NCBI GenBank assembly: GCA_035274425.1
Contig: DATEOC010000017.1
Span: 5,456 to 69,455 of the forward strand
Direction: 5' to 3'
Source of the DNA: Chloroflexia bacterium
GTDB taxonomy: Bacteria > Chloroflexota > Chloroflexia > QHBQ01 > JADMIH01
Length of the DNA stretch: 64,000 bases
Part shown: positions 1 through 64,000 of the stretch, piece after piece
Numbering within the stretch: position 1 is the first letter of the stretch
Layout of the letters: each line of letters starts with the position of its first letter
Notes under the pieces: generated by a model
What the model saw: the letters and a program-made list of their open reading frames with translations, nothing else
Database searches by the model: none
Told to the model about the DNA's origin: nothing
Made by a program: the position numbers and the translations under genes

Positions 1-10
1 TGAGATTCCC

Positions 11-3001
11 GTGCTGGGCGACGACGGCGCGAACGGCGGCGTACGCACCACTCGCGGCGGCGTCATAATCCAGCCCAACGACTTCAACCCTGAGCGCATC
101 ATTCTCAACGACGTTATCCTGACGACCCCCGCGGTCAATGTGGGCGACCACTTCAGCGGCCCCGCCGTAGGGGTAATGAACTATGACTTTGGCAACTTCA
201 AGCTTGAAATCACCCAGGCGCTGAGTGGGGTTTCGAGCGGCCTCACACGGGAAGTCGCCGCGACCCCTGGCCCCAACCAAATCGTGATAGGCAACTTCAA
301 CGTCGAAAACCTCGATCCGAACGACCCGCCATCCCAGTTCAGCAACCTGGCGGGCCTGATCGTCAACAACATGAAGTCGCCCGACATCATCTCCATCGAG
401 GAGATACAGGACAACGACGGTACTGTTGGCGGCACGGGCAGCACGGTGGTTGATGCATCAACGACCTGGAACATGCTGATCTCCGCCATCCAGAGCGCGG
501 GTGGACCTACATACCAGTTCCGCAACGTCAACCCGGTGGACGACCAGGATGGTGGCGAGCCGGGTGGAAATATCCGCCAGGGCTTCCTCTTCCGCACCGA
601 CAGGGGAGTGGCGTTCATTGACCGCCCAGGCGGCTGCTCGACCTGCGCCAATAGCGTAGTGAGCGGGCCGGGCGGGCCGGAGCTTGCCTTCAGCCCTGGC
701 CGCGTTGATCCTACCAACACCGCCTTCAATGCGAGCCGCAAGCCGCTGGCAGGTGAGTTCACCTACAACGGCCACAAGCTCTTCATCATCGGCAACCACC
801 TCAACTCGAAGGGTGGCGACCACCCGCTCTTCGGGCGCTTCCAGCCGCCGGTCCGCTCGTCTGAAGTGCAGCGCAACCAGCAGGCCCAGATCATCAACAA
901 CTTCGTCGATAGCATCCTGGCCGTGAATGCCAATGCGAACGTAGTCGTGCTTGGCGACATGAACGACTTCTACTTCTCAGCGACGATAAACATAATCGAG
1001 GGAGACACGCCCTCGGGTAGCCCAAGCAGCCCACTCGGTGGAGGCGTGCTCCAGAATCTCATGGAGACGCTTGCCCTGCCTGAGAGGTACAGCTATGTCT
1101 TCGACGGCAACTCGCAGGACCTCGATAACACACTCGTGAGTAGCAATCTTCTCGCTGCCCTGGCCGAGTTCGATCCGCTACACGTCAACTCTGAGTTCGC
1201 GAACCAGGACAGTGACCACGATCCACAGGTTTCGCGTTACACTCTTGTAGGCGCCACGCCAACACCCACAGGCACCAGCCTTCCCGCAACTTCCACGAAC
1301 ACAGCAGTACCATCAACAGCTACCAATACGGCCGTGGCTGCTAGCGCTACTTCTACAAATACGGCAGTAGCACCTAGCGCTACCACTACCCGTACCAGCA
1401 CTGCCACCAACACGGCAGTGCCAGCCACCGGCACCAATACAGCAGTAGTACCTAGCGCTACCACTACTCGTACCAGCACTGCTACCAACACGGTGATAGC
1501 AGCCAGCGCTACAGCGACAGTCTGCACGTCCAGTGGGCCGGTAACGTTCACAGGCTCTATAGATGGGAGTGAGCCTACGCACAACAGCGTGCTCGGCGCT
1601 ACTTCCTCCTGTGGCTCTACCACTCCTTGCCCCGGGCAACTAACGGGTACGTTCCACTATGATACATACACTCTGGTGAACAATACAGGCGCACCCGTGT
1701 GTGTCACCGTCACCTTGAGCGACTCTGCCTGCGTCTACTCCGAGGTATACTCGGCTGTACCTACCCCCGGCAATTCCTGCACCTCATACGTGGCAGACAG
1801 CAACCTGGGGTCTAGCTACCAACTGACAATCCCCGCGAACACTACCTACTACCTGGTGGTCGAGGAGTTCACGGAGAACGCAGGTTGTCCATCGTACACA
1901 GCCACGGTAACAGGTCTACCTGGCGGTGCTTGTGTAACCGCTACACCTACCGGTACGGCAGTAGCAGCCAGCGCGACTGCAACGCGTACCAACACGGCAG
2001 TGGCTGCCAGCGCTACTTCTACAAATACCACTGTAGCGGCCAGTGCAACTACAACGCGTACCAACACGCCAGTGGTTGCAAGTGCTACCTCTACAAATAC
2101 GGTCGCCGTACCTTCTGTTACCAGCACTGCGATAGCACCCACAGCTACCACAATAATCTCTACCAATACCGTAGTGCCAGCGACAGCGACCAATACCATC
2201 GTACCTCCCAGCATTACGCCTGTGCCTCCTACCGTCACCACTATACCTTCTTCTACAGCAGTGCCTACTTCTACCACCGCAGCTACTTCAGTGCCTCCTA
2301 CATCTACAGCTACCACTCCGCCGACTGCTACAACAGTGCCGAGCAGCACACCAACTGCTTGTGTGATGCCGTTCACAGACGTTGACCAGTACAATCCGTT
2401 CTACGTCTACATCAAGTGCCTCTACTGTAGGGGGGTCATCTCTGGGTATGGCGATGGCACATTCCGTCCATATGCTGAAATCACCAGGGGGCAGATGTCT
2501 AAGGTCGTGTCCAATTCTGCGGGCTTCAATGAGCCAGTGAGCGGGCAGGTTTACACAGACGTGCCACCCGCGCACCCCTTCTATATGTGGATCATGCGGC
2601 TGAGCAACCGCGGGATAGCTACCGGCTACAACACAGCTGGTCAGTGTCCTACGGGAGTGCCATGCTTCAGGCCGGAGAACAGTCTGACGAGAGGGCAGAT
2701 GGCAAAGATAGACTCTAACGCTGCCGGCTTCTCAGATACCCCGCCCGCAGGCACTCTCACCTTCGCGGATGTGCCTCCTTCTAACCCGTTCTATATATGG
2801 ATCGAGCGTCTGTCGAGGAGAGGTATCATCAATGGCTACGATTGTGGTGTGAACCCGATGGAGCCGTGCGACGGCCAGAACAGGCCATACTACCGGCCAT
2901 ACACGGACATCACGAGAGGGCAGGCAGCGAAGATAGTGTCGAACACCTTCTTCCCTGTAGACTGCACCCCCGGCATACCCCCTATCCTCCCAGGGAGGTA
3001 A
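11..3001 (+). CDS. Partial (5' end off-window) extracellular nuclease of the endonuclease/exonuclease/phosphatase (EEP; ExeM/NucH-like) family, with Thr/Ala-rich tandem-repeat linkers and three C-terminal SLH (S-layer homology) repeats
   Basis: No start codon; the ORF opens at the window edge. EEP-like blocks are present (IVIGNFNVENL, NVVVLGDMND, C-terminal SDHDP). Two long Thr/Ala/Ser-rich repeat tracts lie at nt ~1237-1520 and ~1930-2350. The C-terminus has three repeats matching the SLH pattern F.DV....F..I..L..RGI..GY...TFRP...ITRGQ.AKIV. Confidence 0.6.
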   Translation: MLGDDGANGGVRTTRGGVIIQPNDFNPERIILNDVILTTPAVNVGDHFSGPAVGVMNYDFGNFKLEITQALSGVSSGLTREVAATPGPNQIVIGNFNVENLDPNDPPSQFSNLAGLIVNNMKSPDIISIEEIQDNDGTVGGTGSTVVDASTTWNMLISAIQSAGGPTYQFRNVNPVDDQDGGEPGGNIRQGFLFRTDRGVAFIDRPGGCSTCANSVVSGPGGPELAFSPGRVDPTNTAFNASRKPLAGEFTYNGHKLFIIGNHLNSKGGDHPLFGRFQPPVRSSEVQRNQQAQIINNFVDSILAVNANANVVVLGDMNDFYFSATINIIEGDTPSGSPSSPLGGGVLQNLMETLALPERYSYVFDGNSQDLDNTLVSSNLLAALAEFDPLHVNSEFANQDSDHDPQVSRYTLVGATPTPTGTSLPATSTNTAVPSTATNTAVAASATSTNTAVAPSATTTRTSTATNTAVPATGTNTAVVPSATTTRTSTATNTVIAASATATVCTSSGPVTFTGSIDGSEPTHNSVLGATSSCGSTTPCPGQLTGTFHYDTYTLVNNTGAPVCVTVTLSDSACVYSEVYSAVPTPGNSCTSYVADSNLGSSYQLTIPANTTYYLVVEEFTENAGCPSYTATVTGLPGGACVTATPTGTAVAASATATRTNTAVAASATSTNTTVAASATTTRTNTPVVASATSTNTVAVPSVTSTAIAPTATTIISTNTVVPATATNTIVPPSITPVPPTVTTIPSSTAVPTSTTAATSVPPTSTATTPPTATTVPSSTPTACVMPFTDVDQYNPFYVYIKCLYCRGVISGYGDGTFRPYAEITRGQMSKVVSNSAGFNEPVSGQVYTDVPPAHPFYMWIMRLSNRGIATGYNTAGQCPTGVPCFRPENSLTRGQMAKIDSNAAGFSDTPPAGTLTFADVPPSNPFYIWIERLSRRGIINGYDCGVNPMEPCDGQNRPYYRPYTDITRGQAAKIVSNTFFPVDCTPGIPPILPGR

Positions 3002-3151
3002 GGGGGTGGGGCCAGGCAGTAGCTGCCGGACGCCCTCTGAGCAGTAACCTATCGCTACAGCACGAAGGTTCGGTCTTCCTTTCACTTGAGCATTACACGC
3101 TGAGTGAGAGGAGGGCCGGACCTTCGGCCTCAGTGTAAGGAGAAACGTAAG

Positions 3152-6100
3152 ATGGCTGTTGTGTCGAAAACGCGGTTCTCTCGCCCCTTGAGCGTAGTTA
3201 CAGGGGCTATGGTTGCATTGGCCCTGGTCCTGGCGGGGAGCTCGCCTGCCGGCAGGGTTACGGGCGCGAGCGCTGCTCTGCCTGTGGGAGAGTGGAGCGC
3301 CCAAAGTCCGCACTCGACTACTGTGGTGATCAGCGAGTTTCGCACTCGTGGTCCGGCGGGTGCCAGCGATGAGTTCGTTGAGCTGTTCAACCTTTCCGCG
3401 AGTCCGGTTGACATAAGCGGGTGGCTGATCAGAGGCTCGAACGGTGGTGGCGCTGTCAGCACGCGCGTGACAATATCAAGTTCGACCATTCTACAGCCAG
3501 GCCAGCACTACCTCGCCGTCAACGCGGCGTACACAGGCTCCGTCGCTGGCGACCCCCCAAGCTACAGCACCGGTATCACCGACGATGGCGGTATAGCTAT
3601 ATTCAACGGTGCTACGATTATCGACCAGGTTGGAATGAGTACAGGCTCTGCTTATCTTGAAGGCACAGTTTTGCCTCCATTCGGCAGTGCTAATACGGAC
3701 CGTAGCTACCGTCGCATCAACGAATGCGTAGATAGCGACGATAACGTCACAGACTTTGGCAACCAGACCGTGTCGCCCAGCACACCGCAGAATAGAGCCT
3801 CCGCGCTAACTCCCTGCGGTGCCGCGACTGCCACGGCTACCAGTAACATCACAAACACTCCAGCGCTCTTTACCCCTACATCAACAAACACAACATTTCC
3901 GGCCAGCGCAACGAATACAACCGTGCCTCCTACAGCTAGCAATACATCTACGTCGGGACCAACCAACACTCCTGGGGCCGGAGGTGGTGGGCTGATTATC
4001 AGCCAGGTGTACGGCGGCGGTGGCAATTCAGGCGCGCCCTGGCGGAATGACTTTATCGAGATTTTCAATCGTGGAAGCAGCACTGTTACGGTCAACAACT
4101 GGTCGGTGCAATACACATCCACAAATGGCAATACATGGCAGCAGACTGCGTTCTCGGCCACAATCCCGCCTGGCAGCTATTACCTGATCCAGGAGGTATC
4201 GGGCGGTGCCAATGGGAATCCCCTGCCAACCCCCGACGCCACCGGCACAATAGCGATGTCGGCCACTGCCGGTAAGATCGCTCTCGTGAATTCGATTACG
4301 CTGCTGACCGGGACGTGCCCACTGGGTGCGAACGTTGTGGACTTCGTTGGCTATGGAACAGGCACTAACTGCTTCGAGGGGGGCGGTGTTGCGCCTACGA
4401 TAAGCAACACGACTTCGGATATTCGCAACGGCGCTGGCTGTGTGGACACCGATAATAACAATTCCGATTTCATGGTCACGTCGGCTATTGTCCCTCGAAA
4501 CAGCGCATCGGATACCAACGATTGTGGCGACGGCACCCCTTCACCTACCCCCAGCCCCGGCCCAAGCAATACACCTGGGCCTACCAACACTCCCATCCCG
4601 CAGTCGAATGTGCTCCTTTACATGCTCTATTATAAGACTTATGCGACAGGGCAGAGCGACGAGGCCGTACGCCTCATCAATATGGGAGCGAGTCCCGCCC
4701 CCGTAGGCTCGTGGAGCATCGTAGGCGCGACGGGCGCGATAACGCTGCCAGTAGGAGCGAGCATCCCCGGCAACAGCAAAATATGGGTAGCGAATAACGC
4801 CGTCAGCTTCCGTATCCTCTTTGGCTTCTCGCCCAATTTTGAGTACGGGACCGACAGCGACCCTGGCGTGCCCCAGGCATCAGCTTCAGCGGGCTTCAAC
4901 TTCCCGGATGCGGGTGATGCTCTCCGCCTGCGTAATGACACTGCCGGGAACGTGGATACCCTTGTTTACAAGAACGGCAGCACTGGCACTACCGGGTGGG
5001 TAGGCACCTCTGTGCAGCCGTACCTCCCGACAGGGCAACCTAGCTTCAAAGAGGATGGGCAGATACTCTATCGTAAGCTTGACGAGGTCACGGGCAGGCC
5101 TTTCCTCGACACCAATACGAACGATGACTGGGCGCAGGACAACGACCCCACCGGCTCAGGCACGCCTACGCCGGGTGGGCGTGAGTATGACGACATCAAC
5201 GGCAAGAAGACCCTCCGCCCAGGCTGGCCCATCACTGACCCCTCGCTCGAAGACATGTTTTTCACCAAAACGTACACCGAGACCAACGTCACCACCAAGT
5301 TCCTGGTAGCCCCGGACAACACCTACGACGCGGTGGTTGGTCTGATACGGTCCGCTCAGACATCTTTGACGATAGAAACGTATGAATGGCATAATGCGCC
5401 GCTCGTCACGGAGATCATCGACGCCAAGAACAGGGGTATAAGCATCACTATCGCCATCGAAGGGAACCCGTGTTGCTTCAGCCCTCCCAGGCCGGACGAC
5501 GACACCCTTTGGGCCGCGCAGCAGTGGGAGGCGGCTGGTATCCCCGTCTATTTCTTCAGTGGCTACCCGGGTACGATAGACGACCAGTACAGGTATAACA
5601 ACGTCCACGCCAAAATCATGATAGTCGATAACGCCTGGGTGCTGACGGGCAGCGAGAACTTCGCCCTATCGGGCATGCCCAACGACCCTAAAGGGAACGG
5701 GACCGCAGGCAATCGCGGCTCGATGATAATAACAAACGCTCCCAATGTAGTCGCCTACACGCGCCGGATGGTGGACACCGACTTCGCACTCGGCAGGTAC
5801 GCCGACCTGGTGCGATACCCCGGCCTGGGCACGCCCCCTCCCGACTATACACCGACGCCCTTCCCCGACCAGACTGGCTATACCGTGCTGAAGCCAACGC
5901 CCCTCGTAGTCACAGAGACCCAGCGCATAGAGATTGTGCAGGCCCCCGATAATGCGCTCAGGGACGTTGATAGCCTCCTCGGACTCGTCAATCGCGCGGG
6001 TGCGGGCGACGAGGTAATGGTTGAGCAACAATATGAGCGCAAGTACTGGCAGTCCAGCACTCTCGATGGTCCGAACCCGCGTCTTGAGGCGTACATACGC

Positions 6101-8044
6101 GCCGCTCAGCGTGGCGCGACCGTCCGCATCCTGCTCGATGCGGCGTTCGACGACTGCGGCAGCACGCATAACTCAGCTACCGTGCAGTACCTCAGCAGCT
6201 TCGGCCTGGCAAATCTCCAGGGGAGGATCGGCCAGCCTAGTAACGGCCCCATACACAACAAGGAAGTTTTAGTGCGCATCGGGTCGCAGGGGTACATCCA
6301 CTCCTCCAGTATCAATGGCTCGGCCAACAGCTCCAAGAACAATCGGGAGTACGGCTTACAGATAGCGTCGAACGCCGGCTACCAATATTACAAGGAAGTG
6401 TTCGATTATGACTGGAGCGTAGGGTACGTAGGCACCTGCTTCGCCACGCCCACACCTACGGTCACGGGCACCACGACACCGCCTACGGCCACCCCTACCA
6501 TTCCACCCCTCCCCTGCAACGCCCTCGCCAACCCCGGCTTCGAGACGGGCAACCTTTCTCCCTGGGTCACAACCACGCCTGGAGTTACCGCTGCTGTGGA
6601 TAGCTCAAATCCTCATTCTGGCATCTACTCTGTGGCTGTGACCCATTCGTTTACCGCGACCTCCGGCGGCTCACAGGGTATCTACCAGGACATTCCGGGC
6701 ACCGTCGTCGCGGCACAGACCTACCAGGTGCAGGGATACGTCTATAGGCCGGACAACAACATCCAGTCGGCGCGGGTGCGGGTCGCCTGGTATAACTGCG
6801 CCGACTTCAGTTGCGGGCAGGCGAGCACCAGTGACGTATTCGCGGGGGACAGGGGAGTCGCCGGGTGGCAGTTCTTTAGCGGTGGAGTGACACCACCTGC
6901 CGGGGCCATCGCCGCGCGCTACCGCCTGATCTTCTACAACGAAAACGCCACAGCCTCGACAATACGCTTCGATGACGTCGCGTTTGAATGCTTCATACAA
7001 GGTACGGCTACCACCGTACCGTCCTTTACACCCACTCCGGTTGTGAACCCGTCTATGACTGCCACAGCTACTGTGGTTGTGGGCGGGTCTGCGACTGCCA
7101 CAGTTACCGCGGTCGTGGGTGCATCATCGACCGCTACGGTCACTGCGACTGTGAGTGGGTCTATGACCCCTACCGCTACTTCGGTTGTGAGTGGGTCTGC
7201 GACTGCCACAATCACTGCGATTGCAAGTGGGTCTATGACCGCAACTGCTACTGTGGTTGTGAGCGGGTCTAGCACCGCCACACGAACGCCTACCCAACAA
7301 CAGGCGACAGGCACCTCTACTTCACTTGTGGTAACTGCGACCAGCACAGCGATCGTACTTACCACGCCGACCCCGTGTTCTCTACAATTCACCGACGTGC
7401 CCGCGAACAATACCTTCTACACGCAGGTGCGATGCCTGACGTGCAGGGGTATAATGTCCGGTTACGCCTGCGGCGGGGAGGGGGAGCCGTGCGACGAAGA
7501 CAGTAACCCGTACTTCCGTCCCAACGTTGACATTACGAGGGGGCAGATAGCCAAGATCGTCTCGAACTCTGCTGGCTTCAACGAGGAAGCCGGAGAGCAG
7601 ATTTACGAAGACGTGCCGCCCGCAAGCACATTCTACGCCTGGATAAATCGCCTCAGCATGAGAGGGCACATGGGTGGCTACCCGTGCGGCACCGACCCGA
7701 ACGAGCCGTGCGAGCCTCCCAATAATCGCCCGTACTTCCGCCCCAACTCCAACGCCACACGCGGGCAGTTATCGAAGATAGTCTCCAATGCGGCGGGCTA
7801 CGGGGACACTCCTCCCGGCCAAATCTTCGAGGACGTGCCGGATACCAACATATTCTACCTGTGGATACAGCGCCTGGCCTCCAGGGGGATCATGGGAGGC
7901 TACCCCTGCGGCGGAGAGGGAGAGCCATGCGTAGTGCCGGACAACAGACCGTACTTCCGCTGGGGCGCACGCGTCACGCGAGGCCAGGCCTCTAAGATAG
8001 TCGCAAACACCTTCTTCCCGAACTGCCAGACTCCGAGCCGGTAG
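3152..8044 (+). CDS. Large secreted, SLH-anchored multidomain protein: signal peptide, 2x lamin-tail domain (LTD), phospholipase-D/Nuc-like domain with HKD motifs, CBM4/9/22-like carbohydrate-binding module, Thr-rich repeat linker, 3x SLH repeats
   Basis: AAGGAG lies 9 nt upstream of the ATG at 3152; the ORF track starts 16 codons earlier at 3104. LTD signatures: VVISEFRTRGPAGASDEFVELFN and LIISQVYGGGGNSGAPWRNDFIEIFNRG. PLD HxKxxxxD..GSxN motif: HAKIMIVDNAWVLTGSENF. A second, degenerate motif is IHNKEVLVRIGSQGYIHSSSINGSANSS. CBM-like NPGFETGNLSPW. A (T/A/V/G/S) tandem repeat lies at nt ~7020-7330. C-terminal SLH-like repeats (FTDVPANNTFYTQVRCL...ITRGQIAKIV). Confidence 0.75.
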   Translation: MAVVSKTRFSRPLSVVTGAMVALALVLAGSSPAGRVTGASAALPVGEWSAQSPHSTTVVISEFRTRGPAGASDEFVELFNLSASPVDISGWLIRGSNGGGAVSTRVTISSSTILQPGQHYLAVNAAYTGSVAGDPPSYSTGITDDGGIAIFNGATIIDQVGMSTGSAYLEGTVLPPFGSANTDRSYRRINECVDSDDNVTDFGNQTVSPSTPQNRASALTPCGAATATATSNITNTPALFTPTSTNTTFPASATNTTVPPTASNTSTSGPTNTPGAGGGGLIISQVYGGGGNSGAPWRNDFIEIFNRGSSTVTVNNWSVQYTSTNGNTWQQTAFSATIPPGSYYLIQEVSGGANGNPLPTPDATGTIAMSATAGKIALVNSITLLTGTCPLGANVVDFVGYGTGTNCFEGGGVAPTISNTTSDIRNGAGCVDTDNNNSDFMVTSAIVPRNSASDTNDCGDGTPSPTPSPGPSNTPGPTNTPIPQSNVLLYMLYYKTYATGQSDEAVRLINMGASPAPVGSWSIVGATGAITLPVGASIPGNSKIWVANNAVSFRILFGFSPNFEYGTDSDPGVPQASASAGFNFPDAGDALRLRNDTAGNVDTLVYKNGSTGTTGWVGTSVQPYLPTGQPSFKEDGQILYRKLDEVTGRPFLDTNTNDDWAQDNDPTGSGTPTPGGREYDDINGKKTLRPGWPITDPSLEDMFFTKTYTETNVTTKFLVAPDNTYDAVVGLIRSAQTSLTIETYEWHNAPLVTEIIDAKNRGISITIAIEGNPCCFSPPRPDDDTLWAAQQWEAAGIPVYFFSGYPGTIDDQYRYNNVHAKIMIVDNAWVLTGSENFALSGMPNDPKGNGTAGNRGSMIITNAPNVVAYTRRMVDTDFALGRYADLVRYPGLGTPPPDYTPTPFPDQTGYTVLKPTPLVVTETQRIEIVQAPDNALRDVDSLLGLVNRAGAGDEVMVEQQYERKYWQSSTLDGPNPRLEAYIRAAQRGATVRILLDAAFDDCGSTHNSATVQYLSSFGLANLQGRIGQPSNGPIHNKEVLVRIGSQGYIHSSSINGSANSSKNNREYGLQIASNAGYQYYKEVFDYDWSVGYVGTCFATPTPTVTGTTTPPTATPTIPPLPCNALANPGFETGNLSPWVTTTPGVTAAVDSSNPHSGIYSVAVTHSFTATSGGSQGIYQDIPGTVVAAQTYQVQGYVYRPDNNIQSARVRVAWYNCADFSCGQASTSDVFAGDRGVAGWQFFSGGVTPPAGAIAARYRLIFYNENATASTIRFDDVAFECFIQGTATTVPSFTPTPVVNPSMTATATVVVGGSATATVTAVVGASSTATVTATVSGSMTPTATSVVSGSATATITAIASGSMTATATVVVSGSSTATRTPTQQQATGTSTSLVVTATSTAIVLTTPTPCSLQFTDVPANNTFYTQVRCLTCRGIMSGYACGGEGEPCDEDSNPYFRPNVDITRGQIAKIVSNSAGFNEEAGEQIYEDVPPASTFYAWINRLSMRGHMGGYPCGTDPNEPCEPPNNRPYFRPNSNATRGQLSKIVSNAAGYGDTPPGQIFEDVPDTNIFYLWIQRLASRGIMGGYPCGGEGEPCVVPDNRPYFRWGARVTRGQASKIVANTFFPNCQTPSR

Positions 8045-8200
8045 CCGACGGACGACGGACGACGGACGACGGACGAGGGTCTAAACGCAGAGACGCAAAG
8101 ACGCAGAGGACGCACAGAGATTATTAAGAATATGTATTAACCAATAATAATCTCTGTGTTACCTTTGTGCTCTCTGTGTCTCTGCGTGTAATCGGTCATC
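8045..8200. repeat. Intergenic heptamer tandem repeats (ACGACGG x4.5, then degenerate GACGCAG/AGACGCA units) followed by a long imperfect palindrome (~45-bp arms centred ~8150)
   Basis: Direct reading: ccgacggacgacggacgacggacgacggacga, then ...acgcagagacgcaaagacgcagaggacgcacagagattattaag / cttaataataatctctgtgttacctttgtgctctctgtgtctctgcgt. Confidence 0.8.
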
Positions 8201-8205
8201 TGTCG

Positions 8206-9468
8206 TCACCGATACGTTCTCCCTTTCCAGCGGACGCCTTTGCCTGAGAGGACGCGGTACATGGAGAAGAGGAGCATGGCGTTGCCTACAGCTACGCCGA
8301 GGGGATAGGTGAGGGCGTAACGAGGGGGCACCCCCATCTGGCGGCATACGGCCAGGCGAACGGCCAGCATGGGGAGCATCTGCATGGCCCCATGCGCTAA
8401 AATGGTCTCACGACTAGTTGATCGTTTTGCCAGCGAGATAGCGATTACGAGAGGTGGCGTGAGCGCGTACAGGCTGAGGGCTGCTATTACACCTAGCGCC
8501 CTGAGCGTGTTGTGCCCGCTGGCCCAGAAGAGGGTCTTGGCATAGCCGTTCCACATATCCCGCAAAGATGAGTAGACGCGGGCGCTGGCAAGGTTGCGGC
8601 CATATTCGAGCCGGACATTATAGCCTCTCTCCTTCAGAGCCTGGGCGAGCGCGCGGTCCTCGGCTACGTCGCCTCTCACCTCCTCGCTGGCACCTAATGC
8701 GCCGAAGAGTTGCCGCCTGACCAACATACATTGCCCGTTCGCGGCAGCGCCTTTGCGCCCACGCTCATTCACCTGGTCCATCGTGCCCACCAGCAGCGTG
8801 TAAAGCTCCCCGACCTGGGGCACCAATACGCGCTCCCAGAAGGACTCCATCTGGACATTGATCACAAGGCTGAGGAGGTCGGCACTAGTGCATAACGTGC
8901 CATGCACTACGGAAGGAAGCATCAAGGGCGAGTGTCGCGTGTCGGCATCCACGAAGAGGAGCCAGTCTACTTCGTCGGGAGTTGCGAGATAACCGGCGTA
9001 CATCGCATTGGCCTTCCCAGTCCAGCCGTTTGGGAGCGGTGGCGCTGCTATGACGCTCAACTCATGGCGCTGGGAATCCATCTCGCTTGCTATCTTCTTA
9101 GTCGCATCTGTAGATGCGTCGTCAACCAGAAGGACGCCCCATCTGCCGCGCGGGTAATGCTGGGCGAGTAGGGAAGATAGCAGGGGAGCGACATTATCCT
9201 CTTCATTTCTTGCGGGGGCGATGATCTGCACGAAAGGTGCGTCTTTGCCTTCCGGCCATTCATACTGCGTAAGGTTGCGGTTCCTGCGCCGGTTCATTGC
9301 GAGACCGGTAGCGACCGCGATTGTTATAATGTTGGTGATGATAGTCCTCAGCCAATTGAAATCGACCCGTGCAAGTTTCATACGAGCAGTGTAATGGCGC
9401 ATCACATCATGCGCAAGGAGACCGATGCCTCCAATTGACAAAGCCGAGCGCCGCGAGATCAAGCGCAA
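8206..9468 (-). CDS. Membrane glycosyltransferase, GT2 family
   Basis: GT2 signature LLVDDASTDAT and a DxD-type motif (FVDADT). Hydrophobic N- and C-terminal segments. Confidence 0.7.
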   Translation of the reverse strand: MRLISRRSALSIGGIGLLAHDVMRHYTARMKLARVDFNWLRTIITNIITIAVATGLAMNRRRNRNLTQYEWPEGKDAPFVQIIAPARNEEDNVAPLLSSLLAQHYPRGRWGVLLVDDASTDATKKIASEMDSQRHELSVIAAPPLPNGWTGKANAMYAGYLATPDEVDWLLFVDADTRHSPLMLPSVVHGTLCTSADLLSLVINVQMESFWERVLVPQVGELYTLLVGTMDQVNERGRKGAAANGQCMLVRRQLFGALGASEEVRGDVAEDRALAQALKERGYNVRLEYGRNLASARVYSSLRDMWNGYAKTLFWASGHNTLRALGVIAALSLYALTPPLVIAISLAKRSTSRETILAHGAMQMLPMLAVRLAVCRQMGVPPRYALTYPLGVAVGNAMLLFSMYRVLSGKGVRWKGRTYR

Positions 9469-9604
9469 AAAGCTACGTGACGCTAAATTCCAGAATGTCC
9501 GCTATCGCACCCTGCGGGCTGGAGAGTCTCTGGTCGCCTTCGAGACGGAGCGCAAGACTACCATAGAGGGCAAGCCCATTAAACCTCGCAAGCGTCGTAA
9601 GTAG
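9425..9604 (+). CDS. Small (59 aa) Lys/Arg-rich hypothetical protein, absent from the ORF track because it is <60 aa
   Basis: My own translation: MPPIDKAERREIKRKKLRDAKFQNVRYRTLRAGESLVAFETERKTTIEGKPIKPRKRRK*. It is highly basic and overlaps the 5' end of the antisense GT2 gene by ~44 nt. Confidence 0.25.
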   Translation: MPPIDKAERREIKRKKLRDAKFQNVRYRTLRAGESLVAFETERKTTIEGKPIKPRKRRK

Positions 9605-9680
9605 AGTGCAATAGACATAGTTACCCATTGCATTAACCGAACATCTGTGCTATAGTTTTATCATCTGAGACTTCTTAGAA

Positions 9681-10493
9681 ATGGGGTACACTATGAGCAG
9701 CGCAGATGATTTTTCGGCAGATCAGGAGCTGGTCCCACAGGATGGGGCAACGCTTGCGCTCCAGGGCGAGAAGCAGCGTCTCTTTGTGCAGACGCTCGAT
9801 GAGGCACAGGTCGATTTCCTTTTGCAGCGCACTCCCAGGCAAGAGATAAAGATGCGCCAGGGGCGGGGCGGTTTGCAGTTTGCCTACGTCGAGCACGGCT
9901 ATGTAACCGAGCGCCTCAACATGGTCTTCGGCTTCAACTGGGACTTCGAAATTATTGACAAGCAAATCCTGGAAGACGAAGTTATAGTCGAAGCTAAGTT
10001 GACGGTGCGCACGCCGAAGGGGCAGACTATCGTCAAGACCCAGTTCGGGGGAGCGGATATCAAGCGCCACGCCTCCGGCCCCAAAATGGGTCGCCCCCTT
10101 TCGATAGCGGACGACTACAAGGCGGCGGGTAGCGACGCCTTGAAGAAGTGCGCCTCGCTCCTGGGCATCGGTCTGGACCTTTACGGGCGTGACCGCATAG
10201 ATGAGGACTCTCCCAAGCCCGCCGAACAACCCACTCCTGTACACGTTCCTGAACCACTCAAGCGTGATGCCGCCAATATTACGCCTCTCAACGCGCCCGC
10301 AGCCGGGTCGAGCACCTCTTCTCAGATACAGGAGATAGGCAGGCTGGCGCGACAGTGCGGCATGCCCATTTCCGAGCTATGCGCAACCCTCGGTGTATCC
10401 GACCTCTCCGAGCTTACCGAGGCGCGCTCAGAGAGGGTAATCAAGCGGCTTCGCCAGCGCGCTTCCGAAGCATCCTCTGGGCGAGCGGGGTAG
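9681..10493 (+). CDS. Rad52/Rad22-family single-strand annealing protein homolog (orphan recombinase)
   Basis: The segment GRGGLQFAYVEHGYVTERLNMVFGFNWDFEIID matches the conserved Rad52/22 core (..y..g..V...LN..FGFNGWS.ei..). The acidic, low-complexity C-terminal tail is typical of SSAPs. Confidence 0.55.
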   Translation: MGYTMSSADDFSADQELVPQDGATLALQGEKQRLFVQTLDEAQVDFLLQRTPRQEIKMRQGRGGLQFAYVEHGYVTERLNMVFGFNWDFEIIDKQILEDEVIVEAKLTVRTPKGQTIVKTQFGGADIKRHASGPKMGRPLSIADDYKAAGSDALKKCASLLGIGLDLYGRDRIDEDSPKPAEQPTPVHVPEPLKRDAANITPLNAPAAGSSTSSQIQEIGRLARQCGMPISELCATLGVSDLSELTEARSERVIKRLRQRASEASSGRAG

Positions 10494-10508
10494 AGGGGCG
10501 CTTCGCTT

Positions 10509-10799
10509 GACGACGGACGACGGACGACGGACGATAGATGATGGGTTGGAAAATAGTCAATTCCGGTGTAGAAATGTACTCTCAGAACCTAACCTGACAT
10601 AGAGATTCGTTAACATGTCAGGTTAGGTTTGGGCCACCTGATCGCCATCCAGTAAGCCTATTGCCGCTTAGAAGCAAAAAAGCGTACCGCTCATCTTAAG
10701 AAGGTCTATGTACGCTTCGCTTTTGGAGCGCTTGGTAATCACCCTCTATCGTCTATCATCTATCATTTATCGTCCGTCGTCCGTCGTCCGTCGTCCGTC
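10509..10799. repeat. MITE-like intergenic structure: GACGACG/GATAGAT heptamer array (10509-10544) and its reverse complement (10746-10799) flanking a perfect 15-bp stem hairpin (aacctaacctgacat...atgtcaggttaggtt, ~10596-10640)
   Basis: Direct reading: gacgacggacgacggacgacggacgatagatgat vs ...atcatctatcatttatcgtccgtcgtccgtcgtccgtcgtccgtc. Confidence 0.75.
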
Positions 10800-10982
10800 A
10801 GTAGGGATTGACACTGCCATCCAAATACAGTATCATAGCGTGTGCGTGCTTATCTAGCGTGCCGTGCTATTGTCTCTGGGCGCACCAGGGCAAACGGCGT
10901 CGGGGTAAACCCGAACCAACCTGCCAACATGCCATCCTTCGAGCCAGAGGTGGCTCGTCCTGGGCGAAGAAAGGGGTTTTGA

Positions 10983-13517
10983 ATGCCGCGACGTCACATG
11001 CTCAAGCCGAACTTACAGACAGTTCTTTTGGGGATCACGCTATTGCTGGTCTCAGGTAGTCTTGCGTCTCTACAGACCGCACAGGCCGGTCCTAATAATG
11101 CGCTTCCTCCCGCGGCCTTCAGCCCTAATGGCCTGGTCATAAACGAGATATATGATAGCACTACGGGCACCAACGAGTACTTCGAGCTTTTCAACAACAG
11201 CTCGGTTGCTATCGACCTCTCTACTTATCGTATTTATAACCGCGACGACTCCATACCGTTGTCAAATCTTGCCAATCCCACAATCACCGCCGGGCAGTAT
11301 CGCGCAATAGGCTCCGCACAGCTTGGTGACTGGTTCACCGGCTCGACGGGTCTGGACCGCAATGGAGACTTCCTGGGGCTGGTAAACACCAATCCAACCG
11401 ATACCATCATAGATGTAGTCAACTTCGGCAGCTCTCCCAATCCCAACTGGCCCAATTATGAGCGGTTCCAGGACCACTTTTTTACTTCCAACATACCTCA
11501 GCTTCCGCCCTTTGACGGCACACGCGCACTCCAACGATGGCCTGACGGTCAGGACAGTGATCAGGGGAGCGATTTCGATTCCATACCTAGTTCGCCAAGT
11601 TCAGCCTCGTGCGGTGACCCATATGAGGACGATAACGCACCAACGTCGACTACAACGCATCCAATCGGAACCACCAGGTTGCACCGCTTGTGTCCCGCAG
11701 GTGATCAGGACTGGATCCCCCTCCAGCTGAACAGTTCCAGCACCTATACCCTGCGCGCTACTGCCCAGGGGTCGACCGTCGATACTGTGATGAGGCTGTA
11801 TGAGTCCACTAATCTTATTGTAGAGGATAACAACCCTAACACGCGCGACAGTGTAATCAACTTCAGGCCAACGACCAGCGGCCTCTTCCGTGTTCAGATA
11901 ACGGACGCGAACGGCCAGGGTGGATCGGGACCAAACTTCCTCTACAATTTCCGAGCCGATTCTACTCTGGTCCCTACGTCTACACCCACGGTATTCGCCA
12001 GCGCGACTGCTGTCACGGTCACACCTACGCCCATTCCGTGTGCGGACGCTTACGAGCCTGATGACAGCCGCGACAATCCCAGGGACATCGCGCTCTTCGC
12101 CCCTCAGCGCCATTCACTCTGCCCGGCAGGTGATCAGGACTGGGTGCAATTCCAGGCAGGTGGTGATAAGGTCTATTCACTCTTTACCTCCGCCCTGACC
12201 GGGCCTGTGGATACGGTCATTACTCTGTATGACTCGGGAGGCCGGTTCCTCGCTGAAAACGACGATGCTCAGCCCGGACAGGGTCTCGCATCTCGTCTAG
12301 ATTACACATTCTATGGTAGCGGCAACGCTCTCTATTTTCTACGCGTGCGGGAAAGGACCGGCAGCGGCGGCGTTGGCTATGAATACACTCTCAACTTCCA
12401 GTCGCAGGGTGGCCTCCCACCGACCTCTACCACAACCCCTACACCCACTTTCAACCCCAATAGCCCCACGCCGACATCAGGGCCGTGCGGTGACTCTTAT
12501 GAGACCGATGGCCTGCCATCCGAGGCGAAAGATATACTTATCGGCACCACACAGCGCCATAGCATCTGCCCGGCGTCTGACGCCGACTGGGTGAAGTTCT
12601 ATGCGCGCTCCGGTAAGGTGTATACCATTCGCACCGCCAACCTGGGACCGGGCCTCGATACCTATATGTACCTCTTCGACACCAATGGCACCACCGTACT
12701 CGCCCAGAACGACGATGGAGGTGACGGGATCGCATCGCGCCTGGACTTCTACCCGCTACGTGACGACTTCTATTACGTACAGGTGAAGAACGCAGGCGAT
12801 ATAGGCGGCTCGCTGCAAACTTACGACCTGGTACTGGCAGTAGCGCCTGGTGTTCCGCAGCCGCCTGGCACGGCCACCGCAGGACCTCCGCCTCCATCTG
12901 GTAACACGCCAACCACGGTGGTGCAACCGACCCGCCCGCCTGCACCTTCGCCCACAGCCGGGAGCATACCGCCGACGCCACCTGCACAGCAGACGGTAGC
13001 CGTGCCTCCGCAGCCCGTTTCCACTTCCCAGCCGGGTGGTGGAGGGTTACCGCCGCCCCAGCCAACAGGGCAGCTCCCGCCTGCGCCGACGCTACCTGTT
13101 CCGTCTGAGCCGGAGTCGACGATGATTCCCAACATACCTCGCACGGGCCACCCGGCCGAGGTACCTGCTAAGCCTATAATTGTTCTGCCTGAGAAACCTG
13201 CCCTTCCGGGGAGCAGCGTCGATTACCTGCCCGTATCGTTCAGGCTCTTTTATGATCGCAATCACAATAACCTGTTCAATGCAGGGGAGGGCATCAGGGG
13301 TGTAAGTGTCTACTTCATGCAGGGGAAGGGTAACAGCACTGCGATGGGGAGCCTGACCACCTCTCACGAGGGATTTGGCGTCTCCCGACTGCTCAAGGAT
13401 AATTACAGAGTTGTCATCCCCTACTTTGGATTGGATATGCCGCTCAAGGACTTCCCTGGGCGCGATATGCACAGTATATGGCTGCCATCCTTGACCTTAC
13501 CGGACCGCGTGCCCTAA
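10983..13517 (+). CDS. Secreted protein with N-terminal signal peptide, one lamin-tail domain, three pre-peptidase C-terminal (PPC) domains, and a long Pro-rich region
   Basis: The signal peptide MLKPNLQTVLLGITLLLVSGSLASLQTAQA suggests an alternative start at 10998. LTD signature: LVINEIYDSTTGTNEYFELFNNSSVAIDLSTYRIY. Three repeats each contain C.D.YE.D......I.....H..CPAGDQDW..F.......Y.......DTV..LY.S.......NDD......S.L, matching the PPC (PF04151) pattern. A Pro/Thr-rich tract follows at nt ~12840-13200. Confidence 0.65.
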   Translation: MPRRHMLKPNLQTVLLGITLLLVSGSLASLQTAQAGPNNALPPAAFSPNGLVINEIYDSTTGTNEYFELFNNSSVAIDLSTYRIYNRDDSIPLSNLANPTITAGQYRAIGSAQLGDWFTGSTGLDRNGDFLGLVNTNPTDTIIDVVNFGSSPNPNWPNYERFQDHFFTSNIPQLPPFDGTRALQRWPDGQDSDQGSDFDSIPSSPSSASCGDPYEDDNAPTSTTTHPIGTTRLHRLCPAGDQDWIPLQLNSSSTYTLRATAQGSTVDTVMRLYESTNLIVEDNNPNTRDSVINFRPTTSGLFRVQITDANGQGGSGPNFLYNFRADSTLVPTSTPTVFASATAVTVTPTPIPCADAYEPDDSRDNPRDIALFAPQRHSLCPAGDQDWVQFQAGGDKVYSLFTSALTGPVDTVITLYDSGGRFLAENDDAQPGQGLASRLDYTFYGSGNALYFLRVRERTGSGGVGYEYTLNFQSQGGLPPTSTTTPTPTFNPNSPTPTSGPCGDSYETDGLPSEAKDILIGTTQRHSICPASDADWVKFYARSGKVYTIRTANLGPGLDTYMYLFDTNGTTVLAQNDDGGDGIASRLDFYPLRDDFYYVQVKNAGDIGGSLQTYDLVLAVAPGVPQPPGTATAGPPPPSGNTPTTVVQPTRPPAPSPTAGSIPPTPPAQQTVAVPPQPVSTSQPGGGGLPPPQPTGQLPPAPTLPVPSEPESTMIPNIPRTGHPAEVPAKPIIVLPEKPALPGSSVDYLPVSFRLFYDRNHNNLFNAGEGIRGVSVYFMQGKGNSTAMGSLTTSHEGFGVSRLLKDNYRVVIPYFGLDMPLKDFPGRDMHSIWLPSLTLPDRVP

Positions 13518-13602
13518 GATAGAGGAGTGGGCGGTCTAGCGGGACCGCCCAACCGCCGGACAGGGGCGCAAAGCCTGATTCACATAGCTGAGGCAAGACC
13601 GA

Positions 13603-14619
13603 ATGACAGACGATCACACTCGCGGCGATTCTCCTCAAGAGGGACCCGCTGACCGGGGCGCAGCCGGTGACGTATCAACTACCGGGCACTCCGGGCGCGA
13701 GACCGGCGGCTTCTCGACCGAAACCTCGAAGGCAGGTCCAACTACGGGACACGCCGCGCACGTGCCTGATCCTCACCAGCACGGCGCACATGATGACCTA
13801 GAAGGCGACCACGACGACCACGGCCACAGTGGTGGGGGGCATGGGGGACATGATGACGATGCTGCTGATGTTCCCACCATCGTCCCTACAACCTGGCGAC
13901 AGCTCATATTTCCCGCGTTGATACTGCTCCTGGTCGCGATACTGGTCGCTGGGCCAATTACGAATGCCTTCCAGTCCCGGCCAGCACCCGCAACTATAGA
14001 GCACAACGGCACTGAGCCGGGCACGGGGCCAACGAGCGAGCCGCAGGCAACCCCTGAGAGTCACGGTTCCCTGCAAACTCCGGCTGTAGCCTCTACACCT
14101 TCCGATTTGTCGCCTGTAGCGGTCGCCCCTACTGCGCCGCCGACGCCCTCGTACGACGCCGCAGCCACCAAGACGGCTGTCGCCTTGGCCGCCACGCAGG
14201 GTACGGTAGCAAGAGCGCCCGTGCAGTTGCAGTTTGGGGGCACCAGCTTCGTCGTCAAGGCTGGGGACACGCTCCTCCCAGATTGGAGACCGCCCCAGGA
14301 CCAGGGCATCGCTACGTGGCTCCAGGGGAGCGTCGCCAACCATATCATGTATCTCCCTTACTCCCCCGAGAACGCCGCCCTCTTCCAGGAAGGCAGGAAG
14401 GGCGACAAGCTTACGCTGCTGATGAACACAGGCCAGCTCTTCGAGTTTGAGATTACGCGTTCCGAGCGTGCGTTCAATGGACCGACTACCGAGCAGGGAC
14501 AGTTCACCGTGACCACCGCGATGGCACAGGACCATGCGGGCGTTACTCTCTTCCTCATAGGTGAATCTACCAAAGACCGCGCCGTAGTGCAGGCCGATTT
14601 TACGGGCAACATCCAGTGA
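13603..14619 (+). CDS. Hypothetical single-pass membrane protein with a His/Asp-rich N-terminal (possibly metal-binding) region
   Basis: N-terminal tract HVPDPHQHGAHDDLEGDHDDHGHSGGGHGGHDDD. One TM helix (LIFPALILLLVAILVAG). Pro/Ala-rich extracytoplasmic region. Confidence 0.5.
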   Translation: MTDDHTRGDSPQEGPADRGAAGDVSTTGHSGRETGGFSTETSKAGPTTGHAAHVPDPHQHGAHDDLEGDHDDHGHSGGGHGGHDDDAADVPTIVPTTWRQLIFPALILLLVAILVAGPITNAFQSRPAPATIEHNGTEPGTGPTSEPQATPESHGSLQTPAVASTPSDLSPVAVAPTAPPTPSYDAAATKTAVALAATQGTVARAPVQLQFGGTSFVVKAGDTLLPDWRPPQDQGIATWLQGSVANHIMYLPYSPENAALFQEGRKGDKLTLLMNTGQLFEFEITRSERAFNGPTTEQGQFTVTTAMAQDHAGVTLFLIGESTKDRAVVQADFTGNIQ

Positions 14620-14668
14620 CGCAATCTGGGATTTTTACTCTCAGAGTTCGGATATAGCCGCCAATCCT

Positions 14669-15451
14669 GTGCCAGAAGCTTCCGGCCCGCGCCTCTCACC
14701 CGGAGAGGCGGTCATGTTTTTGGGCGACCAAACCTCCCCTGATGATCCCGGATTCGTTCGCGTCATCTCCGATGTGCTGAGTCGCTTTCACCCACAGTTG
14801 CGACTAAACCTTATCAGCGCGGGCGCGCCTGGGCAGACTGCCGGGGGGTTGAAGTCCCGCACTTTGCTGGACCTGCTCTCCTCGTCGCGCCCTGATTGGC
14901 TGGTCATCAACCTGGCGCTGGCTGACGCGACCCGCGAGCCTCCCCTGGTGGGTTTGCTCCACCAGTACAGGGCGCGCATGGCTACGCTGGAGAGTGACTT
15001 CGATGAGACCCTGGGGCCGTTACACAGGATAGGCGAAGACGCCTTCGGTACTCGCGCAGACAGTGGCAAGCTGCCGGAGATTGAGTGGCATCGCTTGCCC
15101 GTATTTCGATCCGCCCTGGGAGAGGCCATTGGGGAGCTTAGAAGCGCCGGTGTGCGGTCTGTTTTGATGACACCTGTGGCGGTAAGCCACGACCTGAACC
15201 ACCCGCTCAATCTTGCGCTACGCGCTTACAGCCGCGCAATACGTGAGGTTGCCGGTGTTGAGGCTGCGCCCCTGGTCGACGTGGACCGTGCCTTCCGTGC
15301 CGTGCTGGAGCGCGCCACCAACTATAAGCAGAAGGTGTCACTTGCGGACGAATCAGGAGTGGCAAACCCACAAGGAGTTGCGCTCATCGCCCGCACCTTC
15401 CTAAATGCCTTTGGCCTCTTGCCTCAGCCAGGCTTCAGGCCGCTACGCTAA
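14669..15451 (+). CDS. Putative SGNH/GDSL-family hydrolase
   Basis: A GDS-like block VMFLGDQTS lies near the N-terminus, with a DxxH-like SHDLNHP near the C-terminus. Weak, motif-level evidence only. Confidence 0.4.
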   Translation: MPEASGPRLSPGEAVMFLGDQTSPDDPGFVRVISDVLSRFHPQLRLNLISAGAPGQTAGGLKSRTLLDLLSSSRPDWLVINLALADATREPPLVGLLHQYRARMATLESDFDETLGPLHRIGEDAFGTRADSGKLPEIEWHRLPVFRSALGEAIGELRSAGVRSVLMTPVAVSHDLNHPLNLALRAYSRAIREVAGVEAAPLVDVDRAFRAVLERATNYKQKVSLADESGVANPQGVALIARTFLNAFGLLPQPGFRPLR

Positions 15452-15476
15452 AGTATGCGAAGTGGTCAGACAATAT

Positions 15477-15530
15477 ATTCTTCATACATGAAAATGTGCG
15501 CCGCGGCGCACATTTTCATGTATGAAGAAT
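15477..15530. terminator. Perfect 54-bp palindrome (27-bp arms, no loop) between convergent genes; candidate bidirectional intrinsic terminator
   Basis: Direct reading: attcttcatacatgaaaatgtgcgccgc|ggcgcacattttcatgtatgaagaat. It is flanked by T-rich sequence on both sides, between the stop codons of 14669..15451 (+) and 15556..17916 (-). Confidence 0.6.
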
Positions 15531-15555
15531 TATTCAATGCTCCTGGCTGCCAGGC

Positions 15556-17916
15556 TCACGTCCTGAAGAAGATGATGTAGATCAGGAAGGCTATCACCAT
15601 GAGGGTGATGACCCCGAACCAGGGGAAGGTCACAGGTCCGGTGGTGCCCAGTCCTTTGCCGAGCAGGTGGGGGATGTCGGCGACGACGGTGTTGGGGCGG
15701 AAGAGGAGCCTCGCTTTCAATCTAAAGGCACTCTGATTGTGAAGGAGGTACTCCCACGGTTTGGCGGGTATAACTTCGGGGAGTATGACCGTGATTGTAT
15801 CGTCAGGGTGTTGCTGGTCCAGCGCATCTATGTATGCCAGTAGAGGGCCTATCAGGGAGCGATATGGAGACTCGATTATCACGAGCTGGATATCTGTATC
15901 AGGGAGCCGCTCACGCCATTGCCTGTTGAATTCCTCCGCTTCTTCAGACTCTTCCCCTTCGACGATGTGTACTGCTGTGACGTTGGAAGAGAGTGACCGA
16001 GCGTAAGAGAGTGCCCGTAACGCCACCGAGTTTAGACCCGCCACAGGCACGATGAAAGTATGCTTGAACGTTTCTACCATGCCAGTGTCGGCCGCTGCCA
16101 TCTCGCGTTTGACCCGTTCGTAGTGACGGTTCACCGCGAGGAAGATTGCCATCATAATCGGAATCAGAATGATTACCAGCCAGGTACCCTCATCGAGCTT
16201 GGTCAACGTCGCTACCAGGAAGACCATCAGAGTCACGAGCGCGCCGACCCCGTTTAGTACGAGGCCCCCTCTCCAACCTTGTGGCCGCTTGCGCCACCAT
16301 CGCGCTACCATTCCCGCCTGCGAGAAGGTGAATGCTCCCATGACGCCGATAGCGTACAGTGGGATGAGCGCCGACGTATCGCCATTGTAGACCACGACCA
16401 GCACGCATGCCAGCACGGCCAACGTTACGATACCCCACGAGAAAGCCAGTTTGTCGCCCCGGAAGGCATACTGGTGTGGCATGAAGCGGTCGCGCGCAAG
16501 AAAATAGCCAAGCCTCGGGAAGTCGGAGAAGGCTGTGTTTGCTGCCAGCACGAGGATGAGCGCTGTCACTATCTGGATGAAGAACCAGAGGGGATGGGCT
16601 CCAAATACGCTGGGCAAGATGTTTCGGGCGATCTGCGAAACTACAGTCTCCTGCTCGCTGGGGTGCACGCCCAGGGACGTAGCCAGATAGGTGATGCCGC
16701 CAAACATGGCGATAGAAATAACACCCATCCAAAGGAGCGTCTTACGCGCATTGTCGGCCTCAGGCGGCTTGAATGCAGGCACACCATCCGCTATTGCCTC
16801 AACACCGGTGAGGGCCGCTGAGCCTTGTGTGAACGCCCTGAGCAAGACAAGTATCAGCGCCAGGCCCACAGGCTCCACACCTGGTGGCACAATCTCGCCT
16901 GGCGCGCCTACGAACCTGGCCGGCAGGTCCGGCTCAGTTAATAGTCTGAAGATACCCAAGAATATCATGCCCAGAATTCCCAGGATGAAGAGGTAGGTAG
17001 GGACGGCGAAGATGTTGCCCGCTTCGCGCAGACCCCTGAGATTGGCTATCGTTATGAAGACGATTAGTCCTATGGCGATCTCGACCCGACGGTCCTGCAA
17101 CGCTGGGAAGATCGAGTACAGCGCCGCTACCCCAGCCGCTACGCTCACAGCAACCGTGAGGATGTAACCTATCAATATGGAGGATGCGGCGGCCAGTCCG
17201 GGGAGCGTGCCCAGGTTGTCCTTGGCGACTATGTAGGTGCCGCCACCTCGTGGATACGCTGCTATCGTCTGGCGGTATGATGTTACCACTATCGCCATGA
17301 GGACGATTACCGCCAATGCAATGGGCATCCCCGTCCAGAGAGCTACACCGCCGAGCACCAGGACGTGCAATATTTCCTCTGTGGCGTAAGCCACGGACGA
17401 GAGGGCGTCGGAAGAGAGCACTGCGAGCGCCTTGACGTTGGTGAGGCGTTCGTGCATCGATTGCTCTGTGCTGAGGGGCTTGCCGATGAGCACTCGCTTG
17501 ATGTTGCCGAAGAGGCGGCCCCAGGGAGTGCGAGGTACTTCCGCTTCCAGTGAGGCCGACAGCACGTTTCGCCCCATGCGCTTGAATGGCCCTGATCTGC
17601 GGCTGTAGCGGATGAAGGTGTCTCCAGGGTGGCTGCCCTTGTGCACCTCTTCACTTCGGAGGTCCGATTTGACTTTGTGGTCTTCCGAACGCGGTGCCTT
17701 GGCTGCGGCGGGAGGTGTGCTCTCTGGTTGGGCAGCAGGAGCAGGTGTCGCGTTCTGCCCCATGACGCGTACCTGCCTGGGTGAGCGCTCTGTATCGCCC
17801 GGACGCGCGTCAGTGGGGGCAGCAGGGGGTTGGCCGTCTAGTGGGCGCGCGCTATCGGCGTTCACCGGGGAGTTTTGAGCTTCCGAGGGGCTTGAAGCCT
17901 CTTGTGGTTTATCCAT
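15556..17916 (-). CDS. APC-superfamily permease with a disordered N-terminus and a C-terminal cytoplasmic domain
   Basis: KRVLIGKPLSTEQSMHERLTNVKALAVLSSDALSSVAYATEEIL is the conserved N-terminal block of this APC subfamily. About 12 TM helices follow, then a ~200-aa soluble C-terminal domain. Start set at MDKPQE (17916) because the longer ORF (to 18018) overlaps the upstream proline dehydrogenase gene. Confidence 0.65.
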   Translation of the reverse strand: MDKPQEASSPSEAQNSPVNADSARPLDGQPPAAPTDARPGDTERSPRQVRVMGQNATPAPAAQPESTPPAAAKAPRSEDHKVKSDLRSEEVHKGSHPGDTFIRYSRRSGPFKRMGRNVLSASLEAEVPRTPWGRLFGNIKRVLIGKPLSTEQSMHERLTNVKALAVLSSDALSSVAYATEEILHVLVLGGVALWTGMPIALAVIVLMAIVVTSYRQTIAAYPRGGGTYIVAKDNLGTLPGLAAASSILIGYILTVAVSVAAGVAALYSIFPALQDRRVEIAIGLIVFITIANLRGLREAGNIFAVPTYLFILGILGMIFLGIFRLLTEPDLPARFVGAPGEIVPPGVEPVGLALILVLLRAFTQGSAALTGVEAIADGVPAFKPPEADNARKTLLWMGVISIAMFGGITYLATSLGVHPSEQETVVSQIARNILPSVFGAHPLWFFIQIVTALILVLAANTAFSDFPRLGYFLARDRFMPHQYAFRGDKLAFSWGIVTLAVLACVLVVVYNGDTSALIPLYAIGVMGAFTFSQAGMVARWWRKRPQGWRGGLVLNGVGALVTLMVFLVATLTKLDEGTWLVIILIPIMMAIFLAVNRHYERVKREMAAADTGMVETFKHTFIVPVAGLNSVALRALSYARSLSSNVTAVHIVEGEESEEAEEFNRQWRERLPDTDIQLVIIESPYRSLIGPLLAYIDALDQQHPDDTITVILPEVIPAKPWEYLLHNQSAFRLKARLLFRPNTVVADIPHLLGKGLGTTGPVTFPWFGVITLMVIAFLIYIIFFRT

Positions 17917-17936
17917 ACTGGACTTGCCTTGACCCC

Positions 17937-18854
17937 CTAGCCCTTGAAGAGATTGCTGACTACAAAGACCACATTCGCCGGGCGCTCCGCCAGCCTTCGC
18001 ATGAAGTACGGGTACCATTCATGGCCGTAAGGCACATACACTCGCATATTGTAGCCCTGACTCGCCAGCTCGATTTGCTCTTTGCGGCGCACGCCATATA
18101 GCATCTGGAACTCGAACCTGGCTCGCTCTATGCCGCGCTTTTCGGCAAACCGCTTCGTATATTCGATCAGGCGACTGTCGTGTGTGGCGATGCCCGGGTA
18201 ATTGCCCTCAGTGAGGAGCAGCTTTGTCAGCTTCGCATAGTTGGCGTCCACGTCCGCCTTCTTGGGGAAGGCTACCGACTCCGGCTCGTTGTACGCACCC
18301 TTGCACAAGCGCACCCTCGCGCCGAGTGAGTTCATCTCCTTGACATCGTTCACGGTGCGATAGAGATATGCTTGAAGAACGACACCTACATTTCTATAGC
18401 CCGATTCGTGCCACAGTTTTCGGAAGATGCCCAGCGTGCGGTCCGTATAGGCTGAGCTTTCCATATCGATGCGAACGAAGTTGTTCAAATCGCGGGCGCG
18501 CTCGCAAATCCGCGCCACGTTCTGGAAGCAAAGCTCTTCATCAATGTCGAGGCCCATCTGCGTCAGCTTGAGCGATACGTTGGAATTTATACGACTGGAA
18601 ACTATGCGCTTCAACACCTCTATATACGAATCGGCAGCGGCCCTCGCTTCAGCTTCGGTATTGATGTTCTCTCCCAGGTGGTCGAAGGTAGCGGTGATAC
18701 CCTTCTGATTAAGGGCTGCTATGGCTTCGACAGCCTGGTCGAGGGTCTCCCCCGCGACGAAGCGCAGGGCGAATTTGCGCGCCGCGCCGTTGTGGAGCGC
18801 GATGTTCTGAAGCTCCCGGCTGTTCGACATACTGAGGAATGCTTGTCTGAGCAC
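17937..18854 (-). CDS. Proline dehydrogenase (monofunctional PRODH family)
   Basis: 305 aa. The N-terminal LRFVAGETLDQAVEAIAALNQKGITATFDHLGENI is typical of bacterial proline dehydrogenase family proteins, and size and TIM-barrel pattern are consistent. Confidence 0.7.
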   Translation of the reverse strand: MLRQAFLSMSNSRELQNIALHNGAARKFALRFVAGETLDQAVEAIAALNQKGITATFDHLGENINTEAEARAAADSYIEVLKRIVSSRINSNVSLKLTQMGLDIDEELCFQNVARICERARDLNNFVRIDMESSAYTDRTLGIFRKLWHESGYRNVGVVLQAYLYRTVNDVKEMNSLGARVRLCKGAYNEPESVAFPKKADVDANYAKLTKLLLTEGNYPGIATHDSRLIEYTKRFAEKRGIERARFEFQMLYGVRRKEQIELASQGYNMRVYVPYGHEWYPYFMRRLAERPANVVFVVSNLFKG

Positions 18855-18973
18855 AGGGTTGTCTCCTTCTTGGTGGGAATATTGAAGTCCGAAGCGGCGT
18901 GATCTGGTCTGTAGCTGTTGAACTTAAACAAAAGAACGCCCGGACACATTAGTTGTGCCGGGCGCATGTCAGG

Positions 18974-19684
18974 TTAGGGTGTGCTAGGGCGTAGAGCTAT
19001 CTGCTCTATTCGTGCGGCTGGGGTCGGTTCCGGCTCCCTACAGTCGTTATCCGCCCAGAGATGGTCAGGTACTATCTCATATTTGTATTTGTTCTCATTA
19101 CCTGGCTGCCAATCGCCTATCTCTGCGGCGTAGATAGGATAGGGTGCGCTCTTTTGGCCGTATTCAACATTGGCAACGCTCCCGTAGCCCACCCCGGCTA
19201 ATTCCCGCTGCCCCTGTTCATTGATTTTATAATAGACAACCTTCAGGTCTACGCTACATAGCTTCACCGGCCCTGCGCTAGGTGGAGGCGCGCCCGGTAT
19301 TGGTATACCTTCGCGCGGTAGAGCTATATTCAGGTTGTTGCTTACCGTTACGGTCAGGATAAGCTGAGTATTGTCATTGGGGTCGCGCACCGGCTGTCCC
19401 ACAGCTTCGACTTTGAGGCCGGCAGCCAGGATTGCTTGCGGCGTAGGTCCTATGAAACTAGGCTCGCGCGGCGACTCCTTTGGAGGCCAGATGCCGAACA
19501 GCACGAGACCGAGTATACCAAGGGTCCCAGCAGTGATCAGCAACGCTAACACTATGGTTAGGCGAGATAGCTTTTTCTTGACTATCGGCTCTGCCTGGTC
19601 CGCCTTCTTGGCGGTGCCGGCACCTTTACTCTGGCCTGTTGCGCTCTGCAAGGCTATCCCCTCCTGGCGAGATTTGCGGGCCAC
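18974..19684 (-). CDS. Hypothetical membrane-anchored protein (N-terminal basic region + one TM helix)
   Basis: ORF with TM segment LTIVLALLITAGTLGILGLVLFGIW. No recognisable catalytic motif. Confidence 0.45.
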   Translation of the reverse strand: MARKSRQEGIALQSATGQSKGAGTAKKADQAEPIVKKKLSRLTIVLALLITAGTLGILGLVLFGIWPPKESPREPSFIGPTPQAILAAGLKVEAVGQPVRDPNDNTQLILTVTVSNNLNIALPREGIPIPGAPPPSAGPVKLCSVDLKVVYYKINEQGQRELAGVGYGSVANVEYGQKSAPYPIYAAEIGDWQPGNENKYKYEIVPDHLWADNDCREPEPTPAARIEQIALRPSTP

Positions 19685-19824
19685 TTTTGCTTCTATGCGC
19701 GCTGTGTGCTGCTCCGCATTCCGGCCCCATTATAGCACCGCGCGTGCGCGGGGGCAATAGTCCAAATGAATATACCGGTCTTGACCGCAAAATGTGACGC
19801 GCACCCTGATATTTTCAAGTATTT

Positions 19825-21540
<1,716 letters not shown>

Positions 21541-21559
21541 TCACGTTCCTTGTGCTTCA

Positions 21560-21648
21560 CCCTGTCATTCTGAGCGAAGCGAAGAATCTAAAGCTGCCTC
21601 CACACGTCCAAGCTCGGAGATTCCTCACTCCGTTCGGAATGACAGGGA
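21560..21648. repeat. Copy 1 of a repeated extragenic palindromic element (core CCTGTCATTCTGAGCGAAGCGAAGAATCTAAAG) in the folD-fhs intergenic spacer
   Basis: Left arm cctgtcattctgagcgaagcgaagaatctaaag; right arm ctcactccgttcggaatgacaggg (imperfect reverse complement). The same element recurs at 26996-27112. Confidence 0.7.
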
Positions 21649-21716
21649 AAAGGGTACTTCGTTATTCGAGGGTGTTAGTCATTAGTCCCCTTATGCCGTC
21701 GAATGAGGGCTTCAGT

Positions 21717-22619
21717 CTATGCTCGAAGCGCTCGCCTGATCGCCTTCACGGTGTTGCGGAGGAGCATCGCGCTGGTGACGGGGCCGGTGCCGCCTGGTAC
21801 GGGCGTGATGGCACCGACGACTTTGACAGCTTCATCAAAATCAACGTCGCCGCGCATCTGGCCGTCAACCATGCTAGCTCCGAAGTCCAGAACGGCAGCG
21901 TCCGGCTTCAACCACTCTCCCCTTATGAAGCCGGCCTTGCCGATAGCGCATGCTACTATATCAGCCTCATGTACCAGTTGCGGAAGATTACGGCTGCGGG
22001 AATGGGCAATAGTAACAGTCGCGTTGCGTGCCAATAGGAGCTGCGCCATAGGCTTTCCAACTACGTCACTTCGCCCGATTACGAGCGCGCTCTTGCCCGC
22101 AATCGGGATGCCATAGTGGTCGAGCAAGGCTATACCGCCCGATGGAGTGGCGGGCGCGTAAGAGTCGAGGCCCAGCACCAACCGCCCGGCATTCAGAGGG
22201 TGTATCCCATCAACATCCTTCTCAGGGTCGAGCACGTCTATGACATCCTTGAGGGCGATCTGCTGGGGTAGAGGCATCTGCATGATGATACCTGCTATTT
22301 CGGGCAGGGCGCTGAACCTGGCAAGCTCGGCCTGGAGCATGGCGCGTAAGGCATTCGGTGGGAGGGACTCTACCGTAACGGTCAACCCAGCAGCGGAGAA
22401 GGACTGCGTTATACGCTCCGCATAATGGAGGGAGGCAGGGTCGTCACCTACCCTTACTACTGCCAGCCCTGGCAATATGCTAAAACGCTCACTAAGCGCG
22501 GCTATCTCTTCATTACATCGCTTGCGTATGATGTTAGCTACCGGACGCCCGGCCATCAACAGGGCAGACTCGCTCTCATACGTTTCTGATTGTGGCTCCG
22601 AGGCCAGTGCGACTGTCAT
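21717..22619 (-). CDS. folD: Bifunctional 5,10-methylene-THF dehydrogenase / 5,10-methenyl-THF cyclohydrolase
   Basis: GKSALVIGRSDVVGKPMAQLLL..ATVTIAHSRS and PGLAVVRVGDDPAS blocks match FolD. Start set at MTVALAS (22619); the longer ORF to 22721 would give an atypical 34-aa extension. Confidence 0.8.
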   Translation of the reverse strand: MTVALASEPQSETYESESALLMAGRPVANIIRKRCNEEIAALSERFSILPGLAVVRVGDDPASLHYAERITQSFSAAGLTVTVESLPPNALRAMLQAELARFSALPEIAGIIMQMPLPQQIALKDVIDVLDPEKDVDGIHPLNAGRLVLGLDSYAPATPSGGIALLDHYGIPIAGKSALVIGRSDVVGKPMAQLLLARNATVTIAHSRSRNLPQLVHEADIVACAIGKAGFIRGEWLKPDAAVLDFGASMVDGQMRGDVDFDEAVKVVGAITPVPGGTGPVTSAMLLRNTVKAIRRALRA

Positions 22620-22742
22620 TGTGTCGAATACTTTCTGCTTTTTGGGCCGTAACAAAGAGGGTAGGTTGCTTGATCCTGGGCGGTTCCCGAACCGCCCCGA
22701 CAGAGGTCTTGTGCCATCCACAGAAGGGCAACTCTGACTCTA

Positions 22743-23498
22743 TTATACTGCAAACTCGGCTGCGGCTTTGCCTGTGCGCCCTGTGGATAACGGATCTATA
22801 ACGCTGGGAAGATCGGTATGTCCAGGGAGGTGCTCGATAGAGTTGAAGAAGAGCATACGATGAGTCAAGCTCGTGTGAGAAATCGCTATCGCGGTTACGC
22901 CGGTGTTCGACATCCGCGCCCGGCGCGTGTCCCAGGTCTCTTGCAGGTCCCAGACGTTAGTTGCGGCAATGTATGCGGAGAGGGCAGCTCCATGCGAAAC
23001 GACAATGATAGCTTCACCACGATGCGCTTTGATCGTATCGTCCAGGTAGCCGTTGATGCGGCGCTGCACGTCGGGTATGCTCTCCCCGCCTGGGAGGGTG
23101 TAACCGCATATATCCTCGCGCCAGCGCTGTAACTCTCCAGGGTACTTCTCCTCCACCTTTTCCACGGTCAGTCCCTGCCACTCGCCACAATTCAATTCCC
23201 TCAGTTCCGCACTGTAAGATGGCTCGATCCTGAGGCGAGCAGAGATGGGCCGCACCGTAGCTCTCGCCCGGTGCAGGTCGCTGCTGTAGATGGCCGTGAA
23301 TCGTACGGGCTGGCTCGCAATCCAGTTCGCAACCTGCTCTGCTTGCTCTTCACCCATACTGTTGAGTTGAACATCGAATTGCCCCTGGAAGCGGCGCTCG
23401 ACGTTCCACGCCGTCTCCGCGTGGCGCACCAAGTAGAGGAGGGTCTCGTCCTGACTTATCTGGAGATCGCTACGCCCATCATGGTGGCCGCTATTCAT
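22743..23498 (-). CDS. Histidine phosphatase family protein (phosphoglycerate-mutase-like)
   Basis: LYLVRHAETAWN...RFQGQ, the RHG catalytic motif of histidine phosphatase branch 1. Confidence 0.7.
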   Translation of the reverse strand: MNSGHHDGRSDLQISQDETLLYLVRHAETAWNVERRFQGQFDVQLNSMGEEQAEQVANWIASQPVRFTAIYSSDLHRARATVRPISARLRIEPSYSAELRELNCGEWQGLTVEKVEEKYPGELQRWREDICGYTLPGGESIPDVQRRINGYLDDTIKAHRGEAIIVVSHGAALSAYIAATNVWDLQETWDTRRARMSNTGVTAIAISHTSLTHRMLFFNSIEHLPGHTDLPSVIDPLSTGRTGKAAAEFAV

Positions 23499-24463
23499 CC
23501 TGGCGGCTCGTGGTGTCGCGTGGGCAAGAGGGTCTTCCAGTAATGGTCGGTCCGGTGAACGGGATACCAGCCCATCTTTTCGTAGAGAGCGCGCGCAGGC
23601 TTGTTGCTGTCCTCAACGAACAGCGTGGCGCTGTCCATCCCCTGGCTCGCGATGAATAGAAGGGTCTGGCGCATGAGCGCCTCGGCGATACCTCTACCCC
23701 TGTACTCAGGAAGCACGCCGACGGTGCCGATATAGCCAACCGGCATGCCGCCTATGCTGTCGCGCCGGGCGCGGCTAGTGCCGATTTCCTCTCCCGTGGC
23801 GCTGTCCACTGCGTAAAAATAGCCGTTGGGACCGCTCTCTGGATCAGATACCTGCGCAAGTATCATCTCTGGAGTGGCGTGCTCGCCGAAAGCGGCGGTG
23901 ACGAGATGTGCCCATTTTACCGCATCGTCATGCTCGTTCCTGAAGACCCTGCACTCTATTCCCTCAGGCCAGTGCGGCGGCCCGACCTGGCTGATCTGGT
24001 CAATACGCAGCCGCCAGTACGCTGAATTACACTTGAAGCCCCGCTTTTCGAGGAAGTGGATGGTAGCGCTCTTGTCAGTCCCTGGGGACATAAACACGGT
24101 CGAAGTCAGGTGCGTCGCTCGCAACTCATGGGAGCGGGACTCTATCAAGTCGTACAGAGCCGAACCGATGCCAAGACGCTGGTGCCTGGGGTGAACGGCG
24201 ATTTCCATGCCGATGCGAAGGGGGTCCCGTCTGGAAACGGCCGATTGGGAGAAGGCTATGAGGCCATCGTCAGGCCCAGGTAGAACACTGACGTCCTGCT
24301 CCGGCTTCAAGTCCCAGTGCCGCCACCTGTTCAACAGGTCTTGCGGCGTGGGTGGGTATGGCGGCCACGCATCAGCAGCACCCAACAGTTGGGCCAGCCC
24401 TTCGATGTCACTCGCCGTGTAGGGACGCAGCCCCTGGAGAAGCTTATTCATAAGGCGTGTCAA
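23495..24463 (-). CDS. GNAT-family N-acetyltransferase (apparently two acetyltransferase folds)
   Basis: The QRLGIGSALY and RGRGIAEALM segments resemble acetyl-CoA binding motif A (Q/RxxGxG/A) in two halves. The stop overlaps the start of the downstream gene (ATGA). Confidence 0.55.
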   Translation of the reverse strand: MTRLMNKLLQGLRPYTASDIEGLAQLLGAADAWPPYPPTPQDLLNRWRHWDLKPEQDVSVLPGPDDGLIAFSQSAVSRRDPLRIGMEIAVHPRHQRLGIGSALYDLIESRSHELRATHLTSTVFMSPGTDKSATIHFLEKRGFKCNSAYWRLRIDQISQVGPPHWPEGIECRVFRNEHDDAVKWAHLVTAAFGEHATPEMILAQVSDPESGPNGYFYAVDSATGEEIGTSRARRDSIGGMPVGYIGTVGVLPEYRGRGIAEALMRQTLLFIASQGMDSATLFVEDSNKPARALYEKMGWYPVHRTDHYWKTLLPTRHHEPPG

Positions 24464-24533
24464 TAGGAGTCAGGAATCAGGAAGGAGGAGTTTGAATGGG
24501 GCTTGCGAGTTGCCCTATTACCTGACTCCTTGT

Positions 24534-25538
24534 TCAAAACCGCCTCTGTACCACAAAGTCGGCAAGGTCAGCGAGCAACTTGCGAGCGGGGATGTCCTGG
24601 AAGCCTGCGAGCGAGGCCTTGGCTTCGTCCACGAAGCGTTGGGCAATCGCATGGCCGCGCTCAGGCGCGTCGGACGCGACTATGCGCTCGATAGTGGCCT
24701 CCGCCAGATCCTCTCGGCCATCGGCCCTTTCGACCACACGGCGAACGGCCTCGCGCTCCTCCGCCCCGGCTCGCTCCAGGTACAATATGGTGGGAAGGGT
24801 GACGTTACCATGTAGGAGGTCGCTCCCTGCCGGTTTCCCAAGCTCCTCCGAGGTTGCTCGCACGTCGAGAATATCATCCACGATCTGGAAGGCCATACCA
24901 ATCTGGCGGCCATAATGTCGCAGGCGCTGCACGTCATCTTCGGGCGCGTCCGATAGCACGGCACCTATCTCCCCGGCGGCGGCGAAAAGCACAGCCGTCT
25001 TCGCGTAGATGCGCGAGAAATATTGCTCGATAGATATATCGAGGTGGTGTGTCGCGAATTTCTGCTCTATCTCCCCCTCGGAGATGGTCACCAGCGACTC
25101 GGCGAATATGCGCGTGGCCCTTTGAACGCCACCCATCGTGCTGAGCACAGCGGACTTCGCGAAAAGGTAATCACCTACAAGCACCGTTGTGCCGGGGTCG
25201 ATCATAGAGTTGAGGGTTGGGAGGCCGCGCCTGGTGAGCGCCTGGTCTATCGTGTCGTCGTGGATAAGGGAGGCGGTATGCAGCAGCTCAATGGCGGCGG
25301 CGAGCGGGAGAAGCCGGTCCAGGTCATAGCGGTGAAACTTGGCAACGAGAAAGAGTATAGCCGGGCGCAACCTCTTACCGCCCGCTGCGATAATCGCTTC
25401 AACCGCCTGGCGTAATATTGGGTGCTCCAGGGTGGTGACAGAGCGCAGGATGTCGTCTATCCTGGCTATATCATCGCTGACCGGCGCTATGATAGCCTTT
25501 GCAGAGAGGCCCGTTTGTGGAGTGGTGTGAGTCGTCAT
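24534..25538 (-). CDS. Polyprenyl diphosphate synthase (trans-isoprenyl diphosphate synthase family)
   Basis: First and second Asp-rich motifs LIHDDTID and FQIVDDILD. Start set at MTTHTT (25538), which has AGGA about 10 nt upstream. Confidence 0.8.
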   Translation of the reverse strand: MTTHTTPQTGLSAKAIIAPVSDDIARIDDILRSVTTLEHPILRQAVEAIIAAGGKRLRPAILFLVAKFHRYDLDRLLPLAAAIELLHTASLIHDDTIDQALTRRGLPTLNSMIDPGTTVLVGDYLFAKSAVLSTMGGVQRATRIFAESLVTISEGEIEQKFATHHLDISIEQYFSRIYAKTAVLFAAAGEIGAVLSDAPEDDVQRLRHYGRQIGMAFQIVDDILDVRATSEELGKPAGSDLLHGNVTLPTILYLERAGAEEREAVRRVVERADGREDLAEATIERIVASDAPERGHAIAQRFVDEAKASLAGFQDIPARKLLADLADFVVQRRF

Positions 25539-25689
25539 TTTGTCAGTCCTGCGCCGGTTCCCGCATTCTTCCCATTTTGAGTATAGCAATGCCCCAAAAG
25601 ATTGTCAAGATTATCACAAACTTTTGTCTTAAGCTGAAGAGCGCATATAATGGAGGTGTTGTCCTTTACTCTGATAATACGCAAGAGAA

Positions 25690-26931
25690 GTGCCGCCAGT
25701 TCAAATTATGGCAATGCAAGTGACAGTAAAAGCAGAGAGTACGAGCCGGAGCGCCTGCTATGATTGGCGCAAAGAGCAGGTTGGCCTCTATCTGCACGTG
25801 CCATTTTGCGAGTCGAAGTGCATCTACTGCGACTTCAACTCTTATGCGCGGATGGAGGACAAATACGGCCCGTTTGTGGAGGCCATCTGCGCTGACATAA
25901 GGAGGGGAGTGTCGTGGGACCTGGAAGGAGCGGTTGATTGTGAGGGGGCCAAGGTGTCTACCATCTTCTTTGGTGGCGGTACCCCCAGCGTATTGCAACC
26001 CGCCCAGATTGATGCCATTTTGCGGGCCGCTCATGGCAGGTACGCTATAAAGCCTGGCGCGGAGATCAGTATGGAAGCTAACCCAGGCACAATCAGCCTG
26101 GAGAATTTCGAGGGGTATTTGCGTGCCGGTGTCAACAGGTTGAGTATGGGCGTGCAGGTGCTCGATGATGCCATGCTGAAGAAGCTGGGCCGCATCCACA
26201 GCACGGAGGGCGCGCTCGAGTCATACCGGCTGGCGCGGGAGGCGGGCTTCGACAATGTAAACCTGGACTTCATATTCGGGCTGCCCGGTCAGGACGTAGC
26301 GCACCTGGATAGCATGCTTGAGCGCCTTCTTGCGCTGCCCTCCTTGCCGGACCATCTCTCATTCTACTCATTGATTGTCGAAGAGCACACGCCCTTATAT
26401 GTGGGGGTCATGCGCGGGCTGATAGAGGTGCCGGGCGAAGACGAAGTCGCCGATATGTACGAGCTGATCTGTGAGCGCCTGGGGCGTGCAGGGTACGAGC
26501 AGTACGAAATCTCTAACTGGACGCTAGGCAAGCCATGCGCACATAACCTGGTCTACTGGCACGATGAGCGCTATCTTGCCTTCGGGCCGGGGGCGAGCGG
26601 CTACTGGGAGAATATGCGCTACACCACCGTGCTTGGCCCGGCGGATTACATAGAGCGCGTCGCCCAGGGAAGGAGCGTCATCGCGGACCGCGCCGAAATC
26701 TCGGCCACAGAGGGGATGAACGAATTCATGATGCTCGGCCTACGCCTGAACGCGGGTGTCAGTCGCGATGACTTCTCCAGGCGATTCGGTAGGCCAGTGG
26801 ACTCGATCTTCGCGGTAGAGCTAGATGAATTGCACCGCTCCGGCCTGCTTGAGTCGGTGGATGGTTACGTAAGGCTGACCACGCGTGGCCGCTTGCTGGG
26901 GAACGAAGCGTTCGCTCGGTTTGTGGAATGA
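25690..26931 (+). CDS. hemW: Radical SAM family heme chaperone / coproporphyrinogen-III-oxidase-like protein
   Basis: LYLHVPFCESKCIYCDFNS (CxxxCxxC radical SAM cluster) in the HemW/HemN-like context. The true start may be a few codons downstream of 25690. Confidence 0.75.
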   Translation: MPPVQIMAMQVTVKAESTSRSACYDWRKEQVGLYLHVPFCESKCIYCDFNSYARMEDKYGPFVEAICADIRRGVSWDLEGAVDCEGAKVSTIFFGGGTPSVLQPAQIDAILRAAHGRYAIKPGAEISMEANPGTISLENFEGYLRAGVNRLSMGVQVLDDAMLKKLGRIHSTEGALESYRLAREAGFDNVNLDFIFGLPGQDVAHLDSMLERLLALPSLPDHLSFYSLIVEEHTPLYVGVMRGLIEVPGEDEVADMYELICERLGRAGYEQYEISNWTLGKPCAHNLVYWHDERYLAFGPGASGYWENMRYTTVLGPADYIERVAQGRSVIADRAEISATEGMNEFMMLGLRLNAGVSRDDFSRRFGRPVDSIFAVELDELHRSGLLESVDGYVRLTTRGRLLGNEAFARFVE

Positions 26932-26995
26932 CGCCTTAGAACCTGTGTACCAACGGCATGCCGAGACTTACGAGCTTGAATGACGAAGCACTCCT

Positions 26996-27112
26996 CGGCC
27001 TGTCATTCTGAGCGAAGCGAAGAATCTAAAGATGATGGGATCAAGAGAGCTTCGGGTAAACATCACAGGTGGGTTAGATTTTTAGATTCTTCACTTCGTT
27101 CAGAATGACACA
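26996..27112. repeat. Copy 2 of the CCTGTCATTCTGAGCGAAGCGAAGAATCTAAAG palindromic element (31-bp arms, ~45-nt loop) between convergent hemW and maf
   Basis: cctgtcattctgagcgaagcgaagaatctaaa ... tttagattcttcacttcgttcagaatgacac. Confidence 0.75.
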
Positions 27113-27262
27113 CTATCTTGGTCTTCTTACTCGAACTTGCAAGATGCACCACTCAGAACGACAGGGTATCGAGTATGCTTTTTGGATACCCCCTCAGAAT
27201 GAAATAGAGCGGGGTCGAGTGCTAAAACAGCCTTTAGCGCGGCAAATATCTCTGAGTGGGCA

Positions 27263-27958
27263 TTAGAGATATTGGTGCATACAGAAATTGCAGTAGCCGC
27301 CCTCGGGTCGGGGAAGGACATCCACCTGAAAGGCGGTGAGCGCGGTTTGTACAGCGCACAACGGTAGGCCGATCACAGTGGTAACGCACCCCTCGACGTG
27401 CTCGATTAGCCTCCCACCCAGCCCCTGAAGTGCGTAAGCGCCAGCCTTATCGCTATGCTCCCCAGTAGCTACATATCCCTCAAGCTCTTTGGCACCGAAC
27501 TGGCGCATAATTACTCTGGTCAGAACGGCCTGCGAGTGAAGAGTTCGTGGGGTAGTGCCTTCAGCGCGTACCAGCACGAATCCGGTAGCCACATAATGTG
27601 CCTGACCTCGGAGTAATGTCAGCATACGCAAAGCGTCGGTGGTGTCCACGGGCTTGCCCAGCAGCTCCCCAGGCGCGATAACCACCGTATCCGCAGCGAG
27701 CACAATCGCGTCTGCCGACTGCTCAAGGGAAAGGGTAGAGAGGGCATCAACAGCCTTGCGCCAGGCCCACAGGCGAGGGTCAGATGTATGGGGCACGCTG
27801 AAGGGGGCGGGCAAAGCGAGTGGCTCTAGTTCCCATTCAGGGTACGTCTCTGATCCCACTTCCTCTACTGTGCTTACTACGGTCGAAAATGAGGGAACGA
27901 GCCGCCGTATAAGCTCCTGTCGCCTGGGAGATGCGGAAGCGAGAATTACCTGGGGCAT
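27263..27958 (-). CDS. maf: Maf-like nucleoside triphosphate pyrophosphatase (septum formation protein Maf)
   Basis: VILASASPRRQELI N-terminal Maf signature. Start set at MPQVILAS. The longer ORF (to 28003) would translate a GAAGTCC heptamer array into KPKSEVRSPKSE and overlap the ruvA stop. Confidence 0.75.
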   Translation of the reverse strand: MPQVILASASPRRQELIRRLVPSFSTVVSTVEEVGSETYPEWELEPLALPAPFSVPHTSDPRLWAWRKAVDALSTLSLEQSADAIVLAADTVVIAPGELLGKPVDTTDALRMLTLLRGQAHYVATGFVLVRAEGTTPRTLHSQAVLTRVIMRQFGAKELEGYVATGEHSDKAGAYALQGLGGRLIEHVEGCVTTVIGLPLCAVQTALTAFQVDVLPRPEGGYCNFCMHQYL

Positions 27959-27992
27959 TTCGGACTTTGGACTTCGGACTTCGGACTTCGGT

Positions 27993-28571
27993 TTATCGCC
28001 CAAGCCGCTTGAGGGCGAACATTATCATCTCCTCTGTGCCCATTTCGCTATCTTTGGGGAGGGCTGAGAGGGCGGCCTGAATCTCGGCGGGATTGTAGCC
28101 CAGGCTGCTGAGGGCCTCTACTACTTCGCCCGTGGCGACGGTGGCGGGGGTAGCCCCTGCAAGCGCGTTCGCGTCAATCTTCCCTTTCAGCTCCAGGACG
28201 AGGCGAGCCGCCGACTTGCGTCCGATGCCCGGTATGCGGGTAAGGAGCTCTATGTTGCCCGACGCGATAGCCCCTTCGAGGGCGTCAACAGGCATAGTGC
28301 CCATGATAGCGAGCGCGGCTTTGGGTCCAATGCCTGACACCCCCAGGAGCGTCTCGAATAGCCTGATTTGCCTCTCTTCAGGAGCGCCGTAGAGGGCTAG
28401 CTGGTCTTCGCGCACGTAGAGGTAGGTGTGCAGGCGCGCCGTGTCACCGATCTTGCCTATGCCCCCAACCAGGGAGCCTGGCATCGCTACACGGTAGAAG
28501 ACTCCTCCAACGTTGAGCACGGCATAATCGGGGCCGAGCGCGCTGATCTTCCCTTCCAGTCCGGCAATCAT
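27993..28571 (-). CDS. ruvA: Holliday junction DNA helicase subunit RuvA
   Basis: MIAGLEGKISALGPDYAVLNVGGVFYRV OB-fold N-terminus. Internal HhH motifs (LLGVSGIGPKAALAIL, LTRIPGIGRKSAARL). 192 aa. Confidence 0.9.
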   Translation of the reverse strand: MIAGLEGKISALGPDYAVLNVGGVFYRVAMPGSLVGGIGKIGDTARLHTYLYVREDQLALYGAPEERQIRLFETLLGVSGIGPKAALAIMGTMPVDALEGAIASGNIELLTRIPGIGRKSAARLVLELKGKIDANALAGATPATVATGEVVEALSSLGYNPAEIQAALSALPKDSEMGTEEMIMFALKRLGR

Positions 28572-28573
28572 CG

Positions 28574-30946
28574 TTAGCGCGTCCCCGTTCTGAATTGCGG
28601 CGTGGTCTCTTCACTTTTGGAAGTTCGTGTAGATGCTGCCCTGCCTCTAGCTGGACTTCCTTTGGCTGTGCTCACTTTTTCGGGCGCGTTGCCCAACTCA
28701 GAATTGCTGCCATTCCCGGCAGACGGGTTCGCGATGCGCGGGAAGTAGCCTGCGCCCCGCAACTCCTTTAGCAGACGTTGGGCAGGACTTTCGCGTCCGG
28801 ACTCCGAAGCGGGTGGCAGGGCGGCAATCGCGATGGTAGGGGTGAGGCGGCGCGTAATGTAGCGCTTGGTCTTGCGCGACGCCATCAATTCATCCAGCAC
28901 GGTGGGGTCCGCGACCTCAACGATTGTAACCTCTACGATGTCGAGGCGCTTTATCAGGCGCTCCCAGTCAGCAATTGAATGGGCGACGTTCTGAGGGAGG
29001 GCCTTGCCGGTGTTGGCCTCCAGAAAGCCCTTTATTTCCTCCCCCGTAAGCCCCGACTCGACGGCTCGTACCACGCTCTCCTTGTTGATGGTATAGACGC
29101 TAACGCGGTCATGGCGCACCAGGTCGGACATGCGGAGGAGGTTCCACACCACCGCGCTCTCCGGGTGTAGCACCAGCACCTCGAAGTTAGGCTGTACCAT
29201 CAGGCCCATGCTATTTTGGATTTTGGATTTTGGATTTTGGATTTGGGGTGTAGCTTGGGCGGCCTCTTCTCCCTTTTGGCTGCTGCCTTCAGCCTTGTGG
29301 CCGTTGGCTGGGGCGAATAAGGCCTGGCCCTCCGGGGTGACGCGGAAGGAGATGAAGCGCCTCTGCTTGTCACGCCCGATCTCTACAGCACCCAGCCAGT
29401 TGAGCATCGTCCTCAGCATATCGGCGATAATGCGGCCCTCTATCTCGAACCAATGGCTCCTGAAGCCCTGCAAGGCGCGCAAGCCAAATCTCTTCACCAG
29501 CTCGTCCTGGCTCCATATCAAGAAGGGGTCTATCAGTTGAATGCGCCTTAAAAAACCGTCCAGGTTGATCCACTCGCCTGCGGTGAGGCCGAGGAGGTGC
29601 TTCGCGAGGCGCTTGCGCGCGCCTGTGAGGTCGCTATTCCACCAATAGATAGTGCCGTACGTGGCCGGCTCGGCCCACTTGCGGTCCTCCTGCCAGAGGC
29701 CATACAGGCGGCGGCGTTGCGCCTCGAAGGAGAGCTTCGACCACTCTTCCGCCTTGGGGGCGAGAGCGAGCGTCACCTGCTCGCCCTGTTGCTCGACAAG
29801 CAACCCCAGGGAGCGGGCCAGATGGACTACCATATCTATATATTCGCTCTCGCTCTTGATGTCAGCAGGGTGGAGGAAGGCGTCGTTTATTCGCTTCGCG
29901 ACGCGCTTCGTAATTCGGGAGTCCTGGAGGGTCAATTGAAGCTCGCCTTGCAGGCCCGTCGCCAGGAGGGTCAGCATGTCCCAGGGCATCTCATAGGGGA
30001 GGCGGCTTTCGATAGTGTGCGGCGCGGGCGCGACGAGCTTAGGCTGCATGATAGGGGCGGTCTCGTTACCGCCTGAGGAGCGATTCAGCAAGTCCTGGGG
30101 CACGAAGAGGAAGCGCTTTTCTCCGACCAATACATCCCACACGAGCGCCCTTTGCACCAGGGGCGCTACGGCTGCGCGCATCTCACGGTCGTCCCAGTGG
30201 AAGTGGCGGCGCGCCTCGGCAGCCCTGACCGCTCCACCCCCTTTCTCTACGTGTTCGAGCAGCTTCTGGGAGCTTAGCGAGAGGGTAGAGATGAGTAGCT
30301 GGCGACCCTGCCCGGCGGCAAGGAACTCGCTCATGACCCCGATCAATTCTGATTTGTAATAGCGAGTAGTTTCGGGCAGTTTCCATGTGGCGGCGATGCG
30401 CTGTATCTCTTCCTGGTCGAGGCCCTCAAGGAGGGCGGCGAACGGCTCATCGAAGGGCGGGGGGCGCTTGCTCTCATCGATAATGTCCCGGAGGATCTTT
30501 GCCTCTTCCGCCGCGATAGAGACCACGCGGCGCTTGACCGCCTCAGCCTGGTTCTTGGGCGCCCAGGCGTAGAGATTATCGCCGGAGGAGACGACGCGCG
30601 TCCCGCGCACCATCACCTCGTCAACGTCTACCAGGCCGAGGCGTCTCGTCCAATCGAGGATGGGGGTGACCTCTTCTTCGGGGCGGGCGAATTGCGCGGG
30701 TAGGTCGTCCACGAGCGCCAGCATGTTGCGCTGGTTGAGGAGCCAACCGAGGAAAGCGCGTGCGTCAGGCTCCAGGTTCTCCCAGATGTTGCGCGTCGCG
30801 GACCGCTCCACCATCGTATGGTAGACCGCTATCGCCAGGTCGTTATGCGTGGGGTTCTGGTCGCGGTTGATAGTGCCCCATGCGTTGGCAATTACCTTTA
30901 ATTCTTCAAAGGGCCGGCTCATCAGCCGCCCAAGAAGGTTCTTCAA
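28574..30946 (-). CDS. Large hypothetical protein (790 aa), co-oriented and translationally coupled with ruvA-maf; carries an in-frame GGATTTT heptamer array
   Basis: Long intact ORF with coding-like composition and no motif I can recognise. nt 29215-29246 (ttttggattttggattttggatttgggg) translates in frame as PQIQNPKSKIQNS. Confidence 0.5.
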   Translation of the reverse strand: MKNLLGRLMSRPFEELKVIANAWGTINRDQNPTHNDLAIAVYHTMVERSATRNIWENLEPDARAFLGWLLNQRNMLALVDDLPAQFARPEEEVTPILDWTRRLGLVDVDEVMVRGTRVVSSGDNLYAWAPKNQAEAVKRRVVSIAAEEAKILRDIIDESKRPPPFDEPFAALLEGLDQEEIQRIAATWKLPETTRYYKSELIGVMSEFLAAGQGRQLLISTLSLSSQKLLEHVEKGGGAVRAAEARRHFHWDDREMRAAVAPLVQRALVWDVLVGEKRFLFVPQDLLNRSSGGNETAPIMQPKLVAPAPHTIESRLPYEMPWDMLTLLATGLQGELQLTLQDSRITKRVAKRINDAFLHPADIKSESEYIDMVVHLARSLGLLVEQQGEQVTLALAPKAEEWSKLSFEAQRRRLYGLWQEDRKWAEPATYGTIYWWNSDLTGARKRLAKHLLGLTAGEWINLDGFLRRIQLIDPFLIWSQDELVKRFGLRALQGFRSHWFEIEGRIIADMLRTMLNWLGAVEIGRDKQRRFISFRVTPEGQALFAPANGHKAEGSSQKGEEAAQATPQIQNPKSKIQNSMGLMVQPNFEVLVLHPESAVVWNLLRMSDLVRHDRVSVYTINKESVVRAVESGLTGEEIKGFLEANTGKALPQNVAHSIADWERLIKRLDIVEVTIVEVADPTVLDELMASRKTKRYITRRLTPTIAIAALPPASESGRESPAQRLLKELRGAGYFPRIANPSAGNGSNSELGNAPEKVSTAKGSPARGRAASTRTSKSEETTPQFRTGTR
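29215..29246. repeat. GGATTTT heptamer tandem array inside the 790-aa CDS (in frame)
   Basis: Direct reading. The same heptamer family occurs in NRPS module 1 (51725-51802). Confidence 0.85.
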
Positions 30947-31019
30947 ATTGCAGCCTCCGACAAAACGGGATTCGCGGACATTACCTTAGACTATAACTAA
31001 AGAGGTGCCTGGTGTCAAA

Positions 31020-31770
31020 TGCTGTTGGGGACGACGGAGGACGGACGATAGACTGATTAAACGCCAAGACGCCAAGATGACGAAGGACGCCAAGATTATT
31101 TATGGGTATTCACCGCAGAGACGCAGAGGTCTTATGGGGAGTGGTCTTGGTGGTGTTGGTGGGTGCGGGGGTAAGGGCATGGCGACGCCATGCCCCTACG
31201 GGCGCGTTGGGTTGTTGGGTTGGGTGCCCCTGTGCCGCAACTGGTTCCTGGTGATTTATCTCGGTGCCTGGGGTGCCTCTAAATACACCACCAGGGGTGA
31301 GCTTTGGGCATGGCGCTCCTACCAGGTGAGGATTGACCTGCGCTGTGCCGTTGTGTCGAATGTGGAGTAGCGAGTGGAGTGTGGAGCGTGAAACGTGAAA
31401 CGTGAAACGTGAGTGTAGATGTACTCGGTACTCGATATTCTGGGCTGAGACCTCCTTTTCGGGGGTGACGAGGGAGAGTGTAACTCCCTTGATGATAGGG
31501 ACACCAGCGGGACCCTTTGGGTTGGACCTCGACTGCGGACGGCGAGGTCGGAAATGCATCTCTATTAACTTAATCCCCTTTCGGGGGTAAAATGGGACAG
31601 CTTTTTGGGCCAATTTCCCAAATTGGTCCGAAATTGGTGGTTTTGAGGGCGTTTGGGAGGGCGATAGACGATAGACGATAGACGATAGACGACAGACGAC
31701 AGACGACAGACGACGAAGGACGAAGGACGAATTGGTCATCAGCTACTCGCTACTCGCTACTCGCTACTCA
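31020..31770. repeat. ~900-bp non-coding region densely packed with heptamer/octamer tandem repeats (GACGGAC, ACGCCAAG, GTGAAAC x3, TACTCGG, GATAGAC x4, GACAGAC x3, GACGAAG x2, TACTCGC x4) and G-rich tracts
   Basis: Direct reading, e.g. 31391-31411 cgtgaaacgtgaaacgtgaaacg and 31665-31770 gatagacgatagacgatagacgatagacgacagacgacagacgacagacgacgaaggacgaaggacga...ctactcgctactcgctactcgctactc. ORFs called across it (31005..31370+, 31110..31739-) are repeat-encoded and judged spurious. Confidence 0.8.
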
Positions 31771-31863
31771 TTACTCCCGGTTGTTGCACTCCGGAACCTT
31801 ATCACGTATATTGTGCAACTAGATAAGGGAACAATTCAGGGGGAATGAGGGGGCTGACTGCGC

Positions 31864-32646
31864 GTGGAGTTTGAAGAATATAAGATAATGTACGAGGCGG
31901 AGGATACGCACTGGTGGTATCGCGGGCTGCGAGGCGCTATTTTCACTATGCTGCGCCTAGACCGCCTCAAGAGCCGAAACCCTGCTATCCTCGATGCGGG
32001 GTGCGGCACGGGCGGTATGCTTGTGTCGTTGCGAGACGCCGGTTTCTCGAACGTCGAGGGGTTCGACTTCAGTGAGGCGGCGCTACACTTCTGCCGGGAG
32101 CGCGGGTTGGAGAACGTGAGGCAGGGGTCGATCACTGAAATCCCCTTCCCCAGCGACGCCTACGATATAGCAATCTCGTGTGACGTGTTGAACGATGCGG
32201 GCATCCCGGATGACAACGTTGCCGTACAGGAGCTATACCGCGTGCTGAAACCAGGAGGTAGACTCTTCCTGAACCTCCCGGCGCTCAGGCTCTTGAGTAG
32301 CGAGCATGACCGGGCAACGTCTATCATAAGACGCTATACCAGGGACGACATCAGCCAGAAGCTGGAAGCGGCAGGCTTCGAGGTCCGCCGGGCTACGTAC
32401 AGGAACATGCTCCTCTTCCCGCTAATACTCGCGGTGCGGCTGCGGAGGCGAGAGAAGCCAGAGGACCTGGAGAAGCCTGCCCGCTCAGATATCGTGGTGC
32501 CGCCCGCGCCTATCAACGCGGTCCTTTCCCTGGTAGTGGGGCTTGAACGGCTAATCCTGACCAGGCTAAACCTTCCTATTGGCTCGTCTGTGTCGGTGGT
32601 CGCGGTCAAGCCGAAGAATGCGGACCGCAAACTGATCTACCAATAG
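31864..32646 (+). CDS. Class I SAM-dependent methyltransferase
   Basis: Motif I ILDAGCGTGGM and motif II/post-I acidic residue (GFDFSEAAL). Confidence 0.7.
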   Translation: MEFEEYKIMYEAEDTHWWYRGLRGAIFTMLRLDRLKSRNPAILDAGCGTGGMLVSLRDAGFSNVEGFDFSEAALHFCRERGLENVRQGSITEIPFPSDAYDIAISCDVLNDAGIPDDNVAVQELYRVLKPGGRLFLNLPALRLLSSEHDRATSIIRRYTRDDISQKLEAAGFEVRRATYRNMLLFPLILAVRLRRREKPEDLEKPARSDIVVPPAPINAVLSLVVGLERLILTRLNLPIGSSVSVVAVKPKNADRKLIYQ

Positions 32647-32765
32647 ACTTCTCTTAATATGGGAAGATTTGTACGGCCCATTTAGATGCGTTTACCCATC
32701 TCTCGAGGCACGGTTTGCTTGACAGTGGAAAGAGGGTCTGCTATACTTATGGCGAGTTGAAGATT

Positions 32766-32838
32766 GCGGAAGTGGCGCAGCGGTAGCGCGTCTCCTTGCC
32801 AAGGAGAAGGTCGCGAGTTCGAATCTCGTCTTCCGCTC
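32766..32838 (+). tRNA. tRNA-Gly (anticodon GCC)
   Basis: Cloverleaf gcggaag/cttccgc acceptor, anticodon loop ttGCCaa, T-arm ggtcgcgagttcgaatctcgt. Close match to bacterial tRNA-Gly(GCC). Confidence 0.9.
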
Positions 32839-32882
32839 CGAAGGGAAGCCTAATCGCTTCCCTTTTTGTTTGGGACGTTCTT

Positions 32883-33353
32883 ATGCGAACAGATATTGAT
32901 GCTGAAAAAGAGAAAATCATAGAACAGCTACGGAATGGTGTGCCACAGGCCGCGATTTGCTCTCAATTCCACTGTAAGCCCGAAACACTACGAAGGAGAT
33001 TACAAGCCTGGGGTGTCAGCCATCTCAAAAATGAGCCAGGGCGTGGCAGACCTAGACCCTGGTCATGGAAATCTTCAACTGAGTACCTTAAGGCAGATAT
33101 TAAGACCAACATTTGGCGACTGAAGCATAAGTTATGGCGTGAGGGTTTGAAGCCCATGCAATGTGAAGAGTGCGGCTGGGCCAGACGTGCTGTGGATGGT
33201 AGATTGCCTTTAGAATTGCACCATATGAACGGGAACAGATATGATAACAGACTAGAGAATCTTATTGTCTTGTGCCCGAACTGTCATTCGCTGAAGGATA
33301 ACCACAGGGGATTGAATAAAGGCAATTATAGACAGAGACTGGATCAAGAATAG
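32883..33353 (+). CDS. HNH endonuclease with N-terminal HTH-like region, lying between two tRNA genes; markedly AT-richer than flanks
   Basis: HNH motif ELHHMNGNRYDNRLENLIVLCPNCHSLKDN. Start set at MRTDID (32883); the ORF-track start at 32796 overlaps the tRNA-Gly gene. Confidence 0.7.
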   Translation: MRTDIDAEKEKIIEQLRNGVPQAAICSQFHCKPETLRRRLQAWGVSHLKNEPGRGRPRPWSWKSSTEYLKADIKTNIWRLKHKLWREGLKPMQCEECGWARRAVDGRLPLELHHMNGNRYDNRLENLIVLCPNCHSLKDNHRGLNKGNYRQRLDQE

Positions 33354-33374
33354 ATATTTATTCATGACATTTAC

Positions 33375-33459
33375 GCCGGAGTGGCGAAACGGCAGACGCA
33401 AGGCACTTAAAATGCCTCGAGCGCAAGCTCATGCGGGTTCGAGTCCCGCCTCCGGCACC
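33375..33459 (+). tRNA. tRNA-Leu (anticodon TAA), type II with long variable arm; attachment site of the downstream integrated element
   Basis: gccggag acceptor, anticodon loop ctTAAaa, long variable arm cgagcgcaagctcatgc, T-arm gggttcgagtccc. Resembles E. coli tRNA-Leu(UAA). Confidence 0.85.
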
Positions 33460-33546
33460 TATAAGAAAGATGTTCTGAAATCACGCACAAAAATGGAGGC
33501 TAAATAGCCTCCATTAGCTTTTTTATCACCATTTTATCACCGCGCA

Positions 33547-34689
33547 CTAAGAAATATCCTCCAACAGCTTATCTAATCGGCTTGCAGCTTCCTTCTGCAT
33601 ATCCATAGTGACATGACTGTAGCGGTTGAGGGTCATGCTCACATCCGAGTGCCCTAGTCGCTCTTGGACTATCTTGGGGTGTTCCCCGTTTGCAAGCATC
33701 AGGGTGGCACTGGTGTGTCGAAGGTCGTGAAATCTTAGCATTGGTAGTCCGGCCTCAGCTATCAGCCTTTTGAACCGGAGCATAAGCGAGTTAGGCAGTG
33801 TGGGCGTACCGAGTGCAGTGGCGAATACAAGCCCCTGGTCTACGTAGGCTGTGCCGATGGCAAGGCGAGCTTCAAGTTGCCGTATGCGGTGCTTGTGCAG
33901 AGCCTGCACGACTGAACGGGACAGAGCTATAGCGCGCTTCCCTGCTGCTGACTTTGGCTGGCTAAACTCGAAGCCCTTGCCCGCGCTCCTGATTAGCGCA
34001 CGCTTCACGGCCAGCACGCTCCGCTCGAAGTCTACATCTTCCCACTTCAGCCCTAAGATTTCGCCGCGTCTCATGCCAGTGAGCAGGGCGAGCCTCCACA
34101 GTGCTCCTAGCTCATCCTTATCAGACACAGCCAGGAAGGTGCTCACCTGGGTCTGGTTCCAGGTCACATAGTTCGGTGTAATCCGTCTAGGGCGATCTAC
34201 AGCCTCGGTGACGTTGCGGGTGAGCAGCCCCCACCGCACTGCTTGTTTCAGTGCTTTGTGAAGAATAGTGTGTATCTGGGCGACTGTGGTAGGGGATAAG
34301 CGTGCGACCTCCATCCTATCGGAGTAAAGGCGCTGCACATCGAGTGGTGCGAGCTTCGCCAGCTTGATACCGCCTATGAAGGGCATAACATGTTGGCGCA
34401 TAAGGTCTCCATAGCGTCGGTGGGTTGTAGCGCGGGTACTCTGCTTAGAAGACTCCAGCCACTTCTTGAGGTAATCAGTAACGGTGAGCTTCTTTGCATC
34501 TGCTTCTGCAAAGCCGCCCGCGCCGATGGACGCACGTAACTGCATTGCCTTATCCTCAACCTCACGCTTAGTGGCCGCGCTGAGTAGCTTCTGGCGGCGC
34601 TTGCCGGTTATTGGGTCGCGTGGTAGCTCTACGGTGAATTGCCACGTTATGCCCCTCGCACCTACTCTCTTCTCTGCTTTTCCGCTCAC
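33547..34689 (-). CDS. Tyrosine-type site-specific recombinase / integrase
   Basis: C-terminal catalytic region FHDLRHTSATLMLANGEHPKIVQERLGHSDVSMTLNRYSHV (R...HxxR...Y). An N-terminal SAM-like domain is present. The gene abuts tRNA-Leu. Confidence 0.85.
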   Translation of the reverse strand: MSGKAEKRVGARGITWQFTVELPRDPITGKRRQKLLSAATKREVEDKAMQLRASIGAGGFAEADAKKLTVTDYLKKWLESSKQSTRATTHRRYGDLMRQHVMPFIGGIKLAKLAPLDVQRLYSDRMEVARLSPTTVAQIHTILHKALKQAVRWGLLTRNVTEAVDRPRRITPNYVTWNQTQVSTFLAVSDKDELGALWRLALLTGMRRGEILGLKWEDVDFERSVLAVKRALIRSAGKGFEFSQPKSAAGKRAIALSRSVVQALHKHRIRQLEARLAIGTAYVDQGLVFATALGTPTLPNSLMLRFKRLIAEAGLPMLRFHDLRHTSATLMLANGEHPKIVQERLGHSDVSMTLNRYSHVTMDMQKEAASRLDKLLEDIS

Positions 34690-34982
34690 TTTCTTTCTCC
34701 TCTCGTCCTCTGCGCCCGCCTGAGTTTGTTGGCGGGTATCATTTTGGCTTCTTGCTCAATGCGTCTTGCTTTCAAGTACCTGTCTATCTCTGCGGCTTCT
34801 ACCCGCTTGTTGCGGCCTGTAGGTGGTATGCCTATTATCTTTATGCGGCCCGCTAATGCCTCTTTGCGGAGAGTGAACCTGCTGATTGAGAGTAGGCGGC
34901 ACGTTTCCTTGATGGTATAGGCCAGACGTGCGGGCGCTTCATCATTGGTAATCGCTGACTTCATTTTCTCTTCGTTATTCAT
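34686..34982 (-). CDS. Excisionase/AlpA-family helix-turn-helix DNA-binding protein
   Basis: AYTIKETCRLLSISRFTLRKEALAGRIK HTH. Its stop overlaps the integrase start (ATGA). Confidence 0.55.
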   Translation of the reverse strand: MNNEEKMKSAITNDEAPARLAYTIKETCRLLSISRFTLRKEALAGRIKIIGIPPTGRNKRVEAAEIDRYLKARRIEQEAKMIPANKLRRAQRTRGERK

Positions 34983-35293
34983 TTTCTACTCCATGCTGAT
35001 CCGCCTCGTGACCTTGATACCAAACTAACATCTTTCAGACATGGCGGAGCCGTCGCGTCTCTTTGGGGTATTAGGGTATCCTGTTCATATGCTCGGCCAG
35101 CCATACACCCGCGTCAACTTCGTCTGCCACACCTATGGCTTCAAAAGTCGCTATCACTTTGTCAGTGTCCTCGGCGCGATCATAGCTTGTGAGCAGTTCC
35201 CTTGTGTAGTGCCAGGGAGTAGGGCCACGTCTGCGCCCGTAGCGCGTTTTCTTCCCTATCGTTGCCATCAGCGCAATAGGGTCTAGCAGTTCC

Positions 35294-35677
35294 CTAAGCT
35301 GCATGATAACCGCCTCTATTCTGCTGGGGTCGTAACGCATCCAGCACCTCCCATGATATTGATAGCTTCCACGTTCTGTGCTTGCTTCTATGGCAACTCT
35401 TGCACAGCGTTGTAAGATTGTATAACCGATTATCACCCCCCTTACAAAGTGGTACTCTGTGGTGAACTTCAAGTTTGCAGTCAGTCTCATGGCAATCCTG
35501 ACATGTATCGTTATCGCGCAGCAGAGCAGCTTCCCGCACAAAACGCCAACCCGCCCCTCTTGCGCTTCGGCGGCATCTGGTTGAGCAGAAGCCGTGCTGC
35601 GCATTCTTTGGCACGAATGTGTTAGTACATCCTTCCTTAGCACACGTGATAACGACTGTCTTTGTGGGTGTTGCCAT
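35294..35677 (-). CDS. HNH endonuclease (zinc-finger N-terminus + HNH core)
   Basis: CxxxGC...CSTRC N-terminal Cys cluster, then HNH core DCKLEVHHRVPLCKGGDNRLYNLTTLCKSCH. Confidence 0.7.
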   Translation of the reverse strand: MATPTKTVVITCAKEGCTNTFVPKNAQHGFCSTRCRRSARGAGWRFVREAALLRDNDTCQDCHETDCKLEVHHRVPLCKGGDNRLYNLTTLCKSCHRSKHRTWKLSISWEVLDALRPQQNRGGYHAA

Positions 35678-35817
35678 GTGTGTACCTCCTACCTATCTGT
35701 TACTATTCTATCAGAAATGCAGTCAAAATGCAAGGCTCATATGTTCTGAAATTGCAAATTGACTGCAACTCGTTTAGAATTAGTTTGATGGTAGAGAAGT
35801 AGTTAGGCATCGCGGAG

Positions 35818-36057
35818 GTGACAAGGAAAGTTATGGCAGTAATGACATTGAAAACACATAGAGAGAGAGCATTTCTAACCACAAGAGAGCTAGCTGATAA
35901 GGCAGGGGTCACAACCTCAACACTTTGGCGAATTGAGAAGCGCCTACATAAACCACACATTAGCACGATGCGCCGGATCGCTGAGGTGCTGGGCGTCCAC
36001 CCAACGGAGGTAGAAGAATTCGCGGTACGTCGAGAGAGAGACGACTCTGCTAAGTGA
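35818..36057 (+). CDS. XRE-family helix-turn-helix transcriptional regulator
   Basis: LTTRELADKAGVTTSTLWRIEKRLHKPHISTMRRIAEVLGV, an HTH_XRE pattern. Confidence 0.7.
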   Translation: MTRKVMAVMTLKTHRERAFLTTRELADKAGVTTSTLWRIEKRLHKPHISTMRRIAEVLGVHPTEVEEFAVRRERDDSAK

Positions 36058-36491
36058 AGTGTCACATTTATGGCATTTCATGCTGAACGTGATATTTCAC
36101 GATAGTATGTGCATCGGCCTCTACCCCCCCCCCATTTTGGTGCGCGACTTTTTGGGTTCGGCCTCTAAGCCACCCGGACAATTGCAGTATTTCTGCTGCC
36201 TAAACATAGTGGGCTATCATGGCTGGTGGGTGCTTTAGAGCAATAAGAATGAAGTAAAATTATCGGGTGAATATCTGCCGCCACTATTAAGGTATCAGCC
36301 GCCACAAATTAGGTATCTATAGGGCAATGAAGCTAAGGGAGTAGCGGGCCTTGTTGCTGCTTACTACCCTCGGAGTTGAACCTGTGTACGTGCGTGTAGG
36401 CAGTGAGTGTGGGATAACGGGGTAATATGGCGTCACGCACAAGCCGCCTATTGTTGGGTTATGTAAGTTACGGTAATAGGCTGTGACTAAA

Positions 36492-36923
36492 CTAATCACG
36501 CCATTCGGTACTGCCTCGGCAGGGGATACCCTTGCACGTCAAGCATTGTTGGCCGGAGCGCCCACAGCGTAATCCTTTCCGCCAATCTATAGCATTGAGC
36601 CACTCTTGAAGTTCCCGCACCTCTTGGAGTGGAGGCTTGCCGCCTGGCAGTGTGGCCTTCGTCTCGTAGGCTTTCGCTATTGCCGCTTCGTCAATCTCTC
36701 GTAGAAAGCTAGGCCGCGCCTCTGCTTGGACTGCCCCATGCGGGGATAGGTAAATCATAAGCTCGGCCTTGTGCTCCTGTATCTGCTTCGCCAGCGCGGG
36801 AGTCATGGCGCTCTTCGGACCAGTCACTTTCAACCCACCATCCTCGACACTTACCGACAGACCCGCAGTTCTAAGCCCGTCAAGCACTGCGCTTAGAGTG
36901 TCGTCAGTCCTCAGAATGTCCAT
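36492..36923 (-). CDS. Hypothetical protein of the island, translationally coupled to the upstream Prim-Pol gene
   Basis: 143-aa ORF whose start overlaps the Prim-Pol stop by 13 nt. No motif recognised. Confidence 0.45.
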   Translation of the reverse strand: MDILRTDDTLSAVLDGLRTAGLSVSVEDGGLKVTGPKSAMTPALAKQIQEHKAELMIYLSPHGAVQAEARPSFLREIDEAAIAKAYETKATLPGGKPPLQEVRELQEWLNAIDWRKGLRCGRSGQQCLTCKGIPCRGSTEWRD

Positions 36924-39631
36924 GTTTCGATAACCTCCTCTCCTGGGACCATTTTAGAATGACCCTGGATTTCGTCGTCATTGCCGTCATTCAGGCGTAA
37001 GGCATCGTCATTGCGGCCTATTTCACTGTCACCCTTTTGGATAACAGCGTCACTAACAGCATCGCTTTCGGGCGTGGGTATGACGGTAATGACGGGCGTG
37101 ACGCTGTTTTGCACCTTCATTCTAAGAGAGATAGGACGCTTAGTACCGCTCCTATTCAAGAACTGAACATTCAAGCCAAGTTGCCGCAAATTGGGAGCGA
37201 TACGTCGTAAGCAGCCGGAGAGGTCGTTTGGTCGTTTGGGCCAGCCATCCGGTGTTCGGGCATTCTCGCCGTGATTCGCAAAGGAGTTCAACGCGGCCAA
37301 TAACTCGCTTGCAGAACCTACCCACTCGCCGCCGATAACCCCCGATACAAACTCCTGAAGTTTAGCCGCGATAGGTTCCGCCTCCAGTGCGAGGGTATTC
37401 GCTTCGGCGCGGTTGCCAGTGTAAGCTAGCATGAATGCACCTGCTCTTAGCCCCAATGCAGGCTCGGCAGCAGTGACCCACATCGCGAAGTCTGCCATGC
37501 GAGGTTTGCGTTTCAAGCGTACATTAGGGAGGTTCTTGATCGCCATGCACACAGCATCGAGCAGCACACCCAAGATGCGAGGTCGCACCGCCTCAAAGTT
37601 TGCCCATAAGCGACTCTCTTCCATACGTGCATCATCGGGTATTGGTTGAAGCAGCAGGATTACGCCTCGGTCCAACAGGTCGGGACGAGTTATCACATCC
37701 GTTATAGATGTGAGCATTACGGGACGCTGGGCCTCAAAGATAGTCTCTTCCGTACCTGAGTAAAGCTCACGGGTGGCGTAACCGCCGCCAGTGGAGAGCC
37801 TACAAAGTGCATCTGAGAGCCAGGCGGACATGTGCGAGAGATTATCAAATGTGGGCATCCATGCATTAGTAGCGGCAAGAATGAGGTCTTGTCCATTTCT
37901 AGGCTCTGCTCGTAGAGGTGTCTTGTTGGGGTCAACCAAACTGCGTATGATACGCGCCAACGTGCTTTTCGCAGTCCCTTGCTCACCACTTATTGCAGCC
38001 AGGGGATATGGGCCTTCTGGCTTGAATGCACCAATCAAAACCCCCAGGAAAAGTACCCATCCTTCTTCATTTGCGAAGTTCACGAAAGGCCGCAAGTCTT
38101 CTATGCTGCCGCCGCGTTCTGGAATGGGAAGATGTAGCATCCCTTTCGGGCGCTTGAAGCGCACCGGCGCGGCATCACCGTGTATGACTTGCCATCCGTC
38201 AGCCCGCAGTTCTACCACCTTCCAATCTTTTTGTGCCAGGTCCAGATAGATAATATCTCCATCGCGTGCTAATCTGACGTAAACCTCGCGCTCCTTACCT
38301 TGATAGGTTGCTTCACCTTCGAGTGAAATAATTGCATCTTGTAAGGCTTGAGCTCCTGGTACGCGCCCCGTCTCGTTATAGAAGCGTTGGGAGAGCCATG
38401 CCTTGAAAGCCCTCTCCCTGATAGGCCACGTCTCTTTATGCTCCTCTGTGGGAAGTGTTGCAAACGCCTCCTTTTCGGGTGTGTGCCAAAGCTCCACCCC
38501 TTCTACATGGACAAGCTCAACCAGGGTGCTTGATTGCGTCTTCGTCACAGCCGCAGGCGCATTGCTACTCTCTGCTGGTTCGTCTTCGCTGCCATTGGAT
38601 GTAGGGCACTCTTCCGTGCTCTTACCGTATATTGGTCCGCCATAACCCCGTTTGTTCAACTCTGAGGCTGCTGCTGCGAAATCCCCCTTATGCTTAAGTT
38701 TCGTATAGACGCTGAACTTACTATAGCCGCGCTCCGGCTCGAACTCTGTTGATGTAGTGAAGGCGTAGAAAAGGTCAGAGCCTTTATAGTTGATGCTGGC
38801 GCTGATACCCTCGCGCTTGCCTGGCCGTCTTAGATACGTGATTCCTCCCGACTCATAGACGCGCTGCCAACCTTCGGTATACAAGCCTGTATCTTCCCAT
38901 GAGGCAAGGCGATTGAAGGCGTCACCGGGGCGCGCAACGCCGTTCCCATCTGCACCTGCATTCTGCTTGCCGCTACTTTGTTCATGCGCCTCTTCCCTCG
39001 GCATCTGGTCGAATGAGCGGGCCAATTCCCACAGTAACTCTTGCTCTTCCGGTGTGATGACTACTAACGTTGAGATGCCGCCCTGTAAGAGTTCATATGG
39101 TCGCCCAGAAGGGTGTACCTTACCACCCGAAGGCGCTACTATCATGTACCCACCCTCGCCCCGCGTTTCAATTAGCACTTGAATCTTATCGCTTGGGTGC
39201 TTCATCTCATCGGGCTGCTTAGGTCGCCTTGCCAGCTTGGTATTACCTAGTGCGTTGGAGCATCTGTAAAGCCAATGGATACCGCCGCCAGGGGTACGCT
39301 CTAAGTATCCATCCTCAATCTTCCCAATCAAGCCTCCCAGGCCGACCTCAAGCGCCAATTGCTTATACTGCCCATAAGCCTGATAGTCATCGAACTCAAG
39401 CAACGTGAGGCCACCACTCACCAGTCCGCCTATGAAGCCCACCCCACATCGCCCATCAGCATACCATTCAAGTACCTTATCGCGTGGTGGCCGGGCCGAC
39501 TGGTACTGTTTCCATTCACCCTCCGGCTGCTTGGAACCATCCTCTAGAGGCGGCACGATACAAATGCCTGCTTTGTATGCCTCTTTGACGGTTGCCTGGA
39601 TCGCCTGAATAGTAGGAGTTGCGGCGCTCAT
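36911..39631 (-). CDS. Replication protein: N-terminal bifunctional DNA primase-polymerase (Prim-Pol) domain fused to a P-loop NTPase (D5/P4-type helicase-like) domain
   Basis: Prim-Pol-like N-terminus (GICIVPPLEDGSKQP...GVGFIGG...LLEFDD...IETRGEGGYMIVAPS). Walker A GEQGTAKST. Start set at MSAATPT (39631), which has GGGGGA about 10 nt upstream. The ORF track begins 31 codons earlier. Confidence 0.7.
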   Translation of the reverse strand: MSAATPTIQAIQATVKEAYKAGICIVPPLEDGSKQPEGEWKQYQSARPPRDKVLEWYADGRCGVGFIGGLVSGGLTLLEFDDYQAYGQYKQLALEVGLGGLIGKIEDGYLERTPGGGIHWLYRCSNALGNTKLARRPKQPDEMKHPSDKIQVLIETRGEGGYMIVAPSGGKVHPSGRPYELLQGGISTLVVITPEEQELLWELARSFDQMPREEAHEQSSGKQNAGADGNGVARPGDAFNRLASWEDTGLYTEGWQRVYESGGITYLRRPGKREGISASINYKGSDLFYAFTTSTEFEPERGYSKFSVYTKLKHKGDFAAAASELNKRGYGGPIYGKSTEECPTSNGSEDEPAESSNAPAAVTKTQSSTLVELVHVEGVELWHTPEKEAFATLPTEEHKETWPIRERAFKAWLSQRFYNETGRVPGAQALQDAIISLEGEATYQGKEREVYVRLARDGDIIYLDLAQKDWKVVELRADGWQVIHGDAAPVRFKRPKGMLHLPIPERGGSIEDLRPFVNFANEEGWVLFLGVLIGAFKPEGPYPLAAISGEQGTAKSTLARIIRSLVDPNKTPLRAEPRNGQDLILAATNAWMPTFDNLSHMSAWLSDALCRLSTGGGYATRELYSGTEETIFEAQRPVMLTSITDVITRPDLLDRGVILLLQPIPDDARMEESRLWANFEAVRPRILGVLLDAVCMAIKNLPNVRLKRKPRMADFAMWVTAAEPALGLRAGAFMLAYTGNRAEANTLALEAEPIAAKLQEFVSGVIGGEWVGSASELLAALNSFANHGENARTPDGWPKRPNDLSGCLRRIAPNLRQLGLNVQFLNRSGTKRPISLRMKVQNSVTPVITVIPTPESDAVSDAVIQKGDSEIGRNDDALRLNDGNDDEIQGHSKMVPGEEVIETWTF

Positions 39632-39713
39632 AGACACAAATCCCCCAACTCGCCTTTGCACTGCGCCTGGCCCCAAATAGCTCCCTTGCATCTGTTGTTG
39701 GTGCTGTATGACA

Positions 39714-40034
39714 TTAGCGCGCACCCCCTACTTCCCACTTCGAGGCGGTCTCAGGATGTTCAACCTGCGAAACCACCGCACTTTGTTCTGCAAGCCCTGC
39801 CAGTAATGTAGGTGTGTGAAATCTCAATAGTTTGCCGAGCCGCACTTGACCTGGTAGGCCTCCGTTAGTGCGGGCAAGCTCATACATCTTAGACCTGCCT
39901 ACGTGCAATAGGTTCGCAGCCTCAGTTGCGTCTATGAATAACGGCAATTCTTCTACACTACCGTTGCGCAATGTTCTCATTGTCTGTACCTCCAATCTCT
40001 TTAGTCTTTGCCTGCACACCCTGGTTATTACCAT
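39714..40034 (-). CDS. Excisionase-family HTH DNA-binding protein
   Basis: LFIDATEAANLLHVGRSKMYELARTNGGLPGQVRLGKLLRF, an HTH_17-like pattern. Confidence 0.5.
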   Translation of the reverse strand: MVITRVCRQRLKRLEVQTMRTLRNGSVEELPLFIDATEAANLLHVGRSKMYELARTNGGLPGQVRLGKLLRFHTPTLLAGLAEQSAVVSQVEHPETASKWEVGGAR

Positions 40035-40179
40035 CAGTTAACAGCCCGCGTCGCATGGCCTCCAAGCGTAGAAGGAAGCGTAACTGCTCTTCTGGATGAC
40101 GGCACTCCCTATCTGCCATTTCGATTAGGGCTTCCATCTCCGTTAGGTCTAGCGGGACTTTGACCCTTTGAATTTCCAT
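39958..40179 (-). CDS. Small ribbon-helix-helix-like (CopG/antitoxin-type) protein, tentative
   Basis: KVPLDLTEMEALIEMADRE resembles an RHH beta-strand + helix. It overlaps the downstream HTH ORF out of frame. Confidence 0.3.
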   Translation of the reverse strand: MEIQRVKVPLDLTEMEALIEMADRECRHPEEQLRFLLRLEAMRRGLLTDGNNQGVQAKTKEIGGTDNENIAQR

Positions 40180-40305
40180 AGTTACACCTCCACAAATAAA
40201 AAGCTGTACTCAGACTTGCGTCTCTGAATACAGCATAGAGGATATGAATTTCGGCGGGAAGCGTTACGTCGGTTTCGTCGGTTTCGGCGGTCTTAATGAC
40301 ATGGC

Positions 40306-41163
40306 TTAGCCACTTTCGTCTCCCTCGATAGGCTCTTTTGCAGCCCTGCGGTCCATCGCCTTATTGAATATATCCTTTAAATCTCCCGGCCTTCGACGCC
40401 TAAACCTTGCATCTCCCTCCTTTTCTCTAAGAGCAAGCTTCCACCATTCAAACACCTTGTCGTAACTTATACCTCTCCGCCAACGCTTGTATGCCTCGTC
40501 ATGGACTAGCTTTGGTGGGGCACCAGGAATTCCTGGCGGAAATACAACGGTTGATTCTTGCTCTCCTGCAACATCCACTGTGTTGTGCTTGCCTGCAACC
40601 TGTGACATATGCGCTTCCACAACTGGTGTGGCAGGCTCGTCCGGCGTTTGCTCGCCCCAACGCCCGCGCATTATTTTACACAGTGACATGAAGGCATTAA
40701 CCGCAGATGGGCGGCAGCACCTAGCATCTATTTCAATACTATATTCACTTGACTCAATATCCATGTCTGGAGTTCGGATTCTGAACTCAATGAGCGGTAT
40801 AGGAACAAGCCAGGCCTTACGTGCCCGCTCAAATTCGGCATCGGGGAATGAGGTAGGGTCTCGTCTGCCGGTAAGCATGAGCAACCAAGTATCAGAAGCT
40901 ATCTCGGTTAGCGGAGGCACTTCCGTGTTGAAAGAGAAACCACTATTCTTTGTGGTCATATATACCAGAGGCATATTCTCCAGCCAGTATTTTATATGGC
41001 TCACGGTTGTGTACAAGGTAAAGTTCTCGACTTGGTGGCGCGTCCACTTCTCATAGGCCTCCGGCCCCACCCACTCCCTTTCCCATTTCTCGACCTTTTC
41101 AAATTCTTGGCCATCCATAATACCTACCTCAAAGTGAAAACCCGTACCTGATTGTGGGGGCAA
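40306..41163 (-). CDS. Hypothetical island protein (285 aa), no recognisable domains
   Basis: Intact ORF in AT-richer island DNA. Trp-rich, charged. No motif matches. Confidence 0.4.
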   Translation of the reverse strand: MPPQSGTGFHFEVGIMDGQEFEKVEKWEREWVGPEAYEKWTRHQVENFTLYTTVSHIKYWLENMPLVYMTTKNSGFSFNTEVPPLTEIASDTWLLMLTGRRDPTSFPDAEFERARKAWLVPIPLIEFRIRTPDMDIESSEYSIEIDARCCRPSAVNAFMSLCKIMRGRWGEQTPDEPATPVVEAHMSQVAGKHNTVDVAGEQESTVVFPPGIPGAPPKLVHDEAYKRWRRGISYDKVFEWWKLALREKEGDARFRRRRPGDLKDIFNKAMDRRAAKEPIEGDESG

Positions 41164-41362
41164 TCAAGCACGGGCTTCCTTGCTGGCATTATACTCTTTC
41201 TCGTGGTTGTAGATGCCCCCACACCGCAAATCACTGACCTTATTGTACCACTTAGTATGGTTGTGGAAGGGTTCTCGCCTCAGACTGTGCAATTCATACA
41301 GGCATCTATGATATGGGCCACCCTGGTATCGCCTCGTCTATCGCCTCCATAAGCCTCATTGT

Positions 41363-41572
41363 CTATTGCAGAGGAGCAAGCACGCGACTGTTGTGGTAGA
41401 GATCGTCAAACGTCAGTGTGCGGACCTTGCGGTCTTTCAGCCACTTTTCTGCTACATGGTAGCCGCCGATGTGGAAGTCCCACACCTGTGGTGACACGTC
41501 CTCGAAGTATTGCGTCTTGTTGATAGGGATATGGACCGGCTGATTACCTTGTGGCGATATGTACGACCTCAT
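41363..41572 (-). pseudogene. Remnant encoding only the C-terminal ~70 aa of a type IIG/IIL (MmeI-like) restriction-modification or BREX PglX-type methyltransferase
   Basis: VWDFHIGGYHVAEKWLKDRKVRTLTFDDLYH matches the conserved C-terminal motif (VW.F.IGGYQV..KWLK.R) of the MmeI/PglX family. There is an in-frame stop immediately upstream, so the rest of the gene is absent. Confidence 0.5.
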
Positions 41573-41878
41573 CGAAGCTGTCTCTTACCCACCGCGCCTG
41601 CACATCTACCCTGACCACATCCGACTTGGATCTATCGGCTAGAACGGCCAAATGTCGGCGAAAGATCGTAGTCGGCATGCGATATGGTAAGCCCTATCGA
41701 GGGAAATACCCGAATCTGTGGCAATTGTTGCCTCGTTTGTGTAGACGTGTCCACTCCGGAACCATCACAAGCAGGTTACATCTGTTGAGCACGCTGCGAG
41801 CATTGACAATTAGCGCGAACTAGTGTAACATCCACGCGGTTTACCTCGAAACTCGCCTCAAATAGCTTATTTGGATTT

Positions 41879-42106
41879 TTGACTATTGTGGGAACAACAA
41901 AAACTCGACAGGTGCTGGGTGCCCAGATGAAGCGCTATCGTAGATTATTGCGACTTTCCCAACAAGACCTGTCCAAACTGTCTGGCCTTAATCGAAGCTA
42001 TCTGGGAAGCGTTGAACGTGGTGAGCGTAATATTGGGATAGATAACCTAGAGGAAGTTGCTAAAGCACTAGGAATTGAAGCCTGGCAACTTCTGCGCGAG
42101 GAATGA
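41879..42106 (+). CDS. Controller (C) protein of a restriction-modification system (XRE-type HTH)
   Basis: RSYLGSVERGERNIGIDNLEEVAKALGIEAWQLL closely follows the C-protein pattern (R.YIS.VERG.RN.SL..L.KIA.AL). A TTGTgggaACAA palindrome lies within the first 50 nt, so the true start may be the downstream MKRYRR (41927). Confidence 0.6.
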   Translation: MTIVGTTKTRQVLGAQMKRYRRLLRLSQQDLSKLSGLNRSYLGSVERGERNIGIDNLEEVAKALGIEAWQLLREE

Positions 42107-42115
42107 TCCCCACAT

Positions 42116-43378
42116 CTATAGGTCCGGTTTTCGCAGTACAAGTATTCCATCCTTCTTGCCTGCTCCATTTCCATGATAGTCGGCGCGGGCAGTGTATGCA
42201 TATTTTCCGACGCCAAAATGAGTTGTTCGATAAATTATCTGCGTAAGTTCAAAACCAATACTAATCGCTATCTCAGAACACATCGCCAGTACAGGCACTA
42301 GCTCTCCGTGGATTGTAGCATCACCTAGAACAACACAGCAGTAACAGCCGGGTTGGAGCACAGTGAGCGCCTGCAAAAGCATTTGGCGCTGGTTGTCGAA
42401 GTACGATTGGTATATCTCCTTCTTTGTGGCTGGCCAAGCACGAATTTCTAAGCTACGAAGTGTTTCCAAGTCATATTGTCCCCAGAGTTCGGGGAAACCC
42501 TTTGCCCATTGAAACTCAAGGTTATAAGCCGGAAAGTAATCAAAGGAATTAAGATAAGGTGGATGTGCGATTATCAAACCTATCGGCTCTTCCTTCGTGA
42601 CAGGTAGCCGGGACAATTCGCGATTGTCTGCTAGCTCGGCCACCGCTGACACATTAGTACGCGTGCGCAAATTCCATTCCATCTCCCGGTCTATCATCTC
42701 TCGTACCTTCTTAGCATAAGCCTTCCATACAGGACGTGGCCTTTTGTCCTTATTTATGTGAGGTCGGATTTCACCGTCATAGGCATTGGATACACGACGA
42801 ATGATAGCAAAATACGCTAGTGTAAAGAACTCACGATATTCGTCTTCCTGGAGTTGAAGAATGCATGATTTGAGTATAGCAAGACTGTTTCTTGATAACT
42901 CACTGAACCATTTGTCAACGCTAGGCGTGTTTGGAAGATATTGTTTAGCAATATCGAGGGATGCGTTGTACGTATATTTTGACCTATTTGTTATCAGATC
43001 CTCGCTGCTTAGTAGCAATGAGTAATGTTCTTCCAGCAACGCACTTAAGTCTTGCCAGCGCCTATTTAGCTCAACTACCGAGTAGTTACGGCACTTTACG
43101 CGACATGCAAGAATAGCAAAAGGATTAACATCTACACCAATCGAGTTATAACCGGCTAGTTTAGCTTCAACCAGTGTTGTACCTGACCCGGCATAGTTGT
43201 CGAGTATGGTCATATTGGGGCGAGCGAATTCATCAATGAGTTTCTTCGCTACTAGAGAAGGGAACTTACCGTAGTACCTGAAGAAGTTGTGAGTGAGGTA
43301 GGCAAGCTCTGAAATTGACTCCGAGATGTCCCAAGTTTGCGTGGGTACATTAGCAACCTCGTCAAATAGCGTAGGCAT
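42116..43378 (-). CDS. DNA methyltransferase (N6-adenine/N4-cytosine amino-MTase family), motif I before motif IV
   Basis: Motif I ILDNYAGSGTTLVEA (FxGxG). Motif IV LIIAHPPY ((D/N/S)PPY-like) ~200 aa downstream. AT-richer than the host. Confidence 0.7.
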   Translation of the reverse strand: MPTLFDEVANVPTQTWDISESISELAYLTHNFFRYYGKFPSLVAKKLIDEFARPNMTILDNYAGSGTTLVEAKLAGYNSIGVDVNPFAILACRVKCRNYSVVELNRRWQDLSALLEEHYSLLLSSEDLITNRSKYTYNASLDIAKQYLPNTPSVDKWFSELSRNSLAILKSCILQLQEDEYREFFTLAYFAIIRRVSNAYDGEIRPHINKDKRPRPVWKAYAKKVREMIDREMEWNLRTRTNVSAVAELADNRELSRLPVTKEEPIGLIIAHPPYLNSFDYFPAYNLEFQWAKGFPELWGQYDLETLRSLEIRAWPATKKEIYQSYFDNQRQMLLQALTVLQPGCYCCVVLGDATIHGELVPVLAMCSEIAISIGFELTQIIYRTTHFGVGKYAYTARADYHGNGAGKKDGILVLRKPDL

Positions 43379-43496
43379 GATTGCTCCTTATAAGTATCAG
43401 CTTCATATTGAGTTCATCATACCTAATCTGTGGGGACGAGTCAACAGTTATGCACATCAATCATAAGTACTGCGATCTACACAAGGAGGCTATTCG

Positions 43497-44543
43497 ATGG
43501 ACTACACTGAGGGGGACATAGAGACGGAGGCACTTCCTGGGCAAAGAACAACACAGGAGGGCATCTCGAAAATATTCTACTTTTTTGAGCGCTACACAAC
43601 ATTATCTAGTGGCCGCACAATCGGTCGGAAAATCGGTGTGGTCCAGGAGATTGTAGTTCGTAGCTATTTGTTACAGTATGGACGTTTGGCTGATGCTGTG
43701 ATCTTCGAGCCGCAACTTCCTGGTTACTCTGGAGCAACCCACAAAGTAGAGTTCGTGTTTTGTCAGCCGATCAAAGTAGTAGAATTTGGTCTAGGATGTT
43801 CTAGTCCAATTGGATCCTGCCAATTTACGCTGTTGTCGATAGATACGGAAAAGATGCGGGCGACATTCTCAGTAACGAACGGAGAAAGAGAACAAAAAGC
43901 AACCTTGATACCCTTTCAAGTGCTGGATAGCGCAAAAGGGAATAAGGGTAAAGGTGTACTCTCATTCGGAGCAACTGTCAAGATAAGCACTCTCACCGAT
44001 GATCGGGTCAGGCTTGTCGTTCTTGACCGCGCAGACGTAAGAGCGTCCGTTGAGAGCAAACGGGTTGGAGCACAGCGTTTTTCTGGCTCTGATAAGCTCG
44101 GTGCAGGTATTCAGACTATCGAAAAGGCAAAGCAAGCTTCTTTGGTGGCCATTGATGCCGACCTCCTGTTTAATGGACAGCTAAAAGTACTTTCAGTACC
44201 TGGGGCAACTAGGCGCTACATTTCTGTGGTTGTTCTAGGTAACGGTGTTCACTGGACCGAGAAAGACTTGAGCGTGCTAAAGACTTATGTAGACTTTACA
44301 TTCCTAATTCCTGACGACTCTATCATTCGGTACGCGGAACATGTACTCCAACTCGCAACAGAAGCTGGCCACCCCTTCATTGATTTCTTTCAATCGTATT
44401 TTGAGGGAATGACCAAAGCGGTTCCCGATGGATTTACTGTAGGCGAGGGGGACTTTCAGGTTCTAAGGCCGGAAACAGAGACGCGAACACTGTCGGATAT
44501 TCTCGATTCGCAACTGGACACTTACCCAATAGTTGAAGCATAG
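43497..44543 (+). CDS. Candidate restriction endonuclease partner of the adjacent methyltransferase (hypothetical protein)
   Basis: Inference from position: divergent from the MTase, next to a C gene, in lower-GC DNA. No nuclease motif recognised; type II REases are rarely recognisable by eye. Confidence 0.35.
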   Translation: MDYTEGDIETEALPGQRTTQEGISKIFYFFERYTTLSSGRTIGRKIGVVQEIVVRSYLLQYGRLADAVIFEPQLPGYSGATHKVEFVFCQPIKVVEFGLGCSSPIGSCQFTLLSIDTEKMRATFSVTNGEREQKATLIPFQVLDSAKGNKGKGVLSFGATVKISTLTDDRVRLVVLDRADVRASVESKRVGAQRFSGSDKLGAGIQTIEKAKQASLVAIDADLLFNGQLKVLSVPGATRRYISVVVLGNGVHWTEKDLSVLKTYVDFTFLIPDDSIIRYAEHVLQLATEAGHPFIDFFQSYFEGMTKAVPDGFTVGEGDFQVLRPETETRTLSDILDSQLDTYPIVEA

Positions 44544-44775
44544 CAATAAGCTCAAAATAGAGATGAACCGTAGTGTTGACAGCAGCCCTTCAACGCATAA
44601 GGTAGGCATATCTTCTTAGTCACAAATTTATCACACCATATGCATAATCAACCCATCTCAACGATCACCAAGTAACATAGTAGGCAAATCCACAGGCACA
44701 AACCCCACTACTCATCTATCCCCAACCATCACCACTCTCTCGAATCTCGCCTTCGGCACAAATATAAAGTCTTCT

Positions 44776-47700
44776 CTAATAAGCAGATAGAAGTTTGACT
44801 TCATCTGCAATCACGACCGGGTGCATCTTCAAAGCTATAGTATCGCTGTGCCTCAGATCATCAGGTGGCTGCACTCCTACCCCGCGACCCTTCCCGCTTA
44901 CTTGGACACGTCCCGTAATTATGAAGGGACCGTGCCCACCGTTGACTAACACTTTCCCATTGCCCTGGTAGGCATCGGAAAATAGCACCACCTCTATAAG
45001 TCCGTCTCGGTCCTGTATGGATAGGAAGAGCATCCACTTGCCATCTTTACCCCTATGCCTGCGACCTGCCACCGCAATTCCTGCCACCTTCACATTATGG
45101 TCTGCATATCGGTGTAGCTCGCTCGATGGAATAGCGCCCGGCACTTCCAGCCACTCCATCTCATTGTGACTCAAGGTAAACCCTAACGCCTCTTGCTCCA
45201 ACTTCAGTTTTTCGGTTGGTGTATAGTCATCCAACTGTGGCACGTCAATGTGTAGCGTATTCCTGCCTAATATCTTAGGGTTGCCAATGCCCCCACCTGC
45301 ACCACGATCTGCACTAGGATGAATGAAGTCCCCACCTATAGCTATTTGCAACCCCATGCCTTTGCCATCCGAGCCTGTAGCGAATAGTCTATCTGCGATT
45401 GACTGGCGACTTGTACTCCTCACTGTAAGGCTACGTGTTGACAGGAGAGCTGGCAAGAGCCTCATCATCTGCTTGCGGTTTAGGTCCATTATAGGCTCAT
45501 ATACAGCCTCTATCGTTTCGCCCATGCTTCCACGTATTGACGCAATCGAGGGTATGCTTGCATCTCCTCCCAGGTTATCGCAAGCTCCCACCTTCACCAG
45601 TGCTGTTATCTCCTGCGGACCCATTTCTACCCTCGCCATCAAATCAAGTAGAGAGTGAAACCGCCCGCCGTTGCGCCGCTCATTGAGTATAGCCGCTACC
45701 GTCTTCTCTGATAGACCTTTCACGAACTGCAAGCCGAAGCGGATGCTACGCTGTTCGCCTGAGCCTGTAGGCACTTCGCACCATGAGCCACTTTCGTTTA
45801 CGTGGGGCACAAGTAGCTTTATGCGTAAGCGTCGAGCGTCTTCGACGTAGACGGATGGCCCATAATAACCCCCGCCGTTGTTGATTTGCGCGGCCAGGAA
45901 CATAGCCGGGTAGTGCGCCTTCATATAGGCCGAACGGTAGGCAGTAAGGGCGTAGGAGTGAGCATGAGCCGCGCAGAAGCCGAAGCCCGTATAGCCCGCT
46001 ATTATCTCCCATACCTTCTGAGCCTGTAACTGGTCTATGCCCCGTTCTATCGCCCCCGCTACAAACTGACTTCCCATTTGGGTGCGCTCATCCGCCGAGC
46101 GCGTCTTGCCCAACGCTTTGCGTAGCTTCTCAGCTTCGCCCAGGTTCAGCCCTGCCAGCTTATGCACCAGTTTTAGGAACTGCTCCTGGAACAGTATCAC
46201 TCCTTTAGTGTTCCTCAGTATCTCCTCCATAGAAGGGTGCAGGTAGCTTATCTCCTCTTGCCCTACGTGCCGCCGCACGAAGGCTTCCAGAAAGCCTCCC
46301 TCTAATGGCCCCGGCCTGAATAGAGAAATCGCCACCGCTACATCGTCCAGGTTGCGTGGTCTGAGCCACTTCAATAATCCGCGCATACCCGGACTCTCCA
46401 ACTGGAAGCAGCCGAGGGTATCCCCTTCGGCCATCATGCGATAGGTGCGCTCATCATCTATTGGGATAGCTTGCAGCCATTTTTCTAGTTCACCACCCTT
46501 ACCACCCTTACCACCTTTGCCAGTTGCCATACCTGATGCTTGCACAGCATCCACCAGCGTTGTAAGCGCCCGGCTGCCGAGTATATCCATCTTTACCAGG
46601 CCCAGCACCTCTATGGCATCTTTGTCGTATTGGGTGATAGCCATTGAGGGGTCGCGTGCTGCCCTTTGCAAAGGAACCAGATTAGCCAAAGGGTCGGGCG
46701 TTATGACCACCGCAGCGCAGTGCATACCAGCGTGGCGGGGCAAGCCTTCGATAGCGTGCGCCAGGGCAAAGGCGGTGCGCTCATTGTCATCTCGCAGCTT
46801 TGGAGTCGGGGCGGTATCATTCTCCTCATCATGGGCATCGGATAATGCCTCATATTCCAGCGCCTCTTCCATAGCCTCTATATCACCTGAGCCATCTGGA
46901 TCGCCTGTGCTATCTGAGTCATCTCCATAATCGAAAGCATGGGGAAGGCGGTTAGCCATATAGCTGATGCGGTCTGCCCTTACACCCATGACTTTAGCCA
47001 TCTCTCGCCACGCCGAGCGCAAACGAAATGTGATATGAGTGCCCACCGTCGCCACATGGTCGCGTCCATAACGCTCATATATGTAGTGCAATACCTGGTC
47101 TCGCCCGCGCCAGCACACATCGAGGTCTATGTCCGGCATCTCAAACTCTGCACGTGCAGGGTTCAAGAACCGCTCAAAGAGGAGGTCTTTCTGAATAGGG
47201 TCTACCTGGGTAATACCAAGCACGTATGCCACCAGGCTGTTAGCGGCGGAACCACGCGCCATGATGGGGATGTCTTTCGATTGGGCAAAACGCACTATGT
47301 CATATACGACAAGAAAGTAGGCAGAGAAGCCTAGCGCCTCTATAATCTCTAGCTCATGCTTCAGGCGGGCTAGAACCTGCTCAGTAAGAGGGCGATAACG
47401 GCTAGTGGCTCCGGCAAAACATAGCTTCCAAAGTTTGGAGAACGGGGTCTCACCACTCGGCAAATCCACGCCTGGAAAGAGAGGTTTGTAAAGAGGGAGT
47501 TCAAGATTGCACTGTTCGGCTATGAAGTGAGTATTGGCTATGGCCTGTGGGTAGTCAGCAAAGAGGTGGGCCATCTCATCCGCCGACTTGAAGTAGCGTT
47601 CGGTCCCTACTTCCTCTTGTAGAGCTGCATCGCCTCTTAGCTCACCTATAGCCTGCGTATGCGCACTGTATTTGCGCCTGATACCTTTGCGAGCAGAGGC

Positions 47701-48480
47701 TAGAGCACGGGCGGTAGCTGCATCTTTGTCGGCAAGGTAAAGCACATCGTTTGTCGCTACGATGGGCACTCCCATGTCATTCGCCAGACTGATCAGGGCG
47801 GGCAGAGTGGCAGCATCCTTATCGTCAAGCAACTGCAATTCGATAAAGACGTTCCCCTCGCCGAAGGCCGTTATGAGAGTGCCTATAGACCTTGCCGCTT
47901 GCTCCATCTTGCCTCGCCTGACCAGTGAATTGACAAGCCCATGCCGTCCACCAGATAAGGCTATCAGCCCTCTGGCATGGCGACCCGATAACAATAGCTC
48001 GCGGGGTAGAAGCGGCTCTTTTTGTAGTCGTAGCGAAGGCGAAGCTGCGAGCTTGGATTTCTTCGGCTTATCGGTAAAGCCGAACACTGGCACACCCCAC
48101 ACCCCATCCTCCCAAAATGGCGCTTCTTCCTCTTCATTATAGCCCGGTGGCTCTAAGGCTTGGGGGTCGGCGTTGAGTCGGAGGACGGTTGCCAACTGGC
48201 AGAGGTTGCGATAGCCGTCCATGTTCCGGGCCAATAGCACTAGACTTGATGATTGCACCTCGCCCGCTTCGTCAAGGTCAATCTCCATGCCCACTATCGG
48301 CTTGATACCTGATTTCTGAGCCTGGACATAGAAAGAGACTGCCCCATATAGGCTATTGTGGTCCGTGAGCGCCAGCGCGCTCATGCCTTGCTTTTTGGCT
48401 GTGCTGATGAGGTTCTGAGGCGTGGCCGTGCCTTCTAGGAGGGAGTAACCGGAATGGCAATGGAGATGCACAAACCCCAT
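44776..48480 (-). CDS. dnaE: DNA polymerase III alpha subunit family protein (DnaE/DnaE2-like) with unusual acidic/low-complexity insertions
   Basis: N-terminal PHP domain HLHCHSGYSLLEG...ALTDHNSLYG. Fingers/palm blocks (GSAANSLVAYVLGIT, PDIDLDV, FGFCAAHAHSYA). C-terminal OB-fold. Insertions include DDSDSTGDPDGSGDIEAMEEALEYEALSDAHDEEND and GKGGKGGKGG. Confidence 0.8.
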   Translation of the reverse strand: MGFVHLHCHSGYSLLEGTATPQNLISTAKKQGMSALALTDHNSLYGAVSFYVQAQKSGIKPIVGMEIDLDEAGEVQSSSLVLLARNMDGYRNLCQLATVLRLNADPQALEPPGYNEEEEAPFWEDGVWGVPVFGFTDKPKKSKLAASPSLRLQKEPLLPRELLLSGRHARGLIALSGGRHGLVNSLVRRGKMEQAARSIGTLITAFGEGNVFIELQLLDDKDAATLPALISLANDMGVPIVATNDVLYLADKDAATARALASARKGIRRKYSAHTQAIGELRGDAALQEEVGTERYFKSADEMAHLFADYPQAIANTHFIAEQCNLELPLYKPLFPGVDLPSGETPFSKLWKLCFAGATSRYRPLTEQVLARLKHELEIIEALGFSAYFLVVYDIVRFAQSKDIPIMARGSAANSLVAYVLGITQVDPIQKDLLFERFLNPARAEFEMPDIDLDVCWRGRDQVLHYIYERYGRDHVATVGTHITFRLRSAWREMAKVMGVRADRISYMANRLPHAFDYGDDSDSTGDPDGSGDIEAMEEALEYEALSDAHDEENDTAPTPKLRDDNERTAFALAHAIEGLPRHAGMHCAAVVITPDPLANLVPLQRAARDPSMAITQYDKDAIEVLGLVKMDILGSRALTTLVDAVQASGMATGKGGKGGKGGELEKWLQAIPIDDERTYRMMAEGDTLGCFQLESPGMRGLLKWLRPRNLDDVAVAISLFRPGPLEGGFLEAFVRRHVGQEEISYLHPSMEEILRNTKGVILFQEQFLKLVHKLAGLNLGEAEKLRKALGKTRSADERTQMGSQFVAGAIERGIDQLQAQKVWEIIAGYTGFGFCAAHAHSYALTAYRSAYMKAHYPAMFLAAQINNGGGYYGPSVYVEDARRLRIKLLVPHVNESGSWCEVPTGSGEQRSIRFGLQFVKGLSEKTVAAILNERRNGGRFHSLLDLMARVEMGPQEITALVKVGACDNLGGDASIPSIASIRGSMGETIEAVYEPIMDLNRKQMMRLLPALLSTRSLTVRSTSRQSIADRLFATGSDGKGMGLQIAIGGDFIHPSADRGAGGGIGNPKILGRNTLHIDVPQLDDYTPTEKLKLEQEALGFTLSHNEMEWLEVPGAIPSSELHRYADHNVKVAGIAVAGRRHRGKDGKWMLFLSIQDRDGLIEVVLFSDAYQGNGKVLVNGGHGPFIITGRVQVSGKGRGVGVQPPDDLRHSDTIALKMHPVVIADEVKLLSAY

Positions 48481-48804
48481 GACAGACCTACTTCATTAGT
48501 CCAACAGCATGAATGTAACGTCGTTCTAATTACATACATATCACAGAACTAATGTTCTAGTCAAGAGGATTGGCTATTATTGGTGCAAATCTGCTGATAG
48601 ATATGCTATAATCCCTTTACGGTGACGTAATCTCAGTTTGATAAAATGACATATTAAGTGCGCGGTCAGGCACCATTTTTTATCACCAGTTTATCACGGC
48701 CTGCTTATAACAACCTATCCCGAACCATCACTAAGCATCACTGCTCACGCACAAATAGGTACGGAGGCATACAATCTAACGCCAACTAACACCTACTTGT
48801 GTAA

Positions 48805-48821
48805 TCCCGCCTCCGGCACCT
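48805..48821. repeat. attR-like direct repeat: 17-bp copy of the tRNA-Leu 3' end
   Basis: tcccgcctccggcacct is identical to 33444-33460. It sits within a 665-bp AT-rich non-coding region. Confidence 0.7.
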
Positions 48822-49146
48822 TCCCCGTCTCTATGTTCACTTCCACTTGCAGTGATATTCTAAAACTAGGCATAAAAAGAGATACAAAACGGACCTCTTT
48901 TTCTTTTCGCTCACAAATCGCTCATTTAACTACATATTACTCCACCTGACAGCATATCCTGTTACTTTATCCCGCAATTTAGCCAATTCTGGTGATGCGG
49001 CCTCTTACTTCATAGCTTAAGATAGAGCTTACTTCCACCTTTTCTGCGGTTCGTGTCTACTCCCTATTGACCAGAAGGTGCTGCTGAGTGGTATAATTGG
49101 TCGCATAATTTCTGCGGTCTAATAGTCTATTGCCGGAGGTTGGGCA

Positions 49147-52100
49147 GTGCGTACCCAAGATCGTCTAGCAACTACGTCATCCGCGTCGTCTACATTCCTA
49201 CACAACCTGGGCAAGCCTGCGACGGGGGAAGGGTCCGAGACCCACTCCTACGATCACCTCTCCCTTGCCCAACGGCGTATATGGGCATTGGACCAGTTGG
49301 TCCCAGGCAGCCCACAACATAACTCTTATATTGCCCTCCACCTCGCCGGACCGCTTGATCCACAAAGGCTGGAACGGTGCCTCAAAAAGGTCGGAGAACG
49401 GCATGATATTTTGCGGACTGCTTTCCCCCTGATTGATGGGCAGCCGGTCCAGATAGTAGCAGACCTCCCTTTCACTTTGCCCTTGCCCTTGTCCGACCTC
49501 AGTGGCCTGCCTGAGGCGGAGAAGGGCGACGCAGTAAAGCGTCTGGCGAGGGAAGAAGCGCAATACCCCTTCGACCTGGCGCAAGGCCGGTTGATACGGG
49601 CCGCACTGCTGCGCCTGGGCAACGATGAGCACCTACTGCTGCTGACGGCGCATGGGATTGTATGCGACGATCTCTCCATCAGGGTACTATGTGAGGAGTT
49701 GGCCGCGCTCTACGCCGCCTCGTCCACGGAAGAGCATTCGCCCCTCCCTCAGCCGCCGATGCAGTATGTCGACTATGCAGCTCGGCAGGAGGAGTGGCTG
49801 AAAGGGGAGGAGGCACAGGCCCAGATTGCATACTGGAAGGGGCAATTGGGCGGCAACCCTCCCGTGCTCGAATTACCTGCTGACCGGCCACGACCTCCGG
49901 TGCAGACGCATTACGGCGCTCGCCAACCTCTGCTCTTACCCTCCGAATTGGTGGAGGCGGTCAAGAGATTGAGTCAGCAGGAAGGGGTGTCGTTGTTCCT
50001 GACGATGCTATCGGCGTTCGAGACATTGCTCTATCGTTACACGGGACAGAGCGACATTGTGCTCGGTACGGAGACCGCTGGCCGCACCTCACCTGAGGGA
50101 GCAGGCTCTATAGGTCCACTTGCCAACATGCTGGCGTTGCGCACCAGCCTGGAAGGAGATCCCAGCTTCCGCGAGTTGCTGAAACGGGTGGGGCAGGTAG
50201 TTGCTGATGCGCACGCCAATGGAGACGTGCCTTTCGAGAAGCTGGTAGAAGAGTTACAGCCTGAGCGCGATCTGAGCCGCGCACCCTTCTTTGGGCTGAC
50301 CTTTGCTTTTCAAGACGCTCCGCCCCAACTGGAGTTTCCGGGTCTAATCGGCTCTATCCTCGACCTTGATCCGGGCATCGCGAAGTATGACCTCTCTCTG
50401 TCTATTGTAGACACGGAGGGTGACCTGAGTGGATGGGCCGAGTACAACAGTGATCTCTTTGACGCCTCGACCATCCGCAGGATGCTTGGGCATTTTCAGA
50501 TGCTGTTGGGAAGTATCGTGTCTGACCCTGGCCTTGTAATTTCAAAGCTGCCTATGCTGACCGATGCCGAGCGCCAGCAGTTGCTTGTCGGGTGGAACAG
50601 CACCGGCACGGGCTACCCACAGAGCGCGTGTATACACGAGTTGTTTGAGAGACAGGTGGAGAAGACGCCAGATGCGCCGGCTATCAGTTTCAAGGGTAAA
50701 CGTCTGACGTACCGGCAACTCAACAGCAAAGCTAACAAGCTGGCTCACCACCTGCGGGCGCTTGGGGTGGGTCCTGAGAAGCCGGTCGGGGTCTGCATGG
50801 AGCGCTCGCTCAACCTGGTGGCCGCTATGATGGGGGTGCTGAAAGCGGGCGGGGCCTATGTGCCCCTCGACCCAGCTTACCCGCACGACCGTCTCTCCTT
50901 TATGCTCGCGGACTCGCAGGCCCCAGTGTTGCTTACGCAGAGAGGGCTGTATGCGGAGCTTGCAACGCTGGGGGAGCATGGGGCGAAGGTGGTCTACCTC
51001 GATGATGGGTGGGAGGAGGCCATCGCGGGTGAGGAAGGGAATCCCGCGCCCATTTCCAACTCAGATAACCTGGCCTACATCCTCTATACCTCTGGCTCGA
51101 CCGGACGCCCAAAGGGAGTGAGCATCGAGCATAGGAGTGGCATTGCGCTCATAGAATGGGCGAAAGAGACGTATACGGAGGAAGAGCTTTCCAGGGTGTT
51201 GGCCTCGACCTCGATCTCGTTCGACCTCTCGGTGTTCGAGTTATTCGTCACATTGAGCGGTGGGGGTATGGTCGTCCTCGTAGAGAACGCGCTTCACCTG
51301 CCCACCCTCGGCCCTGAGGAACAAGTCACGCTGGTAAACACCGTCCCTTCGGCGATTGCCGAGCTACTGCGCACTGGAGGCGTGCCCACTTCGGTGCGCG
51401 TGGTCAACCTCGCCGGAGAGCCGTTGCAGCAAACGCTAGTCCAGCAGCTTTACGCACAGGTGCCGACCTGCCGGGTGTTCAACCTTTACGGCCCGACCGA
51501 GGACACCACTTACTCCACCTTCGCGCTCATGGAGAAGGGGAGTACGACGTTGCCGACCATCGGGCGGCCAATCGCCAACAGCCAGGTCTACCTGCTCGAC
51601 CGGCACGGAGAGCCGGTGCCGGTGGGCGTGCCAGGCGAGTTGTACATGGGCGGGGCAGGACTCGCCAGGGGCTACCTAAACCGCCCCGACCTCACTGCTG
51701 AGCGGTTCGTACCAAACCCCTTTTCTGATTTTGGATTTTGGATTTTGGATTTTGGAGTGGACCCTGATAATCCAAAATCCAAAATCCAAAATCCAAAATC
51801 AGGAGGGCGGCTGTACAGGACGGGCGACCTGGCGTCTTACCTGCCGGACGGCAACATCCGGTTTCATGGGCGGCTGGACCACCAGGTGAAACTCCGGGGG
51901 TTCCGCATCGAGCTTGGTGAGATCGAGGCGGTGCTGAGGCAGTACCCTGCCTTGCAGGATGTGGTGCTGATGGTGAGGGAAGATGTCGCGGGTGACAAGA
52001 GGTTGGTGGCTTACGTAGTCCCCAGCCCAGACTCCTCACTCGTCAGCTCTCAGCTGCGCGATTATCTGAGGGAGAGGCTGCCGGAATACATGGTCCCGTC

Positions 52101-55100
52101 GGCTTTTGTGGTGCTGGAGAAGCTCCCCCTCACACCAAATGGCAAGGTGGACCGCCGCTCTCTGCCCGCCCCTGAACTGGATAGGATGGAGGGCGGCGCT
52201 GAGTATGCCGCGCCGCGAAGCCCTGTAGAGGAAGCGCTTGCCGGTATCTGGGCCTCGGTGCTCGGCATCGAGCGTGTGGGGATACATGACAACTTCTTCG
52301 ACCTGGGAGGGCACTCGCTACTAGCGACTCAGGTGATCTCCAGGGTGCGGGAGGTGTTACATGCAGAGTTGCCGCTACGCCGCTTCTTCGAGACGCCTAC
52401 CGTGGCCGGTCTGGGTGAGAGTATCGAAGCAGCCCTTAAGGGAGGTTCAGTTGCTCCTGCCCCGTCCCTCCATCGCCTGCCCAGGAGAGAGAATTTACCC
52501 CTGTCGTTCGCGCAGCAGAGGCTCTGGTTCCTCGACCAGTGGCAGCCCGCTAGTGCCGCCTATAACATACCGGTTGTCATGCGCCTGGACGGGTCGCTCC
52601 AGGAGGAGGCGCTTCGGAAGAGCATCAACGCGATAGTCGAGAGGCATGAAGCTCTGCGCACAACCTTCTCGGTAGCAGGAGATCGGCCCGTGCAGGTGAT
52701 CGCTCCTGCCCTGGACGTTCCCCTGCCCGTTGTGGACCTGGGCAGTGTGCCCGACGAAAAGAGGGAAGCGGAGGCCCAACGGCTGGTCAAGGAGGAAGCA
52801 CGACGCCCGTTCGACCTGGCTCGGGGACCCTTGTTGCGTGCTCGCTTGCTGCGCCTGGACGAGGAGAGACACCAACTCGTGTTGGTCATGCACCACATCA
52901 TCTCGGATGGGTGGTCTATGGGCGTGCTGGCGCAGGAGCTGGCGGAGCTTTATAGGGCGTTCGCTGCCGGGGAGGCTCCGTCCCTTCGCGACCTGCCGGT
53001 ACAATATGCCGATTACACCATCTGGCAGCGAGAGTGGCTGCAAGGCGAGGCGCTCCAGGGCCAGCTCGATTATTGGAAGGGGCAACTGGCCGGCGCACCC
53101 GCCGCTCTCGAGATGCCAACAGATCGCCCTCGCCCCGCTATGCTCACTTATCGCGGGGCAAAGCAGCCATACCGTCTTACCGGAGACCTTGCCCAGGAGT
53201 TGAAGGGAATGGTCCGGCGCGAAGGGGTGACGATGTACATGGCGCTCCTTTCGGCTTTCACGGCGCTCCTCCACCGATACACGGGGCAGACCGACATCGT
53301 GGTAGGCTCGCCCATAGCCAACCGTACCAGGCCTGAGATCGAGGGGCTGATCGGCTTCTTCGTCAACATGCTGGCGTTACGGACCGACCTTTCAGGCGAC
53401 CCGACCTTCCGGGAGTTGCTGGGCCGGGTGCGAGAGGCGTCGCTGGGGGCGTATGGCCACCAGGACTTGCCGTTCGACAGGCTGGTGGAGGAGATGCAGC
53501 ATGAGCGCAATCTGGCCTACCATCCCATCTTCCAGGTAGCCTTCGTCCTCCAGAATGCGCCTACGGTAGCCCTGCAACTGCCAGGCTTGAGTATCGCCAA
53601 CCTTGAGGTTGATAAGGTTGACATGGGCACGGCGCGGTTTGACCTGATGTTTATCATCGAGGAAAGAGAGGAGGGGCTGTCGGTTGAGGTCGAATACAGC
53701 ACCGACCTGTTTGATGCTTCAACGATTACCCGCATGTTGGAGCACTACAGGGTCCTGTTGGAAGGAGTTGTCGCACAACCGGATCAGCGGGTATCAGAGC
53801 TGCCCCTGCTCACAGACGAGGAGCGGCAGCAGTTGCTCGTGGAGTGGAACAGCACGCATACCGACTACCCGCGAGACGAGTGCATTCACCCCCTCTTTGA
53901 GCGACAGGCGCAGCAGACGCCCGACGCAGTTGCGCTCATCTTCGGGGAAAAGCGCCTCACTTACCAGGAGTTGGACCAACGCGCTAACCGGTTAGCTCGC
54001 CACCTGAGAGATATGGGTATAGGCCGGGAAACGCTGGTAGGGGTCTGCATGGAGCGCTCTATAGAGATGGTGGTGGCGCTTTTGGGAGTGCTGAAAGCGG
54101 GTGGGGCGTATGTGCCTCTCGACCCCTCCTACCCGGAGGAGCGCCTGCGCTTCATGATGGAAGACACGCAAATTTCTGTGTTGTTGACTCAAGCGGTGCT
54201 GGCGGAGAAGCTCCCCGCTCATGTGGCGCGGGTAGTGCGCTTAGATACCGACTGGAGCGATATTGCCCGACAAAGCAGTGAGCCACTAGAGAGCGAGACG
54301 ACGGCAGAGAACCTGGCATACGTGATGTACACCTCCGGCTCCACCGGGCAGCCGAAGGGGATCGGCGTGCCGCACCGGGGAGTGGTCCGGCTGGTCAAGA
54401 ATACCAATTATGCTGACCTTTCCGACGACCAGGTATTACTCCAGTTCGCGCCTATCTCATTCGATGCGTCCACGCTCGAAATCTGGGGCAGCCTGCTCAA
54501 CGGAGCGCGCCTGGTGATTTACCCAACCACCGATGTGCCCCTCCTGGAAGAGCTGGCCCAGGTTATTGAAGAGTACGGCGTCACCACGCTATGGCTGACG
54601 GCGGGGCTGTTCCACCACATGGTAGAAGGCGGCCACCTGCGAGGGCTGACTAGCTTGCGCCAGCTGCTGGCTGGTGGGGACGTTCTATCGGCCCCTCACG
54701 TCAGGAAGGCTATCCAACAACTGGGAAGTGGCTGCACGCTGATAAACGGCTACGGCCCCACAGAGAACACAACCTTCACCTGCTGCTACCCTATGACCCA
54801 GTCGGCGCAGGTAGGCGACTCGGTGAGCATAGGCAGACCTATCGCCAACACGCAGGTCTATCTGCTCGACCGGCATTTGCAGCCCGTGCCGGTAGGGGTG
54901 GCAGGGGAGCTTTATATAGGTGGAGACGGCCTGGCGAGGGGTTACCTGAACCGCCCCAACCTCACGGCGGAGCGCTTCGTGCCCAACCCCTTCTTGAGTG
55001 CGGAATTCGGAGTGCGGAGTGCGGAATGGGACGAAGAGGCAAAAGAAGGTAGTAAGCAGAAGGCAGAAGGCAGTAATTACAATCCGCACTCCGCAGGTTC

Positions 55101-55914
55101 TTGGGCTATGCCCAATTCAGGCACTCCGCATTTAGAGGGGCGGCTCTACAGGACTGGCGACCTGGCTCGCTATCTGCCTGACGGGAGGATAGAGTTCCTG
55201 GGGCGCATAGACCAGCAGGTGAAGGTGCGTGGGTTCCGCATCGAGCTTGGCGAGATCGAGGCTGTGCTGGCCCAGCACCCGTCTGTGCAAGATGTCGTCG
55301 TCACGGCGCGAGAGCGGGACGATGCGCCCGGCGATAAGCGTCTGGTGGCCTATGTAGTGGGCGACTCTGGGCAAGGTCAGCCTTCCACACCCTCTGAGTT
55401 GCGCCAATACTTGAAAGAGAGGCTGCCGGAGTACATGGTCCCGTCGGCGTTCGTACAGATGGAGAAGCTGCCCCTCACGGCTAACGGCAAGGTGGACCGC
55501 CGTGCGCTCCCCGCGCCTGAGCTGGGGCGGGCAGAAGGAGACGCGGAGTACGTAGCGCCGCGCAATCCTGTAGAGGAGACGGTAGCGGCGATTTGGGTCT
55601 CGGTGCTGGGCATCGAGCGCGTGGGCGTTCACGACAGCTTCTTCGAGGTGGGCGGGCACTCGCTTGCAGCTACGCAGGTGGTATCGAGGGTGCGCGAGGC
55701 GTTACGTGTAGAGCTGCCGCTACGCCGCCTCTTCGAGACGCCTACCATAGAAGGCCTGGCAGAGGCAATCACCGAGATACAGAGCGATGTGTCAGCAGAG
55801 ATACCGGCCATAAGCAGGGCAAGTGCGGAAGAGTGGGGAGAGTTTCCGGACATCGAGGGGCTATCGGACGAGGAAGTGGATGCGCTCTTGCGAGAGATGA
55901 TGGCAGACAGGTAA
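49147..55914 (+). CDS. Non-ribosomal peptide synthetase, two modules: C(starter-type, variant active-site motif)-A-PCP-C-A-PCP, with a C-terminal docking tail
   Basis: C1 motif is LLLTAHGIVCDDLS (AHxxxDD in place of HHxxxDG). C2 is HHIISDGWS. A-domain cores appear twice: LKAGGAYVPLDP, YTSGSTGRPKG, NLYGPTE, GELYMGGAGLARGYL, YRTGDLA, GRLDHQVKLRGFRIELGEIE, NGKVDRR. PCP FFDLGGHSLLATQ appears twice. Approximate domain spans (nt): C1 49250-50570, A1 50630-52170, PCP1 52240-52440, C2 52500-53860, A2 53880-55520, PCP2 55590-55790. Confidence 0.9.
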   Translation: MRTQDRLATTSSASSTFLHNLGKPATGEGSETHSYDHLSLAQRRIWALDQLVPGSPQHNSYIALHLAGPLDPQRLERCLKKVGERHDILRTAFPLIDGQPVQIVADLPFTLPLPLSDLSGLPEAEKGDAVKRLAREEAQYPFDLAQGRLIRAALLRLGNDEHLLLLTAHGIVCDDLSIRVLCEELAALYAASSTEEHSPLPQPPMQYVDYAARQEEWLKGEEAQAQIAYWKGQLGGNPPVLELPADRPRPPVQTHYGARQPLLLPSELVEAVKRLSQQEGVSLFLTMLSAFETLLYRYTGQSDIVLGTETAGRTSPEGAGSIGPLANMLALRTSLEGDPSFRELLKRVGQVVADAHANGDVPFEKLVEELQPERDLSRAPFFGLTFAFQDAPPQLEFPGLIGSILDLDPGIAKYDLSLSIVDTEGDLSGWAEYNSDLFDASTIRRMLGHFQMLLGSIVSDPGLVISKLPMLTDAERQQLLVGWNSTGTGYPQSACIHELFERQVEKTPDAPAISFKGKRLTYRQLNSKANKLAHHLRALGVGPEKPVGVCMERSLNLVAAMMGVLKAGGAYVPLDPAYPHDRLSFMLADSQAPVLLTQRGLYAELATLGEHGAKVVYLDDGWEEAIAGEEGNPAPISNSDNLAYILYTSGSTGRPKGVSIEHRSGIALIEWAKETYTEEELSRVLASTSISFDLSVFELFVTLSGGGMVVLVENALHLPTLGPEEQVTLVNTVPSAIAELLRTGGVPTSVRVVNLAGEPLQQTLVQQLYAQVPTCRVFNLYGPTEDTTYSTFALMEKGSTTLPTIGRPIANSQVYLLDRHGEPVPVGVPGELYMGGAGLARGYLNRPDLTAERFVPNPFSDFGFWILDFGVDPDNPKSKIQNPKSGGRLYRTGDLASYLPDGNIRFHGRLDHQVKLRGFRIELGEIEAVLRQYPALQDVVLMVREDVAGDKRLVAYVVPSPDSSLVSSQLRDYLRERLPEYMVPSAFVVLEKLPLTPNGKVDRRSLPAPELDRMEGGAEYAAPRSPVEEALAGIWASVLGIERVGIHDNFFDLGGHSLLATQVISRVREVLHAELPLRRFFETPTVAGLGESIEAALKGGSVAPAPSLHRLPRRENLPLSFAQQRLWFLDQWQPASAAYNIPVVMRLDGSLQEEALRKSINAIVERHEALRTTFSVAGDRPVQVIAPALDVPLPVVDLGSVPDEKREAEAQRLVKEEARRPFDLARGPLLRARLLRLDEERHQLVLVMHHIISDGWSMGVLAQELAELYRAFAAGEAPSLRDLPVQYADYTIWQREWLQGEALQGQLDYWKGQLAGAPAALEMPTDRPRPAMLTYRGAKQPYRLTGDLAQELKGMVRREGVTMYMALLSAFTALLHRYTGQTDIVVGSPIANRTRPEIEGLIGFFVNMLALRTDLSGDPTFRELLGRVREASLGAYGHQDLPFDRLVEEMQHERNLAYHPIFQVAFVLQNAPTVALQLPGLSIANLEVDKVDMGTARFDLMFIIEEREEGLSVEVEYSTDLFDASTITRMLEHYRVLLEGVVAQPDQRVSELPLLTDEERQQLLVEWNSTHTDYPRDECIHPLFERQAQQTPDAVALIFGEKRLTYQELDQRANRLARHLRDMGIGRETLVGVCMERSIEMVVALLGVLKAGGAYVPLDPSYPEERLRFMMEDTQISVLLTQAVLAEKLPAHVARVVRLDTDWSDIARQSSEPLESETTAENLAYVMYTSGSTGQPKGIGVPHRGVVRLVKNTNYADLSDDQVLLQFAPISFDASTLEIWGSLLNGARLVIYPTTDVPLLEELAQVIEEYGVTTLWLTAGLFHHMVEGGHLRGLTSLRQLLAGGDVLSAPHVRKAIQQLGSGCTLINGYGPTENTTFTCCYPMTQSAQVGDSVSIGRPIANTQVYLLDRHLQPVPVGVAGELYIGGDGLARGYLNRPNLTAERFVPNPFLSAEFGVRSAEWDEEAKEGSKQKAEGSNYNPHSAGSWAMPNSGTPHLEGRLYRTGDLARYLPDGRIEFLGRIDQQVKVRGFRIELGEIEAVLAQHPSVQDVVVTARERDDAPGDKRLVAYVVGDSGQGQPSTPSELRQYLKERLPEYMVPSAFVQMEKLPLTANGKVDRRALPAPELGRAEGDAEYVAPRNPVEETVAAIWVSVLGIERVGVHDSFFEVGGHSLAATQVVSRVREALRVELPLRRLFETPTIEGLAEAITEIQSDVSAEIPAISRASAEEWGEFPDIEGLSDEEVDALLREMMADR
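51725..51802. repeat. 78-bp perfect inverted repeat of GGATTTT heptamers (31-bp arms, 16-nt spacer) inserted in frame into the A6-A7 loop of NRPS adenylation domain 1
   Basis: ctgattttggattttggattttggattttgg / agtggaccctgataat / ccaaaatccaaaatccaaaatccaaaatcag. It encodes SDFGFWILDFGVDPDNPKSKIQNPKS between FVPNPF and GGRLYRTGDL. 78 = 26 codons. Confidence 0.9.
54996..55131. repeat. In-frame heptamer-repeat/partial-palindrome insertion (GAGTGCG..., GAAGGCA x3, ...CCGCACTCCGCA) in the A6-A7 loop of adenylation domain 2
   Basis: gagtgcggaattcggagtgcggagtgcggaat ... gaaggcagaaggcagtaat ... aatccgcactccgcagg ... cactccgca. It encodes LSAEFGVRSAEWDEEAKEGSKQKAEGSNYNPHSAGSWAMPNSGTPHLE. Confidence 0.85.
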
Positions 55915-55924
55915 GGTTGATGCA

Positions 55925-58900
55925 ATGAGCACTATGGACAGACCACTGGCAGACCTCTCACCCAAGGAGAAGCGCGCCCTCCTCGCGGAGCAGGTCAGGC
56001 AGAGAGCTGCGCAGACTGACGCTCCCAGGCATTTCCCCCTGTCGTTTGCCCAGATGCGTCTGTGGTTCCTCGACCGCATGGAAGGGGGCAGCCCCTTTTA
56101 CAACGTCTCGTTTGCCACGCGCCTGACGGGGCCGCTCCATCTGGAGGCGTTGAGGCGTAGCATCAGCGAGATCGTGCGTCGCCATGACACATTGCGGAGC
56201 AGCTTCGTGACGGCGGACGAGGATCCTGTGCAGGTTGCCGCGTCGTACGCGGATGTGCCCCTGCCGGTCCAGGATGTGCGACATCTACCTGCGCAGGAGC
56301 GCGAACGGGAGGCCCACTCGCTCCTAACCGAGGAAGCGCAGCGCCCCTTCGACCTGGCGCAAGCTCCCCTGGTACGCACGTTGATAATACGGCTGGATGA
56401 GGAAGAGCACCTCCTCCTGGTGACGATGCACCACATCATCGCGGATGGGTGGTCGTTCCATCTTTTCCACGGTGAATTGCAGACTTTGTATTCGGCCTTC
56501 GTCGCCGGCAATCCATCTCCACTACCTGAATTGCCTATCCAGTACGGCGATTACGCTGTCTGGCAGCGAAAGCGGCTGCAAGGCGAGATTCTACAAGCTC
56601 AGCTTGAATACTGGATGAGGCAGATCAGAGGCGCGCCGCCCTTGCTGGAACTGCCCGCTGACCGGCCACGCCCAGCCAGGCAGACCTACAGGGGAGCCAC
56701 CCAATCTATCACTTTGCCGCCGGAACTGGTCCACGAACTGGAGCACCTGAGCAAGCAGGAGGGTGTCACCTTCTTCATGACGTTGTTGGCGGCATTCGAT
56801 GCACTGATCTACCGCTATACAGGCCAGACCGACGTCGTGGTGGGCGCGCCGATAGCGGGGCGCACGCGCAGGGAGGTAGAAGGGTTAATAGGTTTCTTCG
56901 CCAACACCCTACTCTTTAGGGCCGACCTGGGAGGTGAGCCTACTTTCCGCGAGCTTTTGGCCAGGGTCAAGGAAGTGGCGTTGGGCGCATACGACCACCA
57001 GGACCTGCAGTTCGAGCGGCTTGTAGAAGAAGCTCAACCTGAGCGCAACCTGAGCTACAATCCGCTCTTCCAGGTGATGTTTGGACTGGAGAACACGCCC
57101 CGCGAAATTCGGGAGCAATCGGGCCTGGTGTTCGACACTGCCCTCTTCGAAAGCGGCACATCCATCGTTGATCTGTCTCTCACGATCATCGACACTCCAC
57201 AGGGTACCCAGGCGCAGGCTGAATACAGTACAGATTTGTTCGATAGAGACACGATTACCAGGTTGCTGGGGCACTACCGCACGCTGTTGGAGGCAGTGGC
57301 CCGCGACCCCCAGACTCCGGTCTCCCAACTGCCGATCCTGACCGAGAGTGAGCGGCGCACACTCTTGGTCGAATGGAACGATACCCGTAATGACTACCCA
57401 CGAGAGTTATGCGTCCACCAGTTATTCGCGGCGCAGGCGAACCGCACGCCCGACAAGGTTGCCCTGGTGTATGGCAAGCAGAAGCTGACGTACCGGGAAC
57501 TGAGTGAGCGCGCAAACAAGCTGGCCCATTACCTGCGGACGCTTGGGGTAGGCCCTGACACCCTGGTGGGCATATGCGTGGAGCGCTCGATAGAGATGGT
57601 GGTAGGTGTGCTCGGAGTGCTGAAGGCAGGTGGGGCATACGTGCCACTAGACCCTACATACCCGAAGGAGCGGCTGGCCTACATGGTAGAGGATTCGGGG
57701 GCCGGAGTGCTGCTCTCTCAAGAGGAGTTAGCCGGGCTTGCTCAAGACCTGGCCGGACAGCGCGCCCACAGGGTGCTCCTCGACCGCGATTGGAAGGGGA
57801 TAGAGCCCCAGCCCGCAGGCGATCCGGCCCCAGAGGGTGGCCCCGACAACCTGGCCTACGTTATTTATACCTCCGGCTCTACAGGCAGGCCCAAGGGGGT
57901 GCAGGTCCCCCACCGTGCCCTAACTAACCACTTATGGTCCATGAAAGCTAAGCCTGGGCTGGCGGAGGATGATGTGCTGTTGGCCGTCACTTCCCTCTCG
58001 TTCGATATAGCCGCCTTAGAGTTGTACCTGCCCCTCGTCACCGGTGCTACGCTGGTGCTGGCTAGCAAGGATATCGCCTCCGATGGCATTCTCCTGGGAA
58101 GGGAAATAGCCGAGAGGGGAGCGACTGTAATGCAGGGCACGCCCGCGTCGTGGCGGCTGCTGTTCATAGCCGATGCCTGGCCTGCCCGGGCAACAGGTAC
58201 CCTGAAGGCGCTGTGCGGTGGTGAGGCGCTCCCTGTTTCGTTGGCTTATGACCTGTCGTGCAGGGCAGTCGCCGTGTGGAACATGTACGGCCCTACCGAA
58301 ACGTGCATCTGGTCTACCATCCACAAGGTGGAGATAGGGGAACAGAAAGGTCCCAACTCCTCCGTAACCAGTATAGGCAGGCCCATTGCCAACACGCAGG
58401 TGTACCTTCTGGATCGCCACATGCAGCCTGTGCCAATAGGGGTGGCAGGGGAGCTTTATATAGGCGGTGATGGCCTGGCGCGAGGCTACCTGGGCAGGCC
58501 AGACCTGACTGCCGAGCGTTTCGTACCCAACCCCTTTTCGAATGCGGAATTCGGAGTGCGGAATGCGGAATCAGCTTCTAATCCGTACTCCGCAGGTTCT
58601 TGGGCTACGCCCAATTCAGGCACTCCGCACTCAGGAGAGAGGCTGTACAAGACGGGGGACCTGGCTCGCTATCTGCCTGACGGAAGGATAGAGTTCCTGG
58701 GGCGGATAGACCAGCAGGTGAAGGTGCGTGGGTTCCGCATCGAGCTTGGCGAGATTGAGGCTGTGCTGGGCCAGCACCCTGCTCTGCGTGAAGCGGTCGT
58801 AAGCGTGCGGGGTAGAGAGAGTGACGACAAACGGTTGGTAGCTTACGTTGTGGCGCACCCCGGTCAGGCTCCATCTTCAACAGAGCTGCGCAACCTCCTG

Positions 58901-59401
58901 CGAGCCAGGCTGCCAGAATATATGATCCCCTCGACATTCGTCCTCTTGGATAAGATGCCGCTCACACCCAACGGTAAGGTAGACCGCAAGGCGCTCCCTG
59001 AGCCTGAAGGCTGCGAGGAGTGCAGGGGCGACTTGTATGTCGTGCCACGCACGCCCCTGGAAGCGCAACTGGCAGCAGTGTGGGCGGGCGTTCTGAAAAA
59101 GGAGCGCTTCGGCGTAACCGATAACTTCTTCGACCTCGGCGGCCATTCGCTCTCTGCTATGCGGATGGTGTCCAGGGTGCGTACCGCGCTCAGCATTGAC
59201 GTAGCTTTGCGCACTCTGTTTGAAGCTCCAACAATAGAGGGCCTGGCCCTTGCGATAATGCGGGCGCAAGGAGGTGCCGGGACAACGTTAGTTGCGCCGC
59301 GTATAGTCCATCTCATTCCTGAGCCGGATGAAGAAGAAGCACCCCTGAACATAGGCGAGCTTTCCGCCGAGGAGATAGATTCGCTCCTTAAGACTTTATA
59401 A
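55925..59401 (+). CDS. Non-ribosomal peptide synthetase, one module: C-A-PCP with N- and C-terminal docking regions
   Basis: HHIIADGWS. A-domain cores LKAGGAYVPLDP, YTSGSTGRPKG, NMYGPTE, GELYIGGDGLARGYL, YKTGDLA, NGKVDRK. PCP FFDLGGHSLSAMR. Confidence 0.9.
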   Translation: MSTMDRPLADLSPKEKRALLAEQVRQRAAQTDAPRHFPLSFAQMRLWFLDRMEGGSPFYNVSFATRLTGPLHLEALRRSISEIVRRHDTLRSSFVTADEDPVQVAASYADVPLPVQDVRHLPAQEREREAHSLLTEEAQRPFDLAQAPLVRTLIIRLDEEEHLLLVTMHHIIADGWSFHLFHGELQTLYSAFVAGNPSPLPELPIQYGDYAVWQRKRLQGEILQAQLEYWMRQIRGAPPLLELPADRPRPARQTYRGATQSITLPPELVHELEHLSKQEGVTFFMTLLAAFDALIYRYTGQTDVVVGAPIAGRTRREVEGLIGFFANTLLFRADLGGEPTFRELLARVKEVALGAYDHQDLQFERLVEEAQPERNLSYNPLFQVMFGLENTPREIREQSGLVFDTALFESGTSIVDLSLTIIDTPQGTQAQAEYSTDLFDRDTITRLLGHYRTLLEAVARDPQTPVSQLPILTESERRTLLVEWNDTRNDYPRELCVHQLFAAQANRTPDKVALVYGKQKLTYRELSERANKLAHYLRTLGVGPDTLVGICVERSIEMVVGVLGVLKAGGAYVPLDPTYPKERLAYMVEDSGAGVLLSQEELAGLAQDLAGQRAHRVLLDRDWKGIEPQPAGDPAPEGGPDNLAYVIYTSGSTGRPKGVQVPHRALTNHLWSMKAKPGLAEDDVLLAVTSLSFDIAALELYLPLVTGATLVLASKDIASDGILLGREIAERGATVMQGTPASWRLLFIADAWPARATGTLKALCGGEALPVSLAYDLSCRAVAVWNMYGPTETCIWSTIHKVEIGEQKGPNSSVTSIGRPIANTQVYLLDRHMQPVPIGVAGELYIGGDGLARGYLGRPDLTAERFVPNPFSNAEFGVRNAESASNPYSAGSWATPNSGTPHSGERLYKTGDLARYLPDGRIEFLGRIDQQVKVRGFRIELGEIEAVLGQHPALREAVVSVRGRESDDKRLVAYVVAHPGQAPSSTELRNLLRARLPEYMIPSTFVLLDKMPLTPNGKVDRKALPEPEGCEECRGDLYVVPRTPLEAQLAAVWAGVLKKERFGVTDNFFDLGGHSLSAMRMVSRVRTALSIDVALRTLFEAPTIEGLALAIMRAQGGAGTTLVAPRIVHLIPEPDEEEAPLNIGELSAEEIDSLLKTL
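58541..58630. repeat. In-frame GAATGCG/GAGTGCG heptamer insertion with partial reverse-complement (CCGTACTCCGCA...CACTCCGCAC) in the A6-A7 loop of adenylation domain 3; 3' half near-identical to the module-2 insertion
   Basis: aatgcggaattcggagtgcggaatgcggaat...aatccgtactccgcaggttcttgggctacgcccaattcaggcactccgcac. It encodes SNAEFGVRNAESASNPYSAGSWATPNSGTPHS. Confidence 0.85.
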
Positions 59402-59462
59402 CTGGATGATAGACGATAATCACGCATCACTTATTAACTGCATAAGGTGAGTAACACAACAT

Positions 59463-62400
59463 ATGAACAGAGATACTAGCCCTACGCCAACGGCAGAACT
59501 TACCCTTGAGCAGAAGCGCGCCCTTCTCGCGCAACAGCTAGCCAAGCGGCAGAAGCCTCGTGCGTTCTCTACATCGTTTGCTCAGCAACGGCTCTGGCTC
59601 GTTGACCAACTTGAGCCTGGCAATGCATTCTACAACGTACCTATCGCCACCCGCCTGACCGGGCCACTCGACGTTGCAACACTGGAGCGGAGCCTCGCTG
59701 AGGTAGTGCGCCGCCACGATGACCTGCGCACTACCTTCTCGGTTGTGGAAGGCCAGCCTATGCAGGTTGTCGCCTCGATGGTCAAGGTGCCTTTACAGGG
59801 CGTGGACCTGCGACATCTGCCTGAGGAAGCGCGGGAGGCAGAGGCCAAACGCATCACCGAAGAGGAGGCGCGCAGGCCGTTTGACCTAGTGCAGGGTCCA
59901 CTTATACGAACCATCCTCCTGCGAACGGGTGAGGAGGAGCACCTGCTGATGCTGACGATGCACCATATCGTCTCTGACGGTTGGTCCATGCAGATTTTCT
60001 ACGAGGAATTGGAGGCGCTCTACAACGCCTTCACGGAGGGGAAGCCATCGCCGCTCCCTGAGTTGCCGGTACAGTACGCCGATTACGCGGTGTGGCAGCG
60101 AAACTGGCTACAGGGCGACGTTCTGCAAGCGCAGCTTGACTACTGGAAGAAGCAGCTAGAAGGCGCGCCTCCCCTGCTGGAACTGCCGACTGACCGCCCA
60201 CGCCCTCCCGCACAGACCTTCAAGGGCGACCACGAGTCTATAGTGCTGCCTACGAGCCTGGCACAACAGTTGGAAGCGCTGGGGAGAAGAGAGGGGGCCA
60301 CCCTCTTCATGACCTTACTCGCGGCGTTCGGGACGCTGCTCCACCGCTACACAGGGCAGGCAGACATCGTCATAGGCTCTCCCATCGCGGGCCGCACCCA
60401 CGAGGAGCTTGAGGGACTGATCGGATTCTTCGTCAATACGCTGGTGTTGCGATCAAACTTTGCGGGGGACCCTACCTTCCGTGAATTGCTCAAGAGGGTG
60501 AGGGAGACCGCGTTGGGGGCATATGCTCACCAGGATGTACCTTTCGAGAAGCTGGTCGAGGAGCTGCAACCTGGGCGCGACATGAGCCGGACCCCTTTCT
60601 TCCAGGTGATGTTCGTGCTACAGAACGCGCCCATCCCTGACCCCAAATTGAAGGGCCTTCAGGCCAAGACATTCATTGTGGACAGCGGCACGGCCAAGTT
60701 CGACCTGACGCTGGATATGCAGAACGAAGAGGATGGGCTGCACGGGGACCTGGAATACAACACTGACCTGTACGACGCATCAACCATCAGGCGTATGCTG
60801 GGACACTTCCAAACGCTCCTTGAGGGTATCGTCTCCGATCCTACACTTAGGGTATCGGAGCTACCATTGCTTAGCGGTGACGAACGGCAGCAGTTGCTGG
60901 TGGAGTGGAACAGCACATACAGGGAGTACCCGCACGATAGGTGCATACACCAGTTGTTCGAGGAGCAGGTAGAGAAGACACCTGACGCCGTAGCTGTAGT
61001 GTTCGGTGACGAGCAGTTGACTTGCGGGGAGTTGAACAGTAGAGCGAACAAGCTGGCACGACATCTGCGAAAATTGGGAGTAGGGCCGGAGGTGCTGGTA
61101 GGGCTGTGCGTGGAGCGCTCCATTGAGATGGTGGTAGGGCTGTTGGGGATACTGAAGGCAGGGGGGGCATACGTTCCCCTGGACCCTTCCTACCCCAAAG
61201 ATAGGCTTGCGCACATACTGGAAGATAGTCGCGCTCCCGTGCTAGTCACGCAAAGTACGCTCAGCCTGGCGAGCGAACTATCTCATAAGGTGCAAACTGT
61301 CTATCTTGACAGGGACTGGACAGCTATCGAGGGTGAGAGTGGTGAGAACCTCGACCAGCAAGGGATAAGCGTAACGCCGGACAACATGGCGTATGCCATC
61401 TACACCTCCGGCTCTACCGGCCTGCCGAAGGGGGTGCTTGGCCTGCATCGCGGGGCCATCAATCGCTTCCGGTGGATGTGGGAGACCTACCCTTTCACAG
61501 AGGGCGAGGTCTGCTGCCAGAAGACCGCCCTGAGCTTCGTCGACTCGATCTGGGAGATATTCGGCCCATTGCTACAGAGCGTTTCGCTAGCTATCATCCC
61601 TGACGAGGTGTTGAAGGACCCACAGCTGTTCGTGGGTGCGCTCGCAAAAGCGGGAGTTACGCGTCTTGTGCTTGTGCCCTCTCTTCTTCGGGTGCTATTG
61701 GAAACTGATCACGATCTCGATGCCAAACTGCCCAGGTTGAAGGTGTGGGCGACCAGCGGCGAGGCGCTTTCGACGGATCTGGCGCACCGCTTCAAGATGA
61801 TGCTCCCTGGCCGTACCCTGCTGAATATCTACGGCTCGTCGGAAGTGTCCGCCGACGTGACCTGGCACGACCTGAGCCGAGAGAGCGCCGACCTCACACG
61901 AGTACCCATTGGCCGCCCCATCGCCAATACCCAGGTGTACCTGCTTGACAGGCAGATGCAGCCCGTGCCTATAGGCGTGCCCGGTGAGGTGTACGTGGGC
62001 GGGGCCAACATGGCGCGAGGCTATGTTGGGAAGCCGGAGTTGACAGCCGAACGGTTCGTGCCCAACCCCTTTGGGAGTGCGGAATTCGGAGTGCGGAGTG
62101 CGGAGTTAGACGAAGGACGAAGGACGAAAGACGAATATTCAGAAGGCAGAGGGCAGAAGGCAGAAGGCAGTAATCATACTCCGCACTCCACACTCCACAC
62201 TCCGCACTTGGAAGGGCGTCTGTACAAGATGGGCGACCTTGCCCGCTACCTCCCAGATGGCAGCATAGAGTACCTGGGTCGGGCCGATTACCAGACGAAG
62301 ATACATGGCTTCCGCATCGAACCGGACGAGATCGCGGCCACTCTCGCGCAGCATGATGCCGTCCGAGAGTGCGTGGTTATCGTCCGAGAGGACGAGCCTG

Positions 62401-62963
62401 GCGACAGACGCCTGGTGGCTTACACCGTTTTAGGCGAGCCGGGGAGCGCGACGGTGGGGGACCTGCGGCTCTTCTTGAGGCAGAAGCTGCCCGACTACAT
62501 GGTCCCTTCGTCATTTGTGTTCCTAGACGCATTGCCGCTGACGCCGAGCGGTAAGGTAGACCGCCGGGCGCTCCCCGCGCCTGGGCAGGAGGCGGTTGAA
62601 GAGGATAGCGGCTACGTGGCGCCACGCGACGCAATAGAGGAAGTGCTGGCCGATATGTGGGCCGAGATGCTGCGGCTGGAGCGGGTAGGCGTCTACAGCA
62701 ACTTCTTCGACCTGCGCGGGCACTCCCTCCTGGCGATGCAGCTTGTCTCCCGGGTCCGCGATGCGTTCCGGGTGGAGCTTCCGCTGCGCAAGATGTTCGA
62801 GGACCCTACAGTCGCGGGCATGGCGGCTGCGCTGGTCGCGCAGGAGCCGAAGCCGGGGCGCACCCTGAAGGCCGCCCAGATTCTGCAACAACTCGAAGGT
62901 ATGTCTGAGGCCGAGGTCCTCAGCACGCTCCGGGAGCAGCAAGCGAAGCGAGGTGCTCCTTGA
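59463..62963 (+). CDS. Non-ribosomal peptide synthetase, one module: C-A-PCP
   Basis: HHIVSDGWS. A-domain cores LKAGGAYVPLDP, YTSGSTGLPKG, NIYGSSE, GEVYVGGANMARGYV, YKMGDLA, GRADYQTKIHGFRIEPDEI, SGKVDRR. PCP FFDLRGHSLLAMQ (Arg in place of the usual Gly before the HS). Confidence 0.9.
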   Translation: MNRDTSPTPTAELTLEQKRALLAQQLAKRQKPRAFSTSFAQQRLWLVDQLEPGNAFYNVPIATRLTGPLDVATLERSLAEVVRRHDDLRTTFSVVEGQPMQVVASMVKVPLQGVDLRHLPEEAREAEAKRITEEEARRPFDLVQGPLIRTILLRTGEEEHLLMLTMHHIVSDGWSMQIFYEELEALYNAFTEGKPSPLPELPVQYADYAVWQRNWLQGDVLQAQLDYWKKQLEGAPPLLELPTDRPRPPAQTFKGDHESIVLPTSLAQQLEALGRREGATLFMTLLAAFGTLLHRYTGQADIVIGSPIAGRTHEELEGLIGFFVNTLVLRSNFAGDPTFRELLKRVRETALGAYAHQDVPFEKLVEELQPGRDMSRTPFFQVMFVLQNAPIPDPKLKGLQAKTFIVDSGTAKFDLTLDMQNEEDGLHGDLEYNTDLYDASTIRRMLGHFQTLLEGIVSDPTLRVSELPLLSGDERQQLLVEWNSTYREYPHDRCIHQLFEEQVEKTPDAVAVVFGDEQLTCGELNSRANKLARHLRKLGVGPEVLVGLCVERSIEMVVGLLGILKAGGAYVPLDPSYPKDRLAHILEDSRAPVLVTQSTLSLASELSHKVQTVYLDRDWTAIEGESGENLDQQGISVTPDNMAYAIYTSGSTGLPKGVLGLHRGAINRFRWMWETYPFTEGEVCCQKTALSFVDSIWEIFGPLLQSVSLAIIPDEVLKDPQLFVGALAKAGVTRLVLVPSLLRVLLETDHDLDAKLPRLKVWATSGEALSTDLAHRFKMMLPGRTLLNIYGSSEVSADVTWHDLSRESADLTRVPIGRPIANTQVYLLDRQMQPVPIGVPGEVYVGGANMARGYVGKPELTAERFVPNPFGSAEFGVRSAELDEGRRTKDEYSEGRGQKAEGSNHTPHSTLHTPHLEGRLYKMGDLARYLPDGSIEYLGRADYQTKIHGFRIEPDEIAATLAQHDAVRECVVIVREDEPGDRRLVAYTVLGEPGSATVGDLRLFLRQKLPDYMVPSSFVFLDALPLTPSGKVDRRALPAPGQEAVEEDSGYVAPRDAIEEVLADMWAEMLRLERVGVYSNFFDLRGHSLLAMQLVSRVRDAFRVELPLRKMFEDPTVAGMAAALVAQEPKPGRTLKAAQILQQLEGMSEAEVLSTLREQQAKRGAP
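62075..62208. repeat. In-frame composite heptamer insertion (CGGAGTG x3, GACGAAG x3, GAAGGCA x4, then reverse-complement CCGCACT/CCACACT units) in the A6-A7 loop of adenylation domain 4
   Basis: gagtgcggaattcggagtgcggagtgcggagttagacgaaggacgaaggacgaaagacgaat...gaaggcagagggcagaaggcagaaggcag...actccgcactccacactccacactccgcact. It encodes GSAEFGVRSAELDEGRRTKDEYSEGRGQKAEGSNHTPHSTLHTPHLE. Confidence 0.85.
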
Positions 62964-64000
62964 TGGATGACGTTGCCAACGCTGCCGAACTGGCTGCCAG
63001 GAAGCGCGAGTTGCTCGCGCTTCTCCTGGACGAGGATGAGGAGGATACTGCGGAGCCATATACCATTGTCAGGCAAGAGAGCCGCACCGACCTGCCCCTG
63101 TCGTTTGCCCAGCAGAGGCTCTGGTTTCTGGACCAGCTTGAGCCGGGCAACCCCTTCTACACCATCCCGGTTGCCATGCGCCTGTCGGGTCCTCTCGACG
63201 TAGACGCATTGGAGCGGAGCCTCACCGAGATTGTGCGCCGCCACGAGGTCTTCCGCACAACGTTCCCATCAAGGGACGGCCAGCCTGTGCAGATGATTGC
63301 CCCCTCCGCATCATTGTCTGTGCCCCTTGTGGACCTTCACGACCTGCCTGCCCATGAGCGAGAGAGCAAGGTCCAACGGATGGCTGAAGAGGAAGCGCGC
63401 AGGCCGTTCGACCTCGCTAAGGGTCCCATCGTGCGGGCGCACCTTTTTCGCCTGGACGAACGTGAGCACGTGCTGCTCCTCACGATGCACCACATAATGG
63501 CCGATGGCTGGTCTTACGGCGTGCTGCTTGGGGAGCTTGGGCCGCTCTACAACGCCTTCACGCGTGGTCAGCAATCGCCGCTCCCTGATCTGCCCGTGCA
63601 GTATGCCGATTACGCGGTGTGGCAGCGAGGCTGGCTGCAAGGTGAGACGCTGGACAACCAGCTTGACTATTGGAAAGGCCAATTGATGGGTGCTCCTCCT
63701 CTGCTGGAGCTGCCCACTGACCGCCCACGCCCTCCCGCACAGACGTACAGGGGCGCTCACGAGTCTGTGGTCCTGCCCAAGAGCCTGACGCGACAACTGG
63801 AAGGGTTAGGGAGGCAAGAAGGGGCCACCCTATTTATGACCTTGCTTGCGGCGTTCGGAGCGCTGCTCCACCGCTACACGGGGCAGAGCGACATAGTGAT
63901 AGGCTCTCCCATCGCGGGGCGCACCAGGCCCGAAGTCGAAGGGTTGATCGGGCTGTTCGCCAACACGCTCGTCATGAGATTGGACGTGGGCGGGAATCCT
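62963..64000 (+). CDS. Fourth NRPS gene (5' part only; runs off the window): N-terminal docking region + condensation domain
   Basis: The ATG at 62963 overlaps the upstream TGA (TGATGG). My own translation: MDDVANAAELAARKRELLALLLDEDEEDTAEPYTIVRQESRTDLPLSFAQQRLWFLDQLEPGNPFYTIPVAMRL...HHIMADGWS.... It is not in the ORF track because there is no stop in the window. Confidence 0.85.
   Translation, partial: MDDVANAAELAARKRELLALLLDEDEEDTAEPYTIVRQESRTDLPLSFAQQRLWFLDQLEPGNPFYTIPVAMRLSGPLDVDALERSLTEIVRRHEVFRTTFPSRDGQPVQMIAPSASLSVPLVDLHDLPAHERESKVQRMAEEEARRPFDLAKGPIVRAHLFRLDEREHVLLLTMHHIMADGWSYGVLLGELGPLYNAFTRGQQSPLPDLPVQYADYAVWQRGWLQGETLDNQLDYWKGQLMGAPPLLELPTDRPRPPAQTYRGAHESVVLPKSLTRQLEGLGRQEGATLFMTLLAAFGALLHRYTGQSDIVIGSPIAGRTRPEVEGLIGLFANTLVMRLDVGGNP

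Follow-up and report, generated by a model that had tools for sequence, protein, structure and literature searches.

Organization of the Locus

The window, a stretch of 64,000 nucleotides from an uncultured soil Chloroflexia bacterium, contains three large open reading frames, ORF1, ORF2, and ORF3, which are present where the sequence-only reading had placed them, each with a putative Sec-type signal peptide readable at the N-terminus of its full-length product, that of ORF1 lying outside the window (Table 1). ORF1 and ORF2 are adjacent and co-oriented, and both encode giant proteins predicted to be wall-tethered phosphodiesterases. ORF2, the PLD gene, lies 150 bp 3' of the nuclease gene ORF1 on the same strand, as it does in the related locus L006, and no terminator-like site was found in the gap between them in either the window or L006. 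However, the three genes do not form the single contiguous cluster that had been described, since a GT2 glycosyltransferase gene and a Rad52/22-family gene intervene between ORF2 and ORF3. In the immediate neighbourhood of ORF1 and ORF2, no nucleotidase, phosphatase, or nucleoside transporter gene was seen. A Pfam scan upheld the LTD (lamin tail domain), PLD, CBM_4_9, PPC, SLH, and EEP domain calls, some of them with the corrections described below.

Table 1. Features of the locus, in coordinates of the window.
Feature	Position	Strand	Evidence or remarks
ORF1, C-terminal 999 aa of a 2,683-aa SLH-anchored protein, predicted secreted nuclease	2-3001	+	Full gene L001:405-8456
ORF1 nuclease module (end of OB region and EEP catalytic domain)	2-1225	+	PF19580 (Exo_endo_phos_3) 37.6 bits, GA 27; PF03372
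ORF1 EEP motifs	FNVEN 296-313; NHLNSK 794-811; GDMNDF 953-970; SDHDP 1211-1225	+	
ORF1 Thr/Pro-rich linkers around Cys-rich beta module of ~130 aa (1520-1933)	1226-2371	+	Composition scan, direct reading
ORF1 3x SLH	2372-2944	+	Starts 2372, 2552, 2762; PF00395 69-72 bits, 3 stretches
ORF2, 1,630 aa: signal peptide, LTD1, Thr linker, LTD2, LTD3, (HKD)2 PLD core, CBM_4_9, linker, 3x SLH	3152-8044	+	
ORF2 putative Sec-type signal peptide	3152-3274	+	MAVVSKTRFSRPLSVVTGAMVALALVLAGSSPAGRVTGASA/A; direct reading
ORF2 LTD1	3308-3634	+	PF00932 51.2 bits
ORF2 LTD2	3980-4354	+	PF00932 51.1 bits
ORF2 LTD3, directly before the PLD core	4610-4972	+	LTD conserved family-wide
ORF2 LTD-to-PLD connector	4973-5338	+	Invariant DT(N/D)TxxDWAQD at 5108-5140; invariant columns of alignment A1
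ORF2 PLD-superfamily core, two PLDc_2	5339-6415	+	HKD1 5606-5629 (H819, K821); HKD2 6254-6274 (H1035, K1037)
ORF2 CBM_4_9-type carbohydrate-binding module	6518-6982	+	PF02018 38.9 bits; NF033675 29.5 bits, sub-threshold
ORF2 Thr/Ser/Val-rich linker	6983-7387	+	Composition scan, direct reading
ORF2 3x SLH, Cys/Pro-rich insert in each	7388-8008	+	Starts 7388, 7604, 7826; PF00395 38.8 bits
GT2 glycosyltransferase, HpnB/CruG-like	8206-9468	-	PF00535 65 bits; TIGR03469 213 bits, under its cut-off of 379
Rad52/22-family gene	9681-10493		Between ORF2 and ORF3
ORF3, 844 aa	10983-13517	+	Signal peptide 10983-11087; LTD 11121-11426
ORF3 three PPC-type repeats	Starts 11610, 12039, 12486	+	
ORF3 Pro-rich linker	12849-13220	+	Invariant PxTG 13134-13148
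ORF3 small C-terminal beta domain	13221-13487	+	

ORF1, a Predicted SpnA/ExeM-Type Nuclease

The upstream part of ORF1, which lies beyond the window, was sought and recovered together with its signal peptide from the metagenome contig L001, base 5456 of which is base 1 of the window. The full protein comprises, in this order, a signal peptide, two modules of ~500 aa, a Calx-beta domain, a Thr linker, a weak LTD, the OB and EEP regions, linkers, a Cys-rich module, and three SLH repeats. The two N-terminal modules are paralogous to each other (35% identity, E 7.5e-54) and are suspected to adopt a parallel beta-helix; they have no sequence match in the PDB, and the only Pfam match in this region is Calx-beta. 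The Cys-rich module likewise has no Pfam match.

ORF1 matches the cell-wall nuclease A of Streptococcus pyogenes, SpnA (PDB 9sf8), with 312 bits (E 8e-92) and is colinear with it across 583 aa, and the SpnA catalytic motifs NVEN, NHLNSK, GDxNDF, and SDHDP are all intact. The ExeM_NucH model NF033681 scores 128-134 bits on the full protein, under its cut-off of 300, with model positions 2-509 of 546 covered, and 82.7 bits on the part within the window. Moreover, the ExeM/NucH order of signal peptide, LTD, OB-like region, and EEP domain is present, with the LTD under threshold. The SpnA match and the intact motifs sustain the earlier proposal of an ExeM/NucH-type extracellular EEP nuclease, and ORF1 is recognizable, from its sequence, as an extracellular DNase of the ExeM/NucH/SpnA type. 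The LTD that had been ascribed to it exists in the full gene, although it scores only 21.2 bits, under threshold, and is located outside the window.

SpnA (PDB 9sf8/9sf9; PMC13601614) and ORF1 thus share colinear OB and EEP regions with conserved motifs, and both are retained on a Gram-positive-type wall, covalently or non-covalently. However, SpnA has ~900 aa and is anchored by LPXTG and sortase, whereas ORF1, with its 2,683 aa, is anchored by SLH repeats, lacks an LPXTG/TM tail at the C-terminus, and adds the two N-terminal modules, Calx-beta, the weak LTD, and the Cys-rich module. ExeM from Shewanella, NucH from Aeromonas, and Xds from Vibrio (NF033681; PMC6085458) have their domain order in common with ORF1, but they are anchored through GlyGly-CTERM and rhombosortase, and the score of ORF1 is far under the 300-bit cut-off.

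ORF2 and the LTD-(HKD)2 Family

ORF2 starts at an ATG preceded by AGGAG, and an independent gene call also gives a product of 1,630 aa, which is identical to a protein (P0129) that NCBI nr already lists under the label "lamin tail domain-containing protein". Two LTDs had been counted in ORF2, but there are three, and the third is the one present throughout the family. The HKD fold is corroborated: PLDc_2 is over the Pfam gathering score, the core has a PLD fold, and two H-x-K motifs can be read directly, H819/K821 within "HAKIMIVDNAWVLTGSEN" and H1035/K1037 within "HNKEVLV...SSINGSANS", making ORF2 a catalytically plausible enzyme of the PLD superfamily. The second motif lacks the Asp, and His and Lys are kept in both halves. 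The triple SLH repeats and Thr-rich linkers reported for ORF1 and ORF2 were likewise recovered, with PF00395 matches and three readable repeats in each protein and linkers delimited by composition scan; the two SLH modules share 51% identity.

The ORF2 core is 38-62% identical to 38 homologues in alignment A1, which contains 64 invariant columns, and 39 homologues show no variation at either H-x-K pair or at the S/N residues that follow. ORF2 displays the features that define the family, namely a colinear LTD, the DTxTxxDWAQD connector, and two HKD domains with the invariant residues. The family occurs mostly in Chloroflexota, with 414 species genomes or loci in a genome scan that used the connector motif as the family pattern and 1,146 representatives at 50% identity (E<=1e-30). 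Its core consists of LTD and PLD only, behind signal-peptide-like N-termini that the LTD follows directly; CBM_4_9 is conserved in the Chloroflexia branch and absent in most members, and in most of the giant members the only fusion partners are Ig-like or adhesin repeats. The architecture of ORF2 is uncharacterized, as had been supposed, but not unique, since LTD-PLD-CBM_4_9-SLH recurs in several Chloroflexia MAGs and the exact sequence is in NCBI nr. Database labels on members read "cardiolipin synthase" (JGI, many homologues) or "lamin tail domain protein". A literature search returned no paper linking LTD with PLD enzymes and none on PLD-type extracellular nucleases in Chloroflexi, and the family is uncharacterized, with no biochemical data on any member in the literature searched.

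Gene neighbourhoods of 80 genome loci contain no recurring nucleotidase, transporter, or lipid genes. The sole recurrent neighbours, nrdR (21 loci), class II RNR (14 loci), and ftsZ/ftsA/ftsQ, are convergent with and downstream of the PLD gene in Anaerolineae-type genomes and are read as lineage synteny rather than as an operon. Upstream neighbours in Chloroflexia loci (Na/Ca exchanger, oxidoreductases, and similar) are uninformative.

ORF3 and the Question of a Three-Protein System

In ORF3, the LTD scores 38.6 bits, and the three PPC repeats that had been proposed are paralogous (29-42% identity, E 1e-19 to 1e-29), although only the third passes the Pfam cut-off (PF04151, 13.5, 15, and 35 bits; GA 25.9). 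The best fold match of the repeats in the predicted structure is the collagen-binding domain tandem of ColG (5iku, E 1e-11), with the acidic residues conserved. However, ORF3, unlike ColG/ColH, lacks a peptidase domain, and its repeats are accompanied by an LTD, a Pro-rich linker, and a small beta domain at the C-terminus. A fold search with the predicted structure recognized beta domains of the binding type only, and no concealed enzyme came to light.

The three proteins had been taken together as a single LTD-based surface system that captures and degrades DNA or polymers. All of them carry a signal peptide and an LTD (sub-threshold in ORF1), and the three genes are found within ~20 kb in each related Chloroflexia genome examined. 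Nevertheless, such a system seems very unlikely, as ORF3 has neither SLH repeats nor a catalytic domain, has its own promoter-like site, and keeps as conserved co-directional partners, in more distant relatives, a membrane protein and a GDSL esterase. Moreover, ~9 kb of housekeeping genes (permease, proline dehydrogenase, and others) separate ORF3 from the giant SLH protein in L086-L088, and L011 keeps PLD, GT2, and Rad52 with no ORF3 nearby. ORF3 would instead be a separate, non-catalytic binding protein.

The Substrate of ORF2

In a search of the PDB with the family profile, the best matches are two nucleases, Nuc (4.6e-9) and NucT (1.2e-8), followed by Zucchini, with a Streptomyces PLD behind (4.5e-5); the Nuc and NucT matches are weak (36-38 bits) and cover only one HKD domain. 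A single-sequence search with the PLD core, less informative than the profile, gave Nuc as its sole match (E 0.0025). The NCBIfam NucT models score 18 bits on ORF2, against cut-offs of 211-351, and its best NCBIfam match is DISARM DrmC. By fold comparison, lipase and nuclease are not separable, and the PLD fold assigns no substrate, since the PLD of Serratia plymuthica (7e0m), as close in structure as PLD3/PLD4 and vaccinia F13, is a phospholipase.

Two proteins, L008 (2,240 aa) and P0322 (2,322 aa), the latter found by an exhaustive representative search with a Pfam scan, join LTD-PLD-CBM_4_9 in a single reading frame to an OB and EEP nuclease of the ExeM/SpnA type and to SLH; they are only 47.6% identical, yet colinear across 1,720 aa. 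A third such fusion (P0121) is partial. The arrangement is rare, with 2-3 cases among several hundred family members, and a search of a word-indexed database with the L008 protein returned no further sequence spanning both the PLD and EEP modules. About 12 clusters of the Caldilineaceae type (P0155-P0166) carry the helix-hairpin-helix domain HHH_5 behind a Thr/Pro linker, at the site that CBM and SLH occupy in ORF2. DNA binding by this tail is not certain, because its scores are barely over threshold (27.5-32.7 bits, GA 27) and it is similar, too, to extensions found at the C-termini of ribosomal protein L21, NuoE, and phasin PhaH. The LTD, in turn, is an accessory domain of ExeM-type nucleases, and its deletion slows DNA degradation in vitro (PMC6085458). 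Because Nuc and NucT are the nearest solved sequences, fusions to ExeM/SpnA-type nucleases exist in at least two divergent lineages, and an HHH subfamily occurs, a nucleic-acid substrate is favoured, and ORF2, judged by these comparisons, probably acts on nucleic acid. The functional link between PLD core and nuclease that had been suggested is supported by the in-frame fusions in other Chloroflexia; that DNA is the substrate of ORF2 itself, we infer.

Other substrates have to be weighed against nucleic acid. ORF2 might be a surface phospholipase D or another lipid phosphodiesterase directed at foreign membranes or lipid debris, in predation or phosphorus scavenging, in which case its nearness to a nuclease would reflect a general neighbourhood of surface hydrolases rather than a shared substrate. 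We consider this unlikely, since the closest solved sequences are nucleases, the fusion partners include a DNase module and HhH but never lipases or lipid-binding modules, and tethering to its own wall by SLH would limit its reach to foreign membranes. Pointers to glycans rather than DNA are CBM_4_9, which is over threshold and conserved in the Chloroflexia branch, and the GT2 gene, which adjoins the PLD/SLH gene in at least eight loci (L006, L009, L010, L011, L014, and L086-L088) with 40-93% identity. ORF2 could then cleave phosphodiesters of glycopolymers (teichoic-acid-like polymers, phosphoglycan EPS, or its own secondary cell-wall polymer) in envelope or matrix remodelling, with the CBM binding the glycan and the GT2 building or modifying the same polymer. 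However, most of the family has no CBM, and the GT2 gene frequently has the reverse orientation and, in L086, adjoins an SLH giant with EEP and Kelch domains and no PLD. That neighbour suggests that the GT2 goes with SLH giants, for instance to glycosylate their linkers or to make the SCWP, and not with PLD chemistry. We know of no characterized glycopolymer phosphodiesterase of the PLD superfamily, and this function appears quite improbable for ORF2. Finally, a transferase of the cardiolipin or phospholipid synthase type, in line with the JGI labels on homologues, is scarcely conceivable and was rejected: the ClsB match is weak (17.9 bits, cut-off 281), there is no ClsA match, and the Sec signal, the wall-anchoring module, and the lack of N-terminal membrane helices place the catalytic domain outside the membrane. 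The HKD domain, whose possible grouping with cardiolipin synthases had been raised as a check, does not group with them; its best matches among solved sequences, weak ones, are Nuc and NucT.

A Putative Pair of Surface Nucleases

The preferred explanation, which we hold with moderate confidence, is that ORF1 and ORF2 form a pair of DNase and PLD-fold nuclease at the cell surface, with ORF3 standing apart. ORF1 would be a DNase of the SpnA/ExeM/NucH type that requires divalent cations, binds DNA through its OB-fold domains, and cleaves it with its EEP domain. In the core of ORF2, a single LTD packed against the two-HKD PLD-fold domain would constitute a metal-independent nuclease or nucleic-acid phosphodiesterase working through a covalent phospho-histidine, as in the PLD superfamily, while its extra LTDs, CBM_4_9, and SLH could serve as targeting and tethering modules. 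The C-terminal SLH repeats would hold both enzymes at the surface, and the long Thr-rich linkers would space them from the wall. We infer that the two enzymes cooperate: beside ORF1, ORF2 would degrade extracellular DNA or RNA at the surface of the cell, and the most plausible role is the scavenging of phosphorus, nitrogen, and nucleotides.

More broadly, LTD-(HKD)2 proteins might constitute a major unrecognized class of secreted, metal-independent PLD-fold nucleases, mostly from Chloroflexota of soil, sediment, and activated sludge, in which the obligatory LTD takes part in substrate handling, a proposal that falls just short of an even chance. Extracellular DNA is a large pool of phosphorus, nitrogen, and carbon in soils and sediments, where Chloroflexota are abundant, as they are in wastewater flocs. 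A published survey that looked for secreted nucleases in MAGs from activated sludge used a fixed list (endonuclease, SNase, NUC1, SNc, HNHc, and nucleotidases) from which PLD-type domains are absent (PMC11495043). If LTD-(HKD)2 proteins are nucleases, surveys of environmental DNA degraders missed them because only classical nuclease domains were searched and the labels read "cardiolipin synthase"; the known DNA-degrading potential would grow by no fewer than 414 species genomes and over 1,000 sequence clusters, and a widespread misannotation would be corrected. The bacterial LTD would also gain a second, independent enzymatic partner for the same substrate class, which would sharpen the long-standing question of its role. 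If ORF2 acted on phospholipids or on glycopolymer phosphodiesters instead, this would be an ordinary cluster of surface hydrolases.

Among known enzymes, Nuc (Salmonella plasmid pKM101, 1byr) and NucT (Helicobacter pylori, 6ehi) are homodimers of ~155-aa, single-HKD subunits, whereas ORF2 fuses two diverged HKD domains, the second without Asp, and has an insert specific to the family, DDKSDGTxGNRG, and an obligatory LTD. The lysosomal 5'-3' exonucleases PLD3 and PLD4 and vaccinia F13 are only 14-16% identical to ORF2; they are eukaryotic or viral, membrane-anchored, and without LTD. The C-terminal triple SLH after a long linker is shared by ORF1 and ORF2 with SLH-anchored, S-layer-associated enzymes of Gram-positive-type bacteria, but the repeats of ORF1 and ORF2, read directly, contain Cys/Pro-rich inserts and TRGQ in place of the classical TRAE.

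The Locus and Its Genes

The three large plus-strand ORFs described in the sequence-only reading were recovered within the first 13.5 kb of the window, in a region of 56–60% G+C, and this underlying observation is solid. An exact-sequence look-up of ORF2 led to a 13.5-kb metagenome contig, L001, which overlaps the window exactly (L001 base 5456 is window base 1) and supplies the upstream part of ORF1 that had been sought beyond the window. The nearest genome, L006, is an uncultured soil Chloroflexia MAG with full synteny and a PLD core that is 93% identical.

Coordinates of genes and features in the window and in homologous loci
Locus	Feature	Position	Strand	Remarks
Window	ORF1	2-3001	plus	truncated by window edge
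L001	paralogous ORF1 modules	645-4200		aa ~80-1270, outside window
Window	ORF2	3104/3152-8044	plus	start ATG 3152, Shine-Dalgarno sequence present
Window	GT2 glycosyltransferase	8206-9468	minus	HpnB/CruG-like, below both cut-offs
Window	Rad52/Rad22-family gene	9681-10493	plus	270 aa, no signal peptide; PF04098, 41 bits
L006	Rad52/Rad22-family gene	15281-16082		
L011	Rad52/Rad22-family gene	15281-15994		
L086	Rad52/Rad22-family gene	19153-20013		
L087	Rad52/Rad22-family gene	18733-19533		
L088	Rad52/Rad22-family gene	19020-19820		
L007	Na+/Ca2+ exchanger	7083-8336		
L008	Na+/Ca2+ exchanger	7650-8744		
L011	Na+/Ca2+ exchanger	5851-6930		
Window	ORF3	10983-13517	plus	
Window	(V/I)PxTG motif of ORF3	13134-13148		IPRTG, aa 718-722
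Window	single-pass membrane protein	13603-14619		338 aa, His/Asp-rich cytoplasmic head; co-directional with ORF3
Window	GDSL-family esterase	14669-15451		co-directional with ORF3
Window	ORF3 trio	10983-15451		
Window	lower-G+C stretch	~32000-48500		45-54% vs ~58-60% elsewhere in window
Window	Prim-Pol protein	36911-39724	minus	937 aa; within lower-G+C stretch
Window	N6/N4 DNA methylase fragment	42116-43378	minus	within lower-G+C stretch
Window	dnaE	44776-48480	minus	adjoins Prim-Pol/methylase genes
Window	three successive NRPS genes	49147-62963	plus	2,255, 1,158, 1,166 aa; C-A-T modules

ORF1, an SLH-Anchored Nuclease

Joined across L001 and the window, the full ORF1 protein has 2,683 aa and comprises a signal peptide, two ~500-aa modules and a Calx-beta domain, a Thr-rich linker, a lamin-tail domain (LTD), the nuclease module, and a C-terminal part in which a Cys-rich module flanked by Thr/Pro-rich linkers precedes three SLH repeats. 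Its description as an LTD protein holds in part, since the LTD is present in the full gene but below threshold (21.2 bits), while the proposed ExeM/NucH-type extracellular nuclease with triple SLH is supported by model coverage, alignment with SpnA, and conserved motifs. The nuclease module covers positions 2–509 of 546 of the ExeM/NucH model, with a score of only 128–134 bits against a cut-off of 300, and is colinear over 583 residues (312 bits, E 8e-92) with PDB 9sf8/9sf9, the metal- and phosphate-binding motifs being kept in this alignment. These structures are of SpnA, an LPXTG-anchored DNase of Streptococcus pyogenes (PMC13601614). Because of this coverage and of the colinear match with kept motifs, ORF1 is assigned to the SpnA/ExeM/NucH surface nucleases as a distant relative, anchored by SLH rather than by sortase or rhombosortase. 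It is a new representative of a known kind, and an unusually large one.

The two N-terminal modules, with the Calx-beta domain between them, are paralogous (35% identity, E 7.5e-54) and have no match in Pfam or among PDB sequences. A weak 'choice-of-anchor Q'-like motif lies at the end of each, and a parallel beta-helix is suspected.

ORF2 and the LTD–PLD Family

Pfam scans of the whole ORF2 protein and of its pieces gave a signal peptide, LTD1 (51 bits), a Thr linker, LTD2 (51 bits), LTD3 (24.9 bits), a conserved connector, two PLDc_2 halves (52.6 and 39.8 bits), CBM_4_9 (38.9 bits), a Thr/Ser/Val-rich linker, and three SLH repeats. The layout of LTD, HKD, CBM, and triple SLH proposed earlier was thereby confirmed, except that there are three LTDs instead of two; LTD3 is the one that matters, since the conserved core includes it. 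His and Lys are kept in both HKD halves (H819/K821 and H1035/K1037), and a confident AlphaFold2 model of LTD3 plus PLD (39 sequences; pLDDT 87.9, pTM 0.89) indicates that the LTD is packed rigidly against the catalytic domain.

The LTD–PLD core has hundreds of homologues (38–62% identity), almost all with the Pfam pair LTD and PLDc_2 and most of 620–850 aa, whose N-termini are signal-peptide-like and directly followed by the LTD. Screening one genome per species by pattern and tblastn placed the family in 414 genomes, nearly all from Chloroflexota (Chloroflexia, Anaerolineae, Ardenticatenaceae, Promineifilaceae, and Thermoflexales), and a profile search run exhaustively against 1.84 billion cluster representatives returned 1,146 at E ≤ 1e-30. 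Members are labeled in databases as 'cardiolipin synthase', 'PLD-like', or 'lamin tail domain-containing protein', the latter being the nr entry of ORF2 itself (P0129), and literature searches found no publication on LTD–PLD proteins. Although uncharacterised, the ORF2 architecture is not confined to this locus: the long form LTD(n)-PLD-CBM_4_9-SLH recurs in several Chloroflexia MAGs. ORF2 thus pairs a catalytic superfamily that is already known with an LTD, in a combination that is specific to its family, widespread and uncharacterised, and that is extended here for wall display.

Several features of other members stand apart. In the homologues P0141 and P0147, LTD–PLD is fused N-terminally to a universal stress protein (Usp) and DUF389 membrane domains, an odd combination of cytoplasmic/membrane domains with a secreted core. 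A short LTD-PLD(-LTD) gene is convergent with class II ribonucleotide reductase, nrdR, ftsZ, ftsA, ftsQ, ddl, and murB in 14–21 of 80 loci (L004, L005, L017, L047, L057, L060, and others), a synteny conserved across Anaerolineae/Ardenticatenaceae/Promineifilaceae-type genomes, and no functional link to these neighbours is evident in the 80 loci. A Na+/Ca2+ exchanger gene immediately precedes the PLD giant in three loci from Chloroflexia, which is probably local synteny.

Substrate of ORF2

Comparisons of the ORF2 sequence lean towards nucleases. The best solved matches of the family profile are Nuc (4.6e-9), NucT (1.2e-8), and Zucchini, with Streptomyces PLD behind, and the top NCBIfam match of ORF2 is DISARM DrmC (38.5 bits). 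A grouping of the HKD domain with cardiolipin synthases, which would speak against a nuclease, was not found, because the best matches are nuclease-like, ClsB reaches ~18 bits, as does NucT, and ClsA gave no match in the NCBIfam scan. Domain fusions provide the strongest evidence. The homologous locus L008 encodes, in a single in-frame ORF of 2,240 aa, LTDx2-PLD-CBM_4_9-(OB+EEP ExeM/SpnA-type nuclease)-SLH, with no SLH between the PLD and EEP enzymes, and the 2,322-aa protein P0322 has the same architecture. Since the two are only 47.6% identical, yet colinear over 1,720 residues, and P0121 adds a third, truncated case, the fusion is genuine and has been maintained within a sub-lineage. A Caldilineaceae-type subfamily (~12 clusters) carries a C-terminal Thr/Pro linker and an HHH_5 helix-hairpin-helix domain (27.5–32.7 bits against a GA of 27), which is lighter evidence because this tail is similar to C-terminal extensions of L21, NuoE, and PhaH too.

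In the window (ORF1–ORF2) and in L006, the PLD gene adjoins the nuclease gene on the same strand across a 150-bp gap with no terminator-like site, and the LTD is an accessory domain of ExeM-type nucleases (PMC6085458). Against a nucleic-acid substrate stand the CBM_4_9 of ORF2, the conserved GT2 gene next to the PLD giant, the absence of salvage genes near ORF2, and the rarity of nuclease fusion among giant members, which mostly carry Ig-like/adhesin repeats. Taking together the fusions, the adjacency to ORF1, and the role of the LTD in ExeM-type nucleases, the chance that ORF2 acts on nucleic acid is rated slightly better than even.

Proposed Function at the Cell Surface

ORF1 and ORF2 are both secreted, have intact active-site motifs, and carry a C-terminal triple SLH behind a long low-complexity linker. 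SLH modules provide a non-covalent hold on the secondary cell-wall polymer; SpnA/ExeM-type EEP nucleases require divalent cations and hold DNA by OB folds, and HKD enzymes are metal-free and operate via a phospho-histidine intermediate. In the proposed mechanism, ORF2 would cut nucleic acid, and both enzymes would attack the same DNA or RNA outside the cell, at its surface, one of them depending on metal and the other not. The extra LTDs and the CBM would place the ORF2 enzyme in the matrix, and the whole would serve nutrient scavenging or matrix turnover. This biology is not surprising, because a wide occurrence of cell-wall-bound nucleases in Chloroflexota had already been predicted (PMC11495043). 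What is new is the probable enzyme class of ORF2, and the one interesting claim is that LTD–PLD proteins may constitute a nuclease family.

ORF3 and Neighbouring Genes

ORF3 comprises a signal peptide, an LTD (38.6 bits), three PPC-type repeats, a ~120-aa Pro-rich linker, and a small C-terminal beta domain. The three repeats reported before are paralogous (mutual E 1e-19 to 1e-29), but only the third exceeds the Pfam threshold as PPC. The family is conserved full-length in Chloroflexia (at least 55 clusters), its predicted structure is a string of beta domains with the ColG tandem collagen-binding domain as best PDB match, and no enzyme-like part was found by structure model and fold search. 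ORF3 is treated as a non-catalytic binding protein apart from ORF1 and ORF2, because a promoter-like site of its own was identified (11 of 12 positions match the consensus), its two downstream genes, for the single-pass membrane protein and the GDSL esterase, are kept even where ORF3 is only ~47% identical, Rad52, GT2, and the SLH giant lie apart from it there, with an amino-acid permease, proline dehydrogenase, and further genes in between, and locus L011 keeps PLD, GT2, and Rad52 with ORF3 missing. The idea of a three-protein system found no support. ORF3 and its two downstream genes form a co-directional trio that L006 and L086–L088 share. A (V/I)PxTG motif, with Pro, Thr, and Gly invariant in 28 of 28 aligned members, sits within the otherwise hypervariable linker ~120 aa from the C-terminus; it resembles LPXTG but is not followed by a hydrophobic/basic tail.

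The GT2 gene, which may have a part in making the wall polymer or in glycosylating linkers, adjoins the PLD/SLH giant gene on either strand in at least eight related loci, and in L086 its neighbour is instead an SLH giant with EEP and Kelch domains. The Rad52/Rad22-family gene adjoins GT2 and giant SLH phosphodiesterase genes and, since it is kept in place at 60–85% identity across Chloroflexia genomes, looks like a stable chromosomal gene and not a prophage passenger; its place beside surface nucleases might conceivably bear on, for example, the processing of incoming DNA.

The remainder of the window has the appearance of an ordinary bacterial chromosome, with FTHFS, proline dehydrogenase, DnaE, a non-ribosomal peptide cluster formed by the NRPS genes, and one lower-G+C island that looks like an integrated mobile element.

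Follow-up and report, generated by a model that had tools for sequence, protein, structure and literature searches.

Tandem arrays of 7-nt units recur along a 64-kb stretch of DNA (hereafter the window, 64,000 nt in all) from the MAG of an uncultured soil Chloroflexia bacterium of about 57% GC, and they raise the question of what such arrays are and how they came to occupy both spacers and genes. A first-pass annotation had proposed that they represent STRR-like repeats in a non-cyanobacterial host. The nearest genomes are uncultured Chloroflexia MAGs, and the SLH and LTD surface proteins mentioned in that proposal are present in the window.

The arrays, their copy numbers and their units were recorded with TRF and with an exact-repeat scan of the window, and 30 dinucleotide-preserving shuffles of the window served as the null for array counts; in total, about 74 kb of the host genome and about 160 kb from relatives were scanned. 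At period 7 there are 18 exact arrays of at least 2.5 copies against 0.00 expected, whereas periods 5, 6, 8 and 9-12 yielded zero or one each, which is background in the same test, and period 4 yielded fewer than the shuffles predict. With a threshold of at least three copies, 11 exact arrays are found at period 7 and none at any other period from 4 to 15. The family would have been refuted if period 7 were no commoner than other periods; in the window it is specifically and massively over-represented, and the period-7 arrays are confirmed. All those listed earlier were recovered with offsets of 1-3 nt (8046-8076, 10509-10534, 10745-10799, 27959-27991, 29213-29244, 31029-31048, 31387-31412, 31662-31731 and 31742-31776), along with imperfect octamer arrays at 8085-8118 and 31061-31095, and further arrays lie beyond the range noted then, within three NRPS genes (51727-51800, 54996-55073, 58540-58571 and 62074-62208). 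The tally is about 11 array loci in 64 kb, with 24 exact arrays. The head-to-tail 7-nt unit of an STRR is evident from TRF, the exact scan and the shuffles, as are its many dispersed, mostly noncoding copies (about 11 loci per 64 kb), and the excess also fits the definition of LSSR5-11, a 5-11-nt unit with frequency or length above composition (18 vs 0.00 at 2.5 copies or more).

An assembly or binning artefact could in principle generate such arrays, and the short-read contigs L001 and L002 do stop inside them. However, a MEGAHIT contig (L001, L157), a Logan contig (L002) and the NCBI MAG agree base for base, with 100% identity to the window across the arrays; the reading frames are intact across all five NRPS inserts; and homologous arrays are carried by different samples, including the very long contigs L003 (641 kb) and L156 (346 kb). 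The independent assemblies already contradict an artefact, which is exceedingly improbable, and the local assembly problem that had been considered as a refutation does not apply. In practical terms, heptamer arrays break short-read assemblies.

The second property of the arrays is their small repertoire of units. Among 40 arrays, 31 same-unit pairs were counted, compared with 0.87 expected by chance and never more than 6 across 2000 draws, and the same small set recurs at unlinked loci and in related genomes, as the few recurring units of STRRs do; on this point the annotation was borne out. More than 20 unit types exist overall (21 canonical units were compared), none of them G4-prone. For example, the unit AAACGTG occurs in a 0.6-kb noncoding element discussed below and directly 3' of the RuvA stop codon in L006, GAGTGCG is shared by the NRPS loops and the element copy of L156, and AAAATCC is common to the gene of a 790-aa protein and NRPS module 1.

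Each array might instead be a plain microsatellite, born in place by replication slippage biased to 7-nt steps, with no movement between loci. The comparison among relatives agrees with this to a degree, since arrays there differ by exactly one unit or have their unit replaced: two orthologous comparisons show a whole-unit, slip-strand change of length, namely 4 vs 5 copies of (GAGTAGC) and 3.7 vs 4.6 copies of (GTGAAAC), the neighboring units are graded (GACGATA, GACGACA, GACGAAG), and one spacer, between RuvA and Maf, has three different units in three lineages. Moreover, the excess of heptanucleotide SSRs in many bacteria has been put down to slippage (PMC4692102, PMC4679880), an idea for which these papers credit Mrazek et al. 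2007. However, the sharing of units is about 35 times chance, non-repeat junctions are common to the composites, a dispersed 0.6-kb element is flanked by arrays, and the symmetry of inverted arms is left unexplained. Birth in place without movement is consequently an unlikely account, and the spread of modules was added to the model to account for the shared repertoire, which slippage starting from random seeds leaves unexplained. The array size range is narrow, 2.4-5.6 copies or about 17-39 nt, and no array of more than six copies exists in the 233 kb of host and relatives; simple slippage predicts no ceiling, an observation that also counts against the reading preferred below.

Placement is the third property. 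Noncoding DNA, about 12% of the window, holds 13 of the 24 exact arrays, and 9 of the 11 genic ones are confined to five permissive inserts; all eight genic units are stop-free in every frame. The intergenic arrays are placed between stop codons and promoters, the others in frame within genes. No arrays occur in an island at 33.5-44.6 kb (tRNA-Leu, integrase and Prim-Pol; lower GC), but with about 11 kb and about 11 loci the chance probability is about 0.1, so that the island is a weak argument for the preferred reading.

The first intergenic locus starts 1 nt past the stop codon of the LTD/PLD/SLH gene (3104-8044) with (CGACGGA) x4.4 on the plus strand (8046-8076), a unit that recurs at 10509, 10770 and 31029. 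It is followed by an octamer module (8080-8189) composed of TAAACGC, four copies of ACGCAGAG/ACGCAAAG, an AT-rich loop and inverted copies (CTCTGTGT...CTCTGCGT). This module forms a long hairpin (8085-8189, -34.3 kcal/mol, z = -6.9) between convergent genes, and its TAAACGC and ATTATT junctions are shared with 31057-31100. When folding was compared with shuffles, strong hairpins were obtained at six loci, about half of the total; besides 8085-8189 these are 10509-10799 (z = -9.6), 51725-51801 (a perfect 32-bp stem, z = -11.2), 62076-62208 (z = -5.9), and 55013-55095 and 58557-58594 (z about -3). No hairpin was found by folding at 27959-27991, 29213-29244, 31015-31135 or 31655-31780. The claim that inverted arrays often form hairpins therefore stands, while hairpins are not a constant feature.

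The locus at 10509-10799 had been described as MITE-like. Its left arm (10509-10545, plus strand) comprises (GACGACG) x3.7 followed by GATAGATGATGG, its unique core of about 200 nt (10546-10744) contains the 15-bp perfect hairpin noted before (10586-10600/10615-10629), and its right arm (10745-10799, plus strand) comprises (TCTATCR) x3.9 and (TCGTCCG) x4.3, ending 9 nt before an 11/12-match promoter, TTGACA-17-TATCAT (10808-10836). A classical MITE or other nonautonomous transposon would treat inverted arrays as terminal inverted repeats for a transposase encoded elsewhere and solo arrays as footprints or target duplications. The arms accord with this, being 97% complementary over 34 nt (10509-10545 vs 10762-10799, the paired stretch of the right arm being 10762-10795) on either side of the core, and so does the orthologous site, which is empty in L155 and differs in L153 and L154; the short-read contigs that stop within arrays and the repeats that flank the 0.6-kb element (14 nt, direct, in L156; TCTATCG at either side of the window copy) can be read in the same way. 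On the other hand, BLAST against about 0.9 Mb of DNA from relatives and metagenomes gave no second copy of the core, no target duplication was found at 10509 or 10799, and the arms are arrays of the generic kind, also found on their own, with sequences varying freely among loci and many arrays unpaired. Furthermore, terminal inverted repeats are absent from the 0.6-kb element, flanking repeats of 7, 14 or more nt differ from a fixed-length target duplication, and no transposase is nearby, the sole recombinase in the window being the island integrase. The MITE-like label is accordingly not supported for this locus, and MITEs are quite unlikely to explain the family.

A single array, (GTCCGAA) x4.7 on the minus strand (27959-27991), fills the space from the RuvA stop (gene 27993-28571) to the likely Maf ATG (27959). 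In relatives, the same spacer has an inverted pair of (AACGTGA) in L006, (CTTACTG) in L007 and no array in five others.

The densest group lies near 31 kb. There, a GACGNNN-type array (GGACGAC GGAGGAC GGACGAT AGAC; 31020-31058, plus strand) stands 11 nt off the promoter that precedes the 790-aa gene (11/12 match, 31018-30990, minus strand) and passes into an octamer module on the plus strand, TAAACGCCAAG ACGCCAAG ATGACGAAG GACGCCAAG ATTATTTATGGGT (31059-31108), which is homologous to 8080-8130. After the 0.6-kb element come three abutting plus-strand arrays with units 1-2 nt apart, (CGATAGA) x4.4, (CGACAGA) x4.0 and (CGAAGGA) x2.9 (31662-31731), where L003 has (ATGGACG) x3.7 at the orthologous place, and then (GCTACTC) x4 plus one variant unit (31742-31776, plus strand) upstream of a methyltransferase gene (31864-32646); the L003 orthologue of this last array has five units, a difference of exactly 7 nt.

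Arrays at such positions could be selected cis-regulatory or RNA elements, that is, stabilizing or terminating hairpins, sites for a heptamer-reading protein, for which a Csp-type protein has been proposed in Beggiatoaceae, or promoter modulators. They adjoin stop codons and strong promoter-like sites, their ends being 9-11 nt from the two promoters given above, and the 8085-8189 hairpin sits between convergent genes; in addition, Nostoc reporter data suggest that heptamer repeats change promoter output (bioRxiv 10.1101/2022.06.06.494920). Against this, presence, unit and copy number are unconserved at orthologous sites, even in close relatives, the same arrays are found within coding loops, and no Rfam family rises above noise: with Rfam 15 only two tRNAs reach the gathering score in the whole window, and a permissive search of 8000-10990 returned only sub-threshold miRNA-hairpin noise (8080-8192). 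Intrinsic terminators were considered and rejected, as the stems lack a T run, no array hairpin was called and the terminator counts are at or below the shuffle level. A selected regulatory role is thus very unlikely for the family.

The 0.6-kb element is a dispersed, noncoding sequence with a conserved core (31109-31655) that includes the palindrome GTAGGGGCATGGCG-AC-GCCATGCCCCTAC. About 655 nt of the window (31058-31712) are an insertion relative to the close relative L003, whose empty site has an array and no element. Copies with 79-80% identity (blastn) occur at different loci in L153 and L156, so that three genomes have the element embedded in arrays, each at a different locus, and a partial fourth copy, on another contig of the same MAG, is known from its translated ORF alone; beyond the window, BLAST over about 0.9 Mb from relatives and metagenomes detected the element only in L153, L156 and the window's duplicate contig L001. 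The copies are flanked by arrays in the same orientation. In L156 the flank is the 14-nt direct repeat GGATGATGGACGAT, equal to two units, and in the window the 7-nt TCTATCG is found on both sides. Within the element, a hypervariable slot (31387-31434, plus strand) contains (GTGAAAC) x3.7 and (GTACTCG) x2 in the window, GTGAAAC x4.6 and CTCACTA x4.7 in L153, and GCGGAGT x4.3 in L156, between flanks that are 90-95% conserved. Two other identities for the element were evaluated. A conserved ORF is ruled out by indels of 4, 13 and 18 nt between copies, and the two ORFs within the element have no Pfam match; a structured RNA in the core is not supported either, with z only about -2 on both strands, no compensatory changes in the 2-3 copies, and no Rfam match in 30950-31870 at E up to 5.

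The octamer module is also dispersed. The order heptamer array, TAAACGC and ACGCNNAG octamer module recurs in the composites, with junctions conserved among those at 8036, at 31016, in L153 and at two L156 sites; modules of the 31059-31108 type likewise adjoin arrays in L153 and at two further L156 sites. The ACGCNNAG pattern was recovered from more than 120 metagenome contigs of 30-71% GC, and no paper containing the octamer array sequences was found in the literature. The possibility that the octamer hairpins travel with GxxExxY (PD-(D/E)XK-like) genes was discarded, because such an ORF adjoins the array in only 5 of 120 metagenome loci; the association is real but minor.

In-frame arrays, regarded as unusual when they were first noticed, are real in two kinds of gene. 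All five NRPS adenylation (A) domains carry an array in the loop preceding the YRTGD motif. The 81-nt insert of A domain 1 (51724-51804, plus strand) consists of (GATTTTG) x4.3, a 12-nt loop and (CAAAATC) x4.6 and encodes SDFGFWILDFGVDPDNPKSKIQNPKSG, which gives about 25 additional residues where LgrA has 1. The inserts of A domains 2 to 4, all on the plus strand, are 144 nt long (54994-55137; (GAGTGCG)n ... (GCAGAAG)n ... CCGCACTCCGC), 105 nt long (58538-58642; (GAATGCG/GAGTGCG)n, a short loop and CCGTACTCCGC) and 141 nt long (62073-62213; (GGAGTGC) x4.7, (GACGAAG) x3.9, (CAGAAGG) x4.4 and (ACTCCAC) x4.4), and in the last of these the outer arrays base-pair with one another. A domain 5 has a similar insert just outside the window (L157 16100-16230). 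The suggested bias toward multiples of 21 bp was not observed, as the four inserts in the window leave 18, 18, 0 and 15 modulo 21, and only a length divisible by 3 is maintained. One insert site in all five A domains counts against the reading preferred below; module duplication could produce it without targeting, yet the unit in module 1 is wholly different.

The other gene encodes the 790-aa protein (28574-30946), in which (CCAAAAT) x4.6 (29213-29244, minus strand) encodes QIQNPKSKIQNS in frame in the linker before Helicase_C_3. The insert is missing from L004-L009 and is present in L003 with about equal length, although the two species differ at about 14% of bases; the constant length means that slippage is not fast at this array, which is a point against the preferred reading. 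The L003 ORF is also broken upstream of the array, possibly by sequencing indels, and cannot be used for judging the reading frame.

Seven is not a multiple of 3, so that a single-unit slip in a coding array shifts the frame, and gain or loss of 7 nt might turn both the NRPS and the 790-aa protein on or off, as contingency (phase-variation) loci. However, the arrays have only 3-5 copies each, far fewer than known phase-variation switches, the coding (CCAAAAT) array is unchanged in length between species, the arrays are mainly intergenic, and the five modules are intact in three assemblies. Heptanucleotide phase-variable SSRs are reported for Haemophilus influenzae (PMC2651432, PMC8262952), but for these genes such switching is highly improbable. 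The perfect 32-bp hairpins and the low-complexity loops of 27-48 residues that enter all five A domains of the NRPS cluster matter in another respect: repeat loops bear on gene calling, on NRPS domain boundaries and engineering, and on "hypothetical proteins" translated from repeats.

Taken together, the period specificity, the shared repertoire, the one-unit steps, the conserved junctions, the element flanks and the placement lead us to lean toward one reading, which we regard as somewhat probable: STRR-like heptanucleotide microsatellites that supply arms and loops to a family of dispersed repeats, mosaic in build, prone to hairpins and native to this lineage of Chloroflexia. Arrays would grow and shrink in place by strand slippage in 7-nt steps, and at hairpins intramolecular template switching (quasipalindrome correction) would keep both arms alike, which would explain the symmetrical copy numbers and the one perfect stem; template switching was deduced from arm symmetry only. 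Modules would spread between sites through a recombinase or, as a guess, through recombination between arrays, because arrays of about 30 nt may offer enough identity for it. Arrays would also offer landing pads to each other and to the 0.6-kb element. Selection would purge harmful copies, leaving survivors in the stretches that separate a stop codon from the following -35 box, and copies that are stop-free in three frames could persist in surface loops and linkers of proteins as well. The arrays would then be selfish or neutral DNA, tolerated only at harmless sites, with side effects such as long hairpins in mRNA or DNA, a changed setting for promoters, hot spots of recombination and protein loops that vary.

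Two observations concern this spread and run counter to it: movement was never observed, the only recombinase in the window belonging to the island, and about 30 nt is the lower limit for RecA-type recombination. A bolder and unlikely proposal treats the roughly 30-nt arrays as the working parts of a very small mobile-DNA system: portable targets for recombination that share a code of about 20 heptamers, with a dedicated enzyme that would fix the register at 7 nt and cap the arrays at about 4-5 copies. If so, the candidate noncoding cassettes swapped between loci would be the octamer module, the 0.6-kb element and entire hairpins, hairpin apices would be where new arrays are seeded, also in the NRPS adenylation-domain loops, and the ACGCNNAG octamer hairpins on the metagenome contigs would be a widespread cousin of the same mechanism.

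Among known systems, the enterobacterial REP/BIME and pneumococcal BOX repeats are modular intergenic elements with variable motif number and orientation that form hairpins, and REP modules are imperfect palindromes of 20-40 nt mobilized by RAYT transposases. The Chloroflexia arrays resemble them in having hairpins between a stop codon and the next promoter that serve as insertion sites for other elements, and differ from REP in that each module is a microsatellite in its own right and nothing resembling a RAYT gene was seen. The SDRs of Nostocaceae are reportedly unique sequences of 21-27 nt, apparently mobile and nested in repeats that include tandem heptamers. Compared by description only, they share with the present elements a very small size, a mobile appearance and nesting in other repeats, whereas the Chloroflexia elements are tandem arrays; SDRs are credited to Elhai et al. 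2008 (Genome Res 18:1484) by PMC5861425.

The likeness to STRRs comprises the 7-nt unit, the tandem arrays, the many, mainly intergenic sites and the few recurring units, although the host is a Chloroflexia bacterium instead of a heterocystous cyanobacterium. The STRR1-3 units are CCCCAGT, TTGGTCA and CAACAGT, and none of the 21 canonical units, compared by hand, is identical to them. In addition, the Chloroflexia arrays do not exceed 5.6 copies, compared with the 26-unit Nostoc array illustrated in PMC4692102, and most are built into nested hairpin composites with the octamer module; STRRs were described from heterocystous cyanobacteria by Mazel et al. 1990 in Calothrix PCC 7601, as cited in the same paper. 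The LSSRs of Mrazek, Guo and Shah 2007, as later papers present them, also show a period-7 excess with other periods normal, a noncoding bias and a proposed origin by slippage, their long heptanucleotide SSRs being found in free-living organisms with large genomes (PMC4692102, PMC4679880); the shared repertoire and the junctions in Chloroflexia exceed slippage. Xanthomonas GGGAATC and Nostoc PCC 7120 GGGGA(T/C)T are intergenic heptamers as well, with some inverted stem-loop pairs and with length and sequence that differ at one intergenic site between close relatives (PMC4692102), but each genome has one G-rich, quadruplex-forming unit. The TAACTGA repeats of marine Beggiatoaceae, some Cyanobacteria and Bacteroidetes, for which a translational role was proposed from their location upstream of start codons, are similar in their 2-6 copies, intergenic position, occasional ORF copies, frequent placement beside start codons, mixing with other heptamers, contig breaks and patchy phylogeny, and differ in having a single dominant unit that is almost always direct and not inverted (PMC4679880).

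The excess of heptanucleotide SSRs (in Burkholderia, Xanthomonas, Actinobacteria, Beggiatoaceae and Bacteroidetes), the inverted pairs and the copies within ORFs are all on record for non-cyanobacteria (PMC4692102, PMC4679880), so that the novelty initially seen in them does not hold. For Chloroflexi, a full-text literature search gave no earlier report of heptanucleotide repeats, and the accounts in those two papers do not name the phylum. The Chloroflexia arrays behave like STRRs while standing outside that named family. Chloroflexia now joins the cyanobacteria, Xanthomonas, Burkholderia and Beggiatoaceae as carriers of heptanucleotide repeats, and the three-unit spacer, the filled and empty sites and the hypervariable slot provide clean comparative material for tests of how such repeats originate, a question that dates from 1990.

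The first-pass annotation had described short arrays of 7-nt units, and Tandem Repeats Finder places a period-7 array at every position it named, together with four additional sites inside the NRPS genes. An exact-repeat scan of the window over periods 4-15 returned 11 arrays with 3 or more copies, all 11 with a period of 7. At 2.5 copies or more, 18 period-7 arrays were observed against 0.00 expected from 30 dinucleotide-preserving shuffles; by the same shuffles, periods 5, 6 and 8-12 gave 0-1 arrays and period 4 fell below expectation. The octamers reported alongside (ACGCAGAG and ACGCCAAG) were also recovered by Tandem Repeats Finder, as imperfect arrays at 8085-8118 and 31061-31095.

A local assembly problem can be dismissed as the source of the arrays, as a MEGAHIT and a Logan contig from public assemblies match the window with 100% identity throughout them and the protein set is that of the NCBI MAG. 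Two short-read contigs, independent of each other, break off within heptamer arrays (at window positions 31756 and 29237), which hints at multi-copy repeats or at copy-number heterogeneity in the sampled population. The host is non-cyanobacterial, as had been proposed: in the one-genome-per-species GTDB the nearest RuvA loci belong to uncultured Chloroflexia MAGs, one (L003) 96% identical and six others (L004-L009) 64-70% identical. The proposed SLH/LTD surface proteins are likewise present, accompanied by PLD and PPC proteins. In 2-kb windows, GC content varies between 0.45 and 0.63, and between 0.53 and 0.63 if 40-46 kb is set aside. Two large SLH/LTD genes also contain in-frame tandem repeats (1320-2100 and 7051-7282). 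Their periods range over 33-108 nt, in every case divisible by 3, and they are ordinary repeats of the encoded proteins with no relation to the heptamers.

The arrays are uniformly small and draw on a common set of units. In 233 kb taken from this genome and related ones, the 44 exact arrays have 2.4-5.6 copies (about 17-39 nt), none being longer, and use 21 canonical units in all, which recur. When arrays of one unit less than 1.5 kb apart were merged, the resulting 40 arrays contained 31 same-unit pairs, compared with 0.87 by random draw from the window's own heptamer composition and never more than 6 in 2000 draws. Some of these pairs are orthologues or NRPS paralogues, and many are neither. 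ACGACGG occurs at 8046, 10509/10770 and 31029; AAAATCC in the gene for a 790-aa protein (28574-30946) and in NRPS module 1; AAGGACG at 31712 and in NRPS module 4; AAACGTG at 31387 and immediately past the RuvA stop codon of the relative L006; and GAGTGCG both in the loops of the NRPS and, within an intergenic element unrelated to them, in L156, a relative's long contig. On L157, a MEGAHIT contig that extends past the window, (CGGACGA) x3.1 lies at 18085-18106 (equivalent to about window position 67550), within the final 70 nt of the C-A-T-reductase gene, the fifth of the NRPS genes, so the settings of the ACGACGG unit include a gene's 3' end.

The window contains 24 exact arrays with 2 or more copies, and 13 of them fall in its non-coding part, about 12% of its length. 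Intergenic arrays wholly fill their spacers: the array at 8046 begins 1 nt past a stop codon, and that at 27959-27991 takes up the whole interval between the stop codon of RuvA and the likely ATG of Maf. Promoter-like sites (11/12 consensus matches) lie 9 nt from 10799 and 11 nt from 31029. The claim that inverted arrays form hairpins holds for six loci, which fold far better than shuffles, but not for four others; the array hairpins have no T-tails, and a terminator scan called none of them. Two features of other kinds were also seen. A perfect 54-nt palindrome at 15477-15530, between the convergent genes 14669-15451 and 15556-18018, may be a bidirectional terminator. A separate, unrelated dispersed repeat, CCTGTCATTCTGAGCGAAGCGAAGAATCTAAAG, occurs in two 100% identical copies 5.4 kb apart (21561-21593 and 26999-27031), with an inverted partner at 27081-27110 that forms a hairpin downstream of a HemN-like gene.

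Several of the intergenic arrays are parts of larger mosaics. The composites at 8036 and 31016 have a common order, namely an ACGACGG-type array, GGACGA(TAGA/GGGT), TAAACGC, four ACGCMRAG octamers and ATTATT; the octamer module, with its conserved tail (A/G)TT(A/T)TTTATGG(G/T)T, also adjoins heptamer arrays in L153 (a relative's Rad52/LTD locus) and at two L156 sites. A nested A-B-loop-B'-A' order is frequent, for example at 10509-10799, while the order in NRPS module 4 is A-B-C-A'. NRPS module 3 has only the outer hairpin, and modules 2, 4 and 5 carry added arrays at its apex, which suggests that arrays grow at the hairpin loop.

Octamer hairpins are not confined to the window. The pattern AAACGCMRAGACGCMRAGA is present in at least 120 JGI metagenome contigs, with GC contents of 0.30-0.71 among the matches listed, and in 51 of the 120 matches listed an inverted partner lies within 200 nt. 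As in the window (8085-8189 and 31061-31095), the arms consist of 3-4 tandem ACGC[AC][AG]AG units and often begin with TTAAACGC. The exact arrays in these 689 kb number 36 of period 7, 50 of period 8, an excess that reflects how the contigs were chosen, and 5 of periods 9-12; heptamer density in the window is about 5 times that of the listed contigs. From the inverted partners and the array counts in these contigs it follows that hairpins with arms of 3-4 tandem 7- or 8-mers are widespread in environmental bacteria. A full-text search did not find the octamer array sequences in the published literature. At 5 loci among the matches listed a GxxExxY-type ORF adjoins the octamer array, and in three of them (L120, L126 and L137) the array encodes the ORF N-terminus.

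In-frame copies within genes, which the annotation had considered unusual, were found in NRPS A domains and in the 790-aa protein. All 4 A domains of the window, and a fifth located past it, contain an insert directly after RFVPNPF and before GRLY(R/K)TGD; the stretch between the two motifs measures 27, 48, 35 and 47 residues in modules 1-4, and the insert of module 5 is comparable. At a position where LgrA, a sequence with a solved structure, has 1 residue, module 1 is about 25 residues longer, and a perfect 32-bp stem lies within the coding sequence of this module. Among the best 120 database homologues, both motifs could be placed in 60: the loop has 5-8 residues in 47 of these and 15 in one, 10 lengths (93-94) are false matches of the upstream motif, and only two, from Nostoc and Dendronalium, have long inserts (39 and 41 residues), located before YKTGD. 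Both inserts are low-complexity and occupy the same A-domain loop as those of the window; that of Nostoc sp. ChiVER01 (1313-1471 of its NRPS locus) is a period-9 repeat (GGGAGCAGA) and not a heptamer array. As cyanobacterial A domains have inserts there too, repeat insertions appear to be accepted at this loop in more than one phylum. In the 790-aa protein, QIQNPKSKIQNS lies in a variable linker preceding the Helicase_C_3 domain; this insert is present in L003 and missing from six relatives.

The anticipated bias toward multiples of 21 bp in coding sequences did not appear, insert lengths being divisible by 3 but not by 21. Translation of a heptamer array passes through each of the three frames of its unit, and so only stop-free units can survive in genes: 8/8 genic units have no stop codon, whereas several intergenic units (GATAGAC, GTGAAAC and GAGTAGC) are not stop-free. 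The restriction to spacers and permissive loops, together with the stop-free genic units, bears the mark of purifying selection acting on DNA that is otherwise neutral or selfish.

Arrays are present in five related loci (L003, L006, L007, L153 and L156), while no exact arrays occur in about 66 kb of L004, L005, L008 and L009, and none at the exact-array threshold in 25 kb of L154 and L155, although L154 has a small array hairpin. About 270 kb of more distant bacteria contained only 3 arrays. Where sites can be compared, one-unit steps were found: (GAGTAGC) has 4 copies in the window and 5 at the orthologous L003 site, and (GTGAAAC) has 3.7 versus 4.6 copies between copies of a 0.6-kb element. 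Elsewhere the unit itself is replaced. The RuvA-Maf spacer contains GTCCGAA in the window, an inverted AACGTGA pair in L006, CTTACTG in L007 and no array in five others; the array by the 790-aa promoter is built of CGTCCAT in L003 versus CGTCCTT, CGTCTGT and CGTCTAT in the window. Whole composites, too, are present in some genomes and missing from others: between Rad52 and the promoter, L155 has about 25 nt, L154 has 140 unrelated nt, the window has its 291-nt composite, and L153 has a composite of 820 nt. Between RuvA and Maf, where the window has a 33-nt heptamer array, L003 has a gene-sized insert of about 1.1 kb (10579-11694).

The 0.6-kb element, a dispersed sequence of non-coding type, occupies three different loci in three related Chloroflexia genomes (window 31058-31712, L153 1318-2009 and L156 9845-10507). 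In the window it amounts to about 655 bases additional to L003, in the middle of a CGTCNNT array; in L153 a copy with 79% identity over about 690 nt separates Rad52 from the LTD/PPC promoter, and the L156 copy (about 80% over 532 nt) has unrelated genes on either side. Part of the element, followed by a GAGTGCG array, is translated in HKP52882.1, an ORF called on a further contig in the window's MAG series. The element has a conserved core and a strong palindrome (GTAGGGGCATGGCG-AC-GCCATGCCCCTAC), as well as an internal array slot whose unit differs among copies within flanks that are 90-95% conserved. No terminal inverted repeats or conserved ORF were found in the copies compared, and neither Pfam nor Rfam gave a match for the element; it folds with weak z-scores, and its copies are too few for covariation. 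Each of the three full copies lies between GACGNNN arrays of the same orientation, the bracket being the 14-nt direct repeat GGATGATGGACGAT in L156 and TCTATCG on either side in the window.

To judge by their period specificity, by the whole-unit steps and by the gradation among neighboring units, the arrays probably originated by strand slippage in steps of 7 nt, the explanation proposed for heptanucleotide SSRs generally by Mrazek et al. (2007), as cited in PMC4692102 and PMC4679880. Slippage alone does not explain the common repertoire, the common junctions or the array-bracketed element, and for this reason two layers are proposed: slippage would create and resize the arrays, and whole modules would be copied between sites. 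The most likely copying route would be recombination via the arrays of about 30 nt, which would leave a moved segment between direct arrays, in agreement with the observed arrangement; alternatively, a dedicated recombinase would be at work. Intramolecular template switching at quasipalindromes would give the symmetry of the arms, including the one perfect stem, a step that we infer from established mutational mechanisms and not from a result.

The region 32766-44600 contains tRNA-Gly and tRNA-Leu, an HTH+HNH ORF (32796-33353) whose start overlaps tRNA-Gly, then a tyrosine integrase (33547-34689), a 937-aa Prim-Pol protein and a DNA methylase, at a GC content of 0.45-0.53; it looks like an integrated element at tRNA-Leu. 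No heptamer arrays occur in this low-GC island (33.5-44.6 kb), which fits a host-native process, in a region too small for a firm test.

The observation of the first-pass annotation is confirmed and well documented, with good comparative material, and its interpretation is partly supported. The mosaic composites, the inserts in 5/5 A domains and the 0.6-kb element are the details worth pursuing. A full-text search found no published report of heptanucleotide repeats in Chloroflexi; the repeat class is already known, and the mechanism is one that we infer. The STRR-like interpretation stands as regards behavior, which resembles that of cyanobacterial STRRs and of the wider heptanucleotide long SSRs, but differences in host and in every unit sequence place the arrays outside the named STRR family. 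Precedents exist for most of the features. Elhai et al. (2008) reportedly described small elements nested in heptamer repeats of Nostoc. Inverted pairs and variation in the same spacer between close relatives are known from Xanthomonas and Nostoc (PMC4692102), and for Nostoc a regulatory side effect was proposed from reporter assays (bioRxiv 10.1101/2022.06.06.494920). Arrays of 2-6 copies with mixed units, copies in ORFs and broken contigs have been described in Beggiatoaceae, Microcystis and Bacteroidetes (PMC4679880).

Follow-up and report, generated by a model that had tools for sequence, protein, structure and literature searches.

In an uncultured Chloroflexia bacterium, three att-delimited modules have probably accreted in tandem into an array next to the 3' end of tRNA-Leu(TAA), at positions 33444-48821 of the window (the whole 64-kb stretch of DNA that was analysed). 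Two further attR-like sites were found between the outer att cores (sites 1 and 2 in Table 1), and the 15.4 kb is therefore split into three modules. An earlier note on this DNA had described a single integrative, replicative element that is not a prophage. The insertion itself and the integrase and PrimPol genes were borne out, but three modules with two internal attR-like sites were found in place of a single unit.

Table 1. Features of the tRNA-Leu interval and its borders (positions in the window)
Feature	Position	Strand	Evidence or content
tRNA-Leu(TAA), integration target	33375..33459	+	ARAGORN; Rfam tRNA model, 56.8 bits
attL core, 17 bp, same letters as attR	33444..33460	+	
P' arm	33461..33546	+	terminator-like hairpin 33492-33515; two arm-type TTATCAC repeats 33519-33540
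Tyrosine integrase, 380 aa	33547..34689	-	Pfam Phage_integrase 1.5e-27 and SAM_3; PHROG 1 integrase 5.8e-80
Xis-like HTH_17 protein, 98 aa	34686..34982	-	Pfam HTH_17 8.9e-7; PHROG 66 'excisionase and transcriptional regulator'
Conserved protein, no assigned function, 89 aa	35071..35340	-	gene call in L001/L002
HNH endonuclease, 127 aa	35294..35677	-	Pfam HNH 3.8e-9; PHROG HNH families
XRE/cI-type regulator	35818..36057	+	PHROG transcriptional repressor/regulator 2e-9; HTH_3 in L002 annotation
143-aa protein, TubC_N-like domain	36492..36923	-	Pfam TubC_N 2e-9; kept in L012
PrimPol replicase, 937-aa ORF	36911..39724	-	Pfam Prim-Pol 1.5e-10; PHROG 19930 DNA polymerase/primase 1.9e-55
Second small HTH_17-like protein	39714..40034	-	Pfam HTH_17 1e-4, under Pfam threshold
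73-aa protein, no assigned function	39958..40179	-	gene call in L001-L004; no family match
Orphan backbone protein, 270-285 aa	40306..41163	-	
Type IIG/ISP restriction enzyme fragment, pseudogene relic	41363..41572	-	Pfam Type_ISP_C 5.6e-13
attR-like site 1, decayed	~41759-41865	+	box GAACCATCAC 41759-41768; core-like TCGAAACTCGCCTC from 41846, ~92 nt downstream
C (controller) protein	41879..42106	+	Pfam HTH_3 6.9e-13; PADLOC Control_protein 1.7e-17
Type II DNA methyltransferase, 420 aa	42116..43378	-	PADLOC MTase_II 4.8e-85; Pfam N6_N4_Mtase
Type II restriction endonuclease, 348 aa	43497..44543	+	PADLOC REase_II 1.3e-14
attR-like site 2 (middle)	44590-44762	+	diverged P arm, then core TCTCGCCTTCGGCAC
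DnaE-family polymerase, 1234 aa	44776..48480	-	Pfam PHP, DNA_pol3_alpha, finger, HHH_6, weak OB match
dnaE promoter, LexA-type box	48481..48620	-	GAACATTAGTTC on coding strand, 48546-48557
P arm, intact	48640..48804	+	arm-type repeats 48676-48697; box GAACCATCAC at 48722
attR core, exact 17 bp	48805..48821	+	
Decayed P' arm, older element	48822..48945	+	arm repeats degenerated to TTTTCGCTCACAAATCGCTCA

The tRNA-Leu target and its outer att sites

The exact 17-bp duplication that had been reported was recovered: TCCCGCCTCCGGCACCT, the 3' 17 nt of tRNA-Leu(TAA), has two exact copies in the window (chance expectation 0.01), and no third copy with up to two mismatches was found there. The distal copy sits within a 666-bp non-coding stretch, and the GC content is 0.45-0.55 within the interval versus 0.58-0.63 outside. 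The motif TTTTTTATCACCAKTTTATCAC, previously proposed to mark arm-type sites near each end, occurs exactly twice, once in each outer arm (chance expectation 0.00). In a related genome (L012), the P and P' arms recur on a 10.3-kb sister element; its P' arm is 78% identical to that of the window and keeps both arm-type repeats, and its P arm is 75-80% identical (alignment score z ~20). Intact TTATCAC pairs are seen in the outer arms and in L012, and the pairs of the middle site and of every relic have degenerated. The TTATCAC repeats behave like arm-type sites, given that both L012 arms keep them and that they have decayed in the integrase-less remnants, and the assignment of the two 17-bp copies as genuine attL and attR cores is supported. 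The decayed P' arm past attR is homologous to the L012 sequence in the same place, where integrase pseudogene fragments come next.

Occupancy of the tRNA-Leu site was found to vary among close relatives. The site is empty in L040, with the flank TATTTACCTCAATCAT directly after the tRNA, as against the occupied sites of L041 and L012, so that the empty locus anticipated for an inserted element is present. In L041, a 2.4-kb integrase-less remnant lies between att copies, in the order tRNA, decayed P' arm, 459-aa ORF, P arm and core, followed by the same flank as in L040. The L012 element lacks dnaE and has an integrase-pseudogene relic beside it; 96% identity was found between its outer flank and the sequence that follows the tRNA in L040. 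These genomes confirm site-specific insertion at tRNA-Leu. The distal flank of the window is an NRPS cluster, whereas that of the relatives is UbiA/RecR; therefore, only the tRNA-side junction could be matched to the empty site. Synonymous divergence from L012 was higher for the element genes (0.94-1.07) than for the host genes (0.57-0.63), which fits independent arrival or faster evolution.

Whether the island still moves was considered in the light of the same comparison. It is unlikely to be a fixed, fossil array in which integrase and replicase persist after excision has ceased, and in which the outer repeat has stayed exact for no other reason than that the tRNA itself is one copy and the other is short. 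The P and P' arm identity between the window and L012 (72-78%) resembles that of host non-coding spacers (71-81%) and is therefore compatible with long vertical residence; the rearranged distal flank and a search for alternative junction contigs for the integrase or DnaE, in which none was found, also fit such an immobile island. Against it, the dN/dS values relative to L012 (0.08 for the integrase, which is 87% identical, and 0.16 for PrimPol) indicate strong purifying selection on both genes. Moreover, the outer core is exact, the arm-type repeats are intact on both sides although the neighbouring relic arms have decayed, and close relatives differ in what occupies the site.

Internal attR-like sites and the modules they delimit

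The P arm of site 2 contains one intact TTTATCAC (44627-44634) and the box AACGATCAC at 44660, and its core, which matches at 13 of 16 positions, is the best non-exact core within the interval. Local alignment of site 2 with the right P arm and core scored 42, compared with 18.1 +/- 2.4 for dinucleotide shuffles (z 9.8); the corresponding z values were 7.1 against L012 and 5.5 against L041. Site 1 was called from two short matches and their spacing. Its box GAACCATCAC has only two occurrences in the window, the other being in the right P arm, and its core-like part and the middle site agree at 13 of 14 positions; the core-like TCGAAnCTCGCC was found only at 41846 and 44740 in a scan of 33001-49300. 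The box-to-core spacing is 92 nt at site 1 versus 81-86 nt at the other sites. Both internal sites have the orientation of the outer site, and decay follows a gradient, from 41846 (most decayed) through 44745 to the intact 48805.

It is highly improbable, in our view, that the interval is one 15.4-kb integrative replicative element with DnaE and PrimPol as its own replisome and with chance or regulatory repeats as its internal att-like stretches. Such an element would agree with the outer att cores and arm motifs being the best-matched pair. The middle site, however, shows homology with the P arm and core across ~170 bp, with orientation and spacing alike; further evidence comes from dnaE (see below).

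The first module of the favoured array is an 8.4-kb backbone with a tyrosine integrase, an Xis-like HTH protein, an HNH endonuclease, an XRE regulator, a PrimPol replicase and orphan genes. Profile matches upheld the integrase abutting the tRNA and the XRE regulator, whose gene is the only one on the + strand of the backbone. Other gene assignments of the earlier note held in part. The first of its two Xis-type proteins passed the Pfam threshold and matched a PHROG excisionase family, but the second stayed below the Pfam threshold; one HNH endonuclease gene lies inside the interval, but the other (32796-33353) is outside, between tRNA-Gly and tRNA-Leu; the Prim-Pol domain has a profile match, but the P-loop ascribed to the same protein is without profile support, only a deviant Walker-A-like GEQGTAKS being present. 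The N-terminal part of PrimPol shares 41% identity with Arthrobacter phage primase/polymerases, and residues 413-869 align at 37-45% identity with hypothetical proteins on 12-20 kb plasmids. The database annotation gives PrimPol 906 aa, with the start at 39631. The gene for the TubC_N-like protein overlaps the end of the PrimPol gene. The 89-aa protein, for which the PHROG search gave no family match, is 82% identical to its L012 counterpart. The orphan protein at 40306..41163 had no match in Pfam, PHROG, PADLOC or NCBIfam and has only five relatives among 1.84 billion representative proteins. The Type IIG/ISP fragment covers just positions 1004-1056 of the 1096 of PADLOC REase_MTase_IIG. Searches of the interval with Pfam and PHROGs gave no match for capsid, terminase, tail, relaxase or type IV secretion proteins, in line with the reported absence of capsid and terminase genes. 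The second module (2.9 kb, gene layout C-M-R) contains the restriction-modification system recognized previously, which was typed with Pfam and PADLOC as Type II with a C protein.

The DnaE-family polymerase

The third module (4.06 kb) consists of dnaE and its promoter and nothing else. The DnaE-family assignment was sustained by Pfam domains and by the NCBIfam models, with scores below the cut-offs (817 bits for DnaE1, cut-off 1002; 688 bits for DnaE2, cut-off 939). The protein is 100% identical to HKP51510.1 and has full-length relatives in Chloroflexia MAGs (86-54% identity), one MAG holding two copies of the clade that are 67% identical. Two insertions are specific to the clade (1234 aa versus about 1050 aa in DnaE2/ImuC). 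The C-terminal domain is absent, the OB fold stopping ~50 residues short of the C-terminus, and the metal site of the PHP domain has degenerated, to a form that differs among clade members. The LexA-type box is the only GAAC-N4-GTTC within the window; it was kept in all four related loci first examined and was exact in 12 of 16 reference-genome clade loci. Near the dnaE relatives (4 metagenome and 79 reference-genome loci), no tRNA-Leu, att, integrase or PrimPol was found, and adjoining imuA/imuB were absent from all loci examined. A unit that extends from -145 to the dnaE stop codon occurs in unrelated contexts at 89% nucleotide identity, while the host core region is syntenic at similar divergence.

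A role for DnaE as replication machinery of the element is not supported, given its absence from the L012 sister, its full-length relatives across Chloroflexia MAGs, its LexA-type box and the 83 loci lacking integrase and PrimPol. These points also count against the undivided replicative element: the sister has the backbone and arms yet no dnaE, and the box is of host type and conserved clade-wide. In addition, the synonymous divergence of dnaE from the L005 copy (0.72) falls within the host range (0.5-0.95). The GC3 of dnaE (0.57) is nearer to that of the element genes (0.44-0.62) than to that of the host genes (0.71-0.75), and plasmids do carry C-family polymerases, both of which agree with an element-borne replisome.

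The most likely role of DnaE is that of an accessory, SOS-inducible polymerase which belongs to the flexible genome and has DnaE2-like features; it is probably neither the replicase of the element nor the main replicase of the host. The higher DnaE1 score and the lack of adjacent imuA/imuB do not favour the accessory role. That DnaE is instead the only, essential replicative alpha subunit of the host, trapped between att sites, is possible but rather doubtful; if so, the composite could not be lost without lethal effect, and dnaE would stabilize the island. The best profile (DnaE1) and the best solved relatives, which are DnaE1 enzymes, are consistent with this role, as are the wide occurrence of the clade among these Chloroflexia MAGs, a dnaE dN/dS of about 0.1 and the SOS-inducibility of the essential DnaE3 of B. 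subtilis (PMC3919608). However, DnaE falls under both equivalog cut-offs, leaves no space for a tau-binding C-terminal domain and has a degenerate PHP metal site, whereas non-proteobacterial DnaE1 enzymes retain this site (PMC3919608); the two copies in one MAG and the shifts among unrelated contexts likewise argue against a sole replicase.

DnaE2/ImuC enzymes (PMC3919608; Erill et al. 2006, cited in PMC4951493) similarly have no C-terminal tau-binding domain, a degenerate PHP metal site, a LexA-box promoter and a patchy mobile distribution, sometimes with more than one copy per genome. Unlike them, the DnaE of the window does not reach the cut-off of the NCBIfam 'error-prone DNA polymerase' model and has a higher score with the DnaE1 model, and its clade has the two insertions and no adjacent imuA/imuB in the loci examined.

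Proposed history and closest known systems

The array would have been built by a family of tyrosine-integrase elements sharing the tRNA-Leu site. Module 1 (33461 to ~41865) would be its autonomous part, in which the integrase and Xis-like protein serve to integrate and excise the DNA, accompanied by an XRE repressor-type regulator, an HNH nuclease and a PrimPol replicase with a C-terminal half also present on small plasmids; after excision, it may replicate as a circle. Module 2 (~41866-44762) would be the C-M-R Type II restriction-modification cassette, and module 3 (44763-48821) the LexA-box-regulated dnaE only. Each module would terminate in an attR-type P arm and core, of which the outermost alone is intact and pairs with attL by core (17/17) and arm-type repeats; the decayed P' arm past it belongs to a still older element. 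A dnaE-bearing, integrase-less remnant, comparable to that of L041, would first have been resident at the tRNA, and a backbone-plus-RM element would then have arrived and integrated there. The integrase could excise the proximal 11.3 kb (attL x 44745 site) or, alternatively, the full 15.4 kb (attL x 48805), with RM and polymerase as cargo. We infer this order of events, and the decay gradient would fit stepwise cassette capture at the distal att as well.

A three-step model of integration, decay to CIME and accretion, with transfer of whole composites, has been described (PMC5704250). The ICESt1/ICESt3-CIME composites of Streptococcus thermophilus and the tRNA-Lys composites of S. agalactiae likewise result from successive site-specific integrations into a single gene at its 3' end. 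As in the array, their integrase-less modules retain att, directly oriented chimeric att sites lie inside them, the end next to the target gene has the one functional integrase module, and a sub-unit or the whole may be excised ('gene capture'), which for the array would be predicted (PMC5704250). Unlike them, the array has no recognized conjugation or mobilization genes, its autonomous unit has a PrimPol-type replicase, and its integrase-less modules are single-function cassettes (RM; polymerase) with P arm and core only. Within the Chloroflexota, Dehalococcoides has ssrA islands in tandem, of which some lack an integration module; as here, they lie 3' of a small-RNA gene with 3'-end direct repeats, and those lacking the integration module were interpreted as CIMEs, but they involve a serine recombinase, a tmRNA gene and rdhA, whereas the array has a tyrosine integrase, arm-type sites and tRNA-Leu (PMC3146451).

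PICI/P4-type satellites and primase-helicase integrative plasmids resemble the backbone in size (about 8-11 kb), tRNA integration and lack of structural genes, and share with it an integrase, an AlpA/Xis-type HTH protein, an XRE-type regulator and a primase-polymerase replicase. Unlike such satellites, the element has no known helper phage, and orphans are found among its backbone proteins, several in number; with PHROGs, neither terS nor any capsid-remodelling, psu/sid/delta or further packaging or hijacking genes were recognized in the interval. The term 'satellite/PICI-like' would thus denote a resemblance in core genes only, short of membership in a satellite family. Tandem accretion of CIME-like modules is a known process, and on the best reading this is an island of an ordinary kind with one mildly unusual passenger.

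The tRNA-Leu site and its occupancy in related genomes

The 3' end of the tRNA-Leu(TAA) gene is repeated at the far boundary of the island. The 17-mer TCCCGCCTCCGGCACCT was found as an exact direct repeat at 33444-33460 and 48805-48821 (chance expectation 0.01), and no third site was present in the 64-kb window with up to two mismatches allowed. It spans the last T-loop base, the 3' T-stem, the 3' acceptor stem, the discriminator base and CCT. The exact 17-bp att duplication proposed in the earlier note was therefore confirmed, and GC is lower between the repeat copies (0.45-0.55) than outside (0.58-0.63). The motif that it had placed inside each end corresponds to the 22-mer TTTTTTATCACCAKTTTATCAC, of which there are exactly two copies (33519-33540 and 48676-48697; 0.00 expected). 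The integrase gene starts 87 bp from the end of tRNA-Leu. The window proteins are 100% identical to those of a TPA metagenome-assembled genome, ‘Chloroflexia bacterium’ (methyltransferase HKP51496.1, PrimPol HKP51503.1 and DnaE HKP51510.1), and the contigs on record show a single arrangement of the locus.

Starting from the PrimPol protein and from the host methyltransferase at the flank, three informative loci (L040, L041 and L012) were reached in relatives, with host genes 86-92% identical to the window in DNA and synteny over more than 10 genes. L040 is unoccupied: its tRNA-Leu runs directly into TATTTACCTCAATCAT, followed by host genes (UbiA, RecR). In L041, the tRNA is followed by a decayed P' arm (the integrase arm on the tRNA side), a 459-aa ORF, a P arm (the arm preceding the distal core), the core TCCCGCCTCCAGTAC and the same TATTTACCTCAATCAT flank as in L040; this insert is a 2.4-kb remnant without an integrase, and the tRNA 3'-end direct repeat is also present at its far boundary. 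L012 carries a 10.3-kb element with the same backbone order as the window (integrase 87% and PrimPol ∼71-74% identical), bounded by an exact repeat (exact against the 16-nt core pattern; 18 bp by eye). It contains no restriction-modification (RM) system and no dnaE; integrase pseudogene fragments follow it, and on the outer side its flank shares 96% identity with the sequence after the tRNA in L040. The empty tRNA-Leu locus that the earlier note had suggested looking for is thus represented by L040, whose flank is matched by those of L041 and L012. Only the tRNA-side junction of the window can be matched to the empty site, because its distal flank is unlike that of the relatives. The locus accordingly occurs in four occupancy states (n = 4): empty, 2.4-kb remnant, 10.3-kb element and 15.4-kb composite. 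Two further loci, L121 (where the contig breaks just past the methyltransferase gene) and L122 (by gene list), added no occupancy state.

Between L012 and the window, the P' arms are 78% and the P arms 75-80% identical, and both TTATCAC repeats are kept, whereas these repeats are degenerate in every integrase-less relic; this supports the role as arm-type integrase sites that had been suggested for the paired motif. The dN/dS values between the two elements (0.08 for the integrase and 0.16 for PrimPol) show that both genes are under purifying selection. Scans of viral and metagenome collections revealed no further family members: PrimPol and integrase queries against viral contigs gave nothing close (best integrase match 36% identical), the full tRNA-Leu query gave 0 matches in the metagenome scan, and the P-arm/core junction TAATCCCGCCTCCGGCAC gave 26, none with arm motifs or similarity to the element.

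Several further differences were observed around the locus. Between tRNA-Gly and tRNA-Leu lies a 535-bp spacer (37 bp in L041) that codes for an HTH_28 and HNH endonuclease protein (32796-33353, + strand; Pfam 4e-6 and 1.6e-5), apparently a free-standing insertion of the homing-endonuclease type immediately beyond the island. The window and L012 have a tRNA-Leu(TAA) unlike that of L040 (12708-12789) and L041 (11786-11867) across the anticodon stem and variable arm. Their tRNA-Gly is identical, and the host genes at the flanks stay within 86-92% DNA identity; the tRNA-Leu gene and the spacer seem to have been exchanged together with the island. A T-to-C difference in the tRNA T-stem (L040 vs. 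L041) was dropped as a crossover marker because both att copies of L041 carry C. Approximately 700 bp at 31054-31751, between two conserved host genes and containing a 209-aa ORF (31110-31739, no family match), are absent from L012, L040 and L041. The distal flank (49147-64000) is a nonribosomal peptide synthetase (NRPS) cluster with ORFs of 2255, 1158 and 1166 aa and condensation, AMP-binding and PP-binding domains. Given that the relatives have UbiA and RecR at this position, a rearrangement or a further insertion took place at the distal end of the island.

Gene content and class of the element

Features annotated at the tRNA-Leu locus, in order from tRNA-Gly
Feature	Coordinates	Strand or placement	Evidence
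tRNA-Gly	32766-32839		ARAGORN, Rfam
tRNA-Leu(TAA)	33375-33459		ARAGORN, Rfam
Tyrosine integrase	33547-34689		Pfam 1.5e-27; PHROG 1, 5.8e-80
HTH_17/excisionase-like protein	34686-34982		Pfam/PHROG
Conserved 89-aa ORF		between HTH_17/excisionase-like and HNH genes	
HNH endonuclease	35294-35677		
XRE-type regulator	35818-36057	opposite to preceding genes	
TubC_N-like-domain protein, 143 aa	36492-36923	-	
PrimPol protein	36911-39724		
Second small HTH protein		after PrimPol gene, reading from tRNA	
Two ORFs without assigned function		after second small HTH protein, reading from tRNA	
Type IIG restriction enzyme fragment, 69 aa		before RM cassette, reading from tRNA	
C protein, Type II methyltransferase, Type II endonuclease	41879-44543		PADLOC 1.7e-17, 4.8e-85, 1.3e-14
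DnaE-family polymerase, 1234 aa	44776-48480		

The adjacent controller, methyltransferase and endonuclease genes form a Type II RM system with a C protein, as assigned by PADLOC. In the PrimPol protein, the N-terminal third shares 41% identity with primase/polymerases of Arthrobacter phages. Residues 413-869 match hypothetical proteins encoded on 12-20 kb plasmids of Methanothrix, Methylobacterium and Candidatus Chlorohelix (37-45% identity) and, at 32% identity, a Microbacterium phage protein with a helicase or primase annotation; the sole P-loop-like feature is a deviant GEQGTAKS. The TubC_N-like protein is encoded by a gene overlapping the PrimPol gene at its end; the protein has a match (2e-9) to TubC_N, a docking domain of NRPS systems, and its counterpart in the sister element of L012 has 194 aa. 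A backbone protein of 285 aa (40306-41163, - strand) is conserved in L012 and has five relatives among 1.84 billion representative proteins, two of them with E-values below 1e-10; it is a true orphan.

A tyrosine integrase adjoining the tRNA, a far boundary that repeats the tRNA 3' end and an unoccupied site in relatives were all found, as in tRNA-targeting integrative elements. The interval is not a prophage, and the hallmarks of an ICE, IME or AICE were not recognised: its ORFs gave no Pfam or PHROG match to capsid, terminase, portal or tail genes, and Pfam showed no relaxase, coupling protein, type IV secretion component or FtsK-like translocase in it. The core set of PICI/P4-type elements (integrase, AlpA/Xis-type regulator and primase-replicase) is present; terS, cpm/ppi, sid/psu/delta and capsid genes had no PHROG match in the interval, and the remaining ORFs are orphans. 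The island is an integrative element within an accretion array and belongs to an already known kind. The earlier interpretation of an integrative, replicative and non-prophage element was largely right, but its single element including the polymerase was not.

Internal att sites and the history of the array

The restriction gene and dnaE are separated by a 231-bp spacer, which was found to align to the right P arm and core in the same orientation, giving an att-like middle site at ∼44590-44762. Its local score was 42 vs. 18.1 ± 2.4 for dinucleotide shuffles (z 9.8), and the same spacer gave z 7.1 against L012 and z 5.5 against L041. At its end stands TCTCGCCTTCGGCAC (44745), which of the non-exact cores in the interval is the best (13/16), and the dnaE stop codon lies 14 bp past this core. 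A third, more decayed att-like site lies directly upstream of the RM cassette (∼41759-41865). The 64-kb window has only two copies of the P-arm box GAACCATCAC, one at 41759 and one at 48722; TCGAAACTCGCCTC, ∼92 nt after the 41759 box, agrees with the middle site in 13 of 14 positions, with variants shared, and is without the TCGGCAC of that site. The box-to-core spacing is 81-92 nt at all five sites of the three loci. Both proximal relic sites read TCGAAnCTCGCCT, with a T-loop-like TCGAA left of the core, a variant absent from the outer site, L012 and L041, which read TGTGTAA followed by TCCCGCC. Moreover, a decayed P' arm lies right of 48821 and is homologous to that past the attR of L012. 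Another GAACCATCAC box was observed in L041 at 16342, ∼2 kb past attR, and may mark another relic further along the array of that genome.

Site-specific insertion at the tRNA end was shown, with related elements and remnants sharing the site and three attR-type sites in register. Because of the internal att-like sites and the decayed P' arm, the island is a composite array, and the 15.4 kb can no longer be read as the one element described in the earlier note. As read from the sequence, the order is tRNA/attL, backbone (8.4 kb), relic att, RM cassette (2.9 kb), diverged att, dnaE cassette (4.06 kb), intact attR, relic P' arm and NRPS genes. The internal att sites lie between modules in the same orientation, and the RM and dnaE cassettes retain att sites with no recombinase, as found in cis-mobilizable elements (CIMEs) and accretion arrays; the 2.4-kb remnant of L041 is an independent parallel.

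In the proposed mechanism, the integrase with the Xis-like protein would recombine attL with an attR-type site, the XRE protein would repress the leftward operon, and the PrimPol protein would replicate the excised circle. In the simplest history, a dnaE-carrying remnant would already have been resident, as in L041, when a backbone-plus-RM element integrated at the tRNA. A resident remnant with a later integration corresponds to the three-step accretion model for CIMEs (PMC5704250), and Dehalococcoides, of the same phylum, offers a precedent in its ssrA islands (PMC3146451). Successive cassette capture at the distal site fits the decay gradient equally well. An integrase-mediated insertion of a dnaE circle at a resident attR was considered first and was set aside as the only history, given that the right P arm resembles the P arm of L012; this resemblance is also explicable by functional conservation, so either order of events may apply. 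Under both remnant accretion and cassette capture, the intact outer att pair predicts that the 15.4-kb unit would be mobile as a whole.

It is improbable that the array is a cassette-capture platform, in which a phage-type tyrosine integrase at the tRNA att takes up and releases single-function circles that have only a P arm and core; the captured circles would be the RM system and the LexA-regulated DnaE-family polymerase. Such a platform would be functionally integron-like with a different recombination system, and would provide a route for SOS polymerases between variable regions of these Chloroflexia genomes.

The DnaE-family polymerase as a passenger

The polymerase had been counted among the genes of the element. 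However, dnaE is absent from the sister element in L012, and neither integrase, PrimPol nor tRNA-Leu was found near dnaE in any of 83 other loci; dnaE is a passenger, not the replication gene of the element. An ancestral tRNA-Leu/dnaE adjacency, sought through the synteny of dnaE relatives, was rejected, as no tRNA-Leu or att core lies near dnaE elsewhere. Full-length relatives range from 86% down to 54% identity across Chloroflexia MAGs, and synonymous divergence against the nearest copy (L005) amounts to 0.72, a value inside the span of 0.50-0.95 measured for host genes between the window and L040/L041. In three genomes with dnaE 89% identical in DNA, homology ends sharply at the stop codon and at ∼-145, and the sequences on either side are unrelated; the core region beside the methyltransferase keeps synteny at a divergence similar to that of the dnaE unit. 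Since only this unit is homologous between loci, dnaE relocates as a promoter-plus-ORF unit, and no flanking repeats were seen around it. The flanks of dnaE relatives (L005 6242-9025; L006, L008) are populated by defence and mobile genes, namely CBASS (SMODS, E2, SAVED), SIR2, STAND NTPase, RHS toxins and a Mu-type transposase with TniB.

The OB fold was placed by Pfam at residues 1137-1195 of 1234, and the OB folds of DnaE1 from Mtb and E. coli align weakly with the protein up to near residue 1180; the protein ends ∼50 residues past this fold and hence has no C-terminal domain. PHP positions are changed (His to Ser, Cys to Gly, His to Leu and Asp to Glu), and the metal-ligand replacements vary within the clade. 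An absent C-terminal domain and replaced PHP ligands are DnaE2-like by the criteria of Timinskas et al., and DnaE1 outside three proteobacterial classes, Bacteroidetes and Fusobacteria is reported to retain both the domain and the ligands (PMC3919608). The marks of DnaE1 were not found in the protein, which lacks that domain, has no intact PHP site and scores below the DnaE1 cut-off (NF004226, 817 bits vs. 1002).

The dnaE promoter, TTGACT-aGAACATTAGTTCtgtg-ATAT, holds the sole GAAC-N4-GTTC of the window between -35 and -10. This sequence is the known LexA box of Firmicutes and Actinobacteria (PMC4951493). It was kept in all four related loci first examined and was exact in 12 of 16 clade loci of the reference-genome scan, which returns only loci matching two peptide patterns. 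The wider promoter, TTGACT-aGAACnnnnGTTCt-TGATAT (window 48481-48620; L005-L008 ∼9857-10000), was observed to be conserved across the DnaE clade. The MAG SMAG_U3384 has two full-length copies of this clade (L043 10001-13648 and L048 10001-13621), 67% identical and each with a LexA-type box, which are paralogues or else come from a mixed bin.

The protein resembles DnaE2/ImuC in the missing C-terminal domain and the replaced PHP ligands, and its candidate LexA box may point to SOS regulation; unlike DnaE2/ImuC, it falls below the DnaE2 cut-off (NF004225, 688 bits vs. 939), and imuA/imuB are absent from the window and the four annotated related loci. It is probably an accessory, SOS-inducible polymerase of the flexible genome; that it is instead the main replicase of the lineage is possible and the less likely reading.

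To our knowledge, few mobile elements have been described from uncultured soil Chloroflexia, and the locus is a clean, well-bounded case of tRNA-site island accretion in them. The four occupancy states define attB, attL, attR and the arm-type sites, together with a PrimPol replicase common to small plasmids. The general understanding of how integrative elements function is unchanged by the locus. Its sole unusual point is the passenger, a DnaE-family gene with a LexA box that lies between att sites here and elsewhere moves as a promoter-plus-ORF unit. If the whole composite excises, it would show how such polymerases spread.
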